Virus record (IMG/VR): IMGVR_UViG_3300045988_107814 | Span: 32,001-96,000 of that record | Source of the DNA: a virus | DNA length: 64,000 bases | Reading direction: 5' to 3' (one strand) | Shown: in pieces, positions 1 to 64,000 of the stretch | Layout of the letters: the number at the start of each line of letters is the position of its first letter | Position numbering within the stretch: the first letter of the stretch is position 1 | Program-made: the position numbers and the translations under genes | Notes under the pieces: generated by a model | The model's database searches: none | Seen by the model: only the letters and a program-made list of their open reading frames with translations | Told to the model about the DNA's origin: nothing

Positions 1-206
1 CTATCCTTTTTCTAGTCTCTAGACCTTCAATATATTATAATAATATAAAGCTTGGCACAGGATTCTTGCGGGCTCATTCCCTGTTAGCAAAAGAATTAAT
101 ATATCATTTCCTATATAAATCTAAGCGATTCTTTCACACCTCGCTGATAAACGAGTTCACGTTGCTTTGCAATTATATATTTCTATATAATGGCACAGTT
201 TTATCT
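1..206 (-). ncRNA. putative group I intron, 5' portion (continues beyond window start), interrupting nrdD
   Basis: The nrdD frame ends ..QNDQH-R-TAA exactly where NrdD proteins continue GGQ, and no other frame continues it. The minus-strand RNA has P-like ACAGGGAA (84..75) and Q-like AAUCCUGU (64..57; CAGG/CCUG pairing) with a C-GCAA-G tetraloop between them. It also has an AU hairpin UAUAUUA/UAAUAUA and an R-like GUCUAGAGACUAGA (24..11). Exon-end GCAU (210..207) can pair with intron GUGC (196..193), giving a U.G pair at the splice site. Confidence 0.5.
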
Positions 207-899
207 ATGCTGATCGTTCTGATTACTTTGAATAGCAATGGCTGCTAGAGTAGCGTAAGAACCAATAGAGTTTGGTTCTCTTAAGTGTCCATGTCCTGTG
301 TTAAATCCGCCCTTAAATAACTTAAGACAATCGATCTGACAGCAGGTAAGAGTCAAAGCATAAAAGTCTAAATCGTGGATATGAATAAACCCATCTGTAT
401 ATGCTTGTACGATATCTTTACTAATCATATTATTTAGATAATAATTCTTAGATACATTAGAACCAATCTGCAACATAGTTCCCATCGGAGAATCACCATC
501 AATATTACCATTGTCACGTTTCAGATCATTTTCATATGATTCTGTATTTAAAAGAGTAGAGATTGTACTGGTAATAGAATCTCTTGTATTTCTGATTTCA
601 TTTCTCTTTTGACGATATAAGATATATTCTTTTGCAGTATCAGCGAATCCATTTTTAATAAGAGTTCGTTCTACAATATCTTGAATATCTTCTATATTGA
701 TTGTAGTAGATTTGATCTTTTGACAAAAAGCAAAACATTCATCATTAATAATATCTACCAACTTATCACAAACTTTAGAGTCAAATGTTTCATCAACATG
801 AGAAGCTAGAACAGCTTTTTCAATAGCATTAAAGATCTTATCCTTATCAAAATCTACAATACTACCATTTCGTTTACGAGTTTTCATTCCATAATCCAT
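207..899 (-). CDS. nrdD: anaerobic ribonucleoside-triphosphate reductase NrdD, exon 1 (ATP-cone plus N-terminal catalytic part)
   Basis: ATP-cone-like N-terminus (KRNGSIVDFDKDKIFNAIEKA). NrdD-type block IHIHDLDFYALTLTCCQIDCLKLFKGGFNTGHGHLREPNSIGSYATLAAIAIQSNQNDQH. GGAGG lies 7 nt upstream of the ATG at 899. The track ORF 201..899 ends at an in-frame TAA inside the putative intron. Confidence 0.8.
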
Positions 900-949
900 A
901 TTAATGGACCTCCTTTTTAATTAGTTTATTTATAAGTTATAGATCTATT

Positions 950-1003
950 CAATAAAAAATAAACGAAAAATAAACGTCAACGTATATATAACGTACGTTG
1001 ACG
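950..1003 (-). terminator. intrinsic terminator after 1035..1886
   Basis: 9-bp stem CGTCAACGT/ACGTTGACG (975..1003), followed on the minus strand by TTTATTTTTCGTTTATTTTTT. Confidence 0.6.
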
Positions 1004-1034
1004 AGTATTCTTAGTTAATTCATAATGGGGTTAT

Positions 1035-1886
1035 TTAATCATAATAGTTTGTATTATTGTCAAACATAAAGTACTTTTTATATAACTCATTAGCCTCATT
1101 AAAAGCGTGATCAATATTTTTCTGGTTTTCATCATCTTGTTCAGTCTGCTTCAAATTATTGAGGCAAGCAAGGATTTCTCCAATACGTGTACCAAGTTCA
1201 AATAATACTTCTTTAGAACAGAGCATACAAAGAATCTTATCAAGTTCTTCATTATGATTACTGTACATTGTCATGGTCATAAAATCACCAACACTAACAT
1301 CATAATATTTCTCAAAGATATCTTTAAGCTCTTTTCTATTAGTAGTCATTGATAACTGAATTTTGACTTCCTCATCATCATCTTTTGAAACAGTACGATT
1401 TTCATAATATTCTTTATATTCCTCAACAAAGTTTTTAATATCTTCTGGTGTAATATTATTAATTATATTGTCTTTATTAGATAATGATTCCTCAACTTCT
1501 TTTTGAATCCGATGACGAGGTATAATATTATTAATTATATTATCTTTATTAGATAATGATTCCTCAACTTCTTTTTGAATCTGATGACGAGAGGAATATA
1601 CAAATTGCTTATACACTTCTTCAAGTAAGTGAAATTGTTTACCAGATACATATACTTCTGTTTTGCAATTTGCAGGATCCCATCTGGCTTCTTTAACTTC
1701 ACAATTGTTCAGAGCATTCAGAGCAGCAATAGAATCGTTGAATGTCATTCTACTGAAATCAACTAATACTATTTTAATATCATATTTTTGATACATATCG
1801 TAATTCAATATTATATAATGATCTATAATATACTTGAATCTATTGCTATCAAAAGCTAATTTACCGAATATATACTTATTATCCAT
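1035..1886 (-). CDS. hypothetical protein with internal 24-aa tandem duplication
   Basis: 283-aa ORF with GGAGG upstream. No recognisable motif. Confidence 0.75.
   Translation of the reverse strand: MDNKYIFGKLAFDSNRFKYIIDHYIILNYDMYQKYDIKIVLVDFSRMTFNDSIAALNALNNCEVKEARWDPANCKTEVYVSGKQFHLLEEVYKQFVYSSRHQIQKEVEESLSNKDNIINNIIPRHRIQKEVEESLSNKDNIINNITPEDIKNFVEEYKEYYENRTVSKDDDEEVKIQLSMTTNRKELKDIFEKYYDVSVGDFMTMTMYSNHNEELDKILCMLCSKEVLFELGTRIGEILACLNNLKQTEQDDENQKNIDHAFNEANELYKKYFMFDNNTNYYD
1451..1591. repeat. in-frame tandem duplication, 2 x 72 nt
   Basis: Copies at 1451..1519 and 1523..1591 differ at only 2 positions. They encode RIQKEVEESLSNKDNIINNI twice. Confidence 0.9.
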
Positions 1887-1887
1887 G

Positions 1888-2598
1888 TTATACTTCCTCC
1901 TCAGTTTCTGATGTTCTATAAATCATATTTCTTATAGTTTTGATTGTTTTATTAATTGCAACTTTATTCTTATCAAAATTTATATAGATATATAAATTTT
2001 TTGATTTAAGTTCTGTATTTGTATAAATTTTGAAGCTATCGATAATTAATTCCTTAAATAAATTACCTGCAAAATCAGAGACAAATTTTTTCTGAATAGA
2101 ATTCAATTCAGGTTCGCCAATCTTTCCATAAATATATTGCTGCAATGGGCATTTCCACGAATGTCCTTCCAGCATAAGAACCGTATAAAATTTGTATCCT
2201 GACAAGATATTATCAGTATTATATTTCTTATAGATATCTCTTAATACATCATCAACAGTTGTAGCACGATATCTAACATTAACATATTCTTCTGTATTAA
2301 ATGATGATCCTATCATCTTATTAGCATGCACAAAGTTAATGAAATTAACCACTGTAAAATTTCGTTTTTCACGGAATTTTTTTGTGGAAAGATAGAATGC
2401 TACATTCTCCTTATTATAAAAATCCACTGCAATATATCTAACTTCACAATCATTAAATATATCAGGAATATTGATATTAAGTGGCATGTCATTTTGATCT
2501 TTAATAGAGATATCATAAAGAGTATATCTATTAAAAGCCATCTTAGACATAACACCAGCTTCAATATAATCGTTAAGTGTTACTAATTTCTTATCCAT
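1888..2598 (-). CDS. hypothetical protein
   Basis: The ORF 1888..2619 is trimmed to the ATG at 2598 (MDKKLVTL), which is preceded by GGAGG. It overlaps the upstream stop as ATGGATAA. Confidence 0.75.
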   Translation of the reverse strand: MDKKLVTLNDYIEAGVMSKMAFNRYTLYDISIKDQNDMPLNINIPDIFNDCEVRYIAVDFYNKENVAFYLSTKKFREKRNFTVVNFINFVHANKMIGSSFNTEEYVNVRYRATTVDDVLRDIYKKYNTDNILSGYKFYTVLMLEGHSWKCPLQQYIYGKIGEPELNSIQKKFVSDFAGNLFKELIIDSFKIYTNTELKSKNLYIYINFDKNKVAINKTIKTIRNMIYRTSETEEEV

Positions 2599-3232
2599 TT
2601 TGCTTAACCTCCATAGCATAGTTCTTAATAAATTCCTGCTTTTTCATATGATTATCATTTCTGAAATCTTCTGTATCAATATAAATAGATATTGATCGTG
2701 GTTCAGTAAATTTATAGAACATAACAGGACAATCTAATAATTTCGAAATGTCTGAAACAAGTTCAACACAATCTCCATTATCATTTGTTAAATCATAAGC
2801 ATATAAACGTAACTTCTCACATTTATTAAGCATACCTTTATTAAGAAATTCAGAATATGGCATCCATAAAGAGTGGTCCATACTTCTTTTTATAATATCC
2901 TTGAGCATATTCATATTCAATTTATTTTCAGCTTTATCTATATAAATAGAAAATTTCTGGATATTATCTTCATATGATATTTTACAAGTGGCTGTGAAAT
3001 TATGAATCGTAATATCTGAAATTATGCTATATAATATACCGTATTCATTGCAATCACACATATTTAAATCATAGTACAAATAATCAAAGAATAACTTAGG
3101 TTCTGTTTCATCATCAGTGTTTATATAGAAATTGATGACTATATGTTCTTCCATAGTTCTTCCAATCATCTTAGCCATATCCATATAATGTTTAACTGTA
3201 TTTGGCATATCTATATACTGTTTATGTGTCAT
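2591..3232 (-). CDS. hypothetical protein
   Basis: 213-aa ORF with GGAGG 8 nt upstream. Confidence 0.75.
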   Translation of the reverse strand: MTHKQYIDMPNTVKHYMDMAKMIGRTMEEHIVINFYINTDDETEPKLFFDYLYYDLNMCDCNEYGILYSIISDITIHNFTATCKISYEDNIQKFSIYIDKAENKLNMNMLKDIIKRSMDHSLWMPYSEFLNKGMLNKCEKLRLYAYDLTNDNGDCVELVSDISKLLDCPVMFYKFTEPRSISIYIDTEDFRNDNHMKKQEFIKNYAMEVKQNG

Positions 3233-3628
3233 TTACTTGTCCTCCTTATTATCACGCTCGTTTAAATACTTTTGAAGATCAGAAATAAGATTTAATATTT
3301 TAGTCTGATTTCTGTCTAAACTTACATAAATCAGAGCTAAATCATTATCCTTATCTGAAGTAATTCCTAAATCTTCAACTATCATATTATTTACACAGTC
3401 TACAATAGTTGATATTAGATATTCATCTCTATAACTGTGATTTTCAAGTTCTAGTTCATTATATAAATAATCAAACATATTAAATATTTTTGAATCTGTT
3501 GTCAAAAATATTTTAGTTTTTATATGCTTAAAAGTATTAAGACTTTTAAGCGTTATAAAATTAATACAGTCATAAACTTGTTTTCCTTTGAATCTACTAT
3601 ACGAGATAGTAATTTTGGTTTTGGTCAT
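3233..3628 (-). CDS. hypothetical protein
   Basis: The ORF 3233..3682 is trimmed to the ATG at 3628 (MTKTKITIS), which is preceded by GGAGGAATTGAAA. The longer version would run through the terminator hairpin. Confidence 0.7.
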   Translation of the reverse strand: MTKTKITISYSRFKGKQVYDCINFITLKSLNTFKHIKTKIFLTTDSKIFNMFDYLYNELELENHSYRDEYLISTIVDCVNNMIVEDLGITSDKDNDLALIYVSLDRNQTKILNLISDLQKYLNERDNKEDK

Positions 3629-3649
3629 TTTCAATTCCTCCGTAAATTT

Positions 3650-3689
3650 AAAATATAAAAAGATACATGTGGAAAATTCCACATGTATC
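3650..3689 (-). terminator. intrinsic terminator after 3735..4520
   Basis: 13-bp stem GATACATGTGGAA/TTCCACATGTATC (3662..3689) plus a T-rich tail on the minus strand. Confidence 0.65.
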
Positions 3690-3734
3690 CTTTATGTGTG
3701 TATATTTGCTTATTAACTTGTTCAGCTATATGTT

Positions 3735-4520
3735 TTATTTGATTGTCGGATACAGCTGATTAACAAAGTCAACATTTGGATTAGGACGATAGAAATCGTC
3801 AAAATCAAGTGTTGTGATATCAGGAGCAATAATAAGAGAAAATCCCTTGCCATATGTTTTATCATTTACAACACCAGCAAACTTAACTTCTCCGATATCT
3901 TTAAGAACAAATTTGTTAGAATTTAGATTTGTCTCATACAACGGAATAAATACTTCCATATTATCAGGAAGATCTTTGATTGCTACTTTCAGATCAAAGA
4001 TTGTCATATACGGGTTTGTTTTCGAGTCTACATTTGGAAACAGATAATGAGTATAGTTATTGATTCTACTAATAGAAGAAATCAATTCATTATCAATTCC
4101 AAAACTAAATACATTTCCGTAGATATCATCGCTGATCACACCGGCAGTATTAGCAATTCTGTGATCATTTGGAAATTCTTCTTCGAAATTTTCATACAAA
4201 GGAATCAATACCTTCATATTATCAGGAAGATCTTTGATTGCTACTTTCAGATCAAAGATTGTCATAGTTTTTGTTCTGTTAGCAGCTGCTTCTTCGTTAT
4301 AATTTTTTCCTTTGAGCCGTACACAAATTTGATTTGTGTTTCCAGTCGATTCGATTCCGAGCACTTCATAGTCCAAGTAATCGTAATAGTTTTTGTGAGT
4401 GCTAAGTTCTTGCAACCAAGCATCTCCAAAGTCAACACGTACACATACATGTTTTGGATCTACCAGTCCAGAGTTAATAAGACCTCTCAGAGTAAATACC
4501 ATTGTTCTTTTTTGGTTCAT
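3735..4520 (-). CDS. hypothetical protein built from two homologous halves
   Basis: 261-aa ORF with GGAGG upstream. MTIFDLKVAIKDLPDNM.V.IPLYE occurs twice, about 86 aa apart. Confidence 0.75.
   Translation of the reverse strand: MNQKRTMVFTLRGLINSGLVDPKHVCVRVDFGDAWLQELSTHKNYYDYLDYEVLGIESTGNTNQICVRLKGKNYNEEAAANRTKTMTIFDLKVAIKDLPDNMKVLIPLYENFEEEFPNDHRIANTAGVISDDIYGNVFSFGIDNELISSISRINNYTHYLFPNVDSKTNPYMTIFDLKVAIKDLPDNMEVFIPLYETNLNSNKFVLKDIGEVKFAGVVNDKTYGKGFSLIIAPDITTLDFDDFYRPNPNVDFVNQLYPTIK
3957..4266. repeat. 52-nt perfect direct repeat (copies 3957..4008 and 4215..4266) inside one gene
   Basis: catattatcaggaagatctttgattgctactttcagatcaaagattgtcata is identical in both copies, while the flanking paralogous sequence has diverged. 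Confidence 0.9.
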
Positions 4521-4589
4521 TTTATTTGTCCTCCACTAAATTTAAATTATTTTTAATAAGATATCTATCTTATTACTTAAATAGTATAT

Positions 4590-4632
4590 AATAAAATAAA
4601 AAGTTACAAGGATACATTAAGTATCCTTGTAA
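4590..4632 (-). terminator. intrinsic terminator after 4636..5415
   Basis: 12-bp stem TTACAAGGATAC/GTATCCTTGTAA plus a T-tract on the minus strand. Confidence 0.65.
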
Positions 4633-4635
4633 TAT

Positions 4636-5415
4636 TTAAACACAATACATTATAGGTTGATTTTCATTTGCAGGATTTACATATCCTTCTTTGAGTTCAT
4701 TAATAAAATCATCTCTTCTATTTGCCCAGTTTTCTATATATCCTAATTTTAAATCTACTCCAGCAAATACAGTTTCAAGTCCATCATAATGTTGCAGATA
4801 AGCAACTAAGAAATTTGCCACATCAGCTGTAGCAAGGTTCTCAAAAAGACCCATCTGGGTAGGCGGGATCGTAGATAGATTAGAAGGATGAGTTACAAAG
4901 ATATCTAATGGAATTTCGCCTAAACCACCAGTGATATCACCATGAGTAGCACTTTGTAATCTTACCATATTTGGAAACTTAAAGTCTACGAATATACTGT
5001 TATTGAATACAGATGTCAAGTCAGCACGAGCTTGTAATAACATAACATCATCCATAGAGTAATTGTTATATGCAGACATATAATCATAATATCCAATACC
5101 AGATTGCTGTACCATACCACCATCATTCTGTCCATATACATCCCAAGCAATATCTCTAACACCAAGGATTTCTGCACCACCAAGCATATCTGTATTAATT
5201 ACATAATATTCTCCTCGTTTGTTATTCTTATCTCTAGTGTCAATTTTTATTCTAACCATATGTGGAATATATCTAGAAAAAGTAAGTAATGTATCAGGAA
5301 TAATAGTCTCATCTACCCATTTATCTTTAGCAATATCTTCAGGTAGCATTAAAGGTTTTGTTCCCAATCTACGTTCAATTTTATTAAGAAGTATATTCAT
5401 CTTATTAAAAGCCAT
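4636..5415 (-). CDS. hypothetical protein (possibly virion-associated)
   Basis: The ORF is trimmed to the ATG at 5415 (MAFNKMN) with AAGGAG upstream; the track start at 5424 is TTG. An AACA-N6-TAAT motif lies 18 nt upstream. Confidence 0.7.
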   Translation of the reverse strand: MAFNKMNILLNKIERRLGTKPLMLPEDIAKDKWVDETIIPDTLLTFSRYIPHMVRIKIDTRDKNNKRGEYYVINTDMLGGAEILGVRDIAWDVYGQNDGGMVQQSGIGYYDYMSAYNNYSMDDVMLLQARADLTSVFNNSIFVDFKFPNMVRLQSATHGDITGGLGEIPLDIFVTHPSNLSTIPPTQMGLFENLATADVANFLVAYLQHYDGLETVFAGVDLKLGYIENWANRRDDFINELKEGYVNPANENQPIMYCV

Positions 5416-5432
5416 AATAAACAACTCCTTTC

Positions 5433-5446
5433 ATTATATTAATGTT
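5433..5446 (-). promoter_or_regulatory. AACA-N6-TAAT candidate phage promoter
   Basis: Minus strand reads AACATTAATATAAT, directly after the terminator and 18 nt before the ATG at 5415. Confidence 0.4.
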
Positions 5447-5449
5447 AAA

Positions 5450-5483
5450 GTCAAAAAATAAAGGCGGATTTTAACCCGCCCTT
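5450..5483 (-). terminator. intrinsic terminator after 5526..6557
   Basis: Minus strand AGGGCGG..CCGCCUU stem followed by TATTTTTTG. Confidence 0.6.
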
Positions 5484-5525
5484 ATTCTCCATATTAGTGC
5501 TCAGATTTCAAATCTTTTTGACAAT

Positions 5526-6557
5526 TTAAATTCCTCTAATATTGTCTAAGAATTTCTTTCTCTTAGCTTCAAATCTCTGTTTTAATTTCTCATCATCAAG
5601 CAGATTATTATCAATTTCTTTGTAGTGATCTTCAAATGCCTGTTGTTGTAATTTCTCATTAGTAAGTGGATTATATAATGGCATGAAGTTGTATTCATAT
5701 GAAAGATTTCTTACCATTACATCTTTTACAGCACTTTTATATACAGATTCGAGATTTTTATAAATTTCTTTCAGAGTATGCTCTCTTTTAGATTTGAGAG
5801 CATCCTTCATGATATAAAAGCAGTTATCAAAAACAGATTTATATGTTTCAATAGAAGGATCTTGATATGTTGATTTAATAAGTTTGGTTACAAATCCACC
5901 AAAACAGAAAGATTCATTATCAATATTATATAAATAATCTGAATTACAACTAAAGCCCTCTGTGAAATAGATATATCTGATTCTGTCAAACTCCTTTCGT
6001 TCAAGGCATCTAGATCCGAAAATAGTTTCAAATACTACCAGACATTTATTATTATTTTTATTATAATTGTCTGTAATATAATCATCGAACAATTTTCTCA
6101 ATACAGTTGAACTAGAGCATACGCCATCATATGAATTTACATATCTAATTTTTATATTTCCGGTACTGTATCTATTAAATTTACAATCATCAATATTAAT
6201 AGATTTAATAAGTCTAATTTTGTAATCATAACTATATAGAACGTTAATATATTCGTCTGAATATAAGAAACTAAGTTTTCTGCCATCTTTAACTGTATCA
6301 TCTCTAAAATCTTCCACACCGTCCTCTCTATAAGGTAAAGTATTATCAATAATTTTACCATTTGTATCGAGGAAGTAGAATGTTTTGTTTCTTTCCATTG
6401 AAAGCTTTTTATAGATGGACTTTAAATCCATATCATCTTTAATTCCATATGCCGACATAACGGCATTCATAATTCCATTAAAGATTCTTCTTGTTCTTTC
6501 GTTTCTCTTTTTCGTGTTCATATCAAACTCCATTCTATGTTTTAATGTCTTTACCAT
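5526..6557 (-). CDS. hypothetical protein
   Basis: 343-aa ORF. The start is uncertain: the ATG at 6521 has the better GGAG spacing. Confidence 0.7.
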   Translation of the reverse strand: MVKTLKHRMEFDMNTKKRNERTRRIFNGIMNAVMSAYGIKDDMDLKSIYKKLSMERNKTFYFLDTNGKIIDNTLPYREDGVEDFRDDTVKDGRKLSFLYSDEYINVLYSYDYKIRLIKSINIDDCKFNRYSTGNIKIRYVNSYDGVCSSSTVLRKLFDDYITDNYNKNNNKCLVVFETIFGSRCLERKEFDRIRYIYFTEGFSCNSDYLYNIDNESFCFGGFVTKLIKSTYQDPSIETYKSVFDNCFYIMKDALKSKREHTLKEIYKNLESVYKSAVKDVMVRNLSYEYNFMPLYNPLTNEKLQQQAFEDHYKEIDNNLLDDEKLKQRFEAKRKKFLDNIRGI

Positions 6558-6589
6558 CTGACATATTGTAGATTTATTTAGTGATATTT

Positions 6590-7186
6590 TCAGGATATTA
6601 CAACTTCCTGTGCAGTGATGTCAATTACATTAGAATCTTTCAATTCAACATGAAGCGTAAGCTCAATAGAATTTTCAGATAATCTTTCTGCTGTAAGCCA
6701 ATAACTTGTATATCCGTTTTTTCCAAAATAACGATCGATTAGATTTTTGATTTTGTTATTTTGATCCAAAAGACTAATTTCATTTGGCTTATATGATCTA
6801 AATTCTTTTGTCATCAGTTTAGTTTTTGCATCAATATCTCCGATGAACGGACGATTTTCAAGAATTGAATTGATCTCTTCTGTTTCTCTTTTAAGTTTTT
6901 CCAAATTCTTTTGATATTGGTAAACTTTAAGAGACTTGATATTATACTTCTCAATACAACCATCAATATTGATATTAACACTATTAGTACAAAACTCAAT
7001 ATGTACTGTCTTATTCACCGTGTTTTCTTTATACACAATGAACATCATTGCTTCGCTTGCAGAGTCAAACATATATGTTATAACCCCGCAGGTCAACATT
7101 ACTTGTTCACTGCCAAAAATATTATTGATCCTTTTCATAGCAGTGATTGCTTCGGTTTCCTTTGTGATTTTAATAACTTCGTTCAT
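6590..7186 (-). CDS. hypothetical protein
   Basis: Trimmed to the ATG at 7186 (MNEVIKI), preceded by GGAGGAAAATCAA. The track start is a TTG inside the SD. Confidence 0.75.
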   Translation of the reverse strand: MNEVIKITKETEAITAMKRINNIFGSEQVMLTCGVITYMFDSASEAMMFIVYKENTVNKTVHIEFCTNSVNINIDGCIEKYNIKSLKVYQYQKNLEKLKRETEEINSILENRPFIGDIDAKTKLMTKEFRSYKPNEISLLDQNNKIKNLIDRYFGKNGYTSYWLTAERLSENSIELTLHVELKDSNVIDITAQEVVIS

Positions 7187-7261
7187 TTGATTTTCCTCCA
7201 AATAATTTTAATATAGTATAGATATCAGATTATCTAATATCTACATACATAATATATAATT

Positions 7262-7304
7262 ATAAAAATAATTATTGACAGGGTAGATTTAACTACCCTG
7301 TCAA
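7262..7304 (-). terminator. intrinsic terminator after 7308..7604
   Basis: 12-bp stem TTGACAGGGTAG/CTACCCTGTCAA (7275..7304) plus a T-rich tail. Confidence 0.65.
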
Positions 7305-7307
7305 ATT

Positions 7308-7604
7308 TTATTGAATTATCTTGATTATTAGTTTATTATCATTATCTGGTATAATGGTTAGTACTTTATATCTACAACCATAAATAACGACATCTTGTTC
7401 TCTTGGTAAAGAATTAATTATATCTTGTCTAGAAACATTTTTAATATCATATTCAACACATGTTCCTTCAGTACATGCACTAATAGAATAAGATGAATCT
7501 TTTAATAGAGAATATAATATCATATTCTGATTGATATAATTAATGACATAATCGACGAGGTTAATACCAGATATATTTTTAGTAAAACTTAGTATATCTT
7601 CCAT
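7308..7604 (-). CDS. hypothetical protein
   Basis: 98-aa ORF. Its ATG overlaps the upstream small ORF stop (TAATG). Confidence 0.7.
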   Translation of the reverse strand: MEDILSFTKNISGINLVDYVINYINQNMILYSLLKDSSYSISACTEGTCVEYDIKNVSRQDIINSLPREQDVVIYGCRYKVLTIIPDNDNKLIIKIIQ

Positions 7605-7759
7605 TATGGTATTAATCCTCCTTCTTCTATTGCTTCTTCTACTGCATCTTCGACTGCATCAGCCTGAGCCTCTTTCTTACCTTCTTCAGATTTCATTTTC
7701 TCAAATGCTATTGTATATAAAATCTGAAACATTGCACACGACATATTATATAATTCCAT
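7604..7759 (-). CDS. small acidic hypothetical protein (51 aa), below the ORF-track cutoff
   Basis: Manual translation gives MELYNMSCAMFQILYTIAFEKMKSEEGKKEAQADAVEDAVEEAIEEGGLIP. AAGGAAG lies upstream, and the stop is coupled (TAATG) to the next gene. It fills an otherwise 200-nt gap. Confidence 0.5.
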   Translation of the reverse strand: MELYNMSCAMFQILYTIAFEKMKSEEGKKEAQADAVEDAVEEAIEEGGLIP

Positions 7760-7806
7760 TAGAGAGATTCTTCCTTTATAATAAGTAGAAACTTGCTCTA
7801 TTCTCC

Positions 7807-9495
7807 TTATATCTTTTTCATAAGACCCAGTTGATGACGAGTAAAAAGCATGTTGTCAGGATTAATTTCTTGCTCGTCAATCTTCTTACCACATTTAGGA
7901 CATCTACGTTCAGGATATACATATGTCACATCTCTAATTAATTCACCATCATCATCTAACTTACCACCATCATACTTATCAGTTTCAACAGATAGAGCCA
8001 TCAACTGGTCAGATGTTAGAGACTTAAGGATAGTATCAAATGTCTTAATACGACGCTTATAAGTTAGAGACTTATCTGTAGCTACTGGCTTTGTGTCAAT
8101 AGGAATTAGTTCATTATTAGCATAATCAATCTTATAAATAGCATCGATATAAGATAGAAGTAATAGACGATCTTCATACTTAGCATTGAAATCTTGATTT
8201 ACAAGAGTTGGCTCAATATAAGTATTATATAGAGATGGAACCTTTAGTGCAAATACATAATCGTCAGATGCTTGATATAGAGATACTTCATATTCAGAAT
8301 TTACAGAATCAGTATTTCCTTCATGTAGAATCTTCATATACTCATCCTTAATACTATCATCTCTAAACTTTAGCATAGAATGAATTGGTACTGGTTCCAT
8401 AAATACATTATTACATTCAGTATCAGAACAAGAGAATGTGATAATGTTAGATAAACCGAATGTAGCCTTATATGCTGTAAACATGTAGTCATCAATTACA
8501 GTATTAGGTGTAATCATAGCCCAAGCTTCGAAAGACTTCGGTTTGTTAGCATCTACAATATGATCATAAATAAGCTTTAGCTTATTTTCGATATATTTAT
8601 TATAATTGCCGCTTCTTAGTCTACTAGGATCAATAGACTGAATTTCCATAGGCTTCCAAGCAGACATTCTTACAGCACGCTTCTGAGAGAATAGAACTCC
8701 GTCAGCACACTCAATAGCCTTTGTCTTGATATCATTAATTACCTTTGCAGCATTAATAGGTTTTTTAGAAATCTTGAAAGAACCAAGGTTGATCTTCTTG
8801 TCTACAGGAACAAAGTTTTTATTCACTTCTTCTCTGATAATAGCCTTAACCTTTTCTGTCTTAACCTTCTCGTCTTCCTCTTCCTTTTTATCTTCATCTT
8901 CAGAAGATTCATCTTCATCTAGATACTTTAGATCATCATCTTCGATTCCATCAAATAGATGCTCATCTTCATCATAAACAGACTCATCTTCTACCATTAC
9001 AATATTCTCAGACTTAGTACCAGCTACAGGAGCAGACACTTCAACGGTCTTTTCAATCTTAACAGGCTTCTCTTCTACTACAGGAGCTGGAGATGGTTTA
9101 ACCGTCTGTGTAGTTTCTGTTGGTTCTTCATCAAACTTATGAACTAGTACCGTATTAGAAGTTGTAGAATTAAGAGTTTCGTCAATAGTATCGATATCTG
9201 TATTATCAGAATTAATAGCTTCTTCGATTCTCTGTTCTTCACCCTTCTCATAAGTTTCATTTGTTTCTACTTGAAGTCTACTAATGGTATCATCTATACC
9301 AAGAAACGCCTTATCCAACATTGGGTTTCCAGTACCCTCAACTACATTAGGTGTACTTGGTATAACCACTTCTTTAATATTAGCTTCAGTTGCAGAAGAT
9401 GTATCTAGCTTTGGTTTTACAGGCATTCCAACTGGCGTTGCAGTAGGAACAGCTCCACTAGAAAGATCAGATAGAGTTACATTTTCATTACTCAT
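7807..9495 (-). CDS. hypothetical protein with a disordered acidic N-terminal half and a C-terminal Cys4 zinc-ribbon-like motif
   Basis: 562 aa. Contains EDEDKKEEEDEK low-complexity sequence, then CSDTEC...CPKCGKK near the C-terminus. It is translationally adjacent to the gp25-like gene. Confidence 0.75.
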   Translation of the reverse strand: MSNENVTLSDLSSGAVPTATPVGMPVKPKLDTSSATEANIKEVVIPSTPNVVEGTGNPMLDKAFLGIDDTISRLQVETNETYEKGEEQRIEEAINSDNTDIDTIDETLNSTTSNTVLVHKFDEEPTETTQTVKPSPAPVVEEKPVKIEKTVEVSAPVAGTKSENIVMVEDESVYDEDEHLFDGIEDDDLKYLDEDESSEDEDKKEEEDEKVKTEKVKAIIREEVNKNFVPVDKKINLGSFKISKKPINAAKVINDIKTKAIECADGVLFSQKRAVRMSAWKPMEIQSIDPSRLRSGNYNKYIENKLKLIYDHIVDANKPKSFEAWAMITPNTVIDDYMFTAYKATFGLSNIITFSCSDTECNNVFMEPVPIHSMLKFRDDSIKDEYMKILHEGNTDSVNSEYEVSLYQASDDYVFALKVPSLYNTYIEPTLVNQDFNAKYEDRLLLLSYIDAIYKIDYANNELIPIDTKPVATDKSLTYKRRIKTFDTILKSLTSDQLMALSVETDKYDGGKLDDDGELIRDVTYVYPERRCPKCGKKIDEQEINPDNMLFTRHQLGLMKKI

Positions 9496-9508
9496 GTTTG
9501 TTTCCTCC

Positions 9509-9928
9509 TTATTTGAAATCAGCTAAAGATGCTGTTTTTTGCAATACTTCACCAGTTTCAGTATTGATAGGTAAGTATGCATTTAATTCTTCTGATGTAA
9601 TATAAATTCTGATAACTTTTTTGTCACCAGTTTCATCATCTCCAAGAACACATCTTACATCTGTTAATGTAAATTGCGGGAGATAAGTCATGATTTGTTC
9701 TTTAATAGTATTAGATAACTTTCCCATATCTACATCCATTGAATATCTAAATCTAGATACTAACCCTACACCCATGTCTGGATGTGTTTGAAAAGTACCA
9801 GGTTCTAATAAAATAAGTCTGATAAGCATAAGTGTTTTATAATCATCACCTTCTGCTACTAAAGGCTTATAGTATTTATCAACAGATAATAGAGGTTCTG
9901 TATTATCTACTTCAATAGACAATGACAT
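9509..9928 (-). CDS. baseplate wedge protein, GPW/gp25-like
   Basis: 139 aa. LILLEPGTFQTHPDMGVGLVSRF...IKEQIMTYLPQF parallels the T4 gp25 block ITTRKGSRPFDPEFGCDL...IESAVRNYEPRI. Comparison made by eye only. Confidence 0.5.
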   Translation of the reverse strand: MSLSIEVDNTEPLLSVDKYYKPLVAEGDDYKTLMLIRLILLEPGTFQTHPDMGVGLVSRFRYSMDVDMGKLSNTIKEQIMTYLPQFTLTDVRCVLGDDETGDKKVIRIYITSEELNAYLPINTETGEVLQKTASLADFK

Positions 9929-9948
9929 GTAATTACCTCCTTTAAAAT

Positions 9949-9962
9949 ATTATAATATTGTT
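9949..9962 (-). promoter_or_regulatory. AACA-N6-TAAT candidate phage promoter
   Basis: Minus strand reads AACAATATTATAAT, 21 nt before the ATG at 9928. Confidence 0.4.
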
Positions 9963-9969
9963 TTAGATA

Positions 9970-10012
9970 TAAAAAATAAACGAAAAAGAAAACCTCGCTT
10001 TTAACGAGGTTT
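9970..10012 (-). terminator. intrinsic terminator after 10048..10980
   Basis: Stem AAACCTCG/CGAGGTTT followed on the minus strand by TTCTTTTTCGTTTATTTTTT. Confidence 0.6.
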
Positions 10013-10047
10013 CCTTGTTGTTCCGATTTAAAATAAGTTATATCTAA

Positions 10048-10980
10048 TTATTTCTTCTTGCTGTCTTCGTAGATCTTATTTACAATTTCAATAGCTCTTT
10101 CCTTTGTATCGGAAGAGCCCATGAAGCAAGAATGATGCAAGAAGTTTACTCCATCCCAATTTCTTACCTCTTCAGGAATATCTACAATATGATCATTCAT
10201 CTCTCCACCAATAGGAGTAATAGTTCTAAATACATATCCACCTCTTACATTAGGATAGATATAGAACGGTACTCCTTCTCTAGCACAAATGTTAAGAATA
10301 GAAGGGACATATGAATGAGAATATGCATAAATACCCTTATTGTATTTCTTAGCGTGTTCTACGATATATTCTGCTACCTTTGATTCTGCTGCTTTACGTC
10401 TACAAGTACTAATAATATTAGTAAAGAAGATACTGAAAATTGTAACAGCAAGGTTAAATTCCTTTTCATTATCTGACTTAGAATTTGCAAACGTATTCAG
10501 ATTTGAAATTGCATATGAAAGAGGATTATATCCAAATCCATTATCATTATCATCAATATATTTGATAAAGGAATTGTATATAGAATCTACATACTCATCC
10601 TTTACAAACAGATGTCCGATTTCTTTCCAAATAAGACCTACAGAAGAATACTTTCTTTTTACACCATCAGAATCTTCTCTGATACAATGAGCATCATTAG
10701 GATGATGCTGATGATGGTCATACATTCCCATACCAACATCATAGATTACACAGTTAGGTGTGTCATCGGTGTAACCCATTTTTGCAGGGTCAAATGTCTT
10801 TACTACCTTTACGTTCTTGAACTTATAAACATCCTGAAACAAAAACTTGAGAAGTGCAGTTGCTGCTACTTCGTCTGCATGAAATACAGGCTTACTACAA
10901 TGAGTAACCAAAGTAATTTCTGTTGTTTCATCAACAGTTTTAAAATCTTTGTTCTTAATAATGTCCATGATTTTTGCCAT
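10048..10980 (-). CDS. MYG1/UPF0160-family metal-dependent hydrolase (DHH superfamily)
   Basis: THCSKPVFHADEVAATALL, DVGMGMYDHHQ and YSSVGLIWKEIG correspond to the human MYG1 blocks THNGTFHCDEALACALL, DVGGEYD..YDHHQ and LSSAGLIYLHFG. Confidence 0.75.
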   Translation of the reverse strand: MAKIMDIIKNKDFKTVDETTEITLVTHCSKPVFHADEVAATALLKFLFQDVYKFKNVKVVKTFDPAKMGYTDDTPNCVIYDVGMGMYDHHQHHPNDAHCIREDSDGVKRKYSSVGLIWKEIGHLFVKDEYVDSIYNSFIKYIDDNDNGFGYNPLSYAISNLNTFANSKSDNEKEFNLAVTIFSIFFTNIISTCRRKAAESKVAEYIVEHAKKYNKGIYAYSHSYVPSILNICAREGVPFYIYPNVRGGYVFRTITPIGGEMNDHIVDIPEEVRNWDGVNFLHHSCFMGSSDTKERAIEIVNKIYEDSKKK

Positions 10981-11130
10981 TTTAAATGACCTCCTGAAAA
11001 TTAATTTTATTTTGATATGTACTATTTATGTCCATATCATATAAATAATATATGTATAAATTAGTTTTTACAGTATTAAAAACTTAACTATAAATACATC
11101 CATCATAAACACGAATTTAGGAGGAAATAT

Positions 11131-11919
11131 ATGGCAAAGCTTAAATATACTTTTGATGATTATATAAGGAATCCATCTGGTAAAGGTAGTGCTGTTGTAG
11201 CTACTGTAAATCTAGATCAATACCAAAAGGAATTATTATCTCTTGAAGGTAAGAATGGTAAAGCTTCTTATATTGTATATAGACAAAACAATATTGGTGG
11301 TAAACTTACTTACTTCATTCACTTTAAAATTCCTTCATCTACAAAAGGTTTCTTTAATGATGTAGTAATTGAGTTGGATGCTAATCAAGATGATACTACA
11401 ACTACAAAGACCGTAAAAGCATATAAAGTTAAATTCTTTTCTAACGATAGTAACTTTGTTTATACATATGCTTATTCATATAAATCTCATGGTGTACTTA
11501 TTACTGAACTGGAAAAACTTCTACCGTTTAGATGTATTACATCTAAACCTGTAATGCGTAATCCTGATAATGCTATGGGTTATAATAAAGATATTGTATT
11601 TGCATATATCGTAATGACCAGAGATGATCTATTTACAAAAGAGAATCTTAATAGAAATTGCAAAAATTCTGGTATTAATACTATCAGAAATTCTATTGAT
11701 AATTATGATAAGAAGGTTCGGGAACGTAGTAAAATTACACAAGAATTAAGACAAGCGAGTACAAAAGAAAAGCAAATACCAAAGACTGGGAAAGTGATTA
11801 AATCCAAGAATCTTCTAGGTTCTGATAAAACACAATCTCCAGCAAAATTAACCAAAACAGTTAAGTCTGTTATGAAATCGTCTGTCGTTTCTAGAGTTAA
11901 AAAATCTAAAAAGCGATAA
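11131..11919 (+). CDS. hypothetical protein with Lys/Ser-rich basic tail
   Basis: 262-aa ORF with AGGAGG upstream. Confidence 0.75.
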   Translation: MAKLKYTFDDYIRNPSGKGSAVVATVNLDQYQKELLSLEGKNGKASYIVYRQNNIGGKLTYFIHFKIPSSTKGFFNDVVIELDANQDDTTTTKTVKAYKVKFFSNDSNFVYTYAYSYKSHGVLITELEKLLPFRCITSKPVMRNPDNAMGYNKDIVFAYIVMTRDDLFTKENLNRNCKNSGINTIRNSIDNYDKKVRERSKITQELRQASTKEKQIPKTGKVIKSKNLLGSDKTQSPAKLTKTVKSVMKSSVVSRVKKSKKR

Positions 11920-11986
11920 GATTGTATATTATACTTGTGTATAAAAAGAAAAGTTTATATAATATTTTTACAGGAGGCATGTACAA

Positions 11987-13618
11987 ATGGATATATTTGA
12001 ATATTGTCATAGTGAAATCTATTGGTGTGAAGTTGATAAATGGATACCATTAATAGGAGAAAATATTTTTACCAATGTGAAGAATGCAATTATTCTTCCT
12101 GTATCGTCATTTTTCGGTATGACGAAATCTAATGTATTAGATACGTTTTTCTTATTACCGAAGAGATGCTATAATTCAGATGAAATAAGAAATCATATCT
12201 GTAAATATCTAAACTATTTCGAAAAATTTTATGATCATGAGCATGAACTTTTGTTCTATATGTATAAGATCAAAGTATCTATTGATATGGGTGTGTATGA
12301 TAATGCTGTTGATAATGGTGTTATTATTGATGGCATAGATAATGAGAATACACCACCTAAAATTAAAGCATTCTTATATGATATCAAAACTTATATCTTG
12401 TCCGAATCAATCTACAATAAAGTATGGAGAATGGTTGAGGATAACTATAACCTTGAATTGAATTATAAGAATAAAGCTAACGAAGCACTTCAATATTGTG
12501 ATCGACATGGTAAGTATTTTATGGAGATTAGTATCTTCCAGAATATGCTAATTCCATTGTTGATGCATTTTATGTACAAAGATGATAAGTTAAAGAATGC
12601 GACTGAAATTATGAACGGACTTATCTTCAATGTATACAACTGGTTATTCGACGTTTATAGTAATGAAGCTATAATGGTTAAACGTGGATTAAGACCAGCA
12701 GATATGTTTCAGAAACTATATGAAACTGCAATCACCACAATGAACGCTCATTATAAAACTAATAGAACATTGTGGGATATGTCTAGTATTCGTGGCTATT
12801 GCCCAAATATTAATGCACATGATGCAATTAATACAGTAATAATGCAGGTAATGCCAAAATACACCTTTGAGGGAAACGTTATTACATACAATATAACTTC
12901 TATCAGAAACAATATCAAATATAATATTTCCGATATAAGCTTTGAGTATGATTTCGTTTCTCTAAGTTCCTCAAAACGAGATGGTGAAGATAACACATCT
13001 CAATTTGATAAATTTGAAGCTCATCTACAAAAGACAGATGAGGGCTTGGCTCTACAGAATGATTTCAGAGCTAGAAAAACAATTGAAGATATTTTACAAG
13101 TTAACGGTGATATTCCTCAGAGTGAAATAGATTTTTATAGAAAAGAACTCATTAAGAATGGTCAACCGTTAATCAATAGATTCCAACAGAATCTTGTTGA
13201 TAATGTATTTTATAAATATTTTGGAGATACTGTTTCTACTAACAGTATTAATGGTGACGATTATATTAAGTTGATGATTATTGCCAAAAAACTATTACTA
13301 AGACAAGGAATGATTCTATTACCATATATAGTCGCTAGCAAGGTAGTAAAAATCTCTACTAGAACTTCTCTTTGTAAGAAAGAACTTATGAAGATGGAGC
13401 AGTCTGAGCACTATAATACACTCATGAAAAAATATAATGGTAATAAAAAGGTCATGAATATATTATTTTCGCTAATCGCAACCACGTTATCTAGTAACTT
13501 CAAGATCATTGATTATGATGAAAAGAATAATGTACCAACAGAACTCAATGGTATTGAAGTGCAAATGGAGAATGATATTATAATTGACGAAATGTTAAGA
13601 TTCGTCATTATGATATAA
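11987..13618 (+). CDS. hypothetical protein
   Basis: 543-aa ORF with AGGAGG upstream. Confidence 0.75.
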   Translation: MDIFEYCHSEIYWCEVDKWIPLIGENIFTNVKNAIILPVSSFFGMTKSNVLDTFFLLPKRCYNSDEIRNHICKYLNYFEKFYDHEHELLFYMYKIKVSIDMGVYDNAVDNGVIIDGIDNENTPPKIKAFLYDIKTYILSESIYNKVWRMVEDNYNLELNYKNKANEALQYCDRHGKYFMEISIFQNMLIPLLMHFMYKDDKLKNATEIMNGLIFNVYNWLFDVYSNEAIMVKRGLRPADMFQKLYETAITTMNAHYKTNRTLWDMSSIRGYCPNINAHDAINTVIMQVMPKYTFEGNVITYNITSIRNNIKYNISDISFEYDFVSLSSSKRDGEDNTSQFDKFEAHLQKTDEGLALQNDFRARKTIEDILQVNGDIPQSEIDFYRKELIKNGQPLINRFQQNLVDNVFYKYFGDTVSTNSINGDDYIKLMIIAKKLLLRQGMILLPYIVASKVVKISTRTSLCKKELMKMEQSEHYNTLMKKYNGNKKVMNILFSLIATTLSSNFKIIDYDEKNNVPTELNGIEVQMENDIIIDEMLRFVIMI

Positions 13619-13623
13619 ATTTT

Positions 13624-13662
13624 GAAGGGAACTTAATTGTTCCCTTCCTTACTTAAAATTTT
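13624..13662 (+). terminator. intrinsic terminator
   Basis: Stem GAAGGGAAC/GTTCCCTTC plus a T-rich tail. Confidence 0.55.
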
Positions 13663-13673
13663 GGAGGTTTATC

Positions 13674-14618
13674 ATGTTTGGAAGAAAGAAAATCGTTATA
13701 GGCAAAAACTATTTGTATGATGTAATGAACGAAACAGATATGGCAGATACAGCAACATTAGTTACAGTAATCAGCAAAAAGAAAAAAAATAAATATATGG
13801 TTATGGCTGTAAACAATTTCAAGGTATTTGAAACTGATGCCTGCTTCCTCTATCCATATACAAATCCAAAAGAAGCATCTGTTATTCGTTGCCAATATGG
13901 AACAGCAGAATTTTCAAAAAATGATATTATTACTCTTCAAGAAGCAGTTACTGTTTGTAACTTTGCTATTGAAGTATTGAATACTAACCCAGATTGTAAA
14001 ATATCTGATCTTGGTCCTGAAGATTTGCGTATAAAATCTATTGCACAGTTGATCGATTCTAAGAATAACTTTATTGATTTACAAAAGAAGTTATTACCAT
14101 ACGCTCAAATTACGGAATATAAGAATATGATTAAGAATATTCATGATAACAAGTTAGATTCGTCTAAAATTAGAAACAAGATCCAAAAGGATAGATTTAA
14201 AGAATTTCAAATTAAATTTGAAGAGGTTGTCGCTAAATATGCTAGCAAAGATATTTCGGTAAATGACTTTGTTTGTAACGCTTGTAGCGTGTTTTCTTAT
14301 AGTTTTCCTTTAGAAGTATTATATAATAAAAATAAAGTATCTTTTAATAAAAATTATTTACTACAAAGAGTAAATGAAATTATTGAAGATTTTGATAATG
14401 GATATATAGTTTTTATTATAGGAATAGATAAAAATGGAATTACTGTAAAGCCTATTTATCGTGATGATTTTAATAATTTTGAAGATCTAGTAGACTTCTT
14501 CAATTGTCTATATCCAAATATATTTGAAGATGAAGAAGGGTATGAAAAAACTAAACCTACCTATGTATTTGAAGTTATAAGAGTTAAAAACATTGAAAAA
14601 GGTGGAAATAATGTATGA
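13674..14618 (+). CDS. hypothetical protein
   Basis: 314-aa ORF with GGAGG upstream. Confidence 0.75.
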   Translation: MFGRKKIVIGKNYLYDVMNETDMADTATLVTVISKKKKNKYMVMAVNNFKVFETDACFLYPYTNPKEASVIRCQYGTAEFSKNDIITLQEAVTVCNFAIEVLNTNPDCKISDLGPEDLRIKSIAQLIDSKNNFIDLQKKLLPYAQITEYKNMIKNIHDNKLDSSKIRNKIQKDRFKEFQIKFEEVVAKYASKDISVNDFVCNACSVFSYSFPLEVLYNKNKVSFNKNYLLQRVNEIIEDFDNGYIVFIIGIDKNGITVKPIYRDDFNNFEDLVDFFNCLYPNIFEDEEGYEKTKPTYVFEVIRVKNIEKGGNNV

Positions 14619-14893
14619 ATAACACAGATGTATATATTCAAGATAAATTCATTAGAACTAGACTTACTAATATAAGAAAGTCTAAAGGTTTAACACAAGA
14701 ACAACTAGCAAATAAAGCTGGTTTATCAGCAAGTACTATAAGTAATATAGAATCTGGTGAGAACTCTTATACATTAAGAAGTCTCATTAGATGTGCTGAA
14801 GCTCTTGGTTATGAAATAAATATAGATAAGAAAGTCGGTGATAATAATGATACCGAAACAGAGAATCAAGGAGTATCTACTTCAAGCCCTTGA
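14615..14893 (+). CDS. XRE-family helix-turn-helix protein
   Basis: GLTQEQLANKAGLSASTISNIESGENSYTLRSLIRCAEALG is a typical HTH_3 pattern. Start is an ATGA overlap with the upstream gene. Confidence 0.75.
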   Translation: MNNTDVYIQDKFIRTRLTNIRKSKGLTQEQLANKAGLSASTISNIESGENSYTLRSLIRCAEALGYEINIDKKVGDNNDTETENQGVSTSSP

Positions 14894-15914
14894 TGGTGCA
14901 GCTACTGTATCTGGTGGTACAGAGATTGCAGCACCTTGTCCTGTATGTGGAGAAAGAAGAAGAAAGTTATATATTGGACCATTTGATGATTCCGATGATC
15001 CGATAAGATATAATTGTTTCATTTGTAAAGCTCATGGTTTTGTTGATGAACGCTTCTTAGATGCATGCAAAATTGATATTAATACTGATAGTGAAATTAT
15101 TAAATCTAATAGAGGTCCTGGATATGCTATGAGATTTATGAAGAGAGATAACAATGATTTTAACAGTGCTATCGATCATTCATATATCACTCCTGGACAA
15201 TTATCAGATTTTAAGCTTGATTATATCAATAAACGACTTGGATTACAATTATCCTATAAAGATTGTATAGATAATAAAATAGTCTTAAATATATTGGATA
15301 TCTATAAGAGTAATGTATTCTTAGATTATTTTACAAGGCCAGATCAAGCTATACAACAATTAAACTCATATTTTATTGGTTTTATGACTCGTAGTAGTTC
15401 AGAAATTAATATGAGAAATCTTGCATTTAATAAGCCAGATATTGTTAACAAATTCCATGAATCTATGAGATGTAAGTATATCAATTACAAAATATTTAGA
15501 AATGTATCTGTAGAGAATGACTTCTATGTATTACCTTGTAATATAGATCCATCTAGACCGGTTAATGTATATATTGCAGAAGGACCTATGGATGTACTTG
15601 GAATTAAATACAATCTTATTAAAAGTATAGATAATTGCTTGTATGTTGCTGGTAAAGGAAAAGCTTATGATAATGCAATATTGTGGTCTATAAAATCATT
15701 AGCCATGCCAGTATTAAACATTCACTTATTCCCAGATAGAGATGTGTCTAACAGTTATATTAGAGGATTGATTCTGAAATATAAAACTGTTTTTCCAAAT
15801 TATAGATTCTTTATACACAATAATCAATATGGTCATGAGAAAGATTATGGTGTACCAGAATGGAAGATATCTGATTTTATGTGGGAAGAAAAAATCAATA
15901 ATAATATTGTATAA
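14847..15914 (+). CDS. DNA primase (zinc ribbon + TOPRIM, DnaG/T7 gp4-like)
   Basis: Cys4 motif CPVCGE...CFICKAHGF. TOPRIM Glu in VYIAEGPMDVLG and DxD in FPDRDV. Start is the ATG at 14847 or the GTG at 14838. Confidence 0.7.
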   Translation: MIPKQRIKEYLLQALDGAATVSGGTEIAAPCPVCGERRRKLYIGPFDDSDDPIRYNCFICKAHGFVDERFLDACKIDINTDSEIIKSNRGPGYAMRFMKRDNNDFNSAIDHSYITPGQLSDFKLDYINKRLGLQLSYKDCIDNKIVLNILDIYKSNVFLDYFTRPDQAIQQLNSYFIGFMTRSSSEINMRNLAFNKPDIVNKFHESMRCKYINYKIFRNVSVENDFYVLPCNIDPSRPVNVYIAEGPMDVLGIKYNLIKSIDNCLYVAGKGKAYDNAILWSIKSLAMPVLNIHLFPDRDVSNSYIRGLILKYKTVFPNYRFFIHNNQYGHEKDYGVPEWKISDFMWEEKINNNIV

Positions 15915-15920
15915 TAATTT

Positions 15921-15955
15921 GGGTAGAGAGTTTCTCTCTACCCATTTATTTTTTG
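15921..15955 (+). terminator. intrinsic terminator after primase
   Basis: 10-bp stem GGGTAGAGAG/CTCTCTACCC followed by ATTTATTTTTTGC. Confidence 0.7.
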
Positions 15956-15974
15956 CTTTAGTACCTCTAAGCTC

Positions 15975-15988
15975 AACATTTCAATAAT
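15975..15988 (+). promoter_or_regulatory. AACA-N6-TAAT candidate phage promoter
   Basis: AACATTTCAATAAT, 18 nt before the ATG at 16006. Confidence 0.4.
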
Positions 15989-16005
15989 GCAAAGGAGGTA
16001 TAGAT

Positions 16006-17196
16006 ATGGGTAAGTTTATTAATAAATCATATACTAATACTATTGATTCTCTAACCAGTGGTATGATTCAAAAAGTAAAATCTGCCAATTATGTATTTAA
16101 CAACAAACCTCCTGTTTTATGTGACTGGTATAACATTGATAAAGATGCTACCACATTAGATGAAGGAAGTGGATTAGAATATTCAAGTGTCGGTAAGTCT
16201 AGTCCTATAAGATATAAATGTATTAAAGATGCTGTATTCTATTCTCAAGGTATTCAAATTGAAATTAATCTTGAATATGATGAGGATGGTTTGTCCACAG
16301 CACCTCCATCTATAAGTGGTATAGTTTTACCTAATACTTGGATTCCATATCCAGGTGATCATTTTATAATAAAACAGGCTGGCAAAGATTACTTATATAG
16401 AGTAAATAATGTAAGTTATGATACTATAGATAATGATAATAACGTATATAGTTTTGAGGCTGCTGTAGATCAGACTGGTAAAAATAATATAGAAAACCAA
16501 GTTACTGAATACTATAGAATGATAATCAATAATGTGGGCACTTCTTTTAATTCTATTATCAAAGAATCTATATATGATTGTATAGATACATTAGATGGAA
16601 TATTAGTTCAGTTAAAGAATAACTATATTGCTTTATTCTATAATGATGCTGTTCAAACATTTACTTATAATGGTATGTACGGTAATCTTTATGATCCTTA
16701 TATGATTGAGTTTATGACGAGAAATGAAATCCTAAATGGTTCTGATGAGTATATCTATTTACATCACGAAGTACCAGTACCAAGAACATTTTCTATAGAT
16801 TATAATAGTACTTTATTTAGAGCATTAGAAACTAGGTCTATTGAAAATTTCTCTTCTAAAATCTGTACCGCTGATGTTATAGATAATCAATACTCTTTAT
16901 TCAACACAGTAGTTGAGAATTACTTTATGATCAAATATAACGATAACGGAATATACAAGTTTAGTCCAATTAATGCTGAACTAATTGCTAAGGTAAAATC
17001 TAACCAAGAGTTTGATCAATATAGTCCAAATTCATATATGAATATAATTATAAAATATATGAACAAGTCTAAAATAGATTCTTCTATAATTCCATTCTTA
17101 GAAGCAATCGATTTCAAATCTACTGTAGATTTATTCTATTGTATTCCTATGATTATTTTTTGCTTAGAGAATAGTATCAAAAATTTGATGAGTTAA
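16006..17196 (+). CDS. hypothetical protein
   Basis: 396-aa ORF with AAGGAGG upstream. Confidence 0.75.
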   Translation: MGKFINKSYTNTIDSLTSGMIQKVKSANYVFNNKPPVLCDWYNIDKDATTLDEGSGLEYSSVGKSSPIRYKCIKDAVFYSQGIQIEINLEYDEDGLSTAPPSISGIVLPNTWIPYPGDHFIIKQAGKDYLYRVNNVSYDTIDNDNNVYSFEAAVDQTGKNNIENQVTEYYRMIINNVGTSFNSIIKESIYDCIDTLDGILVQLKNNYIALFYNDAVQTFTYNGMYGNLYDPYMIEFMTRNEILNGSDEYIYLHHEVPVPRTFSIDYNSTLFRALETRSIENFSSKICTADVIDNQYSLFNTVVENYFMIKYNDNGIYKFSPINAELIAKVKSNQEFDQYSPNSYMNIIIKYMNKSKIDSSIIPFLEAIDFKSTVDLFYCIPMIIFCLENSIKNLMS

Positions 17197-17232
17197 CATA
17201 CCAATAAAACCTAGTAAAGGAGGATTAATTAT

Positions 17233-17727
17233 ATGTCTGAAAAACTTGAAAAAGTAGTAACTCCTGACGATATGATGGAAGAGTTTGTAACAGACATGGT
17301 AATTGCTGACGATGAACTATCTGATTCTATTTTTACTTGTGTTGATAACTTTATTGATGATCTCTGTATCAAAATGATGGATTCTGATAAGAGTGTTTTT
17401 GAATCTGATTCTGATGATGCTGATACACCTTTTTCATATATTCTTGATAAGGTTATGGATGAAGTTGATACAATTGAAAAAATTCAAGTAGATTCATATT
17501 GTGATTCATTAAAGAAGCAATTATCAGAAAAAGACGAAGATTCATATTCTAATCGTTTTGATCCTGATTATTGTGATGGAGAAGAATTTGACGATATTAC
17601 TCCAGAAGAATTTCAATTATATATTCCAAAGGTTAACGGAGATAATGATGAAGCAGAAGAAGACTCTGCTGAATATAGAAGATATGACTTCGATAATACT
17701 TTTGAAGATTCTAATTTCAATGCATAA
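17233..17727 (+). CDS. highly acidic hypothetical protein
   Basis: 164 aa and very rich in D/E. AAGGAGG upstream. Confidence 0.75.
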   Translation: MSEKLEKVVTPDDMMEEFVTDMVIADDELSDSIFTCVDNFIDDLCIKMMDSDKSVFESDSDDADTPFSYILDKVMDEVDTIEKIQVDSYCDSLKKQLSEKDEDSYSNRFDPDYCDGEEFDDITPEEFQLYIPKVNGDNDEAEEDSAEYRRYDFDNTFEDSNFNA

Positions 17728-17741
17728 GGGAGGTAGAATAT

Positions 17742-18125
17742 ATGTATGATATGTCCGTTGATGAGATTATTGCTGATGTAATGAATGCTGGCAGAGATCT
17801 TATTGTAGAAGATGCTGTTGATGAGTATCTACTAGCTGAAAAAGATATTTTGACAGAAGCTACAACTGCTGCTGATAAGATGGTAGACCTTTCTATCGAT
17901 GCTGGCTTTGATGATGAATCTCAATATCTTGAAGATGACGAAGAAATTAATGCTATGCTAGATGAAGATATTGTTGAAGATATCCCTGGCGAAGATGATA
18001 TTTTTCAAAATACAATTGATGAACTAAATGAAGATGAAGATATGATTGAGGATATTGAAGATATTCTTTGTCCTTATGATGATTTAGATGCATTGATTGA
18101 TGGTGAACAAGACTACGTAGAATAA
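17742..18125 (+). CDS. highly acidic hypothetical protein
   Basis: 127 aa with D/E runs (DEDIVEDIPGEDD, NEDEDMIEDIEDI). GGGAGG upstream. Confidence 0.75.
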   Translation: MYDMSVDEIIADVMNAGRDLIVEDAVDEYLLAEKDILTEATTAADKMVDLSIDAGFDDESQYLEDDEEINAMLDEDIVEDIPGEDDIFQNTIDELNEDEDMIEDIEDILCPYDDLDALIDGEQDYVE

Positions 18126-18142
18126 TAAGGAGGATTTATAAA

Positions 18143-18580
18143 ATGAGTCTTACTAAATATATGTGTACGGTAGAAACAAAGAATTATCCAATCTCTACTA
18201 TTACTCCTGTAATTCAGAGATATGCTTCTGTTAAGAAGAAGTTTAGTGCTACAGAGATTGCTAATTGCTTATCTTGCTACGCTGTAGTAACTTTACATAA
18301 GCAAAATGGTGCTAATGTAAAATTAACTTCAACTAATTTCAAGGATGTACTTGTTACTTATAATAACGAGATTGCTGCTCAAGAGCTAAGAAGCAGTATG
18401 AAAAAAGAAAAGGAAAATAATGCTAAGGCTTTTGAAGAGATGAAAAAAGAAGAAGTTAAAGAAGAGAAAGTTGAAGAAACAGTAGAAGAACCTATTGTTG
18501 AAGAAGAGGTAGAACAATTACAAGCAGATCCAGAAGATCCTGATATTAAAGATTTTTCTTATATCGATAGTGAAGAATAA
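18143..18580 (+). CDS. hypothetical protein with acidic Glu-rich C-terminus
   Basis: 145-aa ORF with AAGGAGG upstream. Confidence 0.75.
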   Translation: MSLTKYMCTVETKNYPISTITPVIQRYASVKKKFSATEIANCLSCYAVVTLHKQNGANVKLTSTNFKDVLVTYNNEIAAQELRSSMKKEKENNAKAFEEMKKEEVKEEKVEETVEEPIVEEEVEQLQADPEDPDIKDFSYIDSEE

Positions 18581-18585
18581 AAAAT

Positions 18586-18625
18586 AATCCGTAGGAACAT
18601 TCAAGTTCCTATGGATTATTTTCTC
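18586..18625. terminator. bidirectional intrinsic terminator between convergent blocks
   Basis: 13-bp stem AATCCGTAGGAAC/GTTCCTATGGATT with A/T tracts on both sides. Confidence 0.6.
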
Positions 18626-18651
18626 TTAAATCATATTTATTATTTTATTTC

Positions 18652-18690
18652 TCAATATGATCCAATTCCGCCGCCGAAGCCGTCGCCCAT
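18652..18690 (-). CDS. candidate 12-aa Gly-rich micropeptide MGDGFGGGIGSY
   Basis: Canonical AAAGGAGG lies 8 nt upstream of the ATG at 18690, and TGA is at 18654..18652. The body is locally very GC-rich (ggcgacggcttcggcggcgga) in an AT-rich spacer. It lies downstream of the beta-prime gene and before the terminator. Confidence 0.3.
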   Translation of the reverse strand: MGDGFGGGIGSY

Positions 18691-18757
18691 TATATATTCC
18701 TCCTTTCAATATATAATGAGATAGGATTATATCCTATCATTAATATTATATATAATT

Positions 18758-20560
18758 TTAGAATATTGGATTTACAAATTTAACAGAATCATCAGGTTGA
18801 ACAGTTAATTCATATAAACAGAGTATATTTTCTTTAGATACATCTCTTGTAGAATAACCGTTCATACCAAGTATTTGAATCTTTGCATCGGCTTGTTTCT
18901 CACATTCTTTATTTGCCTCTATTGTATACACAGGTTTTACAATTGCTGTATCACCATCATAATCCATTCCCATCGCTCCAATTAATCCATTACAAATAGA
19001 CAATGTATCTTCAAACACTGGAGATGTATTTGAATTGATATCCCTGTCAGTTATAATAGGGTACCATTTATATAGCTTATTGTTATCTTCAAAATCAGAT
19101 TGTATTACCATAGGTTGTGTTTTAACAGTAGATTTGATTCTTACTTTTGTAGGATACTGGTTTAAGAACGAGTCAATTGGGAAACGAGTAATTAGAACCA
19201 TCTTATCGGATGTAACATCACAAGCAGCCATATAGAACAAGTCACACCAAGTAAGAGGTCTATTGATCTTTAATTCTGAAGAATATTCTTTTTTCTTTTC
19301 ATCAAAATCTTTAGAATTATTTAACTTATATCCCATAAAGTACATATAAAAGCTTAACTCATTGATTTTAATATTTTTACCAGTAACTGTATCTTTTAAT
19401 TCACCATTCTTAGCACGTCTAGCAAATTCTTCTTTATCTACTGGTAATTCAATAGGAATAAATCTGTTTGAATAACCATGGATGAAACGTTCAATCTGAG
19501 CATCCAATTCTACATCAGAAAAAGCTATCTGATAATCTACAAGAGGAACCATTACTACTTCTTTATCATTAATAGAAATAGGATATTCTAGTTTACCTGC
19601 AAATCTATTCTCAAAGAATCGTCTTAACCAGAACATAATAAATGGTTTAAAACAACACAATGCCGCAGCCAATGGTAATGCAGCATGATTCATATCTACC
19701 ATTAAATCATCAATATCTTCACCAGATACATCTGGTGCAGACATAACTAATCTTGCAGAATAGTCTACTGTCTTATACATTACACCACGTTTAATAAGAC
19801 CCATTTTACCAGGTAAGTTTGCCGGTGTTTCTTGTCCATTAATCGTTGTACCATTACCAAACCAATCAAATATCTGTAATAAAATATTCTGAACTCTAGC
19901 TTTTGTTACATCACTTAAAGTTAGGCCAAATTCAGCAGTTTCTTTTAAAGACTTAGTAGCCATAATCAGACTACTATATAACTTATTAATTTCACCAACA
20001 CCGATACCATTATCTTTAGTATCTACGTCTCTATAATATGGTGGAATTACTATATACTTTGTTACCCATAATTGATTCTTGCACTTTTCAATAAAATCAA
20101 TTCTTCTGTTTCTAGAAGATGATTCATTCTTTTTAAACTTCAATTTACTAAAGTTTCTTTTAAGCCAATCAATACCAGTATTACCATCATCAGATTTAAC
20201 TAATTCACCACCATCATTAATAATAAAATATTCTGTACCGTTAACTACACTTTCAATTTTATTATTTAATTTACATAGTGTCTTATATACTAATGGATGA
20301 AAAAAAGAACTACCAAGATCTATATAAGCATATATACCAGATCTCTCAGCTTTAGTAATACCAAAAATTTCATTAGAAAGCAATCCATCTTCTGTAGGTG
20401 TAGGACCATTAAAAAATACAGGATTAGTAATTTCTTTCAATTGATTTACTCTAATAAATTTATCTACATCTAATAAAGAAGTTTTTAGGTGTTCTGTACT
20501 AGCTTCTGAAAAATAATCAGTTTCATTTTTAACAATATTTACAGCTTCATCTATAAGCAT
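18758..20560 (-). CDS. phage multisubunit RNA polymerase, beta-prime N-terminal-half homolog
   Basis: [23 protein letters not shown] matches bacterial [40 protein letters not shown] matches [25 protein letters not shown] matches the NADFDGD catalytic loop. The protein ends shortly after that loop. Confidence 0.8.
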   Translation of the reverse strand: [600 protein letters not shown]

Positions 20561-20582
20561 TATTTATACCTCCTCGTACATT

Positions 20583-20596
20583 AATTATTAAATTGT
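20583..20596 (-). promoter_or_regulatory. AACA-N6-TAAT candidate phage promoter
   Basis: Minus strand reads AACAATTTAATAAT, 22 nt before the ATG at 20560. Confidence 0.4.
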
Positions 20597-20650
20597 TGAA
20601 GCTGTAAAAAGAGTCGTATGATTCTTTTTATATACATCTAAGTCTACTTT

Positions 20651-20664
20651 AACATTTAAATAAA
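20651..20664 (+). promoter_or_regulatory. AACA-N6-TAAA candidate phage promoter (variant)
   Basis: AACATTTAAATAAA upstream of 20688..21125. Confidence 0.3.
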
Positions 20665-20687
20665 ATACATTAATGGAGGAATTAATA

Positions 20688-21125
20688 ATGATGACTTGTA
20701 ATGAATGTATGAATGGAGCACCATATAAATTCTGTTGTAAACTAGAATGTGGAGAACATGAATTTTGCAGAAATTGTTCATATATATCAAATAATAAATA
20801 TTGTACATGTAAAACAGAACAAATGCTTCAATATAGCAAAGAGGAATTAAACAATAAACCCGCAGACTTTTATAATAATATTAAACCTTTACCACCAGTA
20901 GAAGATGGTAATTTAATACCAGTTGAAAAAGTAGTAGATGATATGTATAGCGATTCATCTATGTCTTCAAAGGCAAGAGAATATTATATCAATCATTATG
21001 CTACAGACCAAGAAAAAGAAGAATTAAGAATGCAAGAAAAAATGGAATTTCTATTTAGTGCTTGTTTCTTATCTATACCATTTATTGGTTTGATTGTGGT
21101 TTGCTTAGTAATAATTTTTTCATAA
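20688..21125 (+). CDS. Cys-rich protein with C-terminal transmembrane anchor
   Basis: Trimmed to the ATG at 20688 (MMTCNEC), 8 nt after GGAGG. There are 11 Cys in the first 45 aa (CNEC..CC..C..C..C..C.C). The C-terminal FLFSACFLSIPFIGLIVVCLVIIFS is hydrophobic. Confidence 0.7.
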   Translation: MMTCNECMNGAPYKFCCKLECGEHEFCRNCSYISNNKYCTCKTEQMLQYSKEELNNKPADFYNNIKPLPPVEDGNLIPVEKVVDDMYSDSSMSSKAREYYINHYATDQEKEELRMQEKMEFLFSACFLSIPFIGLIVVCLVIIFS

Positions 21126-21137
21126 GGAGGTTATAAT

Positions 21138-21710
21138 ATGAAAAAGCCTATTTATTATTATACAGAACAACCTAGTTGTGGTGAATATCATGTTGGTCCA
21201 CCGTGTCCTCCTCCACCACCTTACCCATATCCACCTTGCCCACCTTGTCCTCCACCTAAGCCACCTGTACCACATTATCATGGTAAGGTAAGTGTAGTTG
21301 GTCGTACAGTACTTACAGTAAAATATGTTGATCATCATGGTCATTATCAAACATTTGATATTAGAGATGGTGAAACTTATGAAATCAAAGCAGTATCTTC
21401 TACTAGAGGAATCTGTACTTTTGCAGGCAGAATTGTTGACTTCGAATGTAATAAGGGTATTGAAAAGCTTATCGATAAGCCTCACGAAATTACGATTTCT
21501 GCTCTTATTGTAGATTATTCTGATGCTTATGAAAGTAAATTATTAAGACTATTTGTAAATAATATTATTTCTATTAAGCCTATTGTATGCTTTGATGGAA
21601 GAATGGATTATCCTACTCATGATTGTGACTGTCATGATAGAGATCCAAGACATTGCCCTCCACCTCCTCATCCACCAGAGCATATTTATGATCCGTTTGA
21701 AAATGTGTAA
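21138..21710 (+). CDS. Pro/Cys/His-rich protein at the start of the fibre module
   Basis: PPCPPPPPYPYPPCPPCPPPKPPVPHYH at the N-terminus and HDCDCHDRDPRHCPPPPHPPEH at the C-terminus. AAGGAGG upstream. Confidence 0.75.
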   Translation: MKKPIYYYTEQPSCGEYHVGPPCPPPPPYPYPPCPPCPPPKPPVPHYHGKVSVVGRTVLTVKYVDHHGHYQTFDIRDGETYEIKAVSSTRGICTFAGRIVDFECNKGIEKLIDKPHEITISALIVDYSDAYESKLLRLFVNNIISIKPIVCFDGRMDYPTHDCDCHDRDPRHCPPPPHPPEHIYDPFENV

Positions 21711-21715
21711 GAACA

Positions 21716-21752
21716 ATGGTGAAGATTATATAATCTTCACCATTTATTAATA
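21716..21752 (+). terminator. hairpin/terminator
   Basis: Palindrome ATGGTGAAGATTATATAATCTTCACCAT followed by TTATTAAT. Confidence 0.45.
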
Positions 21753-21768
21753 TGAAAGGAGTTGTGTT

Positions 21769-22008
21769 ATGGAAATTTATGATCATATTAATATGAACTC
21801 TAATTCAATTAATAATGGAAAATTTGAATCAGTCAGTTCATTACCAACTTCTAATTTATTTAAAGGTAGACTAGTCTATAATTCTACTGATAATACTAAT
21901 TATTATTATAATGGTACTAAATGGGTATCTATTATAGATTCTGATGTATTAAATAGTGAACTTGGAGACATATCTACCATTTTAGCATCTGTTGTGGAGG
22001 TGACTTAA
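21769..22008 (+). CDS. small tail-fibre-associated protein (fibre N-terminal adapter-like)
   Basis: GRLVYNSTDNTNYYYNGTKWVSI resembles the N-terminus of 24796..25476 (GMFIYNTTEEKLKYFNGAEWVTL). Confidence 0.6.
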   Translation: MEIYDHINMNSNSINNGKFESVSSLPTSNLFKGRLVYNSTDNTNYYYNGTKWVSIIDSDVLNSELGDISTILASVVEVT

Positions 22009-22011
22009 TAT

Positions 22012-23481
22012 ATGCCTACTATAGCAGATCAATTAAAGGAATTGGTAAATCAAAAGAATACACTTGTAGATAATCTTAATTCTAAAGGTGTAACTGCTAC
22101 TAAAAATGAGAAATTAAATACTCTAGTTCCTAAAGTATTAGAGATCAGTGGTGGTAGTGGTATAGATACATCTGATGCTACCGCTACATCTAATGATATT
22201 ATTGATGGTAAAACTGCATATGTTAAAGGATTGAAAGTTACCGGTTCTATTCAATCTAAAGCTGCTGCAAATTATACCCCAACTCAAGAAGATCAGATAA
22301 TTTCTTCTGGACAATATTTAGCTGGTAATCAGACTATTAAAGGTGATTCTAATCTTGATACTAAAAATATCAAAGCTGGAGTAGTTTTGTTTAATAATAA
22401 AGGTACGTTTACATCTGATGCTACAGCCAAGGCTAGTGATATTATTGATGGTAAAACTGCATATGTAAATGGTAATCTAATAGAAGGATCTATCACATCT
22501 AAACCTGCTACTATATATACACCATCAACTAAGAATCAAATAATTAATGCTGGGCAATATCTTTCTGGTAATCAAACAATTGAAGGTGATGAGAATCTTA
22601 TTGCAGCAAATATTAAAAACGGTGTAAATATATTTGGTATTACAGGTACTCATGCTGGTGCATCTGAATTGACTGAAGCTACAGTAACGAATGAGGATAT
22701 TAAATCTGGTAAGATAGCATATGGTAATAATGGAGAAAAGATCATAGGTTCTATGTATACTGTAGATACTGAAACTATTATTACACCATCTATTAAAGAT
22801 CAAATTCTCAAAGCTGGATTCTATAATGGAATCACCGTTCAAGGTGATACTAATTTAGTTCCAGCAAATATCAAAAATGGAGTAAATATATTCGGAATCA
22901 CTGGTGTATATGAAGGCGGAAGTTCTACTACATCAGAACAAGTATTATTTGAATGTGATGCTACAGCTGAAGACACAGACATTGTCGAAGCTTATAGAGG
23001 TATAGTAAGAGTAAAGAACGATACTATATACAGTGATTTAACCACTTATGTATATGATTCCATATCTGCTGCTAAATATACAAATACAGGTAATAGTTTA
23101 TCCGGTATTTATTATAAAAACAGTGGGGATAATAACGGTATCTATTTTACCACACCTGTAAATATAATATCCAATGAAGTAATGGTTTATATACATGGAT
23201 ATGTATCTCCATGGATTAGTCCTTTATTAAATTTAAACTTTATTCAAGCTGATTCTGTTGATGATATTGAAACAAAAATTAATAACTCCGACTTTGTATA
23301 TATAAAACGAATTCAAATTTCTTCAGCCGCTAACTCTACGTATCAAAATATAAGTAAAGTTAAAATGTATTATGAGATGAACGGAATTAATGTTACCGGT
23401 GAACATTACTTGTATATCGGAATCCCAGCTACTGGTGGTAACGAAGCAGTAATAAATAAACTTATTATAATCAATAACTAA
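22012..23481 (+). CDS. tail fibre protein with three ~80-aa tandem repeats
   Basis: Repeating unit is D.TA...DI..GK.AY..G..I.GS.......YTPS...Q.I..G.Y..G.....GD.NL...NIKNGVNIFGITG. It sits in the fibre gene cluster. Confidence 0.65.
   Translation: MPTIADQLKELVNQKNTLVDNLNSKGVTATKNEKLNTLVPKVLEISGGSGIDTSDATATSNDIIDGKTAYVKGLKVTGSIQSKAAANYTPTQEDQIISSGQYLAGNQTIKGDSNLDTKNIKAGVVLFNNKGTFTSDATAKASDIIDGKTAYVNGNLIEGSITSKPATIYTPSTKNQIINAGQYLSGNQTIEGDENLIAANIKNGVNIFGITGTHAGASELTEATVTNEDIKSGKIAYGNNGEKIIGSMYTVDTETIITPSIKDQILKAGFYNGITVQGDTNLVPANIKNGVNIFGITGVYEGGSSTTSEQVLFECDATAEDTDIVEAYRGIVRVKNDTIYSDLTTYVYDSISAAKYTNTGNSLSGIYYKNSGDNNGIYFTTPVNIISNEVMVYIHGYVSPWISPLLNLNFIQADSVDDIETKINNSDFVYIKRIQISSAANSTYQNISKVKMYYEMNGINVTGEHYLYIGIPATGGNEAVINKLIIINN
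22174..22910 (+). repeat. three tandem coding repeats (~240 nt) in the fibre gene
   Basis: For example, gatattattgatggtaaaactgcatatgt occurs at about 22196 and about 22438, and aatat.aaaaa.gg.gtaaatatatt.gg.at.ac.ggt at about 22611 and about 22866. Confidence 0.8.
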
Positions 23482-23493
23482 GGAGGTATTATT

Positions 23494-24363
23494 ATGAAGA
23501 AGATTTATGATATTGATATATCTCCTATTGAGATTAAGCAAATCAATAATACTATATATAAAGTATTCTTTAGAGAAAATATAGAATCTTTAAATACAGA
23601 TAAAGTAAGTTGTGATGAATATACAATATTGACTGAAAATTCAACTCCAGAAGAAACAGAAACAATTGAAGCTTTCGTAGAAGCTAATAAAGAAATTCTA
23701 TTATCTTCTGCTATTGAACAGGATAAAATCAAATCTAATCAAAATAAGATTGAAGATATGCAAACTGGATTAACAAATACAGATTATAAAGTTCTAAAGA
23801 ATCTTGAAAATTTTATGATCGGTATCCCATTTGAACAAGATTTATCTTCTATTTGTGCTAATAGACAATTGATGCGTGACTCTATAAATAATATTCAACA
23901 AGATATTTCTGATGATGATGACTTGTTATCTCAGGCTAAACAAAGAAAGATTAATGAGATTAGTCTTACTTCTCAGTCTATGATTATTAATGGTGTAGAA
24001 TTTAATAGTAAAAGATATAGATTAAATACTACTGATCAAATTAATATGTCAGCTTTAAGTGCTATGGCTCAAATGGGTAATAAAGTTCCATATCATGCTG
24101 ATGGTGAAATATGTAGAATATTTGAACCAGAAGAAATGGTACAACTTGCTCAGACAGCTACTAATTGGATTGTATATCACACTACTTATTTCAATCTTCT
24201 AAAACATCAAATTCTAGAATATGATAATTTGGAAGATGTAGAAAAAGTATATTATGGTACAAAGCTTAAAGACGAATATCAGCAAATTATAAATACTATC
24301 ATATCTAATGGATCGACAACAACAGATACTACAGAGTCTGGTGGTGGCACTTTAAATGAATAA
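23494..24363 (+). CDS. hypothetical protein, possibly DUF4376-like fibre-associated
   Basis: 289 aa. The C-terminal block INGVEFNSKRYRLNTTDQINMSAL....PYHADGE.CRIFEPEEM resembles DUF4376 domains. Comparison is from memory only. Confidence 0.45.
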   Translation: MKKIYDIDISPIEIKQINNTIYKVFFRENIESLNTDKVSCDEYTILTENSTPEETETIEAFVEANKEILLSSAIEQDKIKSNQNKIEDMQTGLTNTDYKVLKNLENFMIGIPFEQDLSSICANRQLMRDSINNIQQDISDDDDLLSQAKQRKINEISLTSQSMIINGVEFNSKRYRLNTTDQINMSALSAMAQMGNKVPYHADGEICRIFEPEEMVQLAQTATNWIVYHTTYFNLLKHQILEYDNLEDVEKVYYGTKLKDEYQQIINTIISNGSTTTDTTESGGGTLNE

Positions 24364-24790
24364 AGCAATCAAATATCTTGTCTTAGGATGGATAGGTGGA
24401 GCTGTATATGTGATTATGGAAATGGCATTTAGAGGAAGAAGTCATTGGACAATGTTTATCTTAGGAGCTATTTGCTTTATCTTATTAGGACTTATTAATG
24501 AAATATTACCTTGGTCTACGCCTATTGAAATACAAGCAATTGTTGGCTCTTGTATAATTACTACATGTGAATTTATAACTGGATGCATAGTAAATCTATG
24601 GCTAGGATGGAATATATGGGATTATTCTAATATTCCATTAAATTTACTAGGACAAATATGTCTTCCATTTAGTCTATTATGGGTAGCAATATCTATTTTA
24701 GGAATAGTGGTTGATGACTATATACGGTATATATGGTTTAATGAAGAAAAACCTCATTATACATCTATCATATTTAAAAGAAAGAGGTGA
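24356..24790 (+). CDS. polytopic membrane protein, PF06541 (DUF1113, 'ABC-transporter type IV')-like
   Basis: Four hydrophobic segments, plus the family-typical NIWDYSNIPLNLLGQICLPFSLLW motif. Confidence 0.6.
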   Translation: MNKAIKYLVLGWIGGAVYVIMEMAFRGRSHWTMFILGAICFILLGLINEILPWSTPIEIQAIVGSCIITTCEFITGCIVNLWLGWNIWDYSNIPLNLLGQICLPFSLLWVAISILGIVVDDYIRYIWFNEEKPHYTSIIFKRKR

Positions 24791-24795
24791 TATAT

Positions 24796-25476
24796 GTGCA
24801 AGTATTAACTCAACTCGATATGAATAAAAATCAAATTATAAATGTAATTGTTCATAAAGTATCTACAGATCCAGTTGCTTCTGCTAATAATGAAGGAATG
24901 TTTATCTATAATACAACTGAAGAAAAATTAAAATATTTTAATGGTGCAGAATGGGTAACTCTAGGAATCGGATCTGGTGGTGGAGTTAAAATTGATACTA
25001 TACTCAATGATTCATCTACTAATAATAATGCTGCTGGTTCTAAAGCTGTTGTAGATTATGTAGCTACAATGCTTGCAAATATTGATACCGTTATTAATCA
25101 AATAAAAGCAGTATCTACAAACTCTGTGTTAATTGTTAATAATAATGGTAATATAAGTGGTATAAAAATAGATTCTGTGGTTACAGAAAGTTCTAATAAC
25201 TTAGTAACTTCTAAAGCTGTATATAATGCTATTAAGAATATTACTGGTACAATTACAAAAACTAGTTATACTTGTCCAGCTATTACAGGTGTTGATAATA
25301 AATGTGTATGGGAAATAGAACTAGAACATACAGTGCCAGCAACCGTTCAAGTATATAACAGTGCTAATGAAATGGTTATAGCAAAGATTAAAGATAGTGC
25401 TACAAAAATCACTATTATATTTAATGGATTATCCAAAATAAATGCTAATCAATTTAAAGCAATAATCATATACTAA
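24796..25476 (+). CDS. tail fibre protein
   Basis: N-terminus VQVLTQLDMNKNQIINV...GMFIYNTTEEKLKYFNGAEWVTLG is typical of phage fibre N-termini. GTG at 24796 follows AGAGGTG; the track start is GTG at 24787. Confidence 0.6.
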   Translation: MQVLTQLDMNKNQIINVIVHKVSTDPVASANNEGMFIYNTTEEKLKYFNGAEWVTLGIGSGGGVKIDTILNDSSTNNNAAGSKAVVDYVATMLANIDTVINQIKAVSTNSVLIVNNNGNISGIKIDSVVTESSNNLVTSKAVYNAIKNITGTITKTSYTCPAITGVDNKCVWEIELEHTVPATVQVYNSANEMVIAKIKDSATKITIIFNGLSKINANQFKAIIIY

Positions 25477-25497
25477 TATATAAGGAGGTATTATATT

Positions 25498-26508
25498 ATG
25501 AATGATAAATTCCCTAGTGTATTTATCGATAGTGATAAACCAGAGTTAGTTTGTGGTATTAAACAAGAAAAAGAATGCCCTTGTCAACCACCACAACCTA
25601 AAGAATATCATAGAGAAGAACCTGTAGTAAATAGACCTTATTCTGATATGCCAGTTCCAGGTCCATTTGTTCCAGATTATCAAGTTCAAGAAATTGGTGA
25701 AGCTTGCCCAAATCCAGTTCCTAATACTTATTTAGCTCCTGGTCATTGTCATCATAAGCCAGATCATGATTGCCACTGTCATCCAGATAGAAATCCTCAT
25801 CCTATGGAATGGAATTGTGAATGTTGTGGTCCCTATGTGACAAAGCATGAATTAAATAGAATTCTTGCTCATATTGCAGAAGCTGATATTTTTAAAGATC
25901 TATCTGAAAATGGTACTACAGTTTCTGTTGGTGGTATTAAGAAGGGTACAAAATTTAATAAGCTTACTTTATCTAAGTTAGTAGAATTAATGTTATACCC
26001 AGAAATTAATATTGATGATGAAGAATATGCTTGTGAAACTCCTAGTGGTAGAACAGTTTTAAATTCTACAGTAAAACACGAAATGGGAGATCTTAAAGAA
26101 GGAGATTCTTTAAAAGGTATGACAATCTCTCAAATTCTAGAAGCTATGTTATGCGGAAAGAATTTATGGGGTACTTATCTATGGAAGTCTGATATTGTAG
26201 ATGTAGAAGCAAGTACGACTACATTAGATGCTGAAGTATTATTCCCTGAACTTGTAAAAGATTACGATTGGAGACATACTTATGATCTCTTAGTAATTTG
26301 CAAGAAAGATGATAAATCTACAGAAGCTAATTATAAATATAACGAAATGATTGCTAATATTTATAATAAAGATCAGAAGACAAATGTTTCTATTGAAGGT
26401 GTACCGTCTGATCTTAAATGGAGCTATAATCCAGAAAGCAAGAAGATTACACTTCATACAGATACAGAAATTACAACTGCTATTTGTGTAGTATTAATTA
26501 GAAGATAA
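25498..26508 (+). CDS. Pro/Cys/His-rich protein at the end of the fibre module
   Basis: CPCQPPQP and HCHHKPDHDCHCHPDRNPHPMEWNCECC. It shares the HDC.CH..R.PH motif with 21138..21710. Confidence 0.75.
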   Translation: MNDKFPSVFIDSDKPELVCGIKQEKECPCQPPQPKEYHREEPVVNRPYSDMPVPGPFVPDYQVQEIGEACPNPVPNTYLAPGHCHHKPDHDCHCHPDRNPHPMEWNCECCGPYVTKHELNRILAHIAEADIFKDLSENGTTVSVGGIKKGTKFNKLTLSKLVELMLYPEINIDDEEYACETPSGRTVLNSTVKHEMGDLKEGDSLKGMTISQILEAMLCGKNLWGTYLWKSDIVDVEASTTTLDAEVLFPELVKDYDWRHTYDLLVICKKDDKSTEANYKYNEMIANIYNKDQKTNVSIEGVPSDLKWSYNPESKKITLHTDTEITTAICVVLIRR

Positions 26509-26514
26509 AATCTA

Positions 26515-26547
26515 GGAAGGGAGTAAAATCCCTTCCTTTATTTTTAC
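26515..26547 (+). terminator. intrinsic terminator
   Basis: Stem GGAAGGGA/TCCCTTCC followed by TTTATTTTTACTG. Confidence 0.7.
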
Positions 26548-26553
26548 TGATTT

Positions 26554-26567
26554 AACATTTCAATAAT
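26554..26567 (+). promoter_or_regulatory. AACA-N6-TAAT candidate phage promoter
   Basis: AACATTTCAATAAT, identical to the 15975 site, 26 nt before the ATG at 26593. Confidence 0.4.
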
Positions 26568-26592
26568 TATAAATGTAAGGAGATGTATAGAG

Positions 26593-27315
26593 ATGAATAC
26601 ACCTAGTTTTATTAAAGTAAAAGATAATTCATATTTATTTGCAAATGAAGGTACGATGAAATTCTATATTCCAGAAAAATATTTCTCCAACAAGTTGGCT
26701 CAATTTGAAGGCGAATGTATTTCTCTATTTGGAATGTTTTCTTATGCTATTTTTGATAAGAATGACAAAGCTATTGGTAAATTACGAACCTTTAAATTTC
26801 CTATTTCATTTCTAACTAAGCCTGATGAAATAGAAATTGCAAAAGGTATTGTTCTTACTAGTAACAACAAACCATCTGATTATAGAATTCTTAAATATCA
26901 TAAAGACGGTGTAGTTGTTGTAAACTATAATATTGCTGAAGATGCTGAAAATATTCAACGTTGGTACTCTGCTATTGATACAGGTGCCTTGCCGAATAAC
27001 TTACCATATGATGAATTACAAAACTATTTTCTTAGAAATGTACAGTTGACTGGAAATAAGTATAGTGTTTCATTACAACTTATTGGAGTTGTAATTAGTG
27101 AACTTTGTCGTTCTAGAAAAGATATTAATTCACCTTTTAGAATGTCTGGATCTGATGATATGAATAATTATCAATGGATGTCCATTAAAGATATTCCAAA
27201 GGGTACTTCTCCATTCACTGCATTACAATCAGAAGAATGGGATAAAGCGGTTATTTCGTCTATCACATTGGATACTAACAAAGATAGTCCGTTAGAGAAA
27301 ATTATGATGGATTGA
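26593..27315 (+). CDS. hypothetical protein (upstream of sheath; possibly tail-associated)
   Basis: 240-aa ORF with AAGGAG upstream. Confidence 0.7.
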   Translation: MNTPSFIKVKDNSYLFANEGTMKFYIPEKYFSNKLAQFEGECISLFGMFSYAIFDKNDKAIGKLRTFKFPISFLTKPDEIEIAKGIVLTSNNKPSDYRILKYHKDGVVVVNYNIAEDAENIQRWYSAIDTGALPNNLPYDELQNYFLRNVQLTGNKYSVSLQLIGVVISELCRSRKDINSPFRMSGSDDMNNYQWMSIKDIPKGTSPFTALQSEEWDKAVISSITLDTNKDSPLEKIMMD

Positions 27316-27438
27316 TGTAGCTAAGTTTTAACATAATGATAAAAGGTCATGTAGCCCAGCTATAACCTTATAATCAAATAATATATAAGATTAACACACA
27401 CATTTTGAAAATTTATTCTATAAAAAGGAGGATAAAAC

Positions 27439-30400
27439 ATGAGTAGATATCCAGGCACTCAGTTTAAAGTGCATGATAATTCTCAGGCTACTGCAATTGT
27501 ACCGGTATCCAATACTAACATTGCTGATGCTGTACAATACTTAACATCCTTTGCGTCTGTTAAGGGTCCTGAAGGTATTACTCTTACCGCTGGTGAAGAT
27601 TTCTATACCAGATATGGTACTCAAGACAATATTGATTTCAAGAAATATGGACAGCCATTATTTCAGGCTTCTATGAACGTAAACAACGGAGCTGCTCTGT
27701 TGGCTAAGAGAGCTGTATTAGATGATGCAACTCTTGGTAACGCAACTCTTAGTGTTGTACTTACCAAATATAAAGATGGTATTATTACACCTGATACACA
27801 ATATTCTGATCTAATCGGTAAAATCGATTTTATTGAAAATGGACCTTCTAAGTATTCTATTGCTCCTATGGTATTTAGTATTGATAACAGTAATGGTTAC
27901 AAGTTTGCTAATACTTTAGTTAATGAATATAAAGAAAAATATGATTTATATAAGGAATTTATTGAAGATGTAATTGCAAATGATAATACACCTGATAATA
28001 AATTCTTAAATAAGTTATATCCTAATAGTGCTGAAGAAGGTAAAGACAATAGTACAGATACAATTCTGAGTGGTTTTACCCAGTCCATTTATTATACTGA
28101 AGATGGTAAACTTGTAGATGTAAATAAGTCTGGTAAAACTTCTGTACGTAAGGTAAGTTCAATCACTGTAGGTCCTTGTAATACTCAACAGAACACATAC
28201 TCTAGTAACTTTGATGCAAAATTAAGTATTATTGATAATGGTGAAGGAGTTGAGGGTACTGCTATTGACTCTAGTACAGACAAGCCTACTGGTTGGACTC
28301 TTTATAAGCTTGGTAAAAATACTGGAGATGATAGTGCTACTGTTAGATGTGCATTTAATAAAGATGCAACAGAAGTAACTTATAAAATTCCAGTATCTAA
28401 GGCTGTTCCAATTAGCAGAATTATTGTTGCTGACAATGAAGAAAAAGCTAAACCTGAATTAGCTGATATTGTTAAAAAGCATCCTGAATGGAATGATGTA
28501 AATACTTTTAATTTGGATACAGCAGAAGAATATGCAATTGTTATTGATAAATCTGTTGCTTCAGCAGATGTTGTTAACAAAGCTGGTTATACTTCTACAT
28601 CTCGTTTAATGAATGACTTAATGATCAAGAAGAGTAAATACATTATCTGTGAATATGTATTCCCAATGTTTACTATCTTTGATAATGGTCGTGGTGAATC
28701 TATTAAGTCTATTGCTATTGAATATGATGCTGCATCTTCTGTAACTCTGAAGAAAGCTCTATATACATTATCTGTATATAACTATGCTACAGCTAAGAGA
28801 TTAGAAAAGTTCAACTTCTCTCTGAATCCTTATGCTCGTAATAATAACACAGGTTATTCTTTCGATATCGAATCTTCTGTAAACTATAATTCTAAACAGA
28901 TTTCTGTTAAGGAATATTATGAGTCTTATGATGCATTACTTGAAACTTTACAGTTAATTTTGGGATCTAGAGATGATAAGGTTGTTGAGAACTATGATAT
29001 TCTGTTTGGTCATAACATGAATGGTTCTTATCCAGCATTTAATTCTTATCCTGTTTCTAATATCTTAAAGAGAAACACATATATTTATGACTATGCACAT
29101 CTTGATGTGTTTGACAATGACGTAATTACTGTTAATACATTCTGTGATAGTGATAATATGACTGAAGTAGGCAATGCAAATGTTAAGTATTATTACTATA
29201 ACTATATCAGACAACAGAAGGCATTACTTGAAAGACTTGAAATGGGTTCTGATGGTGATTGTTTAACTAGAACCAACGATACTGATCCTAATAATAATCT
29301 TAAGGTTCCGTTTATCGTAATTGATACAAGCGATAATACAAAGGCTAGTGGTGCTTATTCTACTGCTGATCTTGTTGAATTAACTGGTCAAAAGAATGGT
29401 TCCTTCATTTCTGATTCTTCTGAGCATGGTCTTACTTCTGTGCCAACTGTTCCTTCTAACTTCTGCAAGGTTAAGTTGACTGTTCGTAAGGCAACTATGT
29501 ATACTCCAAATGATCCTACTGATAAATCTGGAGCATCTACGGGAACAGAAGTATATATCTCTGATAATGAATTAACTAGAGCAAGAACAGATATTATTGT
29601 TACTACTAAGCCAACAACTGTTACTAAAACATGTTATGTACTTAGCAATGACGATGTAACATCTGTTGATGTGTATATTCCTCTGTCTACTGATTATATG
29701 TATCAGGAGCAATATAGACGTTTCTTCTCTGGTGAATTTGACAAGGATATCTTCAATCTTGATATTTACTTCCCTAATGCAGTATTCGATGCTAACTATG
29801 CTAATACTGTAAAACTTGCTATTCAAAGACTTGCTGCTTACAGAGGCGACTTTATGTGCTATATGGACATGGGCGTTGGTAAAGTAAATAGCTATGCAGA
29901 CTGCTTTGAACTAGTTCCTTCTACCGCTGGTGGTATTGAACTTACAGAGGCTGGCAATTCTTATAGCTATGTAAGAGATATGCATATTGCTGTTACATGC
30001 TTGTCTTATAAGATTCGTAACCCATATGATAACAAGGTAATTGCTGTAACTGCAACATATGGTTTATCTAATCTATATATCAACCATTTCGCTAATGATG
30101 CTAGTAAGGTATTCGCTGGTATTTCTAACGGTATCACTATTAATAATGCTATCAATGGTACTATTAATTATATCCCGAAGATCTATCCTACTAGTGAAAT
30201 GACTTCTCTAAATAACATTGGTGGTGTATATCCATCTGATGATGAAACTATCATTAATGAGAAACAGCTTATGTGTGATTTAAAAGTTAACTATGGCTGC
30301 TATTACGATGATAGATTCTCTATCGAAACTGAATATACTATGAACGCTACTGAATCTGAGTTCTCTTATTGGAACAACGTAGCACTTGTATGCTTAATGA

Positions 30401-30678
30401 TGCAGGCTATTAGAAAGGCTTGTCCGTCTGCAAGATATCAATTTATCACTGCTAACGACTTGTCTGTTTACAAGACTGCTGTTGAAGCTGCTATGGAACC
30501 TTGGAAGAACAAGTTTGCAAATATCAAGTTCAAGTATGTTCAAGATGAAGCTGCTATTGAAAACAAGATCTTCTATGCTGCTATTGAAGTTGTATTTAAG
30601 CCATTTGCTCAAGCTGAAATCTTCGAGTTAAGTGCACTTAACTACTCTACTTTATCTGGCAACATTACAAACGTCTAA
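27439..30678 (+). CDS. tail sheath protein (large, 1079 aa)
   Basis: N-terminus MSRYPGTQFKVHDNSQA...FASVKGPEG...GEDFYTRYG fits the sheath pattern PGVY..e.D.S...kGP...F...fG. There is a conserved-looking C-terminal domain and codon usage typical of a highly expressed gene. It is followed by a tube-sized gene. Confidence 0.65.
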   Translation: MSRYPGTQFKVHDNSQATAIVPVSNTNIADAVQYLTSFASVKGPEGITLTAGEDFYTRYGTQDNIDFKKYGQPLFQASMNVNNGAALLAKRAVLDDATLGNATLSVVLTKYKDGIITPDTQYSDLIGKIDFIENGPSKYSIAPMVFSIDNSNGYKFANTLVNEYKEKYDLYKEFIEDVIANDNTPDNKFLNKLYPNSAEEGKDNSTDTILSGFTQSIYYTEDGKLVDVNKSGKTSVRKVSSITVGPCNTQQNTYSSNFDAKLSIIDNGEGVEGTAIDSSTDKPTGWTLYKLGKNTGDDSATVRCAFNKDATEVTYKIPVSKAVPISRIIVADNEEKAKPELADIVKKHPEWNDVNTFNLDTAEEYAIVIDKSVASADVVNKAGYTSTSRLMNDLMIKKSKYIICEYVFPMFTIFDNGRGESIKSIAIEYDAASSVTLKKALYTLSVYNYATAKRLEKFNFSLNPYARNNNTGYSFDIESSVNYNSKQISVKEYYESYDALLETLQLILGSRDDKVVENYDILFGHNMNGSYPAFNSYPVSNILKRNTYIYDYAHLDVFDNDVITVNTFCDSDNMTEVGNANVKYYYYNYIRQQKALLERLEMGSDGDCLTRTNDTDPNNNLKVPFIVIDTSDNTKASGAYSTADLVELTGQKNGSFISDSSEHGLTSVPTVPSNFCKVKLTVRKATMYTPNDPTDKSGASTGTEVYISDNELTRARTDIIVTTKPTTVTKTCYVLSNDDVTSVDVYIPLSTDYMYQEQYRRFFSGEFDKDIFNLDIYFPNAVFDANYANTVKLAIQRLAAYRGDFMCYMDMGVGKVNSYADCFELVPSTAGGIELTEAGNSYSYVRDMHIAVTCLSYKIRNPYDNKVIAVTATYGLSNLYINHFANDASKVFAGISNGITINNAINGTINYIPKIYPTSEMTSLNNIGGVYPSDDETIINEKQLMCDLKVNYGCYYDDRFSIETEYTMNATESEFSYWNNVALVCLMMQAIRKACPSARYQFITANDLSVYKTAVEAAMEPWKNKFANIKFKYVQDEAAIENKIFYAAIEVVFKPFAQAEIFELSALNYSTLSGNITNV

Positions 30679-30697
30679 GGAAAGGAGGAAGTAATTA

Positions 30698-31819
30698 ATG
30701 GCAATCTCTAATACTGCTACTTCTGTAGCTACTAAAGGTGCATTTAAGGGATTAAAGACTCCTAGAGAACTTTTGAATTATAATCTTATGAGAGGCGTTA
30801 CTGACTTTAGTAACCTCAAACAATGGGATCTATATGAAAAGGGTTATCCATTCTTGGTTGTTGTTTCTATTCCTGACTTTTTAAAAGACTTATCTGCTAA
30901 GGATGATAATGTAAAGGTTATTATTAACAACTACGTTCATATCCTTGAGAATGACTTCCGTGGTATTGACAATATCGATAACATTACTGGTGAAGCAGCT
31001 GGTGAAATCACAAACGGTATCAGATCTATCCAGTTAATCAATAAGGTTACCAAGGCTTCTAACTCTAACTTCTCGTTACAGTACTATGAACGTTCTGGTT
31101 CTATCCTTACAAAGGCTCATGAGCTTTATTTAACTGGTATTAAGGATCCAGATACTCAGGTTAAGCATTATCACGGTCTAATCGATGACTGGGTATTCAA
31201 GGGTGAAGATGGCCCTAACCATAGTGGTAGTGATCCTGGTCCTCACAGAGAATGCTTTACATTTATGTATTTCTTAACTGATAATACAATGACTAAGATC
31301 GAACGTGCATTTTTAATTGCTGCTTGTCAACCTACAACTGCAAACTATTCTGATTTATATTCTGGTAACAAGGGTGATATCCAGTTTGCTGAAATTGCTC
31401 TATCGTTTAATGGATTCTTCATTAACAACGATTATGTATATCAGAAGGCTCAAGATATGTTACTAGCTATGCGTAATCCTACTAACAAAACTGATACTAG
31501 AATTATTGTCGATAGTAACAACTTCAGATACAATGCAATTGCTAATGCTGGTATTGATGCCAAAAAAGAAAATGATAAGTTTGCTACACCTGGTTATTGG
31601 AGTGAAGCAGCTGGTAACGCTTCTGCTAATCTTGAAAAAATGGATACCGTCATTACTAATCAATCCGCAGTATTCTCTGATACTACAGATGCACCTGGTG
31701 GAAATAATAAAAAAGGTGACACTAATGGTGATGTAGATATGTATAGAAACGTTGTAGCTTCTATGATTGATAAAGAACACTTAACTAACGACACTTATAA
31801 AACTAGTGGCGACAAGTAA
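30698..31819 (+). CDS. putative tail tube protein
   Basis: The call rests on position immediately after the sheath, a strong SD, and expression-type codon usage. No motif support. Confidence 0.4.
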   Translation: MAISNTATSVATKGAFKGLKTPRELLNYNLMRGVTDFSNLKQWDLYEKGYPFLVVVSIPDFLKDLSAKDDNVKVIINNYVHILENDFRGIDNIDNITGEAAGEITNGIRSIQLINKVTKASNSNFSLQYYERSGSILTKAHELYLTGIKDPDTQVKHYHGLIDDWVFKGEDGPNHSGSDPGPHRECFTFMYFLTDNTMTKIERAFLIAACQPTTANYSDLYSGNKGDIQFAEIALSFNGFFINNDYVYQKAQDMLLAMRNPTNKTDTRIIVDSNNFRYNAIANAGIDAKKENDKFATPGYWSEAAGNASANLEKMDTVITNQSAVFSDTTDAPGGNNKKGDTNGDVDMYRNVVASMIDKEHLTNDTYKTSGDK

Positions 31820-31830
31820 TTAAAAATAAT

Positions 31831-31868
31831 TCCCAGATGGATTAGATTCCATCTGGGATCTTTATTAT
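31831..31868. terminator. bidirectional terminator between convergent tube and portal genes
   Basis: 11-bp stem TCCCAGATGGA/TCCATCTGGGA flanked by A/T tracts. Confidence 0.7.
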
Positions 31869-34174
31869 TGTTCCTGATTATCATCATTTGTCGCCGCAGC
31901 AACATGTTGTTTTGCCTTATGTGCAATATCTTCAAGCTCTTGAATATTAAGATAAGATCCAAGATTATACTTATTAATTTCACGAATAACTTCATTTTTA
32001 ATTGGATCTTGTTCATCTGGATCAAGAATCAATTGTGCAACACTTTGAGAATATTCGTTTACATTAGTCATCATCTGGTTAGTATTTGTAATATTTAAGA
32101 ACATTGGTGGCGGTAATACTACAGATAACTGAATGTTATCATCAAACTCATTATTATAAATCTTATTAAATATACGAGTAAGATTCTTCTGATATTTACT
32201 TTGACGATTATATACTTTTCTTAAAAACTTACTAGAAGACATAGTTAACTGAGAAGAATAATCTACAGAATTACGCATCTGAATCATTTCCATAGGAACA
32301 TCTGTGCTATTAACAGCCATTTCTTCAAGAGATGTCATAAACTCAGTTTGCCATTCTACTTGTTGACCTTGCATAACTTCAAAATCAATAGGAGCCTGAC
32401 CACCTGGACTTCTAGGAATAATATAATCATTAAACATACCAGTTATATTCAAGATATGGTTAATATTCTCAATCTGTCTAATACCAAAGTTACCTTTCTT
32501 AATCTGATTGATAGTATTAAGTAATGTCTTTGAAATATTAGTATCTACGGTTTGATTTACATAATATACACGTTTATCTTGTGCTCTTGTCATGTTCCAA
32601 ATAGAATGCGTAATATACATAGCACAGTACAATGTTGCTGGGAACATTGCTTTATCTAGATCAGAAATACCTCTATGAGTATCTTTGTTCATATTAAAAT
32701 ATACATGTTCCATATCATCGGGTGGAATAAATGTAACTCTAACCTTATTCATATGAGAACTGTTATTATCATAATTATATTTAAGAACTGTATAAATTTC
32801 ATTTCTTAAATCTTGATTGGCGTTAATAAACTTAGCATCAATAAAATTAGAAATCTGATTAGCAAGAAATCTAATAATAGTATTCTGCTTATTAGATTGA
32901 TCTAGCATACTATTTGTAGAAAGAATAGAATTAGATCCTTTTAAAGACATTGTAGGATCTTGCATCTTATCGTAATCACCTACTGGATTATAAGGACCAT
33001 CCACTTCAATATAATAATAACCAAAACAATACTCTTCAATATAGATAGGAATAACATGTTTACGTTCTAATACCTTTACAATAGTACCAGGTACATTAAT
33101 AAACTTATCATCCTTTGTCTTTCTCTTAGCAGTGTTCTTATCTACTAATCCATCTTGTCCTCTATCATCAAATCCTTCAAATGACAAATCATCTTTAATA
33201 GTCTTCTGAAATCTTCCCTTTACAACATCACGTATATTTTCAGCTGATTCAAGGATTGTTTCTTCAGAAAAATTTGCACCTTCATAATTCAATGACATTT
33301 CGTTCAATGATTGACAAGCTTTTTCAAATCTCATTGTATTTTCTACTACAGAGTTAATTACACCAGTATAACATTCCAATTCAATATTATCCAATCCAGT
33401 CTCTTTAAACATTTCTGGAGTAATATCTTTTGGCAATTCATCCATTTGAATATTACCTGATTCTGTTATAATAGTAGATTCTTTGATATCTAATTCAGCA
33501 CGAGTATTATTCTTTTGCTTTAATAATCTAGCTACTGCCTTCTTATATGGTACAACATAAACAAATGCTTCACCATACTTAGACGCTTGTTCATAAATCT
33601 CATCTGTTAAATCTTGGAACTTATAAGTTTCTTTAATAAACTTAATATGCTCATTATATGTTTCAGAATCATTTGTGATATTTGATGAAGTGATATTAAT
33701 ATAATCTTTAGAAAAATGGTCTGCTGATAGCACATTGTCTTTTCTAGTATCTAATGCCTCTTGCAATCTTGGCATGTATTTTAGAATAGTATCAATCTTG
33801 TTATCATAATCAAATACAGTAGTTGTATTATTGATAAATCCCATTAATCCAGCTTCTATAACTTGACTATCATTAATAAGAGATTCTAAACTTTTACCAG
33901 ATTCTTTATCACCAGGCTTTAAATTACTACCTTGCCGCTGCATTCTAGAATATAGAGTGCTCATAGTTCCTTTACCTGTATTATCCATATTAACAGAAAC
34001 TATGTTATCTATAGAAGAGTCAAGTTTAGATTTAATAGATTCAAGATCTTGTTTATTAGAAGGCTGTGAATAATATGTCTTACTATATAGATTATCTAAG
34101 TTATTTTGAATGGTATTGGAAAGTCTATTAATAATACCACTAGATGATTTTTTCTTATCATCTTTTTTAGCCAT
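31865..34174 (-). CDS. putative portal protein
   Basis: 769 aa. The block FNDYIIPRSPGGQAPIDFEVMQGQQVEWQTEFMTSLEEMAVNSTDVP resembles the T4 gp20-type portal core (ed.f.p...g.rg..i..l.gg.n...i.D..y...kl...l.vP). Comparison made by eye only. Confidence 0.5.
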   Translation of the reverse strand: MAKKDDKKKSSSGIINRLSNTIQNNLDNLYSKTYYSQPSNKQDLESIKSKLDSSIDNIVSVNMDNTGKGTMSTLYSRMQRQGSNLKPGDKESGKSLESLINDSQVIEAGLMGFINNTTTVFDYDNKIDTILKYMPRLQEALDTRKDNVLSADHFSKDYINITSSNITNDSETYNEHIKFIKETYKFQDLTDEIYEQASKYGEAFVYVVPYKKAVARLLKQKNNTRAELDIKESTIITESGNIQMDELPKDITPEMFKETGLDNIELECYTGVINSVVENTMRFEKACQSLNEMSLNYEGANFSEETILESAENIRDVVKGRFQKTIKDDLSFEGFDDRGQDGLVDKNTAKRKTKDDKFINVPGTIVKVLERKHVIPIYIEEYCFGYYYIEVDGPYNPVGDYDKMQDPTMSLKGSNSILSTNSMLDQSNKQNTIIRFLANQISNFIDAKFINANQDLRNEIYTVLKYNYDNNSSHMNKVRVTFIPPDDMEHVYFNMNKDTHRGISDLDKAMFPATLYCAMYITHSIWNMTRAQDKRVYYVNQTVDTNISKTLLNTINQIKKGNFGIRQIENINHILNITGMFNDYIIPRSPGGQAPIDFEVMQGQQVEWQTEFMTSLEEMAVNSTDVPMEMIQMRNSVDYSSQLTMSSSKFLRKVYNRQSKYQKNLTRIFNKIYNNEFDDNIQLSVVLPPPMFLNITNTNQMMTNVNEYSQSVAQLILDPDEQDPIKNEVIREINKYNLGSYLNIQELEDIAHKAKQHVAAATNDDNQEQ

Positions 34175-34195
34175 ATGACTACCTCCTTTTATAAT

Positions 34196-34209
34196 ATTAA
34201 TAGATTGTT
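34196..34209 (-). promoter_or_regulatory. AACA-N6-TAAT candidate phage promoter
   Basis: Minus strand reads AACAATCTATTAAT, 22 nt before the portal ATG at 34174. Confidence 0.4.
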
Positions 34210-34254
34210 GATTTGATTAGTTTTTGTCATTTTGAAATAATTAATCAATTTAGT

Positions 34255-34405
34255 TATATATAATTATAGTGAATAGAAGATAGATTATAGGCTATTATTA
34301 TAAAAGCTATTCGGTCTGGATGCTCGGAGACCTTAAACTGAGCAATGGATGTATAAACTTTGGGGTTAATTTACTATGATCCCACGACGTTAAAGGGAGG
34401 CCAAT
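34255..34405 (+). promoter_or_regulatory. conserved class-II promoter/leader, copy A
   Basis: Shares TATATA.ATTATAGTGAATAGRAGA, GTATAAA(A)CTT and TATGATCCCA(C)GACRTTAAAGGGAG with the minus-strand copy at 56935..57085. Contains the hairpin GGTCT..AGACC. Confidence 0.55.
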
Positions 34406-34927
34406 ATGGTAAAAGACTTTAACACGAACAAGCAATTCAAGCTGACTGAAAGGGAAAATAAAAATCCTAATCAGTCAATATGCTGGAATTGTCAAAACGC
34501 AGTTCCATCTGCAACAACTGGTTGTTGCTGGTCAAGGAACTTTATGCCTGTTAAGGGATGGGAAGCTAAACCCAACCTTGATATGAGATCCTTTAGGATT
34601 AAAAAATGCCCGCTTTTCAAAGAAGAAACTCCTGAAAGTAGGCAAGGAAATTTATGCAAGTATGATTCTGCTTGCATAAAACTAGCGGAGCATATCATTA
34701 AAAGTGAAATATCTCATTATAGAGAAATCTTGAGACAGTATTCACAAGCTCCACTCTACAGTAAGGATAGTCAGAAAGTTGCTGGAGAACTTCATTGCAT
34801 AGAAAGATATTTGTGTAGTGAAGTCTATGCAAACCTTACTATGAGATTGGTAGACCTTAAAGACTTCTGCAATCAACTCAGAAGAGAATATGGGATCGAA
34901 CCGATGGACGAATATTTCGTTTATTGA
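34406..34927 (+). CDS. Cys-rich hypothetical protein (cassette A, gene 1)
   Basis: 173 aa with CWNCQNAVPSATTGCCWS...KKCPLF. Visibly higher GC than its neighbours (about 37% against about 23% in 120-nt hand counts), with different codon choice. Confidence 0.75.
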   Translation: MVKDFNTNKQFKLTERENKNPNQSICWNCQNAVPSATTGCCWSRNFMPVKGWEAKPNLDMRSFRIKKCPLFKEETPESRQGNLCKYDSACIKLAEHIIKSEISHYREILRQYSQAPLYSKDSQKVAGELHCIERYLCSEVYANLTMRLVDLKDFCNQLRREYGIEPMDEYFVY

Positions 34928-34983
34928 TTCAATATACATACGCAATCCACCACCCGACGATGTCCAAAAAGGAGGACTATAAA

Positions 34984-35448
34984 ATGAACAGTTATATCCA
35001 AAAAACCAATGGCGAAAAAACATGGGACAGATACGATTTTGTAAAGTTCCTGGATGGAGATTCTGTAATAACGGAACTCAATAATACAATGGCTGATGCT
35101 ATTTTTCAGTCAATTGTAAACCAGACATTGATTTCTGGTACAGATATCACCGAATCCACACTCAATAGATTCGGTGATATGTATGAAAAGATGATGATTA
35201 GCAAGGTCAACATTTATTGCCTTGATTGTGGCAAGGTTTCAAACGAAGAAGTTCTTTACTTCACAGTAAGTGTGACTGGCTATAAAAGATATTTGAACCT
35301 GAAAAGGCTCTTTACAATCGTTACCGAAAATAATATTACCATCGGTGATATGAAGGAAATGGAGGATAATGATAACAAATTTGTTATCCTCTCTGTCGAT
35401 GAAAGATGGGTATTTGAATGTGAAAGAGAACCGCTAAGAAGAAGATAA
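34984..35448 (+). CDS. hypothetical protein (cassette A, gene 2)
   Basis: Trimmed to the ATG at 34984 (MNSYIQK), preceded by AAAGGAGG. Contains a CLDCG motif. Confidence 0.7.
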   Translation: MNSYIQKTNGEKTWDRYDFVKFLDGDSVITELNNTMADAIFQSIVNQTLISGTDITESTLNRFGDMYEKMMISKVNIYCLDCGKVSNEEVLYFTVSVTGYKRYLNLKRLFTIVTENNITIGDMKEMEDNDNKFVILSVDERWVFECEREPLRRR

Positions 35449-35485
35449 ATTCTTCTAATGACTGATTTATAAGAGACATAAAATA

Positions 35486-35520
35486 AGAAACGTGCTATTG
35501 CCAAGCACGTTTCTTTTTTA
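35486..35520. terminator. bidirectional terminator closing cassette A
   Basis: 11-bp stem AGAAACGTGCT/AGCACGTTTCT followed by TTTTTATT. Confidence 0.7.
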
Positions 35521-36150
35521 TTATAAATCCAGAAAATTCATAAATGTTTGTATGTCAAGATTATCCTTATGAGATATAAACTCAACGATGAAATTATAGT
35601 TATTATTAAGATTATATATTCTAGCATCTAAATCCGTCTTTTTAGTGCCAGGTAACATACTCGGAGTTAAATATATAACCTTATTCTTTAATATATATCT
35701 AGAAGCTCCATCTGCTGTCTTTCTTAATAAAACGTCATTATAAAATCTCTCATCATTATTTAACCCAGAAATATAATCTGTATCAACACAAGATCTAATA
35801 TAAGAACTCAATTCCTCAAGAGTACTAATTGATTTGTTAAAAGAAGTCACTGCATTATATCTTGTAATAGAATCAAAATTTTCAAGAATTCCAATGTCTG
35901 TTTCGAATCCAACAGTTTTATCATATACAACATCTGTAGAATAAATCTTGTTAAAATATTTATCAGAAAGATTATTACACTTAGTCATTATAATATTTCC
36001 TGGATTAGTTACAAACAATATATTTCCAAATATATTGTGTCTAATGACATAAAAGTATTTATTTGTGTTTGTCTTAATCTTCATGCTTTTCAAATATGAT
36101 TTAAATATGGTAGAACTATTTTTGAGATCTTCTCCAAATATATTATCCAT
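35521..36150 (-). CDS. hypothetical protein, translationally coupled to the DNA polymerase N-part
   Basis: 209-aa ORF with a TAATG overlap with the stop of 36150..38192. Confidence 0.75.
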   Translation of the reverse strand: MDNIFGEDLKNSSTIFKSYLKSMKIKTNTNKYFYVIRHNIFGNILFVTNPGNIIMTKCNNLSDKYFNKIYSTDVVYDKTVGFETDIGILENFDSITRYNAVTSFNKSISTLEELSSYIRSCVDTDYISGLNNDERFYNDVLLRKTADGASRYILKNKVIYLTPSMLPGTKKTDLDARIYNLNNNYNFIVEFISHKDNLDIQTFMNFLDL

Positions 36151-38192
36151 TATACAGTCTCTCCAATCTGTTTAGGTTTACTATACAAATAACCATCCTT
36201 AAGACTATCATAAATTTCTGTAAAGTTATTAAAATCAGAATTGTCAAAGTCAAACTTAGGTTGATTGAACTTGTCTTTATTTCCAGATACAATAGCATTT
36301 ACAATTTCCAAGTCACGTTTATTATTACATTTAATAAACATACTTCTATCATCCATTTCAGGACTACCAGAAATATCATCAAAATCATGATATGTCATAA
36401 TTCCACTAGGATATTTCACTGTTGTAAAATACTCAATAATATCATCATACATCTCTTCATATCCAGCAAAATGGAACCAACGACTAAAGAATTCAATCCA
36501 GTTATGAGATTGTAGATCATCCATAAATTGTCCTTCTCGTTTCCATTTAACATCATCACGTCTAAATCTATTTTCAAATTCATATACCTTATTAGGAATA
36601 TTTACATGTCCAATCAAAGTTGTTCTAGACATATTAAATTCAGATGTGATAGATGGATACAAAGCTTTATAATCAAAGTCATCCAAGTTATCAAAGATTG
36701 AAATTGGAACACCATTAATTTTCATCTTAGAATAGTCACTGTTATATTTAGGATCCGCAACAAATGCTCCAGGGAAATTAACTTTAGGATTGTTTTGATT
36801 TGTGTTGTTTCCTATAATCATACCATAGTTATAATATGATTTAGCGGCTCTATTTTTAAGATATACTGTCTGACGATAAATCTTAGACCAACGAGTATTA
36901 TCAAGTAATACATTATTGTATGCTGAATCTATATCATTAACTTTGAATTCAATACAATACTGAACAATAGTATCCATAATATTATAAAATACAAATGTTT
37001 CATAATCTTTATATGGAAGATCAGCAAGTTTATTTGTAATATGACTATAATCAAGCTTCTTTACACCACAAGTAATTTCGCCGATATAATCCAATCGATA
37101 ATTTGCAATTGCCTTTTGACCTTTACGTCTAGATGCAAAGTGAATCATTTGATCAAGATATACAGAATAACTACTAATCTTTGCGAAATCATTACGTTCT
37201 TCATATTTGAACTGATTTCTTTCGTCAATCATATACTTTACTTCTTTATATTTAAAATCTGGACTACACATTATACCTTTAGGATTATATCCAAGATTAA
37301 TAATTCTTTGGATAATATACGGAATATCGAAAGCCATATTCCAAGCAAGTACAATATCAGGTTTAATATTGTTGATATAATTAAATAGATGCTTTAGCAT
37401 TATAATCTCATCTTTCTCATCATAGAAATGAAATTGTACAGTCATCTTATCTACTTTATATTTTCTTGCTTGTTTAGATCCACCTACAGCATTGATAAGA
37501 AAACTCTTTAATTTATTATGAAGAGCAGGAGTATGAGTTTCTTTTTCAAACTTTTCAATCAAAGGATTCTTATCATTTCTCAATAAGAATGAATGAACAA
37601 CTAATGACTGATCATCAATAAAAGACACTGCATTAATCGGACACTCACCCAACGAAACAAAATCTCCTTCACAATCAATGATATCAGCCTCAATATCAAG
37701 AAATGATTTAGTTGGTTTGGTATAGCTATTTTCATATGTGTGAGAAAATTGAAATCTAATATTATCTTCAATATCCATATCAGACATAAGAACTCTAGGA
37801 TCATAGTTACACATTGTTCTATTTCCTAATCTATTACCATTTCTGATATTATCATAGAATTTATTAAGAAGTCCTAATCTCTCAGCAATATCTTTCTGTA
37901 ACTGTTGATATGGAACAATTATACATTTACAATCATCTTTCATTGCATATTCCAAAGTATAATTTGGAATTTCTTGTCCATCAAGAAGCATATAATATTC
38001 ATAACTAGGATCAACAATAGTTTCAAGAAATTTCTCTCCTGTATTACAATCCTTGATAATTAAATCAATTGCTCCTGGTTGCCATTTACCAGACAAATCC
38101 TTTCTAGGATAATGGTAAATAGTATTCAACAAAGATAATGGATATCCTTTTGGATATTGACCTATTAAAAAATCATTATCATAATACTTCAT
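36150..38192 (-). CDS. family B DNA polymerase, N-terminal part (3'-5' exonuclease + polymerase motif A)
   Basis: ExoI FLDIEADI, ExoII LAWNMAFDIPYI, ExoIII FYNIMDTIV, and motif A DFDYKALYPSI. Motifs B and C are absent. Confidence 0.85.
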   Translation of the reverse strand: MKYYDNDFLIGQYPKGYPLSLLNTIYHYPRKDLSGKWQPGAIDLIIKDCNTGEKFLETIVDPSYEYYMLLDGQEIPNYTLEYAMKDDCKCIIVPYQQLQKDIAERLGLLNKFYDNIRNGNRLGNRTMCNYDPRVLMSDMDIEDNIRFQFSHTYENSYTKPTKSFLDIEADIIDCEGDFVSLGECPINAVSFIDDQSLVVHSFLLRNDKNPLIEKFEKETHTPALHNKLKSFLINAVGGSKQARKYKVDKMTVQFHFYDEKDEIIMLKHLFNYINNIKPDIVLAWNMAFDIPYIIQRIINLGYNPKGIMCSPDFKYKEVKYMIDERNQFKYEERNDFAKISSYSVYLDQMIHFASRRKGQKAIANYRLDYIGEITCGVKKLDYSHITNKLADLPYKDYETFVFYNIMDTIVQYCIEFKVNDIDSAYNNVLLDNTRWSKIYRQTVYLKNRAAKSYYNYGMIIGNNTNQNNPKVNFPGAFVADPKYNSDYSKMKINGVPISIFDNLDDFDYKALYPSITSEFNMSRTTLIGHVNIPNKVYEFENRFRRDDVKWKREGQFMDDLQSHNWIEFFSRWFHFAGYEEMYDDIIEYFTTVKYPSGIMTYHDFDDISGSPEMDDRSMFIKCNNKRDLEIVNAIVSGNKDKFNQPKFDFDNSDFNNFTEIYDSLKDGYLYSKPKQIGETV

Positions 38193-38430
38193 ATATTTTA
38201 CCTCCGTCTTTCTTAACTAACGCATTGCGTAACTTAATGACTATTATATATTAGTTTGTCAATGTATAAAAATCGAAAATAACTCCTCACGGTACCCGAC
38301 AACCGTGAGGAATCAAAATAAATTAACAGAGGAAAACAAACTCATAAGAGGAAATCATGTCCCAACCAGACCTTAAGGTAATATTTCAACCTTATTTAAA
38401 TGTTCAAAAATATTAGCGATTTATATGAAA

Positions 38431-38444
38431 AACATCTCTATAAT
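38431..38444 (+). promoter_or_regulatory. AACA-N6-TAAT candidate phage promoter
   Basis: AACATCTCTATAAT, 26 nt before the ATG at 38470. Confidence 0.4.
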
Positions 38445-38469
38445 TAGCACATAAAGGAGGAAACATTAT

Positions 38470-39420
38470 ATGTCTATGCTTAATTGTGATGTTTTTACAT
38501 CTCCAGAATCTGCAAATAAAGATTCTAACACTACTACTCCAATAGTTAATAATACTTCTGAGAGTACAGATCCACCTAAAAGAAAAAGAGGACGACCAAG
38601 AAAAAGTGAACAGCAGTCTAATACTTTAGAAGTTAGTGCTTCTTCTAATATTCAGAAACAAGATATGCATGTTCCTATGTGTCAATCTGATGAATCATAT
38701 GAAAATAATTATGATGAAACCAATAACATGTTGAAATATTCTATTATGCAATTGGATATCTTGGCAAATGATGTTAAATCAGAACTTGATTCTATTAGAA
38801 AGTCAAAGACCCTAAAAGGTAAATATCAATATATTTCTGATCTTTGTTCTACAGCTAGTAACTTAGTAAGTTCTAAGATTTCCGCTATTAAAGAAATCAA
38901 CTCTGTTAAAACAAACTGTTATAAACTAGAACTACAGAGAGCTAAAGATATTAGAACTTCTCAAGTTAATCAGCAAGATGATGATAAATATATTACAGAT
39001 CTATACAATGCTTATATTAATACTCCTGTTGGCGGAGTTCCTAATCCAGCATTACAATATACATCATCCAATATTGGTGGTAATATCAATGCTTATATGA
39101 ATGGTATGAACACTACTCAAGTTAATGAAGAACAAAATTTCCAGAATTATATGAATAACTTATCTCCAGAACAGAATAGAATGATTATTGGTGATAATCC
39201 TAATATTGAAACTGTAGTTGCATTTGATCCTAATACTGGAGAAAAGGCATTTGAAGTTATTGATACTAGTACAGGTTTATCTGTTCCTAATTATCCAAGA
39301 CCAAATGCCTCTTTATTAGATGATACAAGTGTAGATGTTTCTACAGGTATTGCCTCTAATACTAATATTGGACAAAGTTGGAAAGTTGTTGTACTTGGAG
39401 ATATGCTAAATAAGTTTTAA
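38470..39420 (+). CDS. hypothetical protein with N-terminal AT-hook
   Basis: 316 aa. KRKRGRPRKS is at about 38575..38610. Confidence 0.75.
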   Translation: MSMLNCDVFTSPESANKDSNTTTPIVNNTSESTDPPKRKRGRPRKSEQQSNTLEVSASSNIQKQDMHVPMCQSDESYENNYDETNNMLKYSIMQLDILANDVKSELDSIRKSKTLKGKYQYISDLCSTASNLVSSKISAIKEINSVKTNCYKLELQRAKDIRTSQVNQQDDDKYITDLYNAYINTPVGGVPNPALQYTSSNIGGNINAYMNGMNTTQVNEEQNFQNYMNNLSPEQNRMIIGDNPNIETVVAFDPNTGEKAFEVIDTSTGLSVPNYPRPNASLLDDTSVDVSTGIASNTNIGQSWKVVVLGDMLNKF

Positions 39421-39483
39421 TCTATATATTATTATAATGATTACATGAAGTAATCAAAATTTTACTTTTAAGGAGTTTAAATT

Positions 39484-39825
39484 ATGGAAATCAACATCGA
39501 TGGAATTGAAACTTTGGCAACTGATTTTTTCAGTAATCTTGACACTTGTCGTCCTGAACCCGTGCAACTTACTTTAGGTGAAGAATGTTATGTAGTAGAT
39601 CAATCTATGATAGATGAAGAGAATGAATCATATGCATTCATTCCTTGTATCGTTGTAAGAATTGATCAGTCTACAAGAATTCCTGGAAGATGGTATTATG
39701 CTCTTCAGGCAAAAGATTCAATTAATGATAAAGCGTTAAACTCTATTAGGGAAGGGGATTTATTATATTATAAATATCTTGAAAATACATCTCCGTTTCT
39801 TATGAAAATTAACGAAGTTAGATAA
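39484..39825 (+). CDS. hypothetical protein
   Basis: 113-aa ORF with AAGGAG upstream. Confidence 0.7.
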   Translation: MEINIDGIETLATDFFSNLDTCRPEPVQLTLGEECYVVDQSMIDEENESYAFIPCIVVRIDQSTRIPGRWYYALQAKDSINDKALNSIREGDLLYYKYLENTSPFLMKINEVR

Positions 39826-39856
39826 TCTTATCTAACGTAATCAAATTTAAAAAGAG

Positions 39857-39886
39857 GGATGAGTCGAAAGGCTCATTCTTTTTTGT
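39857..39886 (+). terminator. intrinsic terminator
   Basis: Stem GGATGAGTC/GGCTCATTC with a GAAA tetraloop, followed by TTTTTTG. Confidence 0.6.
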
Positions 39887-39902
39887 TAAAGGAGGTTAGA
39901 AA

Positions 39903-41207
39903 ATGGCATATAGAGAGATAAAAGTACAAGATGTATCTATAAGTAATCAGTTAAATAAAAATATTACTGTAGCACCTTTGCATCAAAGCTATGCGTTATG
40001 CATAGAATATATGAAACATTGGTTTTTAGAAAAGTTTGAAAAAGATTTCTTTTCTTGGATTCATATAGATGGTAGTCATGTATTTGGAGAGATATCCAAA
40101 ATTGATAAAAAGACTATTATGTCTCATCTAAGTGATGACAAAGCTGCTCTATCTATTATTCCTATGATAGATGATGATTATAATAGAGATAGATTAGATC
40201 AGAATTTATTCGGGATAGATCAATTTATCAATACTACAAAGATTGATAAGTCATTCTTTCAAGATCCAATTAATAGAAGATATATAATGATGCAGATGGA
40301 TATGATATTAATGACATTTACTTATAGAGTAAAAGTACCATCAAGAGCAATGCAGTTAGATTTACAGAAGTATATGAAATTAGCATTCAGAACAAACTTA
40401 TCAGAAACTAAAGATGCTGATTTAGACTATGTATTACCATATCCAATGATGCTATTTGTAGCCAAAGATTTAGGTTTTGAAATTAAAGATGACAGAATTT
40501 GTGAACCTCTTAAATTCCTTACTTATTTAAATAGTCGCTCATATATACCTATCACATATAAACGTTCTAATGTAAATGCTAGAGAAGAATACTTTGTAAG
40601 AGTAGATCATCTTCCAGTTAGATTAGGGATTAAAGATGTTATTAAAGATGACGGTAATAGATATGGTCATATTGCAGATGACTTTGGTATTGAAATGCAA
40701 GTAGAAGCTAGGTTTCCGGCAATGCAATTATATGTATATTTCACAAAAGAAGACTTTACAAAAGTTGCTTTTGGTAAAGAAGCATATAATATTGATAATA
40801 CTCTGATGATGTCTCTGCATTATTATGATGACCCACCGGCAATTAATGATAAGGGATGGAAACTTACAGTCAATGCTCAATGGGAAGAAGATAAACCTGG
40901 TAAAATAAATATTGATCTTAATGAATTATTTGATGGTGAATTGTCAGATATTTCTAAGAATTTATTGTCTAAATTTATTTCTCCTAGTGTATTTATAGAT
41001 ATACAAATCTATAGTGGAGGATTAAAATTAGAAGAAGTTGATATAGATTGGACTAATATGAAACTATCAGCAAACAACCCAACAAATAAACTAGTATCTA
41101 CATTAGCAATTTATATTGATCTTGATTATTTAAATAGTAATAGAATTGAAAGTTATGGTAACAGCTCTAGCAAGGTATTACCAAGTACCCCAGAAAGGTC
41201 TTACTAA
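39903..41207 (+). CDS. hypothetical protein (head-module neighbourhood)
   Basis: 434-aa ORF with AAGGAGG upstream. Confidence 0.75.
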   Translation: MAYREIKVQDVSISNQLNKNITVAPLHQSYALCIEYMKHWFLEKFEKDFFSWIHIDGSHVFGEISKIDKKTIMSHLSDDKAALSIIPMIDDDYNRDRLDQNLFGIDQFINTTKIDKSFFQDPINRRYIMMQMDMILMTFTYRVKVPSRAMQLDLQKYMKLAFRTNLSETKDADLDYVLPYPMMLFVAKDLGFEIKDDRICEPLKFLTYLNSRSYIPITYKRSNVNAREEYFVRVDHLPVRLGIKDVIKDDGNRYGHIADDFGIEMQVEARFPAMQLYVYFTKEDFTKVAFGKEAYNIDNTLMMSLHYYDDPPAINDKGWKLTVNAQWEEDKPGKINIDLNELFDGELSDISKNLLSKFISPSVFIDIQIYSGGLKLEEVDIDWTNMKLSANNPTNKLVSTLAIYIDLDYLNSNRIESYGNSSSKVLPSTPERSY

Positions 41208-41243
41208 GAACTTTATTATAAAACTACTAAGGAGGTCGATATA

Positions 41244-43856
41244 ATGAGTCTAACGTATAAAGACATTATTGTGCGTCAGAGAAATCTTTTATCTGAAGTA
41301 TATACTTGTGATACTAATGTATTGCAATTATATAATTCAATAAAAGAGAATTATTCTTTTGCCAAGGCTAAGTTATTTTTAGAGCATTGGTATGGGCTTA
41401 GAGTAGAGGATGTTGCTATCAATAAAGTATTAGAAGTATTTACTATTATTGCTGACAATGATAATGAATCTAATATTAAAAATGCTGCTAATATTATTGA
41501 AAGTAATATTATTCCAAAACTTCGTAATGCTAAACAAACAAATATGCTTAACCATTATAAACGTGGTTGGATTAAGCATAAACACACATCTATGCTTAAT
41601 GATACTAAAGATAATGAAACAGCAGTATCTAGAGCAAAAGCAAATAAAGGATATTTAGGAAATTCATTACATCCAAATAGAAAATATAAGAGAGATATAT
41701 ATGGTAGAAAAATGGGTGAAGTAAAGAAAGCCAACTCTCAAGAAAATGGTAGTGAAGAAGGACAACAAGACAACCAAAAAGTAACAGAAGAATGTTTTAA
41801 TAGATTTATTGCTAAAGCATTTGTCAATGAACAATGCGATAGAGTTTTGACAAATCATAGTAAATTAACAAGACGATTTAATCTAGATAGTATTATAAGA
41901 AAATGTCCTCTAGATCAAGCATCATTACAAGAGTGTGTATATAATATATGTAATCTTATAGATACTTATGATGCTCCTATTGGAGTAAAGTATGATATCG
42001 CTCTTGAAAATATCATGTATTTAATGAATAAAAACTGTGTTCCTGTGAGCAATACATTCATTATCGAAACAGTTACAGATTATTTTTTAATGTCTGAAAA
42101 TGAAAATCTTACTAATACAGCAAAGATTCATGATATGGTATATATTATTGAAAATTCTAAATTCTTTACAGAAGATGAATTAAAATGTGTATCTTATTTA
42201 TATGAAGATGAACAAGCTATTATCGAAGCTGTAGAGAATGAAGAAGATATAGATCGAGAACCATTAGAAGAAAATAAAGTACATGATATGTTTATGAAAT
42301 ATAAGAAAAAGAAAATAATTACATTAAAAAAGAAACAAAAGGTAGAATCTCTTAAAATTAAAAAAGAGATTCATGACTTTAAAAAACAACACAATAAATC
42401 TATCGAAAAATTTAAAGTTTCGATATCTAGAATTTTTGTTAATAGTCCAGAAGGTATTATTAATGAACTTCCAGATATATTTGCATTTGTTAGATTAGGA
42501 ATTGTTGTTGGTGGTTTTGCTATTAATCCTATTCTTGGTGTAATTACATTAGTAACTGGATTCTTTTTAAAAATGAAAGTATCTAGAGATAGAATGGAAA
42601 AAGTATGTGCTCAGTATGAAAAAGAACGTGATCATTATAAAAAGAAAATGAATGAAGCAACTGACGAAAAGAAGAAAAAGAAATATGAAGAACTGTATAA
42701 ACAGTATAAAAGTGATCTAAATAAATTAGAAATGTATAGAGATGAACTATATACAGAAAAAGAAAATGATAAGAGAATGGAAGAAAAATACGCTAAAGAA
42801 GCTGAAAATAATAATGATGATTTCGACTTTGATTTTGATATGGATTTTAATTTTGATGAACAGACTGCAATAGAATATACAGAAAGATTAGCTACATTGT
42901 ATGAGCAATTATCTTATGCTAAAGGAAATCTAATGAAAGCAGTATCTAGTAATATAAGTAATATGGATAGTAATGATATATATGGTATATCAGAAGCTAT
43001 TAAATTATGTAATGATATTGTGGATTGTCCAAGATATGTATCTATCCTAGAAGATGATTTATCAAGAACAAGAGCAAATAAATCTATATCATATATTTCA
43101 TCATTACAGAAGATTGATGCTATTAAAACATGTATATCAGATATAGATAAGATCAAATATAATGGTTTATTAGAAAATGCTTATGTAATAAACGATGACA
43201 CTGTTCAAAATGATATTATATATATTTATAAAACTCTAAAATGTAAATATGATATCATTGATGATACTATTGATTATATAACTAGTGCTATTACAGAAGC
43301 TAAAGATGAAAAATCTGGTATGTCATTTATGAGTAAAATGAAAATAGCATCTGAAAATCTTAGAAGAACAATGTTAAAAGCAAAAGATAAAGACAAACAA
43401 CTCAGTATGAAACTAGATAGCGAATTAAACAGAGTTACTAAGTCTGCTAAGAGAGCTATGATTAGTGATAGTAGAGAAAGTATTATTCGTGGTTCATTCT
43501 TACCATCTGCTTCTAAGTGTATTCATATCGCTCTAGCTTCTGGTGTTGCAGCATTATTTAGCCCAGTATTCGCAGTTATTGGTCTTATTGGATACATCGG
43601 TTGTTCTAAATCTTTAACAGAAAAAGAGCGTAATCTTATTCTAGATGATATCGATATAGAAATAAAAATGTGTGATAAATACATGAAAATTGCTGAAGAT
43701 AAGGATGATTTAGTTGCAGTTAGAGAAATAATGAAAACAAAACGAGATTTGGAAAGACAACGTGCTAGAATTCTATATAATAAAAAGTATATCTTCAAAG
43801 GAAAGAAACAATATGACATGCCTGATTTGAAAAAGAAACATGAAAATGATGATTAA
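41244..43856 (+). CDS. large coiled-coil, Lys-rich protein with two hydrophobic helices
   Basis: 870 aa. Hydrophobic segments are IFAFVRLGIVVGGFAINPILGVITLVTGFFL and IHIALASGVAALFSPVFAVIGLIGYIGC. AAGGAGG upstream. Confidence 0.75.
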   Translation: MSLTYKDIIVRQRNLLSEVYTCDTNVLQLYNSIKENYSFAKAKLFLEHWYGLRVEDVAINKVLEVFTIIADNDNESNIKNAANIIESNIIPKLRNAKQTNMLNHYKRGWIKHKHTSMLNDTKDNETAVSRAKANKGYLGNSLHPNRKYKRDIYGRKMGEVKKANSQENGSEEGQQDNQKVTEECFNRFIAKAFVNEQCDRVLTNHSKLTRRFNLDSIIRKCPLDQASLQECVYNICNLIDTYDAPIGVKYDIALENIMYLMNKNCVPVSNTFIIETVTDYFLMSENENLTNTAKIHDMVYIIENSKFFTEDELKCVSYLYEDEQAIIEAVENEEDIDREPLEENKVHDMFMKYKKKKIITLKKKQKVESLKIKKEIHDFKKQHNKSIEKFKVSISRIFVNSPEGIINELPDIFAFVRLGIVVGGFAINPILGVITLVTGFFLKMKVSRDRMEKVCAQYEKERDHYKKKMNEATDEKKKKKYEELYKQYKSDLNKLEMYRDELYTEKENDKRMEEKYAKEAENNNDDFDFDFDMDFNFDEQTAIEYTERLATLYEQLSYAKGNLMKAVSSNISNMDSNDIYGISEAIKLCNDIVDCPRYVSILEDDLSRTRANKSISYISSLQKIDAIKTCISDIDKIKYNGLLENAYVINDDTVQNDIIYIYKTLKCKYDIIDDTIDYITSAITEAKDEKSGMSFMSKMKIASENLRRTMLKAKDKDKQLSMKLDSELNRVTKSAKRAMISDSRESIIRGSFLPSASKCIHIALASGVAALFSPVFAVIGLIGYIGCSKSLTEKERNLILDDIDIEIKMCDKYMKIAEDKDDLVAVREIMKTKRDLERQRARILYNKKYIFKGKKQYDMPDLKKKHENDD

Positions 43857-43870
43857 TGGAGGTGAATAAT

Positions 43871-44884
43871 ATGGATTATTTGGAAGGTCTTAGAAATATA
43901 ATTCTTAATGAATTGAATATTGGTGGTCAAGAAGTACAAGAAGAAAATGATGATGATAACGGAGATCAGAATTTTATGGATGACGATGATAATCCGCCAG
44001 CAGAAGAACCTGCACCCGCTGAAGATGCTCCAGCACCAGATGAAGGAGAAGATGATACATCCGATGATGGTGATCAAAACTTCATGGATGACGATGGTGG
44101 TGGAGATGATGCACCTGTTGAAGATGCTCCTACAGACGACGGATCATCTGATGATGGAGATCAGAATTTTATGGATGATGATAGTGGTGAGGGAGATACA
44201 TCTGATACTGGAGAAGAACCTGCTAGTGATGATGGATCCGCTGAAGATGATGGCGATCAAAACTTCATGGATGACGATAGTAGTGGAGAAGGAGGAGACT
44301 CTGCTGAAGGTGGTGGAGATGATTCTGGATCTGAAGAAGCTCCTGAAGATAGTGGTGATCAACAAGAAGGAGAAGAACAGCCTGAAGGTCAAGATTATGA
44401 TATTAATAAGATTGAAGACGAATTGTTCTCTAGTTTAACACCAGAACAAATTGCTATTAAAAATCATGAATTAAAAGATCAATTCATTGAACTGTATTCT
44501 ATTATCGGTAGTACTTTAGTCAGAATCAATGATATATCTAAATCTAATGAAAATATTAATGTACTAAAATTTATTACAGAAAAATTATTAGAGCTTAGAG
44601 AAATGATTGACTTTAATATTACTACTGCATATCAGACTAGAACTTATATTGAAAATAATATTATTTATCAACAATGTATAGCAACTCTTAATGCTATAGC
44701 AGATATTATTGATAATATTCCTAAATTAGATGGTAGAGACGAAGATCAAGAAGAAGATGAAGAAGACAAGAATGGTATTTCAGTAGAAGATGACGATGAA
44801 GAAGAAGTAAAAGCACTAGACATTTCTGACACTAGTGTAAGCAATTATCAAGAAGAATCTACAGATTATAATTCTTTATTTTAA
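43871..44884 (+). CDS. acidic repeat protein, scaffold/internal-head-protein candidate
   Basis: Trimmed to the ATG at 43871 (MDYLEGL) after GGAGGTG. It has four GDQNFMDDD motifs in a D/E/G/P-rich region, then a helical C-terminal half. It lies immediately upstream of the putative capsid gene. Confidence 0.7.
   Translation: MDYLEGLRNIILNELNIGGQEVQEENDDDNGDQNFMDDDDNPPAEEPAPAEDAPAPDEGEDDTSDDGDQNFMDDDGGGDDAPVEDAPTDDGSSDDGDQNFMDDDSGEGDTSDTGEEPASDDGSAEDDGDQNFMDDDSSGEGGDSAEGGGDDSGSEEAPEDSGDQQEGEEQPEGQDYDINKIEDELFSSLTPEQIAIKNHELKDQFIELYSIIGSTLVRINDISKSNENINVLKFITEKLLELREMIDFNITTAYQTRTYIENNIIYQQCIATLNAIADIIDNIPKLDGRDEDQEEDEEDKNGISVEDDDEEEVKALDISDTSVSNYQEESTDYNSLF
43961..44281 (+). repeat. four spaced copies of a 30-nt coding motif (GDQNFMDDD) in an A-B-A-B pattern
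   Basis: Copies start at 43961, 44069, 44156 and 44252. Copies 1 and 3 use cagaatttt; copies 2 and 4 use caaaacttc. Confidence 0.85.
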
Positions 44885-45025
44885 ATTTATTAATGGAATA
44901 TCATAACAATATAATAAAAATAGTGGAAAGGATATTATGTTGCTTACACTATTAATTTTAATAACAGTAATATTATCATCTCTAAACATTTATAAATTTT
45001 AATTCCAAAAAGGAGGATACTAATT

Positions 45026-47104
45026 ATGCCAGTAATCGGTGAAGTAGCAAGCCGTAAGCCTGGTTCGTCTGGTTATTCCCATGACCCAATGGCTGGTTTT
45101 GCTAAAGAATTTTTAAATTTGTCTAATTCTATTCTAGAAGAGGCTAGACTAGATTTATATGAAGATACATCTAAGGTTTTAAGAACTAATGTTACAGATG
45201 AAACTATGAAGTCTTTCTTCATGGAAAATTCTGCTGACCCCGCAGGTATGACTACTGAGGAATATGAAGACCATATGGCTATGATGGAACAGGCTTATGA
45301 AAATGATAAGGAAGCCGTTCTTGAACATTGTGGTATGGGTCAATATAACCCAGTTGTAGGTATGACATTCCCGATTCATAAGAATATTATGCTTAACAAT
45401 ATCTTTGATAAGGGTGCTATTCCTAAGTTTGTAGCAACTTCTCCTAAGTTCACAGTTTCTATGGAAACAAGATGGTTGATTGATCCTGAAACTGGTGAGA
45501 AGATCGATATGTGGAAAGAACAATACAAGATGACTGATGCTATTGATAAGGCAGCACCAATGAAGTCTATGTATCTTCCACTCCCAGAAGCTGAGAATAC
45601 TAACATCCTGACAACTCTATTTGGTGTTCCTGAGGATCAGAATAATAACCTTTCTATTGAATCTTATATTTCTGGTCTAGTTGGTAGCCGTGTTGTATAT
45701 CCAGGTCAGACTGTAAATGCTTCTGTTGAAATTACAGATACCACTGATAATACTAAGACTTATCGTATTATTAAGTATACTAATACTACAACTGCCGCTG
45801 TTCTATTAGGTTCTGAATTAGCTGCTACTCCTGTTACAAAGCCTACTGACTTTGATAGTCAGCGTGATAAGCAGTTAGTTGATGAAAAAGGTCAGCCTAT
45901 TGTTGATGGTACTAAAGTAACTGCTAAGGTTGCTGGTGCTGTATTTGATTGGAGAGGTTCGTTTGTTCCAGCTTATGGCGGTTATGATCGTCAGATTTGT
46001 GAACAGTTTGCACTTCCTATGCCTTCTAAGGTAGAACCTGGTACTCTTCCTGGTACTACTAAGCTTACAGTTACTCTTGCAGATGGCACTACTGTTACAA
46101 TCGATAATACCACTAGTGAAGATTCTATTCCTGGTAATTACAGAACTGTAGGTTTTGTATCTGGTTTCTCTAAGGATAATCGTTTTGGTATTACATCTTC
46201 TAACGCTAATGTAGCAGGTGTAATTCTTACTTCCAGAATTGATACTTCTTCTGCTATGCTTAAGACAGCTTCTGTTTCTTGGAGTGTTCGTACTGATATT
46301 ATCGAAATTCCTAACCGAGTTCCGATTAATGTAACTATCAGCCCTGAAGAAGTTAAGGATATCGCAGCTCTGTATCAGATTAACCAGCTTACTAAGGTTA
46401 TGTCTCTGATGAAGATTTCTCTTGGTAACTATAAGGATGATCATATCAGACGTGAACTTGATGAAAGTTTCTTAACTATGCCTGATGATTCTAAGATTGC
46501 TCGTCAGTTTGACTTTGCTCCAACACAGTCTTATGCACTAGATCCAATCGAGTGGCGTCATAAGACATTTATGGATAGCTTAGATACTCATGCTACTCAG
46601 CTTCTCCATGTATTGAATGATCCTAACGTTACATTCAATATTATTGGTCGTGATGATCTTATCCGTAAGATTACTCCTACAGATTACACATATCAGTCTC
46701 CTTCTAGCATTGGTCCTGTTCAGCTAGACTTTGTAAAGACTGTTGTTACATCTGATAAGAGAACATATCAGTTCATTAGCTCTGACAAGCTTCGTGATTC
46801 TAACAACTTAATGATTATTGTTTGCCCAAGAAACTCTGAGAGATTCATTTATCGTATTTATGATTATCAGATGTACTTAAGCAACGAAATCAGAAATATT
46901 ACTAACCCTGCACTTCCAGCTGTTCATGCGTTCGAGCGTTGGGTAATGAAGGATTACCAGCCAGTTCAGGGACGTATTCGTATCCTCAATCCTACTGGTT
47001 TACGTAACTACGGTACTGATTATGCATTCAGCAATGATCCTACTGGTCGTGGTGACGGTATGAAGAGCATTGGTAAGAATGATTTCAACATTGATGCTAT
47101 CTAA
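45026..47104 (+). CDS. putative major capsid protein
   Basis: 692 aa, a size typical of jumbo-phage MCP precursors. It has a strong SD, distinct high-expression codon usage (ggt, cgt, ctt, tct) and the strongest terminator in the window right after it, and it follows a scaffold-like gene. No direct motif proof. Confidence 0.55.
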   Translation: MPVIGEVASRKPGSSGYSHDPMAGFAKEFLNLSNSILEEARLDLYEDTSKVLRTNVTDETMKSFFMENSADPAGMTTEEYEDHMAMMEQAYENDKEAVLEHCGMGQYNPVVGMTFPIHKNIMLNNIFDKGAIPKFVATSPKFTVSMETRWLIDPETGEKIDMWKEQYKMTDAIDKAAPMKSMYLPLPEAENTNILTTLFGVPEDQNNNLSIESYISGLVGSRVVYPGQTVNASVEITDTTDNTKTYRIIKYTNTTTAAVLLGSELAATPVTKPTDFDSQRDKQLVDEKGQPIVDGTKVTAKVAGAVFDWRGSFVPAYGGYDRQICEQFALPMPSKVEPGTLPGTTKLTVTLADGTTVTIDNTTSEDSIPGNYRTVGFVSGFSKDNRFGITSSNANVAGVILTSRIDTSSAMLKTASVSWSVRTDIIEIPNRVPINVTISPEEVKDIAALYQINQLTKVMSLMKISLGNYKDDHIRRELDESFLTMPDDSKIARQFDFAPTQSYALDPIEWRHKTFMDSLDTHATQLLHVLNDPNVTFNIIGRDDLIRKITPTDYTYQSPSSIGPVQLDFVKTVVTSDKRTYQFISSDKLRDSNNLMIIVCPRNSERFIYRIYDYQMYLSNEIRNITNPALPAVHAFERWVMKDYQPVQGRIRILNPTGLRNYGTDYAFSNDPTGRGDGMKSIGKNDFNIDAI

Positions 47105-47134
47105 GTAATTATTTCATATTAATTCAGTCTTTCA

Positions 47135-47171
47135 TCGCCTAGTGTCTTGGTTAGGCACTAGGCGATTTTTA
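47135..47171 (+). terminator. intrinsic terminator after the capsid gene
   Basis: 10-bp GC-rich stem TCGCCTAGTG/CACTAGGCGA followed by TTTTTAT. Confidence 0.75.
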
Positions 47172-47193
47172 TATTGAAAGGAGGATATCAAAT

Positions 47194-48402
47194 ATGATTA
47201 GACAGATCAGATATGATTTTGATGATCTAGAAATGGCTTGTGCTGAGATCATCGATTCTGATGGTAAAAGAGGTCTAACCAATCTAAAAAAAGAATTAAA
47301 TAGATTCTTTAAAGATTCTAATTGTAAGGAAATTCTGTTTACTAAATCTGATACATTATTTTTTGGTATGTGTGTATATCCTCAAGTTACTAAAGAACTT
47401 GTAGTAGAGATTTTACAAGATGATAAAAATGTAAGATTCAAGGAATATAGTATCGAAATTGATTCTAAGATTCTTAACCCTATGCTTGGTATAACTCCTA
47501 GAGAATTACTTGCTATGGTGCTGCATGAAGTAGGTCATATTGTAAATGATAATGGTCCTGTGGATGAAGTTAGAAAAGTTATTGCATTGCAACTTACCAA
47601 GAACGGTGATTCATTAAATATTCCAAAGACTGCACAATACTATACCATCATTAGTTATGGTATTAAAGATACTGTAAGAAAACTAACATCTATGTTATTT
47701 GTATATAGAGATGGTGAAGTTCTTGCAGATGAGTTCGTTCATATGTGCGGATATGGCGAAGATCTAAACTCTATATTTGATAAGATTTGTAAATCTGGTA
47801 TGAAGATTAATGATAGAACAGCAAATAAACTAACTGCATTAGCATGGGTATTAGCTGTATATAAAGAAATTAAGATTAAGAGAATCCCAGCATTAAAATT
47901 ACTAGAGAAAATGCATAGTATTTCTGGATCTCAATTAGAGAAACGAGAAATGGAAATTATGACAAATGCCATTAAAACAATTGATGATTCTAGTGTTAAT
48001 GAATGCTGTGATTATACAAATACAGAATTGTACTGTGTGTTTAATGAATCTAAAACAGAAATTAAACAGAGTAAATATGCTCAATTAAGAAAAGAATCTG
48101 CTATAAAAAATATAAGAAAGTTTGAACAAGACTTATATGAATATAAAATGCGTATTCGTCATGTAGTAGATGAAGATGATGCATATTATCTAATGCGTAT
48201 GATCAATACTCGTATTTCTGTTATTGAGGATTTTCTTGATCATGAACGTTTAACTGAACAAGAACATAAACGTTGGTGGGGATTATTAGAAAGGTATTAT
48301 TCTTTACGTGAAGAACTTGCTAATCATACTACATATAAGTATGATTATAGTGGTAGTACAATTGTTGTTAATTATCCAGATATTAAACCTGGACGTATGT
48401 AA
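47194..48402 (+). CDS. putative zinc metallopeptidase (HExxH)
   Basis: LLAMVLHEVGHIVND at about aa 105-119. Otherwise unrecognised. Confidence 0.4.
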   Translation: MIRQIRYDFDDLEMACAEIIDSDGKRGLTNLKKELNRFFKDSNCKEILFTKSDTLFFGMCVYPQVTKELVVEILQDDKNVRFKEYSIEIDSKILNPMLGITPRELLAMVLHEVGHIVNDNGPVDEVRKVIALQLTKNGDSLNIPKTAQYYTIISYGIKDTVRKLTSMLFVYRDGEVLADEFVHMCGYGEDLNSIFDKICKSGMKINDRTANKLTALAWVLAVYKEIKIKRIPALKLLEKMHSISGSQLEKREMEIMTNAIKTIDDSSVNECCDYTNTELYCVFNESKTEIKQSKYAQLRKESAIKNIRKFEQDLYEYKMRIRHVVDEDDAYYLMRMINTRISVIEDFLDHERLTEQEHKRWWGLLERYYSLREELANHTTYKYDYSGSTIVVNYPDIKPGRM

Positions 48403-48447
48403 CAAAAAAAAATAACCGCATCATAAGACACGGCTATAAACAATATC

Positions 48448-48479
48448 GACACTGGAGAAATCCAGTGTCTATTGTTTTT
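48448..48479. terminator. bidirectional terminator between convergent genes
   Basis: Stem GACACTGGA/TCCAGTGTC with a GAAA loop, followed by TATTGTTTTT. Confidence 0.65.
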
Positions 48480-48966
48480 ACACAACAGGATTAACACCCA
48501 TAGAACTAACTTGCTCTCTAAGCTGTTGATTCTGTGCTGCAAGTACATTATTCTGTTGCAATAAACTATTTACATCAATAAATAATCCTTGCTGTTGTAC
48601 TTTGCTAATGTCATTATCAATTAAAGACATAATTTTATCTTTAATTTGCTCTTCATTTGTAAGGTTATACGTAAGAGCAATTTGACCTAAAGCTGCGTAA
48701 ATAGGACTTTTCTTATCTGCATCTGTTTCAATATCACTTAATACAGATTTTACAATGCTAAGATCATGCATAAAGTCATTAAAACTTTCCTTTTCATACA
48801 TGAATTTATTAATAGCACAAATTGAATCTCCGTTTTTTTCATCTGTTTTCCATTCTGTAATAATATCAGATAAAATATTATCATTATTACAACGTGATAT
48901 AGCATTTGCAAACATCTCGATTCCATTTACAACGCTAGCTTTAAAGTTTGGTGTCATCATACCCAT
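48478..48966 (-). CDS. hypothetical protein
   Basis: Trimmed to the ATG at 48966 (MGMMTPN), preceded by AGGAGGAAATAAA. Confidence 0.7.
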   Translation of the reverse strand: MGMMTPNFKASVVNGIEMFANAISRCNNDNILSDIITEWKTDEKNGDSICAINKFMYEKESFNDFMHDLSIVKSVLSDIETDADKKSPIYAALGQIALTYNLTNEEQIKDKIMSLIDNDISKVQQQGLFIDVNSLLQQNNVLAAQNQQLREQVSSMGVNPVV

Positions 48967-49059
48967 TTTATTTCCTCCTAATGACAAAATATATTTGAGG
49001 ATGACAATCGAGTCATCCTCTTCTTACACCTTAATATTATATAATACAATTATTGTTTA

Positions 49060-49770
49060 CTAATCAAAAATCGACTTATTGTTTCTGCCATTAAATGTTC
49101 TTCCAGTAGATCCAGATGCTGTACTTGAATCTGTTAATTTTGGTTGATTTCTAGTGCTATTGTCTGTGCTATAATCAACTCTATTAACAGGATTATCTCT
49201 TAACATCATAAATGTTAATGCAGTGTTTGCATAATTTAACATATCTAATCTAGATAAAGAATAGTATAATCCATTAAATGTGTCTACTGATATTTGTACA
49301 GGATCTGGTGTGTTGAGATATAAGTTTAAACACATACAATCTCCACCTTCTTTTTTGAAGATACCAGGAGATATCTTTATAACCATATCTAATGGAAGTT
49401 TTAATATAAAACTTTCATCTGTTGTTATAACAAGACTATTATCAAGATATGCATAAATATGATTAGCTCCCATTTCAAACCATGTTTTCTTTGCCTTATC
49501 AAACATGTCTAAAAGTGCAAACATATTTTCTGGATAAATATAGAGCTTTATAGGTTTAATACTTTTTCTTCTATCGTCAATATAAAGGTAATAGCTCAGA
49601 TTACGTTTTATCATAGTATTACAAGATTCTGAATCGTTTAATTTAAATTCTGTACAATTGGAATAAACTCTGTCATTTGATTTGAATGAGGCTACTGTAT
49701 GAAAGAATACTTTAACATCTTCATTCAATACATATATTACATCATTCATATACATATAATCTGTTTGCAT
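49060..49770 (-). CDS. hypothetical protein
   Basis: 236-aa ORF downstream of the helicase in the same block. Confidence 0.7.
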   Translation of the reverse strand: MQTDYMYMNDVIYVLNEDVKVFFHTVASFKSNDRVYSNCTEFKLNDSESCNTMIKRNLSYYLYIDDRRKSIKPIKLYIYPENMFALLDMFDKAKKTWFEMGANHIYAYLDNSLVITTDESFILKLPLDMVIKISPGIFKKEGGDCMCLNLYLNTPDPVQISVDTFNGLYYSLSRLDMLNYANTALTFMMLRDNPVNRVDYSTDNSTRNQPKLTDSSTASGSTGRTFNGRNNKSIFD

Positions 49771-49800
49771 ATTACCACCACCTCTCCACAGTAATAAAGA

Positions 49801-51351
49801 CTACCACCATGCTTTATTACCATTATCATCTAATCTTTCAAATGGCATACCACCATATTTTATTAGTCTGTTGTGCATTACGTTAAATGCAGTATTTTTG
49901 AGTTGCTTGTTTGTAAATCTTATTTCCTTTGTATCGAGTGCATATTTATCATACATTGGAAGTGCGTTTTTATAATAATTATAAATAGGCTTTACAGAGA
50001 TATCTACTAGATCTATATAGAATGAATTATATTTTCTTGTCCTACCAAATCTCTGTTGATTCTGCGGTAACGATTTTGTAGGTTCAGCCATATTTATACA
50101 TACCATAAGATCATCAATATCCAAACAAGCCCCAGCAGATTTAGACGTTGTTAATATGAGTGTATTATTCTTTGCAGATGCTTTGTCTGGATTAATAGAC
50201 GTATAGATTCCAATATCATTAGCATACTCAGAATAGTTATATCTTAACCAATTATAAAAGAATACTATTGAATTATTGGTAGAAAAGAATAATAACTTCT
50301 TTCCTGGAATCTTACTAATCATATCCATAACAATTCTTGAAATATAGTCAAAGTTTTGTTTCAAGATAACAATATCATTATATGTCATCTTATTAAAACC
50401 ATGATTGCTAAAACAAGGTAACATCTCTTGTTCAGTCACACCACTCTTATAAAGCAATGCAATATAATGAGTATGAGGATCTGATTCAGGATCAAATAAC
50501 GATAGAGTTGGAACATTTCTAAAGTAATTCTGATATACTCTATCTTGATTAGAATCTCCTCTAGATGGTGTTGCTGATAGATATAATGTCTTATATACTG
50601 GAGAAGCATAATCTATATTGCATATATTATCAAAATTAAGATGTGCTTCATCTATTATCTTAAGACCGATACCAAGTTTATTAAACAATACATCTATAGA
50701 TTCCCAACCATTATTCTTTGCATATGAAAGAATAGTATCATGTGTTATAGTGTATACTTTATACTTATCTGGATTGAAATTACTTTTAATAATTTTATTC
50801 ATCATAATAGATCCTGATATAAACATCAACTCAGATGGAATAAGATTAGTATGCTGAAGATATGCATCTTTCCATTGATTAAGCCAATCTACAGAATTAG
50901 TAATAATAACTGTTTTTACATTCAACAATGCAGAGTAAACTATACCTAAATATGTTTTACCTGCACCTGTATTCAATGCCAAAAACAATTGATCATATTT
51001 TTTAGTATAACTATATTCGCCTTTACCAGAAAGAAACTTAAGTGCTAACTCTTGTTTCTCATCTTTAGGTGGAAACTTGATTAATATCTGATTTGTATTG
51101 AGCCTCGGTTTATTATAGGTGTTTTCATAAAATGCATAACAACCTACAATACGTTCTATAAATGGTATATCAACACCTCTTGGAATTGTATATGTTTTAT
51201 TTACTCTATCATAAACAACTCCAATAGATTTGAATGAGAATGTTGTCTTATCATAAATATCAAATAGTTTCTCTAACTCAGGTATATCACCAATATTATA
51301 ATTATTAATCACTATCTTATTATGATAAACAACTAACTTTCTGTTGTCCAT
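49801..51351 (-). CDS. SF2 DEAD/DEAH-box helicase
   Basis: Motif I LNTGAGKTY, motif II IIDEAH, motif III LSATPSR, motif VI QQRFGRTRK. Confidence 0.8.
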   Translation of the reverse strand: MDNRKLVVYHNKIVINNYNIGDIPELEKLFDIYDKTTFSFKSIGVVYDRVNKTYTIPRGVDIPFIERIVGCYAFYENTYNKPRLNTNQILIKFPPKDEKQELALKFLSGKGEYSYTKKYDQLFLALNTGAGKTYLGIVYSALLNVKTVIITNSVDWLNQWKDAYLQHTNLIPSELMFISGSIMMNKIIKSNFNPDKYKVYTITHDTILSYAKNNGWESIDVLFNKLGIGLKIIDEAHLNFDNICNIDYASPVYKTLYLSATPSRGDSNQDRVYQNYFRNVPTLSLFDPESDPHTHYIALLYKSGVTEQEMLPCFSNHGFNKMTYNDIVILKQNFDYISRIVMDMISKIPGKKLLFFSTNNSIVFFYNWLRYNYSEYANDIGIYTSINPDKASAKNNTLILTTSKSAGACLDIDDLMVCINMAEPTKSLPQNQQRFGRTRKYNSFYIDLVDISVKPIYNYYKNALPMYDKYALDTKEIRFTNKQLKNTAFNVMHNRLIKYGGMPFERLDDNGNKAWW

Positions 51352-51365
51352 TACAATTCACCTCT

Positions 51366-51401
51366 CAAAATAAAAAGGAACTACTCAAACAGAGTAGTTC
51401 C
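51366..51401 (-). terminator. intrinsic terminator after the beta-prime C-part gene
   Basis: 10-bp stem GGAACTACTC/GAGTAGTTCC, followed on the minus strand by TTTTTATTTTG. Confidence 0.65.
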
Positions 51402-51414
51402 CAAGTTTTACCGA

Positions 51415-53637
51415 TTAACCCATGAAAGTAAACAGTTCATTAGGCTTTCCTTCATTTTCCACAACCGGATTTTCTGCAAGGAATTTCTGAGGCTGAACCA
51501 TATAAAGAAGATCGTATCCAGACGGTTCACTCTTCTTATAGCTTAACGGGTTATAAAGCATTCTTGCAATATCCTGAGACTGAAGAGCTACAGAAATACT
51601 CGGATGAGTTTGAATAGCTTTCTTCAATGTCAGAATTGTATAATTCTGCTGATTAGGAACTGACCAGTCTGGAACGTCAATAATATTTTCAGCAGAACGA
51701 ATCTGATTCATAATGATAATCTCAAGATGAACACTCATAATTCCATCAAGACCAATGTTGTTAAGCTTATCACTCAACGCTTCAAGGAATGTCTCTGCTG
51801 TATAGCTATCTGTATTTGACTTTCTATCGATAACTCTAATAACAGATTCAAGTCTCTCAGACATATCATCATTATGAATACTTTCAAGATCAAACAAAGG
51901 ATAATCTTCACCGATAAGATTGTTTACTGGAATAGTAATATCTTCATCAACATCATTAATATTCTTGAGTTTAAGATACTCAATAAGCCATTCGCTTAAT
52001 TGGAAATTATCCAAGTTAGTAGACTTGATAGGATATTCCATACCAGTAGATTCATTTCTGAGATAAAATACATTTACATATTTAATAATCTCATCAAATG
52101 TTGCATCAATATCGTCATCATCAGATTCATCACTTTCGATAGCAGCAAACACTTCTTCTTGAATGTCACCATCTTTAATAATGAATTTCCATTTCTTAGC
52201 ATCTTCAAATTCTGGATTAATATAGATAGTACCATTATCAACTACAATAAGCTGTTCAAGTTGTTCCTTAGTAAGCATACTAGTATCAAATGTCAACTCA
52301 TCAATCTTTGCTTCGAGAAGATGTTTTGCAGACAACATCATCTGAGTCAACGGTTCTGTCAGATTTGTTACACTATAAATTCCAATATTTACAGCAGGAA
52401 TAATATTGTATAACTCACCCATACACTTTCTACAAACACCTCTACCCTCTGCGGCAGATCTACATTTGATTGGGCTTCTTAAATAGATTTCCTTTCCAAT
52501 AAGATTAGAATTAACTTTAGTGATATTATAAACATCACTAGTTCTATATTCCATTCCCATTGGGTCCAGTCTGTAATATCTATCGGCAATCTTCTTTAAT
52601 GCTACCTCATCAGTAACTTTGTACTTCAAGAAATTACGAGTACCACAATCATATCCAGGATCAATCTTATTTGTATATGGGATAGTATACTTCTTCGTTC
52701 TAGAACAATTAAGAATCATAATTCTACTAAACTGACCAGAACGAGCAGTATTTTTCTTTGACAGAATCTGTGCAATTCTTGCAATCAAAGACTCAAGAAT
52801 ATGAAATGCAACATTAGTAGCACCACCACTAATATAATTAGTGTTTACTACATAAGGGAAAATACCACCCTCGCCATTAGGCTTGACACCAATATTGATA
52901 TACATTTCACGAGCCTGTTTAGGTTTAATACCTTCTTTTGCTCTAAATGCATCAGATAAGCAATGATCTCTACCAATATATTTCTTAGCATTTACAATAT
53001 AATCGATAAGACGATTCATATCTTTTAATGCTTCTGCATTCATCTGCTCAGGTGGGAACTGAGAATAATAGTTGGTCTTATGTCTGTCCATAATTTCTTT
53101 AAAACCAGGGCAGTTATTATACATAAGAATAAAGTCTTCGTTGTTGATAGAATTGTTAAAGAACCACGCAAACTTATCAACAAACTTAAGATTCCTCAGA
53201 GTATCATAGATAATTCTATTAAGATTATGAATAATCATAATATCACTATCATTACCACATCTTTCTCTTGTAGGAATAATAGCAAATCTATCAATATACT
53301 TCTTGATATAGCCGTTGGTAATACCGTCCTTATTAAAGAATACATGATACGGTTTAATTGTTTGACCAGTTTTAATAATAAACTGCCAAACAATGATGTT
53401 GATAAGAGAATAAGACAACGGCAATCTTACTCTCATATTATTATCGAAAACGAATTCAATTTTTGTATTCTGAATTGCCTGAATTTCAATATAATCCAAG
53501 AATACATTTTTCAAATCATTAACATAATCATCAATGTTAGATTCATTGATATCACTTGTTCTAATGGTAACAGAATTACCATTAATCACTGGTGTAAAAA
53601 CACCATAATCATAAATTTGGGCAACGTTAGTGTTCAT
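51415..53637 (-). CDS. phage multisubunit RNA polymerase, beta-prime C-terminal-half homolog
   Basis: [24 protein letters not shown] matches bacterial [38 protein letters not shown] matches AAQSIGEPGTQLTMRTFH (trigger loop region). Confidence 0.75.
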   Translation of the reverse strand: [740 protein letters not shown]

Positions 53638-53717
53638 TATAAATTCCTCCTAAAACTATTGTTATGTAATAGTTTTTGACAAAGTCATTTCCTATTACAT
53701 GTTAATAATATACTAAT

Positions 53718-53757
53718 AAGAAAAAAATTAGTCAGTAGCTTAATCGCTACTGACTAA
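53718..53757 (-). terminator. intrinsic terminator after 53779..54237
   Basis: 12-bp stem TTAGTCAGTAGC/GCTACTGACTAA, followed on the minus strand by TTTTTTTCTTATT. Confidence 0.7.
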
Positions 53758-53778
53758 CCAAATCACATTATAATATAA

Positions 53779-54237
53779 TTAGTGACGAGTCTTGCTCATT
53801 TCCTTTGGTTGCAACTTAGGAGTATTGATATGCTTTTGGCCTTGACCAGAAACATACATACGCTGACCCTGGCGAGCTACAGTCTTAGCTTTGTTAGCAT
53901 ACTTCTTCTTAATAGCAGCTAAAAGCTTACGTTCCTGAATACGATTCTTTACAAGCTTCTTCCAAAGATTATCATTATTATCCTTGGCCAACTGTAAAGC
54001 AGCCATGCCTGTACGACGAGTCAAATCATCATTCTTATTTAAACGAACAATTGTCTTACGACTAATTTTCTTAGCTTCCTGAAGTACATCTGCATTTTCA
54101 AGAAGTTCACGCTTTTCTTCATCAGAATCAGAATAATGATCATCATAGAAGAAAGCTTCCTGAAGTTCATCCATATTTAAATACATCTGAACTTCTCTTG
54201 TGTCTTGAGCTAACTGCTCATTAGTATAAAGTCCCAT
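53779..54237 (-). CDS. basic hypothetical protein
   Basis: Trimmed to the ATG at 54237 (MGLYTNEQ), preceded by AAGGAGG. Confidence 0.7.
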   Translation of the reverse strand: MGLYTNEQLAQDTREVQMYLNMDELQEAFFYDDHYSDSDEEKRELLENADVLQEAKKISRKTIVRLNKNDDLTRRTGMAALQLAKDNNDNLWKKLVKNRIQERKLLAAIKKKYANKAKTVARQGQRMYVSGQGQKHINTPKLQPKEMSKTRH

Positions 54238-54309
54238 AGGATTAATCCTCCTTAATAAAATAAAATTTAATTGCAATTAAAAATATTTCGCATACTAATA
54301 CCAGTCTTT

Positions 54310-54323
54310 TTTATATAATTGTT
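54310..54323 (-). promoter_or_regulatory. AACA-N6-TAAA candidate phage promoter (variant)
   Basis: Minus strand reads AACAATTATATAAA. It sits back-to-back with the plus-strand site at 54343. Confidence 0.3.
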
Positions 54324-54342
54324 ATGATTTTAAAGTACGAAT

Positions 54343-54356
54343 AACAATTTGATAAT
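54343..54356 (+). promoter_or_regulatory. AACA-N6-TAAT candidate phage promoter
   Basis: AACAATTTGATAAT, 53 nt before the ATG at 54409. Confidence 0.4.
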
Positions 54357-54408
54357 AGATTATAATTATACGTAATAGGTAGTCTGACGAAAATTTGGAG
54401 GTTTTAGT

Positions 54409-56508
54409 ATGGACATTACTCAAATTGTTAAAAGTAAAACAACAGATCTTTATAAAAAAGATATGTTAGATGCACTTAAGTTATCTTTTCCAGGTATGAC
54501 AGAAACTGATTTAATGGAAGCTATTGATTATTCTATTACAAAAAGAGGTAGCGATAGTAAAGCATATCTAGATAATAACTATAAGAAAATAAGAGAAAAC
54601 AGAACTCTATTTGAAATTACTGATTATATTATACAGAGAGAACCAATCATTACAGTTTCAGGTGTAATGTTTAGAAAACATGGTTATTGTCCTAATCCTT
54701 TTGTAATGCTTATTCAGGAATTCTTGGAGCAAAGAGGTATTTATAAAAAGACAATGTTTAAATATCCTAAAGGTTCTGAGGAATTTGAAAAGTATAATAT
54801 TCTTCAGTTATCAGAAAAAGTATCTGGTAATGCAATGTATGGTGCTTCTGGTAATCATACAAGTATCTTTTATAATCTTTATGTTGCACAGAGTATTACA
54901 ATGCAAGGTAGAAGTTGTATTGCATCAGCTATTATGTTATTCGAAGCAACAATGGCTAATAATGTAAAGTTACTTAGTCTGAATGATGCGGTGACTTTTA
55001 TTACAAATATTAGACGTGAGCCTGTATTAAAGTATCCAGATGAATTGATTATTGATAAAGATAATTATGTAACTGTAGAAGAATGTTTCTTTAAGATTCT
55101 TTATAGTTCTGGATTCTATTGGATTCCTACAGAAAAAGAAATGACTCTTATTTGGGATATTCTTAATCAGTGTAATCAGCATGAATTGAATAAGATTTTC
55201 TATAAGAATAATCTATTTTGGTTTGTTGATAATAGCCTTGTTATGAACAAGATTATTTCTATTCTTTCTACTCTTGATGAGCCATTTATTGATCCTAATA
55301 GTCCTCCTGAATCTATTAAAGGTATGATGGATGAATTATATGATATGATCTATGAATGGGTTTATTATGATAAACAATATATGGATAGAATTGATAGAAC
55401 AGAAAATATGTACAGATGTGTATCTATGCTTACAGATACAGATAGCTGTTTTATTTCTTTTGATGGATGGTATAGATATATTCTTGATAAGACATTTAAT
55501 ATTCCTATGAAGATTAAAGAGCTTGAAATTGAAGAAAAAACAGGTGAAGTAAAGGAAGCATTTGATATAGGCTATGACTATGACTTTTATAAAGATGAAA
55601 TTATTGAAAGTCAGAATATTATTAGACCTGATGTAATTATTCCTCAGGTTGGTTTTCGTTGTAGTATCATCAATATTCTTGCAAGTATTATGGGAAGACT
55701 TGCTATTGATTATATGTGTAAGTATTCTGATAATTCTAATTCTACTATTTGTCATGATGGTTCTCGACGTAAAAGTTTCTTTATTCTTAAGAATGAATTC
55801 CAACTTAAACGTGCTTTGATTACAGATGGGAAAAAGAATTATTGTGCATATCAAGAACGTCAAGAATCTAATATTATTCCAAAAGAAAAAGCTCTTGCAA
55901 TTACAGGCATGCCGATCAAAAAAGTAGGTGTTCCAGAATCTACAAAAGTTAGACTTCAAAAAATTCTTCTTGAACAAATTCTAGATAATCCTGGCGAAAT
56001 TTCTCAAGTAGAAATTGTAAAACAGTTAGCTATATTCGAAAAACAAATTATTCAAGCTATCGAAAATGGTAGTAAAGAATATTTTAAACCAGAAAGAATC
56101 AAAGCTAAAGATGCTTATGATAATCCTATGAGAGAATCTGGTGTTAAGGCCGCAATAGCATTTAACTTCCTCAAGGATGACGATATGGAAGCTATTGATC
56201 TTGATGAAAGAAATAGTATTCTAAATATTAAAGTAAATATTGATCTTAAAAATATTGAGAATATGAAAGATAGATATCCAGATGTTTATAAACGTGCTAT
56301 TGAACTAATGTCAACAAGAAAAGAATTTGAAAAAGGAATTACTGCTATCGCTATTCTAGACAATATGCAAGTACCTGAATGGATTAAGGAATATATTGAT
56401 TATACTACTATTGTAAATGATAATCTTAGACCATTTCCTTGCGAAGCCTTAGGTATTGATAGAATGGACAACAAGAATATTAATTATACTAATATTTTGA
56501 AGTTTTAG
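54409..56508 (+). CDS. family B DNA polymerase, C-terminal part (motifs B and C, thumb)
   Basis: Motif B QLSEKVSGNAMYGASG (Kx3NSxYG), motif C MLTDTDSCFI (DTDS), and KKxY as GKKNYCAY. No exonuclease motifs and no motif A. Confidence 0.85.
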   Translation: MDITQIVKSKTTDLYKKDMLDALKLSFPGMTETDLMEAIDYSITKRGSDSKAYLDNNYKKIRENRTLFEITDYIIQREPIITVSGVMFRKHGYCPNPFVMLIQEFLEQRGIYKKTMFKYPKGSEEFEKYNILQLSEKVSGNAMYGASGNHTSIFYNLYVAQSITMQGRSCIASAIMLFEATMANNVKLLSLNDAVTFITNIRREPVLKYPDELIIDKDNYVTVEECFFKILYSSGFYWIPTEKEMTLIWDILNQCNQHELNKIFYKNNLFWFVDNSLVMNKIISILSTLDEPFIDPNSPPESIKGMMDELYDMIYEWVYYDKQYMDRIDRTENMYRCVSMLTDTDSCFISFDGWYRYILDKTFNIPMKIKELEIEEKTGEVKEAFDIGYDYDFYKDEIIESQNIIRPDVIIPQVGFRCSIINILASIMGRLAIDYMCKYSDNSNSTICHDGSRRKSFFILKNEFQLKRALITDGKKNYCAYQERQESNIIPKEKALAITGMPIKKVGVPESTKVRLQKILLEQILDNPGEISQVEIVKQLAIFEKQIIQAIENGSKEYFKPERIKAKDAYDNPMRESGVKAAIAFNFLKDDDMEAIDLDERNSILNIKVNIDLKNIENMKDRYPDVYKRAIELMSTRKEFEKGITAIAILDNMQVPEWIKEYIDYTTIVNDNLRPFPCEALGIDRMDNKNINYTNILKF

Positions 56509-56514
56509 TAACAA

Positions 56515-56552
56515 AAAATAAACAGGACGTAAAGTCCTGTTTATTTCTTTTT
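56515..56552. terminator. bidirectional terminator between convergent genes
   Basis: 13-bp stem AAATAAACAGGAC/GTCCTGTTTATTT followed by CTTTTTGC. Confidence 0.7.
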
Positions 56553-56577
56553 GCTTTGTGAAGATATGTTTATAGTA

Positions 56578-56934
56578 TTACTTTTCTTGTGCTATTTCCC
56601 TTGCTATTTCTTTAATTTGAATTTTCTTTACTAAATAAATAACAGAATCGTTGTATTCGAAGAACGAATCAAATAATTTTTCATCGGCTTCAATCTGACT
56701 TTTAAATGCACTATAGCCAGAATTAATAATTGAGTGTTCACGAATAAATAAGTTTTCTAACATATTAATTTTAGATTCGTTCCTTCGTTTAATAGCCTTT
56801 AAAAATGATAAAGAGTAAGTAAGGTCAAGCATATTCTTGCATTCGTAAGGAATATTTCCAACCTTAAACGACTTTTTGATTGCACGATGAAACTTATTTG
56901 CTGCCGAAATAGCTACCTTAATATCGTTGGTCAT
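56578..56934 (-). CDS. hypothetical protein (cassette B)
   Basis: 118-aa ORF. The start ATG at 56934 overlaps the TGA of a 12-codon upstream ORF. Confidence 0.7.
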   Translation of the reverse strand: MTNDIKVAISAANKFHRAIKKSFKVGNIPYECKNMLDLTYSLSFLKAIKRRNESKINMLENLFIREHSIINSGYSAFKSQIEADEKLFDSFFEYNDSVIYLVKKIQIKEIAREIAQEK

Positions 56935-57085
56935 GATAATGCCTTTCTCCCTTTAATGTCTGGGATCATAAGTTTTATACAAACTTATGATTACTTGCCT
57001 TTTGACAACTGGAGTAATTTGCAAGTCTCCAGTTATTGATATAGATAGAATGTATTCTCCTATTCACTATAATAATATATAAAGC
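56935..57085 (-). promoter_or_regulatory. conserved class-II promoter/leader, copy B
   Basis: Minus strand reads TATATATTATTATAGTGAATAGGAGA ... GTATAAAACTTATGATCCCAGACATTAAAGGGAG, matching copy A at 34255..34405. It contains the stems CTGGAG/CTCCAG, ACTTGC/GCAAGT and ATCATAAGTT/AACTTATGAT. Confidence 0.55.
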
Positions 57086-57127
57086 AATAAATAAAATCTT
57101 ACACTTCTGTATATTTCTTGTATCTTG

Positions 57128-57141
57128 AACATATCTATAAT
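57128..57141 (+). promoter_or_regulatory. AACA-N6-TAAT candidate phage promoter
   Basis: AACATATCTATAAT, 29 nt before the ATG at 57170. Confidence 0.4.
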
Positions 57142-57169
57142 TAAAGAGTGAAAGGAGGTCATTATTTAT

Positions 57170-60100
57170 ATGGCTGTTTCAGTACAGAAATATATGAAGA
57201 ATATGATAAAATCTGTGGCGTATGGTACGTCAGATGTTTTATCTGAAAAATTTGAATATGTTAGGGACTTCAAAGAAGAAAATCAAGAAGTCTTTAAAGA
57301 AGCATATAGTGCAGTAAAAGATTATAAAAACACATATGCTAGAATCAAAAAAGCTATAGTAAATAATAAAGTAATGGATGCAGCTAGAATCGGTTATGAT
57401 TCTATGTTATATAGTATTACAACAGGCGATTTCTATGCAAAATCTAAAGAAGCCGAAGTAATGGATAAATATGGTGGTGATATATTAGACGGCTTTGATG
57501 TAGATAATGAAGATTTTGATTGGGATAATGAAGATTTATCTACTGGAGATAAAGTTATAGCTACAGCTATTAAAAAAAATGGCAAAGTTGGAACTGCTCT
57601 AACCATTGAAGCTGTTTCTCAAACTGGAAAAGCACAAATGGATGTAGCTAAAGAAAATACAATGTTATTATATACTCAAAATGAGCGTATGTTAAATAAA
57701 CTTGATACTGGATTTACTAATATAATGGGATTCTTAAAACAAAATGGAGAACAAACTGCTAAAATCCAGAATCAAATGAATGATAACTTAAATAAATTTA
57801 TGACTCATGTAGATAATAATGTAGAGAAATTAACTAAACAAATGGACGAATTACTTCAAATGCAAAGAAATATATATAATGGTCCAGAGCAAAAAGAGAA
57901 AAAACATAAAATAGGATATGATGATATTATAAGTAATAAAGGCGTTATTAATATAAAAGAATATGGAAAGCAAATTAAAAAACAAGCATTTGAAGCTGCT
58001 AATAATTTATCAGGTGGAATGCTAAGTCAAATGTTTGGAGAATCTATAAGCGGATCTAACTTATTAGCTACAGCAGCATCTACATTACCAAGAGATATAT
58101 TAAAAGGTATGATTAACAAAGCTCTCGGTGCTAAATTTGATCAAGCTGCCAAAGAATTAGATACAACTCTACAAGGAATTATTCCAACTCTAATGTCAAA
58201 GGCTAATGCTGCCGGTAGAGGAGATAATAAAATATTAAGTTTCTTAGGAAAAATATTTGGTATTAAAGATAAAAAGAATGAAAAAGTAGAAACTGATAAA
58301 TATAATAGAGGTGCTATACCATTTGATGGAGTGACTAAACGTGCTATAACAGATGTAATCCCATATTATTTGAGAAAGATGACAGCCTCTATGACAGGTA
58401 AACCAGAAATGGTATATGATTATCAATCTGGTAGATGGACTACTATGAGAGGTATTAAGCAAGAACATGAAAAAACAATGACAATGGCTAAAGATAGAAC
58501 AACCGGATTATTATTAAATATACTAGAAAGTAATATGGGTGGAAGAAGAATAAGCGATTCATTTAAAACAAAAGACGAATATGATAAATTTATGAAAGCT
58601 CTTGAATCCTATTCTAGTAGACTGTTATCAGCTGGTGATTTTGGTTCTATAAAAGAATCTGAATTAGATAGTAGTGCTCAAGAAGAAATTCATAAAGCAT
58701 TACGATATGTAATGAGATTAGATGATGATACTGGAAAAGATAGAAGATTTACTAAAGGAGCTAATGGCAAAAAAACAAGTTCTGGACTTGGAAGAAGTAG
58801 TATTGGTTCTTTATCTACTATATTAAGAGAATATAAGAATGCACAAAATGCCGCAATTAAAGCTATCAATGACGGCGATTCTACATTAAGATTAATTAAT
58901 GCAGAAGGCCTTGACAGAATAAGTTATGAAAGTTATTCTGATAAAGCGGGTGCTAATAAATATGGAGATTTAGATCAAAGATATATTCAAGATCTTCCAA
59001 TAACACAAGTATTATTAAGAGGCAAAGATGAATACGGTGTATCTATGTATCAATATTTAAGAGACATGGGTAAGAGTTTAAGATTTATTAAAGCTAATTC
59101 TGTATATCTTGCTGGAATTAATGGTACTGGTATAGGAGATGAATTATCAGAAGAAAAATGGAAATCCATATTTGAAAGTAATGGGTCTGGCGAAGGATTA
59201 TCTTATTCTGATGATAAACCTGCTAAGTATGCATTAGAATATTATAAGGAACAACACAAAGAAATTAAAAGAAAAGAAGAAAAAGGTTATGAATCTAGAA
59301 TTGCAAGAGCAAAAAATAGAGCCGAACAAAAAGGCGAATCTTTCTATGTTGCTGATGATTTTTATTCTTTTTCTTCTAAAGACGGTAAAACAGGTCTTAA
59401 AAAAATTATAACTACACAAGAAGAATCAAAAATAGCAAAGACAATTAAAGAAGAAGAAAAGGAAAGATTAAAGAAAGAAAAAGAAAGATGGGCTAATATA
59501 ACTGACATTGTTGGAGAAGATAGTGCAAAATTATTAAAAGATGCATCCGATGATTTTGATAGTTCTGAATCATTAAGTAAAAATATGAGTAAAGTTAAAG
59601 ATAAAGGCTTTGCTGCTAATTTAATGATGTTTGCTAAATGGGCTACTAATAAAGTGGGTAACCCAGCTAATGCGGCTGCTGATGCTGTTATAAAAGTAGA
59701 TTATTGGTTACAAAAATTAATTTATGGTGAAGATTTAAAAAGTGATGATAAAAAGACAGGATTTTTTACAAGAGTAAAGGATTCAATTAAAGATGGGTTT
59801 AAAACAGTAACTGATAAAATTCAAGAAGGATTTGATACTCTTAAAGAAAAACTGAAACCACTTAAAGAAAAATACTTGGATCCAATATTAGAAAAAGTTT
59901 CTAATACGTTATTTGGTACAAAGGATGGAGATGGTATTAGAAGTGGCGGAATATTAGGTGGTTTTATAGGAGGAATTCAAAAAGGTATAAGAAAAAATAC
60001 AGCGGATGTAGAAAGATATGCTAAAGAAAAAGCTAAAAAATTTGGTAATAAAGCAAAGCAAATTTTTAATATAAGTGAAGAACCAAAAGCAACTCCACCT

Positions 60101-63100
60101 AAACCTGAACAGAAAAAAGTAGAACCTCTTACAGTTCTTACACCAGGACAAGTTAAATTTAAAGAAAAAATTCAAAATACTAAAGATCAAATATATAAAT
60201 TAAGAAGTGCTATAAGTTCTAGTATGAAATATATAAAAGAACTAGAGGACAAAATTTCATATATAAGTGATGGTCTTAAGACATTTAGTAAAAAGAATGT
60301 AGAATATTATTCAGAGGAACAATATAAACTTGACAAACAAGAAAGAACAGCGTATCAAATTCAATTAAATGAAGAAAAAGCAAAATTGAAAAAATTAAAA
60401 AATACATTAAGCAAAAAGATAAAAACATACAATTCTATGGTAAAACATGCTCTGTCTATAGGTATTAATGATTTTCAATTAATTGATGAGAATGGTGCAG
60501 ATGTTAAAACAATGGCTGTTGGTGGTGTGAATAAAACTGGCAAATCATTCCAATCTGTATTATCTGCTGGTGAACTTCATAATGGTGTACCAGTAAGATC
60601 TATGGGTATATATACCATTAATCCTGGTGATACAGTTGTTAACCCAGCTAGTGCATCTACAAGATCTAGACAAGCTAGAGCAGAGAAAAATTATCTAAAC
60701 AATATTAAACGAAACGCTGAAGCTAACCAAAAGCTATCTCCAGATGAACAAGTTCCTAGTGAAACAGAACAAAAAGAAGATCCAAATAAATTTGCTGAAT
60801 TAATGACAAATAAAGACTGGACAGAATTAACTGATAAGAAGCAAAGAGCTGAATTCTTAGGAAATGTGGCTAGTAGAGGTCTTATTGGCGGTGGTCTTGG
60901 TCTGTTAGTAGGTGGTCCTTTATTAGGTGCTGCTGTTGGTGCTGCTTCTTCATTAACCAAATCTACCGATGCTTTCTCAAGTCTGCTATTTGGCGACGCT
61001 ATTAAAGATAAAGATGGTAATGTTCAAGTTGATGAAGATGGTAAAATTGTTAGATCAGACAATGGTCTTATTTCTAAAGAAATTATGAAGGCTATGCCAG
61101 ATGTTAAGAAGTTTGGTATTGGTGGTGCTATTGCAGGTCTCATCACCCCTCTAGGTCCATTAGGTGGTATTCTAGCAGGTTCAGCATTAGGATTTGCAAA
61201 AAACTCTGAAATATTCCAAGGTTCTTTATTTGGTGATGGTGGTATATTCTCTGATAAGAATGTAAATAAACTTAAAAAAGGTGCTAAGAATATTGGTGCT
61301 GGTGCTATTATCGGTGCTATTGCTATGCCTGGTCCTTTTGGTTTATTAGGAAATGCTCTTATTGGTGCTACAGCTGGCTATATAACTTCTACTGACAAAT
61401 TCAAAGATGCTTTACTTGGCGAAAAATCTGATCCTAATGATCCAAATAGTAAACGTCAAGGTGGTATTGTTGGTGGAATTAAAGATGCTTTACGTCCTAT
61501 GAAAGATTTCGGTCTGCATCTACGTGATAATATTATGGATGAAATCTTTGGTAAGGATGAAGGCGATGGTCGTAAGGGTGGACTATTTGGTGCTATTAGA
61601 GATAATATGGTAACTCCTATTATCGAAGGTGGTAAATCTGTATTCCAAACTTTGCAAAATAATGTATCTGATATGGCTCATCTATTAGGTGATGCTTATA
61701 AAAAATTTAGAGCAAATCACGCTGGTAATGATTTCTTTGGTGGATTAATTGAAAAAGCAGATAAACTTACTGGAGGTGCTATTAAAGGTGCTGGTTCTAT
61801 TGGTAGGGCTATGACTAAACCATTTAGACTTTTAGGTGACGATGGTATTGGTGGAATGCTTACTGCTAGACGTATTAAAAATGGTACAGAAATAGGTAAA
61901 TCTGCTACGCAAAGAAATATATTTAGAACAAAACATAACCTAGGCATAGGTGATAAATATGCTAAAGCTGACCAAGTAATGGCCAACATGTCTAGAGAAG
62001 ATCTACTAATGGCTCAATCATTATTAGAATTTGGCGACAATACTGATATGATTGATCAGGCTAGAGATAATGACTATGCTATTTTAGGTCAAGAATTAAG
62101 AAAGAATCTAAATAGATCAGATGCTAAAAAAGTTATTAAATTAATAAAAGATGGTAATATTGCCGAAGCACAAAAATTTGCTAGAACTAGAAAAGTATCT
62201 GATGATTCAAAGAAAAATGTAGAATCCTTAATTAGTAATCACCAATATAAATTAGATCAGTATAAGAGTACTAAAAAGAGAATTGAAAGTCTTGGTAAAG
62301 ATTCTCAAACTATTTTAAAAGATTTGGGGTTAAAAGTAGATACTAAAGATCCAAAATCTGTAAGATATTTAAAGAAACAATTGTCTAAAGAAATTGCTCA
62401 TCAAGATGCTGGTTTAACTGATGAAGAAATAGCATTTAAAAAGCAAGAAGAAATGTGGAAAGGTAAAGATTCTCCATTAACTGTAGTTAATACTGGTGTA
62501 ACAACTGTTGTAGAATTATTACAACAGATTAAACTTGGTAATGAATATGACAATCTTCCTGCTAGTGAAAAAGCAAAATACTCTAAAACTGAATATATTA
62601 ATTCTCATAAAACTACAGCTGATACAGAAACACAAGTTAAGAAAACTGCTGTAGGAAAAGGTGTACAACCATCTGTAGCTGTAAACCCTCAAGCTAACTT
62701 ATATAAGAAAATGGAAGATATTAAAAATGAAGAATATATGAAGTCTCTAAAAGAAGTATCTGATAGAGGTGTTAAAATTTTCAACAACTTAGTTGCAGAA
62801 GATTTAAGAGATCCAGAAAAAATAGAATTCGATATAGCAGCTCAATATAGTGTGTCTGAAGATGGTTCTGATGGTAAACCAAAATATGAACCAAATAAAA
62901 AGTTAATCCGTAATATTAAAATTACTAGATTTAAAAAGACATATGAATTCGATGTTACCTATACATGTAATGAAAAAGGTGATGTTTCATTAACTACTGA
63001 TCAAGAAGAAACATTTACTATTGCTAGAGATTCTTTTGTTAGTGAATATATGAGAAAATTCATTCCTAAAGATCGTAAAGAAATAATTAAAAATATGAAC

Positions 63101-64000
63101 TTTGGTGATATGATTAGAACTTCTGTTAAGGCTGCTGGAATAATTGCTATTGCATCTGTAATACCTGGTGGTATCTTTGCAGTTGGTGGCTTTAAACTTG
63201 CCAAGTCTATTAATAAACATTTCGATCTTACTGGAAAAGCTAAACGTCTAACTAAAAAAGGTATTAATAAAGTATCTATGGGTGTTAAGAATAAGCTAGG
63301 TTCTCATGACTTAGATATGCAATCTAGACACCAAAAGAAAAAAGAAAAGAAATATAATAAGAAAGCTAATAAAGCATTAAATGAAGCTATAGAACACAAC
63401 GATCCTAGACTTGATCAAATTGCTCAAGAACAATTTGGACAGAATTATGCTGATCTAGAAAGAAAGCAAAAATATACAGTAAATGATATATTTAGAGAAG
63501 AGGTTAAAAACGAAAAAAGATCTTGGCAAGCTTCTGGTCATGGTTTAGTTGGTAATATAAAAGCTATTGGTAAAAATATGGGCACACTTAAAACTAAAGC
63601 ATTTAATGCAGCCAAAGCTCTAAAAGAAAAGGAACAAGAGAAAGATAACTTTATTGGTAAATTCTTTAATAAATTAGACAAATGGAAAATTAAAAATGAT
63701 AAACGTAAATTTGAAGGCAAGTCCAATCCATTAACTAAAATAATTAAATGGTTATTTGTTGGTGGCATTGCTACTCCTATTCTTGTAGGATTTGTTAAAG
63801 ACAAGATTATGCCAGCAATACATGATAAGATTCAACCATGGTTAAAGAAAGCTGGAGAAAAGATAATTGGTAAAAAGAATCAACAGACTGGTGAATATGA
63901 AGGCGGTATTGTATCTGGTATAGTAAATCCAATTAGAAACTTCTTTAAAGATAAATTCCAAACTATACACGACTGGTTCCATAATGATGGTAAATTTACA
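57170..64000 (+). CDS. giant virion protein, 5' partial (at least 2277 codons): tape-measure/ejection-protein-like
   Basis: Manual translation from the ATG at 57170 (AAAGGAGG upstream) shows no in-frame stop up to the window end. It is missing from the ORF track only because it has no stop within the window. It has long coiled-coil K/E-rich stretches and Gly-zipper hydrophobic clusters (GGGLGLLVGGPLLGAAVGAAS, FGIGGAIAGLITPLGPLGGILAGSALGFA, IGAGAIIGAIAMPGPFGLLGNALIGATAGYI). Confidence 0.8.
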   Translation, partial: MAVSVQKYMKNMIKSVAYGTSDVLSEKFEYVRDFKEENQEVFKEAYSAVKDYKNTYARIKKAIVNNKVMDAARIGYDSMLYSITTGDFYAKSKEAEVMDKYGGDILDGFDVDNEDFDWDNEDLSTGDKVIATAIKKNGKVGTALTIEAVSQTGKAQMDVAKENTMLLYTQNERMLNKLDTGFTNIMGFLKQNGEQTAKIQNQMNDNLNKFMTHVDNNVEKLTKQMDELLQMQRNIYNGPEQKEKKHKIGYDDIISNKGVINIKEYGKQIKKQAFEAANNLSGGMLSQMFGESISGSNLLATAASTLPRDILKGMINKALGAKFDQAAKELDTTLQGIIPTLMSKANAAGRGDNKILSFLGKIFGIKDKKNEKVETDKYNRGAIPFDGVTKRAITDVIPYYLRKMTASMTGKPEMVYDYQSGRWTTMRGIKQEHEKTMTMAKDRTTGLLLNILESNMGGRRISDSFKTKDEYDKFMKALESYSSRLLSAGDFGSIKESELDSSAQEEIHKALRYVMRLDDDTGKDRRFTKGANGKKTSSGLGRSSIGSLSTILREYKNAQNAAIKAINDGDSTLRLINAEGLDRISYESYSDKAGANKYGDLDQRYIQDLPITQVLLRGKDEYGVSMYQYLRDMGKSLRFIKANSVYLAGINGTGIGDELSEEKWKSIFESNGSGEGLSYSDDKPAKYALEYYKEQHKEIKRKEEKGYESRIARAKNRAEQKGESFYVADDFYSFSSKDGKTGLKKIITTQEESKIAKTIKEEEKERLKKEKERWANITDIVGEDSAKLLKDASDDFDSSESLSKNMSKVKDKGFAANLMMFAKWATNKVGNPANAAADAVIKVDYWLQKLIYGEDLKSDDKKTGFFTRVKDSIKDGFKTVTDKIQEGFDTLKEKLKPLKEKYLDPILEKVSNTLFGTKDGDGIRSGGILGGFIGGIQKGIRKNTADVERYAKEKAKKFGNKAKQIFNISEEPKATPPKPEQKKVEPLTVLTPGQVKFKEKIQNTKDQIYKLRSAISSSMKYIKELEDKISYISDGLKTFSKKNVEYYSEEQYKLDKQERTAYQIQLNEEKAKLKKLKNTLSKKIKTYNSMVKHALSIGINDFQLIDENGADVKTMAVGGVNKTGKSFQSVLSAGELHNGVPVRSMGIYTINPGDTVVNPASASTRSRQARAEKNYLNNIKRNAEANQKLSPDEQVPSETEQKEDPNKFAELMTNKDWTELTDKKQRAEFLGNVASRGLIGGGLGLLVGGPLLGAAVGAASSLTKSTDAFSSLLFGDAIKDKDGNVQVDEDGKIVRSDNGLISKEIMKAMPDVKKFGIGGAIAGLITPLGPLGGILAGSALGFAKNSEIFQGSLFGDGGIFSDKNVNKLKKGAKNIGAGAIIGAIAMPGPFGLLGNALIGATAGYITSTDKFKDALLGEKSDPNDPNSKRQGGIVGGIKDALRPMKDFGLHLRDNIMDEIFGKDEGDGRKGGLFGAIRDNMVTPIIEGGKSVFQTLQNNVSDMAHLLGDAYKKFRANHAGNDFFGGLIEKADKLTGGAIKGAGSIGRAMTKPFRLLGDDGIGGMLTARRIKNGTEIGKSATQRNIFRTKHNLGIGDKYAKADQVMANMSREDLLMAQSLLEFGDNTDMIDQARDNDYAILGQELRKNLNRSDAKKVIKLIKDGNIAEAQKFARTRKVSDDSKKNVESLISNHQYKLDQYKSTKKRIESLGKDSQTILKDLGLKVDTKDPKSVRYLKKQLSKEIAHQDAGLTDEEIAFKKQEEMWKGKDSPLTVVNTGVTTVVELLQQIKLGNEYDNLPASEKAKYSKTEYINSHKTTADTETQVKKTAVGKGVQPSVAVNPQANLYKKMEDIKNEEYMKSLKEVSDRGVKIFNNLVAEDLRDPEKIEFDIAAQYSVSEDGSDGKPKYEPNKKLIRNIKITRFKKTYEFDVTYTCNEKGDVSLTTDQEETFTIARDSFVSEYMRKFIPKDRKEIIKNMNFGDMIRTSVKAAGIIAIASVIPGGIFAVGGFKLAKSINKHFDLTGKAKRLTKKGINKVSMGVKNKLGSHDLDMQSRHQKKKEKKYNKKANKALNEAIEHNDPRLDQIAQEQFGQNYADLERKQKYTVNDIFREEVKNEKRSWQASGHGLVGNIKAIGKNMGTLKTKAFNAAKALKEKEQEKDNFIGKFFNKLDKWKIKNDKRKFEGKSNPLTKIIKWLFVGGIATPILVGFVKDKIMPAIHDKIQPWLKKAGEKIIGKKNQQTGEYEGGIVSGIVNPIRNFFKDKFQTIHDWFHNDGKFT

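Follow-up and report, generated by a model that had tools for sequence, protein, structure and literature searches.

A recurrent intergenic motif with the consensus AAC[A/T]-N5-A-T-A-A-[T/A], present at about 22 sites, very probably represents the late promoters of an uncultivated jumbo phage of ~215 kb, distantly related to Bacillus phage AR9, and these promoters would be read by the phage's own non-virion RNA polymerase (nvRNAP) with its gp226-like subunit. A preliminary description of the same DNA had taken the core form of the motif, AACA-N6-TAAT, for a candidate promoter of the phage RNA polymerase, and this interpretation is supported by (i) the placement of the motif, (ii) its de novo recovery, (iii) a matrix trained on AR9, (iv) its conservation, (v) held-out sequence and (vi) the polymerase homologues that the phage encodes. 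The start site, the reading polymerase, the late timing and the reading of the template strand are what we infer, the start site and the polymerase being identified through homology at about 20–30% protein identity. All positions refer to the window, that is, the whole stretch of 64,000 nt that was analysed; the G+C content of the genome is 30%.

Placement, form and conservation of the motif

A search of both strands of the window finds exact matches to AACA-N6-TAAT on the minus strand (5433, 9949, 20584, 34196) and on the plus strand (15975, 26554, 38431, 54343, 57128); a tenth, 38609(+), which had not been listed before, is inside a gene. This total of 10 is at the level expected by chance (10.36 +/- 3.04), so the signal lies in placement and not in abundance: 9 of the 10 matches are intergenic, though spacers are 6% of the window, and all nine are oriented toward the adjacent downstream gene, with the end of the motif 17–52 nt 5' of the start codon. 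The nine sites originally listed all exist, with one coordinate, 20583, wrong by one base (correctly 20584), and the distance of 18–53 nt first given for them agrees with ours when ATG is preferred to TTG as the start of the gene behind site 5433. The gene-oriented upstream spacers (n=36, 4074 nt) hold 9 copies against 0.48 in dinucleotide-preserving shuffles, with a maximum of 5 in shuffled spacers and none of 2000 shuffles attaining 9; a shuffled control had been proposed in the preliminary description, and this one was run on the window's spacers. That description had also named equal density in coding and intergenic DNA and in both orientations as evidence against itself, and the densities are unequal, sense, antisense-only and coding matches standing at 9 : 0 : 1. 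The form AAC[AT]-N5-ATAA has 26 sites, 21 of them sense-upstream and 1 antisense-only, upstream spacers being 3.3% of the two-strand search space; 20 copies are seen in these spacers and 1.05 in shuffles.

The motif is also recovered without prior choice. When all 4mer-N0-12-4mer dyads were scanned over the 36 upstream spacers, with 300 shuffles as the null, the top dyad was AACA-N5-ATAA, which occurs in 13 of the 36 spacers and outranks the Shine-Dalgarno sequence; the maximum in the shuffles averages 6.7 and never exceeds 10. What is invariant is AAC at fixed spacing followed by T-A-A, rather than the TATAAT hexamer in full, and position 5 takes A or T, with T predominant at position 6, as had been noticed earlier. 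A matrix built from the 84 experimentally mapped AR9 late promoters alone (PMC5312081 Table S3), which ends at AR9 +1 and recovers the sites without the motif's last two bases, has its six best window matches all in intergenic DNA and 12 of its top 20 sense-upstream (hand count).

The candidate late-promoter motifs of the core form are the following; as described before, 15975 and 26554 are identical 14-mers.

5433–5446, minus strand: AACATTAATATAAT, before virion structural protein gene 4636–5414 (phrog_18911), terminator hairpin directly upstream
9949–9962, minus strand: AACAATATTATAAT, before genes 9509–9928 and 7807–9495, terminator 10016–9986
15975–15988, plus strand: AACATTTCAATAAT, before virion structural protein gene 16006–17196 (phrog_3013), terminator 15920–15944; first 12 bases equal to the mapped AR9 g232 late promoter
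20584–20597, minus strand: AACAATTTAATAAT, before virion-RNAP beta-prime N-like gene 18758–20560; best AR9-matrix match
26554–26567, plus strand: AACATTTCAATAAT, before virion structural protein gene 26593–27315 (phrog_2926), terminator hairpin upstream
34196–34209, minus strand: AACAATCTATTAAT, before 769-aa virion structural protein gene 31865–34174; kept in 9/9 relatives
38431–38444, plus strand: AACATCTCTATAAT, before gene 38470–39420; kept in 6/6 relatives
54343–54356, plus strand: AACAATTTGATAAT, before DNA polymerase B C-part 54409–56508
57128–57141, plus strand: AACATATCTATAAT, before a giant ORF running from 57170 to beyond 64000

To these are added variants and other AACA-type sites. 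The two TAAA variants first reported, at 20651 (+) and 54310–54323 (-), are present; two looser candidates, at 27393 and 44985, give way to the motif-fitting sites that are conserved in relatives, at 27330 and 44905.

20651–20664, plus strand: variant AACATTTAAATAAA, before gene 20673–21125, divergent from the 20584 site; relatives have AACATAACTATAAA at the equivalent place
54310–54323, minus strand: variant AACAATTATATAAA, before virion structural protein gene 53779–54276; kept in 12/12 relatives
3709–3722, minus strand: variant AACAAGTTAATAAG, before gene 3233–3682; absent from the earlier list
17195–17208, plus strand: variant AACATACCAATAAA, overlapping the stop of gene 16006–17196, before gene 17233–17727; kept in 8/8 relatives
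27330–27343, plus strand: AACATAATGATAAA, 98 nt 5' of 1079-aa gene 27439–30678; conserved in 9/9 relatives; supersedes 27393
44905–44918, plus strand: AACAATATAATAAA, 110 nt 5' of major capsid gene 45026–47104; supersedes 44985
49859–49872, minus strand: probable intragenic late promoter AACAGACTAATAAA, inside the helicase gene at its 3' end and 90 nt 5' of gene 49060–49770; motif in 8/9 relatives
38335–38348, plus strand: AACAAACTCATAAG, directly before a conserved 19-aa micro-ORF, 38357–38416

A further set carries AACT in place of AACA.

925–938, minus strand: AACTTATAAATAAA, before NrdD N-part gene 201–899
11081–11094, plus strand: AACTTAACTATAAA, before gene 11131–11919
38243–38256, minus strand: AACTAATATATAAT, before DNA polymerase B N-part 36150–38192; relatives have AACAAATATATAAA at the equivalent place, behind a conserved terminator
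41209–41222, plus strand: AACTTTATTATAAA, before 870-aa gene 41244–43856; AACT kept in 14/14 relatives, down to 34% identity
53661–53674, minus strand: AACTATTACATAAC, before the nvRNAP beta-prime C gene, which has early-type motifs too

The original list was therefore sound for its core nine and missed about a dozen further sites, including the AACT variants and the promoter of the major capsid gene. AACT is an accepted variant of the late motif: AACA and AACT are swapped at orthologous positions before the PolB N-part and the vRNAP beta-prime gene, one clade has AACT before most genes, structural-size ones included, and the mapped late promoters of g057, g202 and g246 in AR9 carry it.

As had been remarked, several sites directly follow a terminator hairpin, and terminator-like hairpins with a T-run lie directly upstream at 5446(-), 9962(-), 15975(+), 26554(+), 20651(+)/20597(-), 38256(-) and 938(-). 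By homology with AR9, transcription is predicted to start at the A of motif position 12 (+/- 1 base), which would put AACA at -11 to -8; the Shine-Dalgarno sequence begins as near as 6–7 nt past position 12. The predicted leaders of most sites, of 20–31 nt, are similar to those of AR9; two are of 98–110 nt. Of 20 relatives, 19 have a capsid-gene leader that folds into a stem-loop with its onset between +2 and +5, and the sequences forming the stem differ.

Among orthologues of the genes that carry the motif, 210 of 318 distinct upstream regions (66%) have one too, versus 33 of 274 (12%) for other genes; these figures partly reflect shared ancestry and are not wholly independent evidence. Its position is constant in relatives while the flanks have diverged. 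Before the capsid gene it is found in 30 of 34 distinct relatives (36–83% aa identity), followed by the 5'-proximal stem-loop, and this site persists to 42% protein identity; at L012 and L013, the two most distant loci among the relatives compared, there is no clear motif. Held-out sequence of the same phage (10 kb beyond the window) holds four sense intergenic sites 20–35 nt 5' of starts, and one coding match.

The phage polymerases and the AR9 model

The following RNA polymerase genes lie in the window.

11987–13618, plus strand: homologue of AR9 gp226 (the sigma-like subunit that gives the non-virion RNAP its promoter specificity), presumed to read the motif
51415–53637, minus strand: homologue of the C half of AR9 non-virion RNAP beta-prime (gp154); phmmer against 7S00_D, E 1.4e-21; phrog_3015; tblastn match at AR9 128396–129121
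18758–20560, minus strand: virion-RNAP beta-prime N-like gene; phrog_2986; best tblastn matches annotated as viral or virion beta-prime

The profile of the gp226-like family matches PDB 7S01_A over its full length (residues 9–461, E 2.9e-26), the predicted fold has 7S01_A (E 1.5e-14) and 7UM0_A as its top Foldseek matches, and the gene is syntenic with a primase gene, as in AR9 and BpSp. The 18758–20560 product does not match the AR9 nvRNAP chains. Within the window, two of the five nvRNAP subunits are present (gp226-like and beta-prime C), the other three core subunits being absent there. It had been proposed that the split beta-prime genes fit an AR9-type system; the pair found consists of an nvRNAP beta-prime C homologue and a vRNAP beta-prime N-like gene. 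The downstream genes, previously described as mostly structural, follow the logic of AR9: by annotation they are mainly virion proteins (five PHROG virion structural proteins and the capsid protein), plus the PolB C-part and the vRNAP beta-prime N-part, whose product, being packaged in the virion, is expected to come from a late gene.

A second motif, TATATTAT-N6-G, stands before the gp226-like and nvRNAP genes (7 seen, 0.8 expected). AR9 has an early promoter directly 5' of g226 and this phage has the same layout. The early AR9-like class is AAATATATATTAT-(6N)-G, with the TATATTAT core also in Staphylococcus phage MarsHill, and the window's TATATTAT-N6-G/A matches it and, as in AR9, precedes the gp226-like and nvRNAP genes; it is distinct from the late motif and would mark the other half of a cascade. 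In such an AR9-style two-polymerase cascade, (i) the injected virion polymerase would read the early motifs TATATTAT-N6-G before the gp226-like gene and the beta-prime C half, (ii) the multisubunit non-virion RNAP, with the gp226-like subunit (11987–13618), would then read the late motif, and (iii) the late motif would drive the virion genes, including that of the virion-polymerase subunit. The PolB, NrdD and nvRNAP genes likewise carry the late motif, so that "late" may mean middle plus late, or continuous expression.

In AR9 and in PBS1, another Bacillus phage, the late promoters are 5'-A(-11)ACA-(6N)-T-A/G(+1)-3' and are used by the nvRNAP holoenzyme with gp226 (Lavysh 2017, PMC5312081; Sokolova 2017, PMC5449584; Fraser 2022, PMC9209446), which reads the template strand, where it recognises the bases complementary to AACA, without a -35 element. 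The consensus given in the preliminary description was correct against Lavysh et al. 2017 (AACA-(6N)-TA/G, the last base being the start, recognised by the non-virion RNAP; PMC5312081; PMC7598289). This phage and AR9 share (i) the AACA block, the 6-nt spacing to T-A and the lack of a -35 element, (ii) the first 12 bases of several sites, AACATTTCAATA being that of g232 and AACAATTTAATA that of g096 and of a tRNA gene, (iii) similar leader lengths, tolerance of AACT and a motif before virion genes, and (iv) homologous gp226 and beta-prime C, the gp226-primase neighbourhood and the early promoter before gp226. However, and in spite of these similarities, the proteins are only about 19–31% identical, and the surroundings of the start differ: -2 is A in 12 of 13 sites here, against T in 48 and A in 35 of 84 in AR9; +2 is A in 13 of 13 here and in 6 of 25 in AR9; and +3 is mostly T in this phage. 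Since the start region holds more information than that of AR9, the late motif can be recovered de novo here; in AR9 relatives such recovery failed or was judged not feasible.

A second comparison is with phiKZ, in which the nvRNAP late promoters are T(-3)ATG(+1) and gp68 is described as the homologue of gp226. The predicted fold of the gp226-like protein matches the nvRNAP structure 8QUE chain B (Foldseek E 4.9e-7), and late promoters without a -35 element are common to both. In contrast to this phage, which has the AR9 pattern, the phiKZ consensus is TATG at the start only, with no AACA block.

Other readings of the motif

The best placed of the alternatives, and still an improbable one, is that these are -10-only promoters of the host RNAP, with the host primary sigma or a phage sigma of the T4 gp55 kind, the TATAAT-like 3' half as the -10 element and AACA as an upstream accessory element. 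Late promoters consisting of a -10 element alone occur in other phages (T4 gp55), and the AT-rich stretch of our motif resembles TATAAT and, as in the T4 late type, has no -35 element; in fact, 4 of the 9 core sites end in TATAAT and the others in the near matches AATAAT, GATAAT or ATTAAT. Against this stand the AAC block, always at the same spacing, and the position of the Shine-Dalgarno sequence, neither of which fits: the invariant part is AAC plus T-A-A rather than the entire hexamer, the AR9 matrix finds the sites without the last two bases, and a start 6–8 nt past the hexamer would fall in or beyond the Shine-Dalgarno sequence at 5433, 15975 and their orthologues. There is no enrichment of sigma-70-type sites (124 versus 140 in shuffles), and 0 of the 60 listed coincide with a motif site. 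No match to sigma-factor families was found among the 44 window proteins, of the 54 in the gene model, that were compared with PHROGs or Pfam, and the phage has two polymerases of its own and a gp226 homologue. A complete bacterial sigma-70-type promoter (-35 TTGACA, -10 TATAAT, 16–18 nt apart) was rejected as well: in agreement with the first description, which saw no -35-like element, the best TTGACA match at 16–18 nt averages 2.2/6 at the sites and 2.5/6 in background intergenic hexamers.

Less credible still is that the motif acts in RNA, as a processing site or leader element of polycistronic transcripts, and not in initiation. AU-rich sequences are typical targets of endoribonucleases, and the motif is strand-specific and lies in leaders near ribosome-binding sites; yet many sites directly follow hairpins like those of intrinsic terminators, behind which a new start is needed, and the divergent spacers 20584/20651 and 54310/54343 have no same-direction upstream transcript. 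The start codon lies anywhere from about 20 to 110 nt away, whereas the spacing within the motif does not vary; among the mapped AR9 late promoters are sequences that share the first 12 bases, and purified nvRNAP transcribes AR9 late promoters in vitro.

To a similarly small degree, one may consider another phage enzyme or form, either the virion RNAP or the nvRNAP with another factor, with AACA and AACT as possible temporal classes. AACT sites do group ahead of genes of DNA metabolism (NrdD, PolB N-part, nvRNAP beta-prime C), and AACA sites lie before virion genes, and AACT is gene-specific before 41244 in 14/14 relatives. The virion polymerase, however, is already explained by the distinct AR9-type early motif, AACA and AACT replace each other at orthologous positions (PolB N-part, vRNAP beta-prime gene), one clade has AACT at most genes, structural-size included, and the AACT promoters of AR9 are ordinary late promoters. 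Finally, that the motif is a chance pattern of AT-rich intergenic DNA is scarcely conceivable, because, although the window-wide count equals expectation in a genome of 30% G+C, composition-matched spacer shuffles never attain the observed count, the signal survives a look-elsewhere correction over all dyads, the orientation bias is 21 to 1, and the motif replicates in held-out sequence and is retained in relatives.

The uracil question and the reach of the family

The AR9 nvRNAP requires deoxyuridine at -11 and -10, through a pocket at gp226 V206, and the mutation V206G admits thymine. A protein search gives the gp226 family 546 members, and IMG/VR contigs hold at least 206 stretches that match it. 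In the alignment, W208 of the 2.1bis helix corresponds to W263, which is invariant, and V206 to Thr261 of this phage's protein; the latter column holds T, I or V in close relatives and G, D, Q or S in others, and the -8 base alternates between A and T among genes and clades. The window's family consists of large, uncultivated phages of 200–340 kb; one contig carrying genes of this phage bears an HMP sample label. Neither the window nor 10 kb of flank yielded a gene of thymidylate or dU metabolism. The family appears to have kept the template-strand promoter recognition of AR9, which appears to be evolving naturally. It is conceivable, if rather doubtful, that some members of the family, perhaps this phage among them, use template-strand promoters of the AR9 type with ordinary thymine DNA; if true, the template-strand mechanism would be uncoupled from uracil genomes.

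The promoter class itself is already known (AR9-type), and no new kind of system is revealed. As far as established, the polymerase-encoding jumbo phages whose late promoters have been mapped are all cultured ones, AR9 and phiKZ for example; reviews of the field hold that they are not predictable from sequence (PMC7598289), and MEME missed them in Staphylococcus phage MarsHill. By sequence comparison, the AR9-type late promoter, early promoter and gp226 are all conserved at about 20–30% protein identity, and the late motif is sharp enough for direct annotation of transcription units in metagenomic genomes. The gain would be (i) a ready promoter map of an uncultivated phage family, some members of which occur in human-associated samples, (ii) a natural series for the study of template-strand promoter recognition, made up of AACA or AACT promoters and of gp226 proteins whose uracil-discriminating residue is V, T, I or G, and (iii) a concrete test of whether template-strand recognition requires uracil DNA.

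The phage and its relatives

The window has a G+C content of 30% and is 94% coding, and a search with it of 50,697 records gave no near-identity DNA match among cultured phages. The proteins encoded here are about 25-34% identical to those of the AR9/PBS1/BpSp, Listeria LPJP1 and Staphylococcus S6/MarsHill jumbo phages, a comparison that places this phage as a distant relative of that group. Genes identical to those of the window are found in ENA contigs of ~192-219 kb; one contig that carries such genes is labelled as an HMP sample, and relatives with 40-90% protein identity are present in many IMG/VR contigs of 200-340 kb. The genes that the following analysis refers to are listed below.

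Annotated genes of the window
4636-5424, minus strand: virion structural protein
14838-15914, plus strand: DNA primase
16006-17196, plus strand: virion structural protein
18758-20560, minus strand: virion RNA polymerase (vRNAP) beta-prime N-like (PHROG and tblastn)
26593-27315, plus strand: virion structural protein
31865-34174, minus strand: virion structural protein
36150-38192, minus strand: family-B DNA polymerase (PolB), one of two parts
45026-47104, plus strand: major capsid protein
49801-51351, minus strand: helicase
51415-53637, minus strand: non-virion RNA polymerase (nvRNAP) beta-prime C, AR9 gp154 (PDB 7S00_D, E 1.4e-21)
53779-54276, minus strand: virion structural protein
54409-56508, plus strand: PolB, the other of two parts

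The two PolB parts are separated by 16 kb and lie on opposite strands, each with a late-type motif before it. The anaerobic ribonucleotide reductase NrdD is also split, into a 232-aa N-part (201-899) and a 548-aa C-part, between which lie 364 nt of structured-looking non-coding DNA (window 1-200, continued in 10700-11063 of contig L061). Introns are common in AR9-like phages, and this insert may be one. Rfam and tRNA scans of the window and its flank returned nothing, so that both the insert and the long conserved leaders described below are left without a class. A 12-aa glycine-rich ORF, MGDGFGGGIGSY (18652-18690, minus strand), lies, moreover, in the convergent spacer that follows gene 18143-18580; it has a strong ribosome-binding site, hairpins on its flanks and an early-like TATATAAT-N6-G ahead of it.

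Placement and identity of the probable late-promoter motif

The preliminary description had proposed AACA-N6-TAAT as the promoter of a phage RNA polymerase. In the whole window this motif occurs as often as expected by chance (10 observed versus 10.4), so that its abundance says nothing and the signal resides in its placement: 9 of the 10 sites are intergenic, in 6% of the window. All nine sites originally reported are present, one with a coordinate 1 base off (20584, not 20583), and the tenth match, at 38609, is within coding sequence. As had been claimed, the nine are in the orientation of the downstream gene, the motif ending 17-52 nt ahead of the start codon, and terminator-like hairpins with T-runs are found directly upstream of seven sites, variants of the motif included. 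The comparison with shuffled controls went the same way: in the 36 gene-oriented spacers (4074 nt) nine sites are observed versus 0.48 in dinucleotide-preserving shuffles, none of 2000 shuffles reaching nine. Because the pattern had been picked after looking, we also enumerated every 4mer-N(0-12)-4mer dyad in the 36 spacers. The commonest was AACA-N5-ATAA (13/36 spacers), with the Shine-Dalgarno AAAGGAGG behind it in 11, and the best dyad in shuffled spacers averaged 6.7 and never exceeded 10 in 300 trials. Two looser candidates did not hold: 27393 and 44985 misfit in motif/spacing, their places being taken by 27330 and 44905, which fit and are conserved in relatives.

Thirteen aligned sites give the motif as AACA, W, T, T, N, W, A (12/13), T (13/13), A (13/13), A (13/13) and T or A. 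A variant, AACT-N5-ATAA, is likewise enriched (6 observed versus 0.49 expected; 0/1000 shuffles reach 6), and single substitutions of the AACA block other than AACT are rare or absent. Five of the six AACT sites stand at the same distance from ribosome-binding sites and precede NrdD, gene 11131, the PolB N-part, gene 41244 and nvRNAP beta-prime C; the sixth, at 14703, is within a 92-aa HTH ORF absent from the gene model. With both strands considered, AAC[AT]-N5-ATAA occurs 26 times: 21 sites are sense-upstream (14703 included), 1 is antisense-only and 4 are coding.

The AR9 late consensus given in the preliminary description agrees with the literature, A(-11)ACA-(6N)-T-A/G(+1); the AR9 nvRNAP reads these promoters via the template strand and needs deoxyuridine at -11 and -10. 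We scanned both strands of the window with a matrix (-11 to +1) built from the 84 consensus-class promoters that Table S3 (first part) of PMC5312081 lists. The top six matches are all intergenic, and 12 of the top 20, by our count, lie in sense-upstream spacers, which make up 3.3% of the search space; the first 12 bases of several window sites are those of mapped AR9 promoters. One match, 38391-38404 on the minus strand (rank 2), is inside a conserved 19-aa micro-ORF on the opposite strand and was not counted as a promoter, because its conservation may reflect coding. This micro-ORF, MSQPDLKVIFQPYLNVQKY (38357-38416, plus strand), has a Shine-Dalgarno of its own, and an AACA motif lies at 38335; relatives keep the C-terminal QPYLNV.KY.

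The comparison extends to the details of the promoters: (i) AACT is also found in the mapped non-consensus late promoters g057, g202 and g246 of AR9. (ii) Leaders, measured in AR9 as mostly 17-60 nt, match those predicted in the window, 20-31 nt if the start is motif position 12. (iii) At +2 AR9 is not conserved (A in 6/25 start sites checked), whereas the window has A almost without exception. (iv) At -2 AR9 has T or A, whereas the window again has A almost without exception. Thus, with near-constant A at -2 and +2, the motif of this phage holds more information around the start site, which is probably why it could be recovered de novo. According to a review, late promoters of such phages are not bioinformatically predictable (PMC7598289), and in Staphylococcus phage MarsHill MEME did not find them.

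The TATAAT-like 3' end of the motif could also be a host-type -10 element, a reading that has to be considered because about half of the core sites have TATAAT as their last six bases. However, indirect evidence speaks against it. What is invariant is AAC and, at a fixed distance, T-A-A, whereas the hexamer as such is not; no -35 element is present at the motif sites, as first described, and sigma-70-type sites are not enriched in the window. In addition, the ribosome-binding site begins 6-7 nt past position 12 at two sites, 5433 and 15975, and in some orthologues a single base past the motif, so that it would be lost if transcription began 6-8 nt beyond the hexamer. Finally, among the long capsid leaders, 19/20 distinct relatives have a stem-loop that begins at +2 to +5 of the predicted start and is formed by differing sequences, and this position fits an RNA 5' end there. 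From sequence comparison, the best explanation of the sites is that they serve the phage nvRNAP as late promoters of the AR9 type.

Regarding the leaders themselves, that of the capsid gene, ~100 nt long, opens with a stem-loop both in the window (44916-44955) and in the orthologous leaders of related contigs (L019-L044), and since the stems differ in sequence, the structure itself looks conserved. Gene 27439 has a leader with a hairpin at its start and a conserved ACACACA stretch.

Conservation of the motif among relatives

Upstream of orthologous genes in the relatives the motif is found at the same place, with diverged flanks. Upstream of the capsid gene, AACA-N6-TAAA lies ~60-120 nt away in 30/34 distinct relatives of 36-83% identity, the sites displayed reaching down to 42% identity. 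For orthologues of motif-bearing genes, 210/318 distinct upstream regions (66%) have the motif within 140 nt, versus 33/274 (12%) for control genes. Some of these 'control' matches point to a further late-type motif, AACAGACTAATAAA (49859-49872, minus strand), within the 3'-terminal part of the helicase gene, 90 nt ahead of gene 49060-49770; it is probably an internal promoter, since 8/9 relatives have a motif there. Dyad enumeration in five close relatives returned AACA-N5-ATAA in the top three, level with or just behind the Shine-Dalgarno, and in 10 kb of the same phage beyond the window there are four intergenic sites, all sense and 20-35 nt before start codons, and one coding site.

AACA and AACT are swapped at orthologous positions before the PolB N-part and vRNAP beta-prime. 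In one clade of IMG/VR contigs (L042/L045; 55-58% capsid identity) the dominant upstream dyad is AACT-N5-ATAA (10/28 spacers), with few AACA sites, which amounts to a change of the -8 promoter base at the level of the clade. The two most distant loci, L012 and L013, whose vRNAP subunit is 48% identical, offer only 18 spacers and show no clear motif.

A gp226-like subunit and a probable two-polymerase cascade

Gene 11987-13618 encodes a 543-aa protein whose likeness to gp226, the sigma-like specificity subunit of the AR9 nvRNAP, is seen only by family profile and predicted fold. By phmmer it has no match in PDB; a profile built from 32 homologues, out of 546 in metagenomes, matches AR9 gp226 (7S01_A) over near full length (E 2.9e-26), and the top two PDB matches of its AlphaFold model (mean pLDDT 82.5) are AR9 gp226 (E 1.5e-14), followed by a chain of the phiKZ nvRNAP structure 8QUE (E 4.9e-7). 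Gene order is similar: gene 11131, the gp226-like gene and, two genes on, the primase, compared with g227, g226 and an adjacent primase in AR9/BpSp. Directly before the gp226-like gene is an early-type TATATTAT-N6-G, and the equivalent position in the AR9 record bears an annotated early promoter. Sense-upstream, this motif occurs 7 times versus 0.8 in shuffles.

Sites of TATATTAT-N6-G/A, which differs very little from the early (virion RNAP) consensus of AR9
7242-7256, minus strand
11038-11052, minus strand
11925-11939, plus strand
39425-39439, plus strand
49027-49041, minus strand
53698-53712, minus strand
53763-53777, minus strand
57065-57079, minus strand

Genes preceded by the early-type motif are those for the gp226-like protein and nvRNAP beta-prime C, along with several small ones that lack an annotation; the late motif stands before virion genes and a virion-polymerase subunit. 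Early promoters would thus serve the nvRNAP genes, and late promoters the virion genes and the vRNAP subunit, as in the two-polymerase cascade of AR9.

In AR9, thymine at -10 is rejected through gp226 V206, and the V206G mutant accepts it. With W208 set to the invariant W263, V206 corresponds to T261 in the gp226-like protein (codon 12767-12769). This column holds V 10, G 6, T 5, I 5, D 3 and others in 32 aligned sequences, and beside it W263 and R269 are invariant. Close relatives have T/I/V, all beta-branched, and more distant clades G/D/Q/S; the Gly clades resemble the engineered thymine-tolerant V206G and, judged by this residue, may read thymine promoters. No thymidylate synthase, dCMP deaminase, dUTPase or Ugi-like protein was found among the 44 window proteins (Pfam, PHROG), nor any dU-/dT-metabolism gene in the 10 kb left of the window. 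Across 80 gp226-homologue loci, relating this residue to the AACA/AACT preference is without power because the neighbourhoods of gp226 consist largely of early genes and contain 0-7 late-type sites apiece.

Besides its 546 homologues in the metagenome protein collection, the gp226-like family has at least 206 matching stretches in IMG/VR, from which the 80 loci were kept; these lie on contigs that reach 342 kb, with many in the range of 200-340 kb. The phages that carry this family make up a large and so far undescribed group of AR9-like relatives. To the extent that sequence can show it, the interpretation first proposed is supported: this is a known promoter class, here with a consensus extended around the start site and about 22 sites. 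It represents no new mechanism; it can be used for the annotation of an uncultivated phage family, and its natural variation to study template-strand promoter recognition.

Follow-up and report, generated by a model that had tools for sequence, protein, structure and literature searches.

Morons of tailed phages, in the Hendrix/Juhala concept, carry their own promoter and terminator, deviate in base composition and lie between genes that are adjacent in relatives; classical morons belong to temperate phages, where host RNA polymerase (RNAP) transcribes them in the prophage state. In acr–aca operons, a strong early promoter serves a small, fast-evolving effector linked to a conserved regulator, at a variable locus. 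In the PeSL (promoter-early/stem-loop) cassettes of T4-like phages (Arbiol et al. 2010, PMC2839356; Comeau et al. 2014, PMC4122927), small non-essential ORFans have a conserved early promoter ahead of them and a stem-loop terminator behind them. PeSL sites separate blocks of core genes, close relatives differ there by insertion, deletion or replacement, and the conserved regulatory motifs are the points of recombination; the early promoter is sigma-70-like and read by host RNAP, and encapsidated mini-circles form via repeat recombination (PMC2839356; PMC4122927). In phage AR9 (Lavysh et al. 2017, PMC5312081), early promoters, read by the virion RNAP, have the consensus AAATATATATTAT-(6N)-G+1; late promoters have the consensus AACA-(6N)-TA/G, and their recognition is ascribed to the non-virion RNAP. 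The AR9-type early class is transcribed at 5 min, independently of protein synthesis.

Here we describe two genes, A and B, in the window (the whole 64,000-nt stretch of viral DNA that was analysed). The region is likely to be a promoter- and terminator-bounded, recombination-swapped early accessory module of an AR9-like jumbo phage, analogous to the T4 PeSL cassettes.

Phage and locus organization

The source is an uncultured low-GC jumbo phage of ~220 kb with its own split multisubunit RNAPs, like those of the AR9/PBS1/S6 group. Its RNAP beta/beta' genes are split (phrog_2986, phrog_3015 and phrog_25005), PolB is also split, and relatives were found on contigs of 212–263 kb. Among cultured phages, those closest in RNAP are Listeria LPJP1, Staphylococcus S6/PALS_2, Bacillus BpSp/Goe21 and phiR1-37. 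The phage appears to be of the virulent type.

Genes A and B form a plus-strand island between two minus-strand blocks, as the initial annotation had it, and both ORFs run as listed in Table 1. Each has a strong ribosome-binding site (AAAGGGAGG ahead of ATG 34406 for A, AAAGGAGGA ahead of ATG 34984 for B). The insertion site has the late promoter of a structural gene on one side and the terminator of the replication block on the other. The structural gene, of 769 aa and taken by the initial annotation for part of a portal block, has phrog_3004 ('virion structural protein') as its sole match; its late-promoter-like motif marks the left edge of the insertion site, outside the cassette, and an equivalent is retained in relatives in which the site is empty.

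Table 1 Features of the cassette, its surroundings and the sibling cassette
Feature	Position	Strand	Description
Flanking 769-aa gene	31865..34174	−	Left neighbour of the A+B unit
Late-promoter-like motif of the 769-aa structural gene	34198..34209	−	AACA-ATCTAT-TA; read from sequence; fits AR9 late consensus (PMC5312081)
Early-promoter-like box	34255..34271	+	TATATATAAT-TATAGT-G; matches AR9 early consensus; predicted +1 is G 34271
Predicted 5′ leader	34271..34405	+	135 nt; ends in box TATGATCCCACGACGTTAAAGGGAGG, ribosome-binding site included
Gene A	34406..34927	+	173-aa ORF; N-terminal four-Cys zinc ribbon and C-terminal helical domain
A–B spacer	34928..34983	+	Contains ribosome-binding site of gene B
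Gene B	34984..35448	+	154-aa ORF
Intrinsic-terminator hairpin	35485..35515	Both	12-bp stem; terminator scan; T-runs on both strands
Flanking genes	35521..36150 / 36150..38192	−	Right neighbours of the A+B unit
Sibling cassette	56520..57081	−	Early box, structured leader, ORFan and hairpin; between PolB-C and >2277-aa ORF
Sibling terminator hairpin	56520..56542	−	Predicted hairpin
Sibling gene	56578..56934	−	118-aa ORFan; ORF
Sibling early box	57065..57081	−	AR9-type match

Promoter, leader and terminator

The box ahead of gene A, AGTTATATATAAT-TATAGT-G, matches nine of the last ten positions of the AR9 early consensus, and that of the sibling cassette, CTTTATATATTAT-TATAGT-G, matches 10 of 13 positions, the last 10 exactly; in both, the G follows after 6 nt. 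The box TATATAT[AT]AT-(6N)-G thus fits the AAATATATATTAT-(6N)-G+1 of AR9 early units (Lavysh et al. 2017, PMC5312081), and the likeness extends to the late motif AACA-(6N)-TA at the neighbouring structural gene and to the homologous split RNAP subunits. The present box differs from that of AR9 by a downstream extension (TATAGTGAATAG) that is confined to accessory cassettes. Only two copies of the exact 14-mer ATTATAGTGAATAG lie in the 64 kb, one ahead of A at 34263 (+) and one ahead of the sibling gene at 57060 (−), and the extended 20-mer box has 17 matches in 1.1 Mb of related loci (0–2 in shuffles), all of which point into small cassette genes. Sigma-70-like matches in the region were no commoner than in shuffles (17 versus 15.9). 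We infer early transcription because the box is nearly identical to the experimentally defined AR9 early promoter; both promoter class and timing are predictions from a motif match to a phage group whose RNAP subunits are only ~30% identical to the one encoded here. What had initially been called a 'class-II leader' belonging to the cassette corresponds to this predicted AR9-type promoter and the 5′ untranslated region that follows it, with a 14-mer that recurs only at the sibling.

The leader of gene A is far more conserved among relatives than gene A itself (alignments A1, A14), and the A and sibling leaders have a 3′ box in common, TATGATCCCA(C)GAC(G/A)TTAAAGGGAG. In the A leader, compensatory or wobble changes occur at two stem positions among four distinct sequences (GGTCT/AGACC versus AGTCT/AGACT; GGGGT/ATCCC versus GGGG/CCCC versus TGGAT/ATCCA). 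The minimum free energy of the A leader was no better than that of shuffles (z = −0.68), and a mixed alignment with the leaders of L008–L010 yielded no consensus structure; folding of the sibling leader gave z = −3.85. Rfam had no match to the window at the gathering threshold or to the leader at E ≤ 1, and no tRNAs were found. The leader was also considered as a long repeat that might explain the ends of Logan contigs; no such repeat occurs within the 64 kb and, if there is one, it lies elsewhere in the genome.

At the other end, the proposed strong bidirectional terminator is borne out by a predicted hairpin that scores on both strands, one of three terminator-like sites in the 2.5-kb region (0.6 expected). 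The cassette shares this hairpin with the convergent 209-aa gene and ends there on the right. All junctions examined have a hairpin terminator at this position, whether or not they carry cargo, but its sequence is common only to close relatives (the window, L008–L010 and L136).

Variation at the junction

The order of flanking genes is kept across ~50 related jumbo-phage contigs (PolB identity 43–99%), and all related loci have the backbone p316, PolB-N, p209, junction, 769-aa gene and p373. Genes A and B are confined to the nearest lineage. In relatives with PolB 76–85% identical, the junction is either empty, with the terminator only in 89–117 bp (L011, L012, L013, L015 and L017) versus 1,346 bp in the window, or contains just one ORFan, of another kind, downstream of the same early box (L007, L008–L010 and L014). 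Other relatives carry divergent A+B alleles within a backbone that is 96–99% identical; in the deep allele pair of L136, A′ has 50% and B′ ~36% identity, the 769-aa gene is 98% identical and the pairing of A with B is kept. This presence/absence polymorphism (empty sites, other cargo and divergent alleles), together with the atypical third-position GC content (GC3) and the lack of core homology described below, backs the initial annotation's reading of the region as a moron or accessory cassette.

Within the 96–99% identical backbone, dS of A is 5–10 times that of the flanks, and dS of B, within its main allele group, is the same as in the flanks. Sliding identity to L003 shows the spacer and the 3′ end of A as an island of 92–97% identity between two divergent genes, with a return to 92–98% from ~35480, and the edges of the divergence trough coincide with the promoter and the terminator. 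The excess dS in A and these sharp breakpoints require import of alleles, not drift in place. Alleles of A and B reassort independently among relatives, and the spacer between them is a likely recombination joint.

The interval 56515..57085, singled out initially as a sibling, proved to be an element of this kind at another hot-spot: its junction ranges in relatives from 125 bp (empty) to 847 bp, and the cargoes there are unrelated ORFans behind the same box.

The cassettes resemble PeSL cassettes in that a conserved promoter and terminator bracket ORFans, breakpoints fall at both, and alternative cargoes occur at two sites. They differ in having a promoter that is not sigma-70-like but matches the AR9-type virion-RNAP early promoter, in their long conserved leaders (77–167 nt), in empty sites that retain the terminator only rather than a composite terminator/promoter unit, and in occupying two isolated junctions rather than long hyperplastic regions. 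The likeness to morons lies in the insertion between genes that are adjacent in relatives (the 209-aa and 769-aa genes), the predicted terminator and the deviant GC3 (native in the L136 alleles); a promoter of its own is predicted from the highly specific box that fits the AR9 early consensus. Unlike classical morons, the cassette sits in an apparently virulent-type jumbo phage and its promoter appears to be of the phage's own early class, so that the prophage-type independent expression of morons probably does not apply.

Base composition

The cassette had been described as GC-richer than its surroundings and different in codon choice. The GC content of A (37.2%) and B (35.1%) indeed exceeds that of the adjacent 209-aa gene (25.2%), the 769-aa gene (29.2%) and the window (30.4%), although it is not unique because the capsid gene reaches 38.0%. 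GC3 is unique: A (34.5%) and B (37.4%) have the highest values among the window's 52 genes (mean 20.3%, s.d. 5.5; z = 2.6 and 3.1). Among Leu codons, CTG (0.12 versus 0.04) and CTC (0.25 versus 0.03) are enriched in the cassette and TTA is depleted (0.04 versus 0.38); GGC is enriched among Gly codons (0.25 versus 0.07). Of the codons named initially, CTG and GGC therefore stand, but AAG shows no difference (0.40 versus 0.40).

The two proteins

The Cys-rich motifs CWNC, CCWS and KKCP noted initially are present in the translation of A. The zinc-ribbon domain spans approximately residues 22–75 (nt 34469..34630), with conserved C26, C29, C40 and C68, and the helical domain approximately residues 84–165; remote homologues have the same two-domain architecture. 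The zinc ribbon (signature CWxC...GC.WS...P.xGW...CP) has at least 1,581 representatives (clusters at 50% identity) at E ≤ 1e-3, with four invariant Cys, and is an uncurated domain found widely in Clostridia prophages, often in fusion with HTH domains (HTH_26, HTH_3, HTH_23 and HTH_7; Sigma70_r4 was also among the fusions). Fusion to HTH is no proof of a regulatory role for the zinc ribbon itself. In prophages, these genes have replication genes on one side and late regulators or terminase on the other, with phrog_36 in 6 of 52 downstream neighbours. The notion that they always lie next to a sigma-like regulator weakens to 'sometimes', given that Pfam recognized almost none of 23 immediate (+1) downstream neighbours, one of them as Sigma70_r4. 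A tblastn search with the A domain against 50,697 GenBank phages returned only three unannotated faecal contigs. Alleles of A (dS 0.27–2.1, dN/dS 0.07–0.25) are old but constrained, and A is under purifying selection.

The B family is clade-specific, with only 11 clusters in 5.8 billion proteins and no tblastn match in the same GenBank phages. It evolves fast at the protein level, with dN/dS of 0.40–0.91 at flank-like dS (0.03–0.30), compared with dN/dS of 0.02–0.16 in the flanks. A distant homologue of B is the only cargo in L008–L010 (hhalign probability 75%) and a distant homologue partners A′ in L136 (98%). High dN/dS of this kind could also reflect relaxed constraint instead of an arms race.

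For A, B, the sibling gene and all alternative cargoes, no profile in Pfam, PHROGs, NCBIfam or PADLOC scored above threshold; the best Pfam match of A was Znf_XAF1_N (E = 0.041, 13.7 bits against a cut-off of 27), and the PADLOC defence models likewise did not match the divergent B alleles. No toxin–antitoxin family, membrane segment or nuclease domain was matched in A or B, neither has homology to known Acr or Aca proteins, and PDB sequence searches with single profiles and deeper alignments (A2, A3, A8 and A13) gave nothing below E = 0.09. AlphaFold2 models, built on shallow family alignments, were poor for both A (pLDDT 43; essentially two unconfident helices) and B (pLDDT 49), and the best Foldseek match of the B model in the PDB (E = 0.15, TM ≤ 0.27) is meaningless. 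The initial impression that neither protein is recognizable thus holds across profile libraries, PDB sequence searches and Foldseek of the B model, and neither shows homology to a core replication or structural function.

Proposed role and alternatives

We propose that the cassette would be transcribed right after infection by the injected virion RNAP, from G 34271 through the 135-nt leader, and that homologous recombination at the promoter/leader, the A–B spacer and the terminator would swap cargo between co-infecting relatives, following the same logic as in T4-like PeSL cassettes. A, with its constrained zinc-ribbon and helical domains, may be a regulatory partner that binds nucleic acid or RNAP; any resemblance to DksA/TraR-type secondary-channel factors (zinc finger and coiled coil) would be one with the domain order reversed, and we make no claim of it. 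The clade-restricted, fast-evolving B may be an effector in contact with a variable target, of the host or of a defence system, and the two together would serve a non-essential early function, for example host takeover or counter-defence. The module probably acts in host or defence interaction. The likeness to acr–aca operons is a functional analogy only: a fast-evolving ORFan (B) accompanies a more conserved protein from an HTH-linked family (A) at a variable locus, but A has no HTH and the conserved gene precedes the variable one.

A more specific proposal is offered tentatively, as possible but doubtful in its entirety: in AR9-like (dU-type) jumbo phages of gut Clostridia, A and B would be a previously undescribed early-expressed pair for counter-defence or takeover of the host, with B an arms-race effector, A the founding studied member of a large zinc-ribbon and helical family acting on RNAP or nucleic acid, and the promoter–leader–terminator modules the jumbo-phage equivalent of PeSL, serving specifically to shuffle accessory early genes. 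A jumbo phage that encodes its own RNAPs depends little on host transcription; takeover and counter-defence functions are expected among its early genes, most of which are ORFans. The extended early box and the terminator offer a sequence handle for finding the pool of accessory early genes in an uncultured clade of gut jumbo phages. The locus also gives evidence that relatives exchange this pool through recombination at their regulatory motifs, much as T4-like phages do though with another polymerase, and it yields two candidates for testing, a constrained zinc-ribbon protein of a very large uncharacterized Clostridia-phage family and its fast-evolving partner. Even if their function is ordinary, the locus is a clean case of modularity of the moron type in a lytic jumbo phage.

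That the two ORFs arose by chance in a non-coding spacer is extremely improbable: they lack an annotated homologue and their structure models are poor, but they are intact in every allele (29–97% identity) and preceded by strong ribosome-binding sites, and the low dN/dS of A and the many domain relatives with four invariant Cys refute it. Horizontal origin is the best reading of the GC3 excess, though other readings exist. One, which we regard as rather unlikely, is that early genes, being translated before phage functions accumulate, are selected for host-like codons and diversified in place. Consistent with this, cargoes behind the same box are generally GC3-richer (35–47% in the B-like genes of L008–L010 and 27.7% in the sibling gene, versus 18–20% in the backbone), and B matches the flanks in dS within the main allele group; however, A′ and B′ of L136, behind the same box, have native GC3 (18% and 23%), and the dS of A and the identity breakpoints speak against diversification in place. 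The native composition of the L136 alleles also means that a foreign origin is not inherent in the module itself.

For an exchangeable accessory module, protection of the infected cell from competing phages, by superinfection exclusion or in the manner of a toxin–antitoxin system, would suit a non-essential, variable and presumably early-expressed cassette of two linked genes paired across deep alleles. We consider this very unlikely, as no PADLOC model, toxin–antitoxin family, membrane segment or nuclease domain was matched, and independent reassortment of A and B alleles would be unusual for a tightly co-evolving toxin–antitoxin pair. It is also unlikely that the module belongs to the regulatory core, with A as the phage's temporal-switch transcription factor, redirecting phage or host RNAP, and B as its cofactor. 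The fusions of the zinc-ribbon family to HTH or sigma-region-4-like domains, the position of the Clostridia prophage homologues at the replication-to-late boundary beside transcriptional regulators, and the purifying selection on A all point that way, and an early-type promoter suits a factor needed in later stages. Against it, recognition of AR9 late promoters is attributed to the non-virion RNAP (PMC5312081), and relatives with PolB 76–85% identical have an empty site or other cargo in place of A, which indicates that A is not essential for the temporal programme of the clade.

Structure and composition of the cassette

Gene analysis recovered both ORFs of the cassette, A and B, as the counter-oriented plus-strand island between minus-strand blocks that the initial annotation had described, and the strong bidirectional terminator attributed to it was likewise predicted, as a hairpin scoring on both strands. 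The window is a low-GC phage segment (30.4% GC), and gene-by-gene composition ranked A (37.2% GC, 34.5% GC3) and B (35.1% GC, 37.4% GC3) as the top two in GC3 among its 52 genes (mean 20.3%, s.d. 5.5). The proposed GC enrichment holds for GC3, whereas total GC is not singular, as the capsid gene reaches 38%. Codon choice deviates as had been claimed for CTG and GGC (both enriched, as is CTC, with TTA depleted), but AAG usage did not differ between the cassette and the rest in the codon comparison.

Coordinates of the cassette, its predicted signals and the phage genes that place it
Feature	Position	Strand	Remarks
Gene A	34406..34927	+	ORF, 173 aa
Gene B	34984..35448	+	ORF, 154 aa counted from the ATG after AAAGGAGGA
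769-aa gene	31865..34174	-	Flanks cassette; matches phrog_3004 (virion structural protein)
209-aa gene (p209)	35521..36150	-	Flanks cassette on the PolB-N side
PolB-N	36150..38192	-	Exonuclease/N-terminal part of PolB; separate gene, paired with p209 beside the cassette
PolB-C	54409..56508	+	C-terminal part of PolB, PF20286 (divergent PolB); separate gene
Terminator hairpin	35485..35515	both	Intrinsic, 12-bp stem; terminator scan
Early-promoter-like box of A	34255..34271	+	TATATATAAT-TATAGT-G
Early-promoter-like box of sibling	upstream of 56578..56934		TATATATTAT-TATAGT-G
Late-promoter-like motif	34198..34209	-	AACA-ATCTAT-TA; precedes the 769-aa gene, 45 bp from the box of A
Split RNAP subunit gene	11987..13618		phrog_25005
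Split RNAP subunit gene	18758..20560		phrog_2986
Split RNAP subunit gene	51415..53637		phrog_3015

Predicted promoter and leader

Two promoter consensus sequences have been established for phage AR9 by dRNA-seq: AAATATATATTAT-(6N)-G+1 for the early promoter, which the virion RNAP uses, and AACA-(6N)-TA/G for the late promoter, used by the non-virion RNAP (PMC5312081). Boxes resembling the former precede A and the gene of the sibling, a second cassette of the same class (118-aa gene, minus strand). The leader attributed to the cassette was confirmed by an exact 14-mer, ATTATAGTGAATAG, which lies upstream of both genes and occurs only twice in 64 kb; the two leaders have a second box in common at their 3′ ends, immediately before the ribosome-binding site. 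The extended 20-mer (≤3 substitutions) had 17 occurrences across 1.1 Mb of loci from related jumbo phages (0–2 in shuffles), in every case facing a small gene across a leader of 77–167 nt. By analogy with AR9, the cassette is probably an early transcription unit, with a predicted +1 at 34271 and a 5′ untranslated region of 135 nt. The leader is far more conserved across relatives than gene A, and their alignments contain compensatory changes at two stem positions. The folding energy of the leader was no better than that of shuffles (z = −0.68) and Rfam gave no match, and the leader is not put forward here as a structured RNA.

An exact short early box (TATATATTAT-TATAAT-G; 39423..39439, plus strand) was also observed 45 nt upstream of a conserved 113-aa gene (39484..39825). 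It lacks the extended GTGAATAG part that the cassette boxes have, and could serve a core gene as an early or continuous promoter. The close and intermediate relatives that were examined keep the motif AACA-(6N)-TA upstream of the 769-aa gene (at the equivalent position in L007–L017). One account of AR9 describes its late promoter as read on the template strand and deoxyuridine-dependent (PMC9209446); given the conserved AR9-type consensus, this clade may carry deoxyuridine-containing DNA.

Variation at the junction in related phages

We compared 47 IMG/VR loci found with a PolB-N probe (PolB identity 43–85%) and six close Logan/ENA relatives. In tblastn maps, the backbone order p316, PolB-N, p209, junction, 769-aa gene, p373 is kept in close and intermediate relatives; distant relatives have the same order, with p209 mostly undetectable. 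A and B are confined to the nearest lineage, the backbone of which is 96–99% identical, and their absence from the next tier (PolB identity 76–85%) excludes a core gene conserved at this position in all relatives. The presence/absence polymorphism expected at the junction was found in that tier: five members (L011, L012, L013, L015 and L017) have a junction of 89–117 bp with only the late promoter and terminator hairpin, and others carry a single gene, namely a 66-aa ORFan (L007), a 98-aa ORFan (L014) or a gene of 149–156 aa (L008–L010), each with the same early box in front and a hairpin terminator behind. The L008–L010 gene is a distant homologue of B (hhalign probability 75%, E = 2.4 × 10−5). 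In a further lineage (L136–L138; 769-aa gene 98% identical), the same junction holds a deeply diverged pair, A′ (50% identity to A) and B′ (~36%; hhalign probability 98%), with a short, differing leader and an unchanged box and terminator.

The sibling proved to be a like element, as had been suggested. Its junction, between PolB-C and an ORF of >2,277 aa, ranges in relatives from 125 bp (empty) to 847 bp (filled), and its cargoes are unrelated minus-strand ORFans behind the same box, none with a Pfam match. A more distant lineage (L129, L130 and L135; PolB-C 63% identical) also has an extended early box upstream of PolB-C that faces the opposite way, into an ORF of 135 aa (~3871, minus strand, in L130 and L135; 1193, minus strand, in L129), giving the clade a third cassette site.

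Probable allele exchange and selection

Sliding identity to the relative L003 was 93–100% up to the promoter (~34267), 62–80% across A, 92–97% from the 3′ end of A through the A–B spacer, 78–88% across B and 92–98% from the terminator onward. Pairwise Nei–Gojobori estimates gave dS of 0.04–0.4 and dN/dS of 0.02–0.16 for the flanks, and dS of 0.27–2.1 (mostly >0.5) and dN/dS of 0.07–0.25 for A. By these estimates A is a constrained protein with alleles far older than the backbone, which points to allele replacement by recombination. The main allele group of B had flank-like dS (0.03–0.30) and dN/dS of 0.40–0.91, indicating rapid protein evolution in place; L001 and L054 carry deep B alleles (29–39% amino-acid identity). 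Alleles of the two genes reassort (identity to the window: L006, A 68% and B 97%; L005, A 88% and B 75%) and are GC3-rich (35–47%), except for the native-like L136 pair (18% and 23%).

Logan contigs of seven relatives (L001, L002, L004, L005, L006, L054 and L055) have 5′ ends 95–149 nt upstream of A, inside the promoter/leader, three beginning at the identical base, TGGATGCTCGG; those of L136–L138 have 3′ ends ~40 nt past the B′ stop codon, inside the terminator hairpin. Such recurrent ends at the cassette boundaries suggest regulatory modules repeated elsewhere in the genome, or strain-level branching there. No long leader repeat that could explain them was found within the 64-kb window.

Proteins encoded by the cassette

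Both are uncharacterized proteins, A being a member of a very large, uncurated family. The close family of A comprises only 6 clusters, and a profile search retrieved 1,581 representatives (E ≤ 1 × 10−3). The common part is an N-terminal zinc-ribbon domain with four invariant cysteines ([LI]CWxCxNAVP...GC[SC]WS...PVxGWxA...CPx[FY]), with which none of the Pfam, NCBIfam and PHROGs models matched; it is a candidate new family for curation. The domain occurs alone or fused, at either protein end, with HTH domains as recurrent N-terminal partners (HTH_26, HTH_3, HTH_23, HTH_7 and Sigma70_r4). The C-terminal helical domain of A recurs in remote full-length homologues, in some of which it matches phrog_7024 (function not annotated). 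Bacterial carriers are gut and rumen Clostridia, including Oscillospiraceae, Ruminococcus, Christensenellaceae and Flavonifractor. In prophage-like contexts, DnaB, primase and RusA lie upstream of the zinc-ribbon gene, and transcriptional regulators (phrog_36 in 6/52; phrog_248), then terminase and portal genes, downstream; in L112 the order is DnaB, zinc-ribbon gene, sigma-region-4-like gene, HNH, TerS, TerL. The neighbourhood of zinc-ribbon gene and sigma-like regulator is partial. The family, with at least 1,581 clusters at 50% identity (members in Clostridia genomes L056–L111; P0016–P0165), is typical of prophages of Oscillospirales and other Clostridia.

Among 5.8 billion proteins, the family of B amounts to just 11 clusters, none of them outside this phage clade. 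Predicted structures were poor (pLDDT 43 for A and 49 for B), PDB sequence and fold searches returned nothing informative, and PADLOC defence models gave no match.

Nature of the cassette

Judged from sequence and predicted motifs, A and B constitute a promoter- and terminator-bounded, apparently non-essential and compositionally deviant two-gene unit, occupying a junction that is empty or otherwise filled in relatives, with divergence breakpoints at the putative regulatory motifs. Insertion, terminator and composition all agree with the moron or accessory cassette originally proposed, and the kind of element is already known. In the way it works, the cassette would resemble the PeSL cassettes known from T4-like phages (PMC2839356, PMC4122927), although the PeSL promoter is a sigma-70 promoter and the box here matches the AR9-type virion-RNAP promoter. 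We know of no description, in the literature searched, of an exchange unit of virion-RNAP early box, long leader and terminator in an uncultured AR9-like clade. The locus is a solid, testable candidate that overturns no expectation.

We propose that the cassette would be expressed immediately early, and that homologous recombination in the box/leader, the A–B spacer and the terminator would swap its cargo. A may act as a regulator or binding partner with a zinc ribbon and B as a fast-evolving effector, with a hypothesized joint role in host takeover or counter-defence. Rival readings would make A a temporal-switch factor, or the whole cassette an exclusion or toxin–antitoxin (TA) module, and would ascribe its high GC3 to codon adaptation instead of horizontal origin.

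The source phage

The window encodes split subunits of a multisubunit RNAP, a major head protein and a family-B DNA polymerase divided between two genes ~16 kb apart on opposite strands. The closest cultured relatives by RNAP subunit are Listeria phage LPJP1 (34%), the Staphylococcus jumbo phages S6, PALS_2 and SA1, Bacillus phages BpSp and Goe21 and Yersinia phage phiR1-37. Related contigs span 212–263 kb. The source phage belongs, as an uncultured member, to the AR9/PBS1-like jumbo-phage group.

In some distant relatives (L037, L038, L043 and L053) the PolB-N match spans 2.4–2.8 kb versus the usual 1.8–2.0 kb, suggesting a putative inserted element. The near-absence of listed ORFs in 57–64 kb is explained by the >2,277-aa ORF, which runs stop-less from ATG 57170 (plus strand) through the window end at 64000; its N terminus is 44–50% identical in relatives. 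The gene at 43856..44884 (plus strand) contains a 44-nt direct repeat four times within 43955..44349 (spacings 87–108 nt), coding for an acidic, DDGDQNFMDDD-like repeat; repeats inside genes elsewhere in the window comprise a tandem duplication of 72 nt (1447..1590) and a repeat of 75 nt with copies at 3934 and 4192.

Follow-up and report, generated by a model that had tools for sequence, protein, structure and literature searches.

A probable two-polypeptide family B DNA polymerase, divided between motifs A and B, in an uncultured jumbo phage of the AR9/PBS1-related lineage

Several family B DNA polymerases (PolBs) encoded by two genes are known. Among archaea, the two PolB genes of Methanothermobacter thermautotrophicus reportedly lie far apart on the chromosome, and the two distant genes of Nanoarchaeum equitans specify a split intein, such that the products are joined by protein trans-splicing. 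In the T4-like Aeromonas phages 44RR2.8t, 25 and Aeh1, the PolB reading frame is broken between motif A and motif B, giving two translated cistrons, 43A and 43B; for phage 25 the two products co-purify, with polymerase activity present (PMC2988022). An artificially split Pfu polymerase is likewise active as two chains (PMC3061061). The jumbo phages phiKZ and EL place exonuclease and polymerase on separate chains (PMC3201878; PMC7824862), and because the EL polymerase chain retains both catalytic Asp motifs (PMC3201878), the break in EL lies before motif A.

The nearest cultured relatives of the locus described here are the Bacillus phages AR9/PBS1, the Staphylococcus phages S6/MarsHill and the Yersinia phage phiR1-37, all of which carry the same two non-adjacent genes. 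The two-gene PolB is already annotated in AR9/PBS1, S6 and phiR1-37, one of the genes bearing the label "catalytic subunit", and our locus is a distant new member of that type. AR9 gp132 and gp152 have been described in print as the two-gene polymerase, and both are continuously expressed replication genes (PMC5312081); early promoters are annotated ahead of each. Induction of a DNA polymerase activity by PBS2 infection is among the findings cited in PMC12697855. Each half has a single match per complete genome in AR9, PBS1, S6, MarsHill and phiR1-37, and no full-length PolB was found in the complete genomes of AR9, PBS1 and S6. Although a first-pass annotation of our locus had regarded known split PolBs as adjacent cistrons, and a distant pair as correspondingly rare, genes divided at this same site lie 9-21 kb apart in AR9, PBS1, BpSp, S6 and MarsHill.

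The window, by which we mean the entire 64,000-nucleotide stretch of DNA analyzed, belongs to a genome of approximately 215 kb. It probably derives from a jumbo phage of an AR9/PBS1-related lineage that carries multisubunit phage RNA polymerases and produces its PolB as two polypeptides that assemble non-covalently. The two open reading frames, at 36150..38192 on the minus strand (the N-part) and 54409..56508 on the plus strand (the C-part), are separated by 16,216 bp, an interval in which we count 12 ORFs that reach 100 aa and do not overlap one another, rather than the 15 or more genes initially proposed. Motif content and collinearity agree with the initial reading of a single PolB whose coding sequence is interrupted between motif A and motif B, the two pieces lying far apart and on opposite strands. 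Likewise, neither part is complete alone, since motif A (DxxSLYPS) occurs only in the N-part and motifs B (KxxxNSxYG), C (DTD) and KKxY only in the C-part, the full set being present only across both chains. Besides these two halves, no further PolB was found in the 64-kb window. Each gene possesses its own Shine-Dalgarno sequence, as originally noted, with GGAGG at 38201..38205 (minus strand), 8 nt before the ATG of the N-part, and at 54397..54401 (plus strand), 7 nt before that of the C-part. The candidate promoters once suggested for the halves fared less well: sigma-70-type matches upstream of both genes occur at chance level. A shared upstream element, TATATAAT, was also considered, but its 42 occurrences in the window versus 26 expected amount to a mild enrichment that is not specific to gene starts.

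The N-part encodes 680 aa: an N-terminal domain is followed by a 3'-5' exonuclease and then by the palm's first strand, which bears motif A. It matches Pfam DNA_pol_B_exo1 (6.7e-8) and phrog_3011 (1.6e-53), while a single-sequence search against PDB sequences returned nothing for it and a profile search was needed: by hhalign, residues 158-532 align with residues 106-436 of an RB69-like gp43 at a probability of 99.5%. The three exonuclease motifs typical of family B all lie on this chain. Exo I (DxE; D166/E168), Exo II (NxxxFD; N285/D289) and Exo III (YxxxD; Y403/D407) match RB69 gp43 in alignment and do not vary among the 15 sequences compared. Motif A, DFDYKALYPS (residues 505-514; 36651..36680, minus strand), contains the counterparts of RB69 D411 and Y416 at D507 and Y512, and its D505, D507, Y512, P513 and S514 show no variation across a set of 15 sequences that includes AR9, S6 and phiR1-37. 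Beyond the RB69-homologous region lies a conserved tail (residues ~533-590; 36423..36596, minus strand) common to AR9, S6 and fused, single-chain relatives, in which S562 and F568 are near-invariant; the tail is a candidate interface segment. The remaining residues, ~591-680 (36153..36422, minus strand), form a clade-specific and poorly conserved extension that is missing from both AR9 (554 aa) and the single-chain relative P0333.

The C-part encodes 699 aa, arranged as a family-specific head, a pre-finger hairpin, the fingers, a long insert, motif C, KKxY and the thumb. It matches Pfam DNA_pol_B (1.2e-13; residues 100-187), PF20286 (9.6e-29; residues 453-690) and phrog_2927 (1.1e-55), and a single-sequence search against PDB sequences gave one weak match. 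The head (residues 1-77; 54409..54639, plus strand) is conserved in AR9 and S6 too, with Y15, P28 and I43 invariant. Within the fingers, R109 and K113 correspond to Tgo R460 and K464. Motif B, KVSGNAMYG (residues 137-145; 54817..54843, plus strand), matches RB69 K560 to G568, and while its K137, N141 and G145 are invariant, Y144 is present in at least 90% of relatives. Motif C, DTDS (residues 343-346; 55435..55446, plus strand), is invariant in both a 13-sequence and a 44-sequence alignment. In the latter, the KKxY primer-binding motif KKNY (residues 475-478; 55831..55842, plus strand), equivalent to K705-K706-R-Y708 of an RB69-like polymerase, has an invariant Y478 and K475/K476 in at least 90% of sequences. 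The thumb and C-terminal region (residues 453-690; 55765..56478, plus strand) correspond to PF20286, a divergent family B DNA polymerase family whose match is restricted to this segment, at model positions 454-697 of 705.

Structure prediction was of limited help in locating the break. An AF2 model of the C-part built from the 44-sequence alignment has a mean pLDDT of 70, but the palm core is poorly predicted and values drop below 50 around motif C and KKxY, and a Foldseek search of this model against the PDB recovered only Pol alpha (E 0.026, TM 0.13-0.15). Because structure-based mapping failed, the break was mapped by sequence profiles. Once profile positions are shifted by 3 residues to match window numbering, residues 131-170 of the C-part align with RB69 554-593 and residues 100-193 with Tgo PolB 451-543; further along, residues 473-607 align with 703-833 of an RB69-like polymerase. 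By these alignments the break falls in the palm, between motif A and the pre-finger hairpin, at RB69 ~437|455. It had initially been placed in the fingers, but both finger helices belong to the C-part and the break is N-terminal to them. The expectation that the two parts would not overlap is borne out, as their RB69 gp43 alignments are collinear and share no segment. Additional sequence flanks the break on either side: the N-part continues for about 148 aa once its homologous region ends, and the C-part has about 77 aa before its own begins. Fission probably occurred inside a lineage-specific insertion separating motif A from the fingers.

Single-chain relatives from metagenomes illustrate how the two parts fit together. 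P0333 (1224 aa; sibling P0393, 1231 aa) and P0342 (1276 aa) belong to the same divergent PolB lineage, share the tail, head and insert, and are collinear with N-part plus C-part; the single-chain form is one uninterrupted ORF (L170, 10001-13831). On these proteins the N-profile extends over residues 21-560 and the C-profile over 580-1224, so the halves abut, with no more than 20-35 linker residues between them. The N-part tail itself aligns to P0333 as far as ~553, and N-profile A1 covers it to P0333 560, with the C-part head following directly. NJ trees do not resolve whether single-chain forms fall inside or outside the split forms.

The divided arrangement is widely maintained. Metagenomic homologues number in the hundreds, on contigs of 210-250 kb, with the split preserved, and the C-part profile matches 2163 cluster representatives. 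Nearly all complete entries are half-length, at 630-704 aa and 696-722 aa; one is 793 aa and others are shorter. In 20 related contigs (19 from IMG/VR, 1 from JGI) the halves are separate and 16-32 kb apart, with every relative orientation represented. Both halves are under strong purifying selection, with dN/dS of 0.07-0.18 against relatives (0.085 for the N-part) and saturated synonymous change.

Comparison with the cultured phages extends to the neighborhood of the two genes. The N-part is 33% identical to AR9 g132 (AR9 2-535 with window 19-575, the same end position), and the C-part is 26.5% identical to AR9 g152 (AR9 18-641 with window 15-699, the same start position). The window holds homologues of the AR9 portal, g153, g154 and g156, and shares with AR9 two blocks of micro-synteny, one running from portal to N-part and the other comprising C-part, virion protein, nvRNAP beta' and helicase; RNAP beta/beta' fragments lie at 18758-20560 and 51415-53637. 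There are also differences. In cultured AR9/PBS1-type phages the halves share a strand with the C-part upstream, whereas in the window they are divergent; the N-part of the window has ~90-100 aa more at its C-terminus than that of AR9; and the gene downstream of it, a DnaQ-like exonuclease (g131) in AR9, is here an unrelated 209-aa protein. Phage phiR1-37 offers a closer parallel in orientation: its g170/g167, annotated as B-family DNA polymerase and catalytic subunit, show the same N/C break and are divergent on opposite strands, but are just 2 kb apart compared with 16 kb in the window. Its C-part is split again, with g167 running from fingers to motif C and an unannotated g164 (242 aa; E 2.6e-38) supplying KKxY and the thumb. 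The genomes of PBS1/AR9, S6 and phiR1-37 contain dU; no gene of the dU pathway was recognized in the window, and a Pfam scan of ten neighboring ORFs gave no match.

This polymerase most likely works as a heterodimer held together non-covalently, its active site being made up from both chains. The two independently translated genes would give rise to two polypeptides that assemble after translation into one replicative enzyme; both genes may be co-expressed, by analogy with AR9, where each follows an early promoter and is continuously expressed. The N-part would provide the N-terminal domain, the proofreading exonuclease and a first palm strand bearing the metal-ligand aspartate D507 and the steric-gate tyrosine Y512, while the C-part would bring the pre-finger hairpin, the finger helices (R109, K113, K137, N141, Y144), D343/D345, the KKxY primer grip and the thumb. 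In essence, the active site would be composite because motif A resides on the N-part, and motifs B, C and KKxY on the C-part. From their contiguity in single-chain relatives, the N-part tail (~533-590) and C-part head (1-77) probably form the interface through which we infer that the heterodimer assembles.

Whether the neighbor of the N-part contributes to such an enzyme is a separate matter. The 209-aa gene (35521..36150, minus strand) overlaps the N-part stop codon in the TAATG remarked upon from the outset, and could encode an accessory protein. Its family is fast-evolving, with dN/dS of 0.14-0.20, and always lies immediately downstream of the N-part in the window's clade. Neither scanning 22 members of the family against Pfam nor searching the PDB with a profile yielded anything meaningful, and the family HMM matched neither AR9 g131, S6_0800 and phiR1-37 g171 nor any ORF adjoining a fused polymerase. 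An AF2 model from a five-sequence alignment reached a pLDDT of 50 and is unusable; its Foldseek matches, a few clamp proteins at E ~1 among them, are noise and carry no weight here. To our knowledge, no sliding clamp has been found in the window's lineage. One can envisage a clade-specific three-component enzyme, in which the heterodimeric PolB is held by the N-part tail and C-part head and the 209-aa protein is a third subunit, although we consider this rather unlikely; the protein could then be a processivity or assembly factor, for which possible docking sites are the acidic, clade-specific extension of the N-part and the conserved peptide (..INYTNI..) at the C-terminus of the C-part.

It is unlikely that the halves work separately, with the N-part a stand-alone proofreading exonuclease of phiKZ-like character whose motif A is vestigial, and the C-part polymerizing with a substitute first metal ligand. 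The separate exonuclease and polymerase chains of phiKZ/EL (PMC3201878; PMC7824862) lend this proposal some weight, as does the match of the C-terminal third of the C-part to the phiKZ-type PF20286, but the EL polymerase chain has both Asp motifs (PMC3201878) and here motif A is on the N-part alone. That motif is invariant from the window's clade to AR9, S6 and phiR1-37, and the C-part lacks any motif A-like element; the LDNNY motif in its head accompanies a genuine motif A in fused relatives.

Joining of the halves after expression, whether by a split intein of the N. equitans PolB type or by RNA trans-splicing, appears very improbable. The extra sequence on both sides of the break (~148 aa and ~77 aa) would be compatible with it, and group I introns do invade homologous polymerase genes in relatives. 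However, neither half contains a Pfam Hint or intein domain, no Rfam intron was matched in the window, and each half has a Shine-Dalgarno sequence, ATG and stop codon of its own. The initial conclusion that no intron or intein is involved thus stands, but the argument offered for it does not, as a split intein should not be judged by looking for Cys, Ser or Thr behind the initiator Met. An arrangement of the N. equitans type calls for an N-intein closing the first chain and, opening the second, a C-intein whose final HN precedes Cys/Ser/Thr, and we found neither; instead of a terminal His-Asn, the head carries a conserved Asn57 followed by Tyr58. In its AF2 model the head consists of helices and a short hairpin (pLDDT 57-87), a predicted fold that is not intein-like, and because single-chain relatives carry the tail and head sequences side by side, these are extein rather than intein.

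Our view takes in 64 kb of the genome, yet there is almost no reason to credit a scenario in which the ORFs are decaying remnants and replication falls to another polymerase elsewhere in the genome or to the host, given the dN/dS of 0.07-0.18 and saturated synonymous change in both halves, the invariance of all catalytic residues, the retention of the split in hundreds of genomes, and the complete genomes of AR9, PBS1 and S6, in which each half is matched once and a full-length PolB is absent.

Taken alone, the locus does not change current knowledge, the two-gene polymerase being a conserved and annotated trait of AR9/PBS1-like jumbo phages, but that trait now reaches a large and diverse uncultured clade. 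The family would offer a usable system for investigating how an active site is assembled from two chains, with the single-chain relatives serving as a natural fused control. Among known split polymerases, those of archaea belong to a different lineage, and the trans-splicing of N. equitans has left no sign in the window. Several features are shared with phiKZ/EL: a jumbo phage with multisubunit RNAPs, exonuclease and polymerase functions on chains encoded apart, a long insert before motif C, and a homologous C-terminal region (PF20286, residues 453-690). Unlike EL, the window has motif A on the exonuclease chain and none on the C-part, and because motif A travels with the exonuclease the active site is expected to be composite. 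The 43A/43B genes of 44RR2.8t, by comparison, are adjacent across a 49-nt gap, against 16 kb in the window, and they are broken at the tip of the fingers (RB69 512|521), which leaves the first finger helix on the exonuclease half; in the window, with its break at RB69 ~437|455, both finger helices are in the C-part. The break site is structurally distinct from both the phiKZ exonuclease/polymerase and the T4-like 43A/43B splits, and it separates one catalytic aspartate from the other two, which lie on the partner chain.

The window encodes a family B DNA polymerase (PolB) divided between two genes. Both open reading frames proposed in the first-pass annotation are present at exactly the positions it gave. 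The N-part (36150..38192, minus strand; 680 aa) has Pfam matches to DNA_pol_B_exo1 and, at a weak level, to the beginning of DNA_pol_B; it matches PHROG 3011 as well, a "DNA polymerase" family of 576 positions made up of half-length proteins. The C-part (54409..56508, plus strand; 699 aa) matches DNA_pol_B at residues 100-187, PF20286 ("divergent family B DNA polymerase") at residues 453-690, and the 710-position family PHROG 2927. When each half was aligned separately with diverse homologues, including those of AR9, S6 and phiR1-37, the PolB catalytic residues formed invariant columns in both alignments. The N-part carries Exo I (D166/E168), Exo II (N285/D289), Exo III (Y403/D407) and motif A (D505-x-D507...Y512-P-S514), and the C-part carries motif B (K137/N141/Y144/G145), motif C (D343-T-D345) and KKxY (K475-K476-x-Y478). 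The first-pass observation is right and stands well above chance, and its reading as a genuine two-gene PolB is supported. No further PolB was found by tblastn of PolB queries against the 64-kb window.

The surroundings of both genes have features of their own. About 90 nt 5' of the N-part start, the divergent intergenic region contains a strong terminator-like hairpin (38280-38315, minus strand; 14 pairs followed by a T-rich tail), with no minus-strand gene just upstream as a termination target. Some 650 bp 3' of the C-part begins one long open reading frame (57152-64000, plus strand; 2283 codons or more), which extends past the window end and probably encodes a giant virion protein.

Strong purifying selection acts on both halves: measured against relatives about 85% identical, the N-part has a dN/dS of 0.085 and the C-part one of 0.07-0.18. 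Each has more than 100 homologues, close and distant, of matching length in nearly all cases and on contigs of 210-250 kb. Twenty contigs, 19 from IMG/VR and one from JGI, allowed the halves to be paired; on none of them are the two genes adjacent, and they lie 16.1-32.1 kb apart. Between the window's halves we count 12 sizeable open reading frames, fewer than the 15 or more first estimated, with structural and replication genes interleaved. The two genes are divergent in the window and its closest relatives, and convergent or same-strand in more distant ones. In many IMG/VR relatives spacing stays near 16-19 kb despite these differing orientations, which suggests repeated inversions of blocks ending near the polymerase genes.

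Although a break in the fingers had been proposed, profile alignments place it in the palm, at about RB69 437|455, past motif A and ahead of the pre-finger hairpin, so that both finger helices reside on the C-part. N-part residues 158-532 correspond to 106-436 of RB69-like gp43, and C-part residues 100-193, 131-170 and 473-607 to Tgo PolB 451-543, RB69 554-593 and RB69-like 703-833, respectively (the Tgo and RB69 554-593 correspondences allow for the 3 residues by which profile and window numbering differ). Read against the Tgo alignment, Tgo R460/K464 are C-part R109/K113. The halves are collinear with known PolBs, without overlap. Flanking the break, about 148 residues of the N-part (its tail) and about 77 of the C-part (its head) lack an RB69 counterpart.

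Single-chain relatives clarify these flanks. The C-part profile, run through HMMER exhaustively, recovered 2163 cluster representatives, and the top 150 of these include two long proteins, P0333 (1224 aa) and P0342 (1276 aa), each with Exo I and motifs A, B, C and KKxY on one chain. P0333 has an independent sibling from JGI (P0393, 1231 aa), and P0342 is an unbroken frame at 10001-13831 of a 68-kb Logan SRR30642449 contig. In P0333, residues 21-560 are matched by the N-family profile, and 580-927 and 949-1224 by the C-family profile. An overlap between the parts had been named beforehand as one sign against a split; in this coverage they abut. By pairwise alignment, conservation of the window N-part extends to about residue 574, and that of the C-part begins near residue 14. 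Together, coverage and alignment show that where the protein is unsplit, tail and head make up a single uninterrupted insertion specific to the lineage; the fission falls inside it, in a linker no longer than 20-35 residues. Neither AR9 nor P0333 has an equivalent of the final 90-100 residues of the window N-part. These single-chain members of the same divergent lineage may themselves be re-fusions.

Joining of the halves by an intein or intron, already discounted in the first pass, finds no support here either. Pfam detects no Hint or intein domain in either half, the C-part head is predicted to be helical, its conserved Asn57 is followed by Tyr rather than a nucleophile, and the segments flanking the break are extein in fused relatives; Rfam and ARAGORN scans of the window gave neither an intron nor a tRNA. 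Nothing in the sequences points to covalent joining. In the best-supported model, which we favor, the two chains pair non-covalently as a heterodimer whose active site is composite, an assembly we infer. One chain, the N-part, would supply the motif A Asp and steric-gate Tyr, and the other would supply the fingers, motif C aspartates, primer grip and thumb. There are precedents for working PolBs made of two chains: in phage 25, the products of 43A and 43B co-purify and polymerase activity comes with them (PMC2988022), and Pfu polymerase stays active after an accidental split at the finger tip (PMC3061061).

Directly downstream of the N-part lies a 209-aa gene (35521..36150, minus strand) with a GGAGAG of its own upstream; the TAATG overlap with the N-part stop is borne out, by one base. 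More than 35 related loci have a homologous gene of 170-280 aa directly 3' of the N-part, usually overlapping its stop or within 12 nt of it. The family is fast-evolving and clade-specific (dN/dS 0.14-0.20), always follows the N-part gene directly, and has the conserved motifs K-x-[AS]-D-G and LPxxKSD...L.IY...KK. It has no match in Pfam or PDB sequences, no detectable homologue in AR9, S6 or phiR1-37, and none found beside a fused polymerase; a predicted structure model was unusable. AR9 instead has a DnaQ-like exonuclease in this position, to which the 209-aa protein is unrelated. Position alone makes a putative accessory role plausible.

Distant placement, implied to be rare, is the norm in this phage lineage. 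The best cultured-phage matches all carry the same two genes, with one match per half in every complete genome: about 15 kb apart in Bacillus phages AR9 and PBS1, 8.8 kb in B. pumilus phage BpSp, 19-21 kb in Staphylococcus phages S6, MarsHill and DC4, and 2 kb, on opposite strands, in Yersinia phage phiR1-37. In AR9, an annotated early promoter precedes each half, and both are listed with continuously expressed replication genes (PMC5312081). In small synteny blocks shared with AR9, the portal lies close to the N-part, and the C-part adjoins genes for a virion protein, nvRNAP beta' and a helicase; these blocks indicate that the gene separation predates the divergence of these lineages. The window also bears hallmarks of AR9/phiKZ-type jumbo phages: two multisubunit RNAP fragments (18758-20560 and 51415-53637, both minus strand, the latter homologous to AR9 g154, the C-terminal subunit of nvRNAP beta'), a gene for a major head protein (45026-47104, plus strand), a portal (31865-34174, minus strand; homologous to AR9 g128) and an SF2 helicase (49801-51351, minus strand; homologous to AR9 g156).

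Further divisions occur among the relatives. The phiR1-37 C-part is itself in two, g167 (10911-12173, minus strand; 420 aa), spanning profile positions 47-367 from fingers to motif C, and the unannotated g164 (9850-10578, minus strand; 242 aa), spanning 464-686 with KKxY and thumb (E 2.6e-38), making this a three-gene PolB. A break at about 463|464 recurs in metagenomic representatives, as proteins of 476-492 and 234-238 aa. Relatives' polymerase genes also carry insertions exactly within catalytic motifs, while the window genes are uninterrupted. In the N-part the site is 507|508 in motif A (DFD|YKALYPS): the insert in IMGVR_UViG_3300018495_000001 (11461-11828) is a 409-nt group I intron (Rfam, 77 bits), and two other contigs (L055 and L060, at about 11.5-12.6 kb) hold 1.1-kb inserts with an ORF of 276-287 aa. 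In the C-part, contigs L100 and L101 (L101 3411-3897) have a 485-nt insert at 143|144 in motif B (..NAM|YG), with no Rfam match at the gathering threshold.

Other split or divergent PolBs differ from the window's. In the T4-like Aeromonas phage 44RR2.8t, 43A and 43B are adjacent cistrons and the break, mapped here to RB69 512|521, is at the finger tip, whereas the window's lies elsewhere. The EL polymerase chain holds both catalytic aspartates, so its break differs too, and the related phiKZ-type enzyme is without a fused exonuclease (Iyer et al., PMC7824862; Kazlauskas & Venclovas, PMC3201878). The window pair is a distant member, at about 30% identity, of an already known kind of two-gene PolB.
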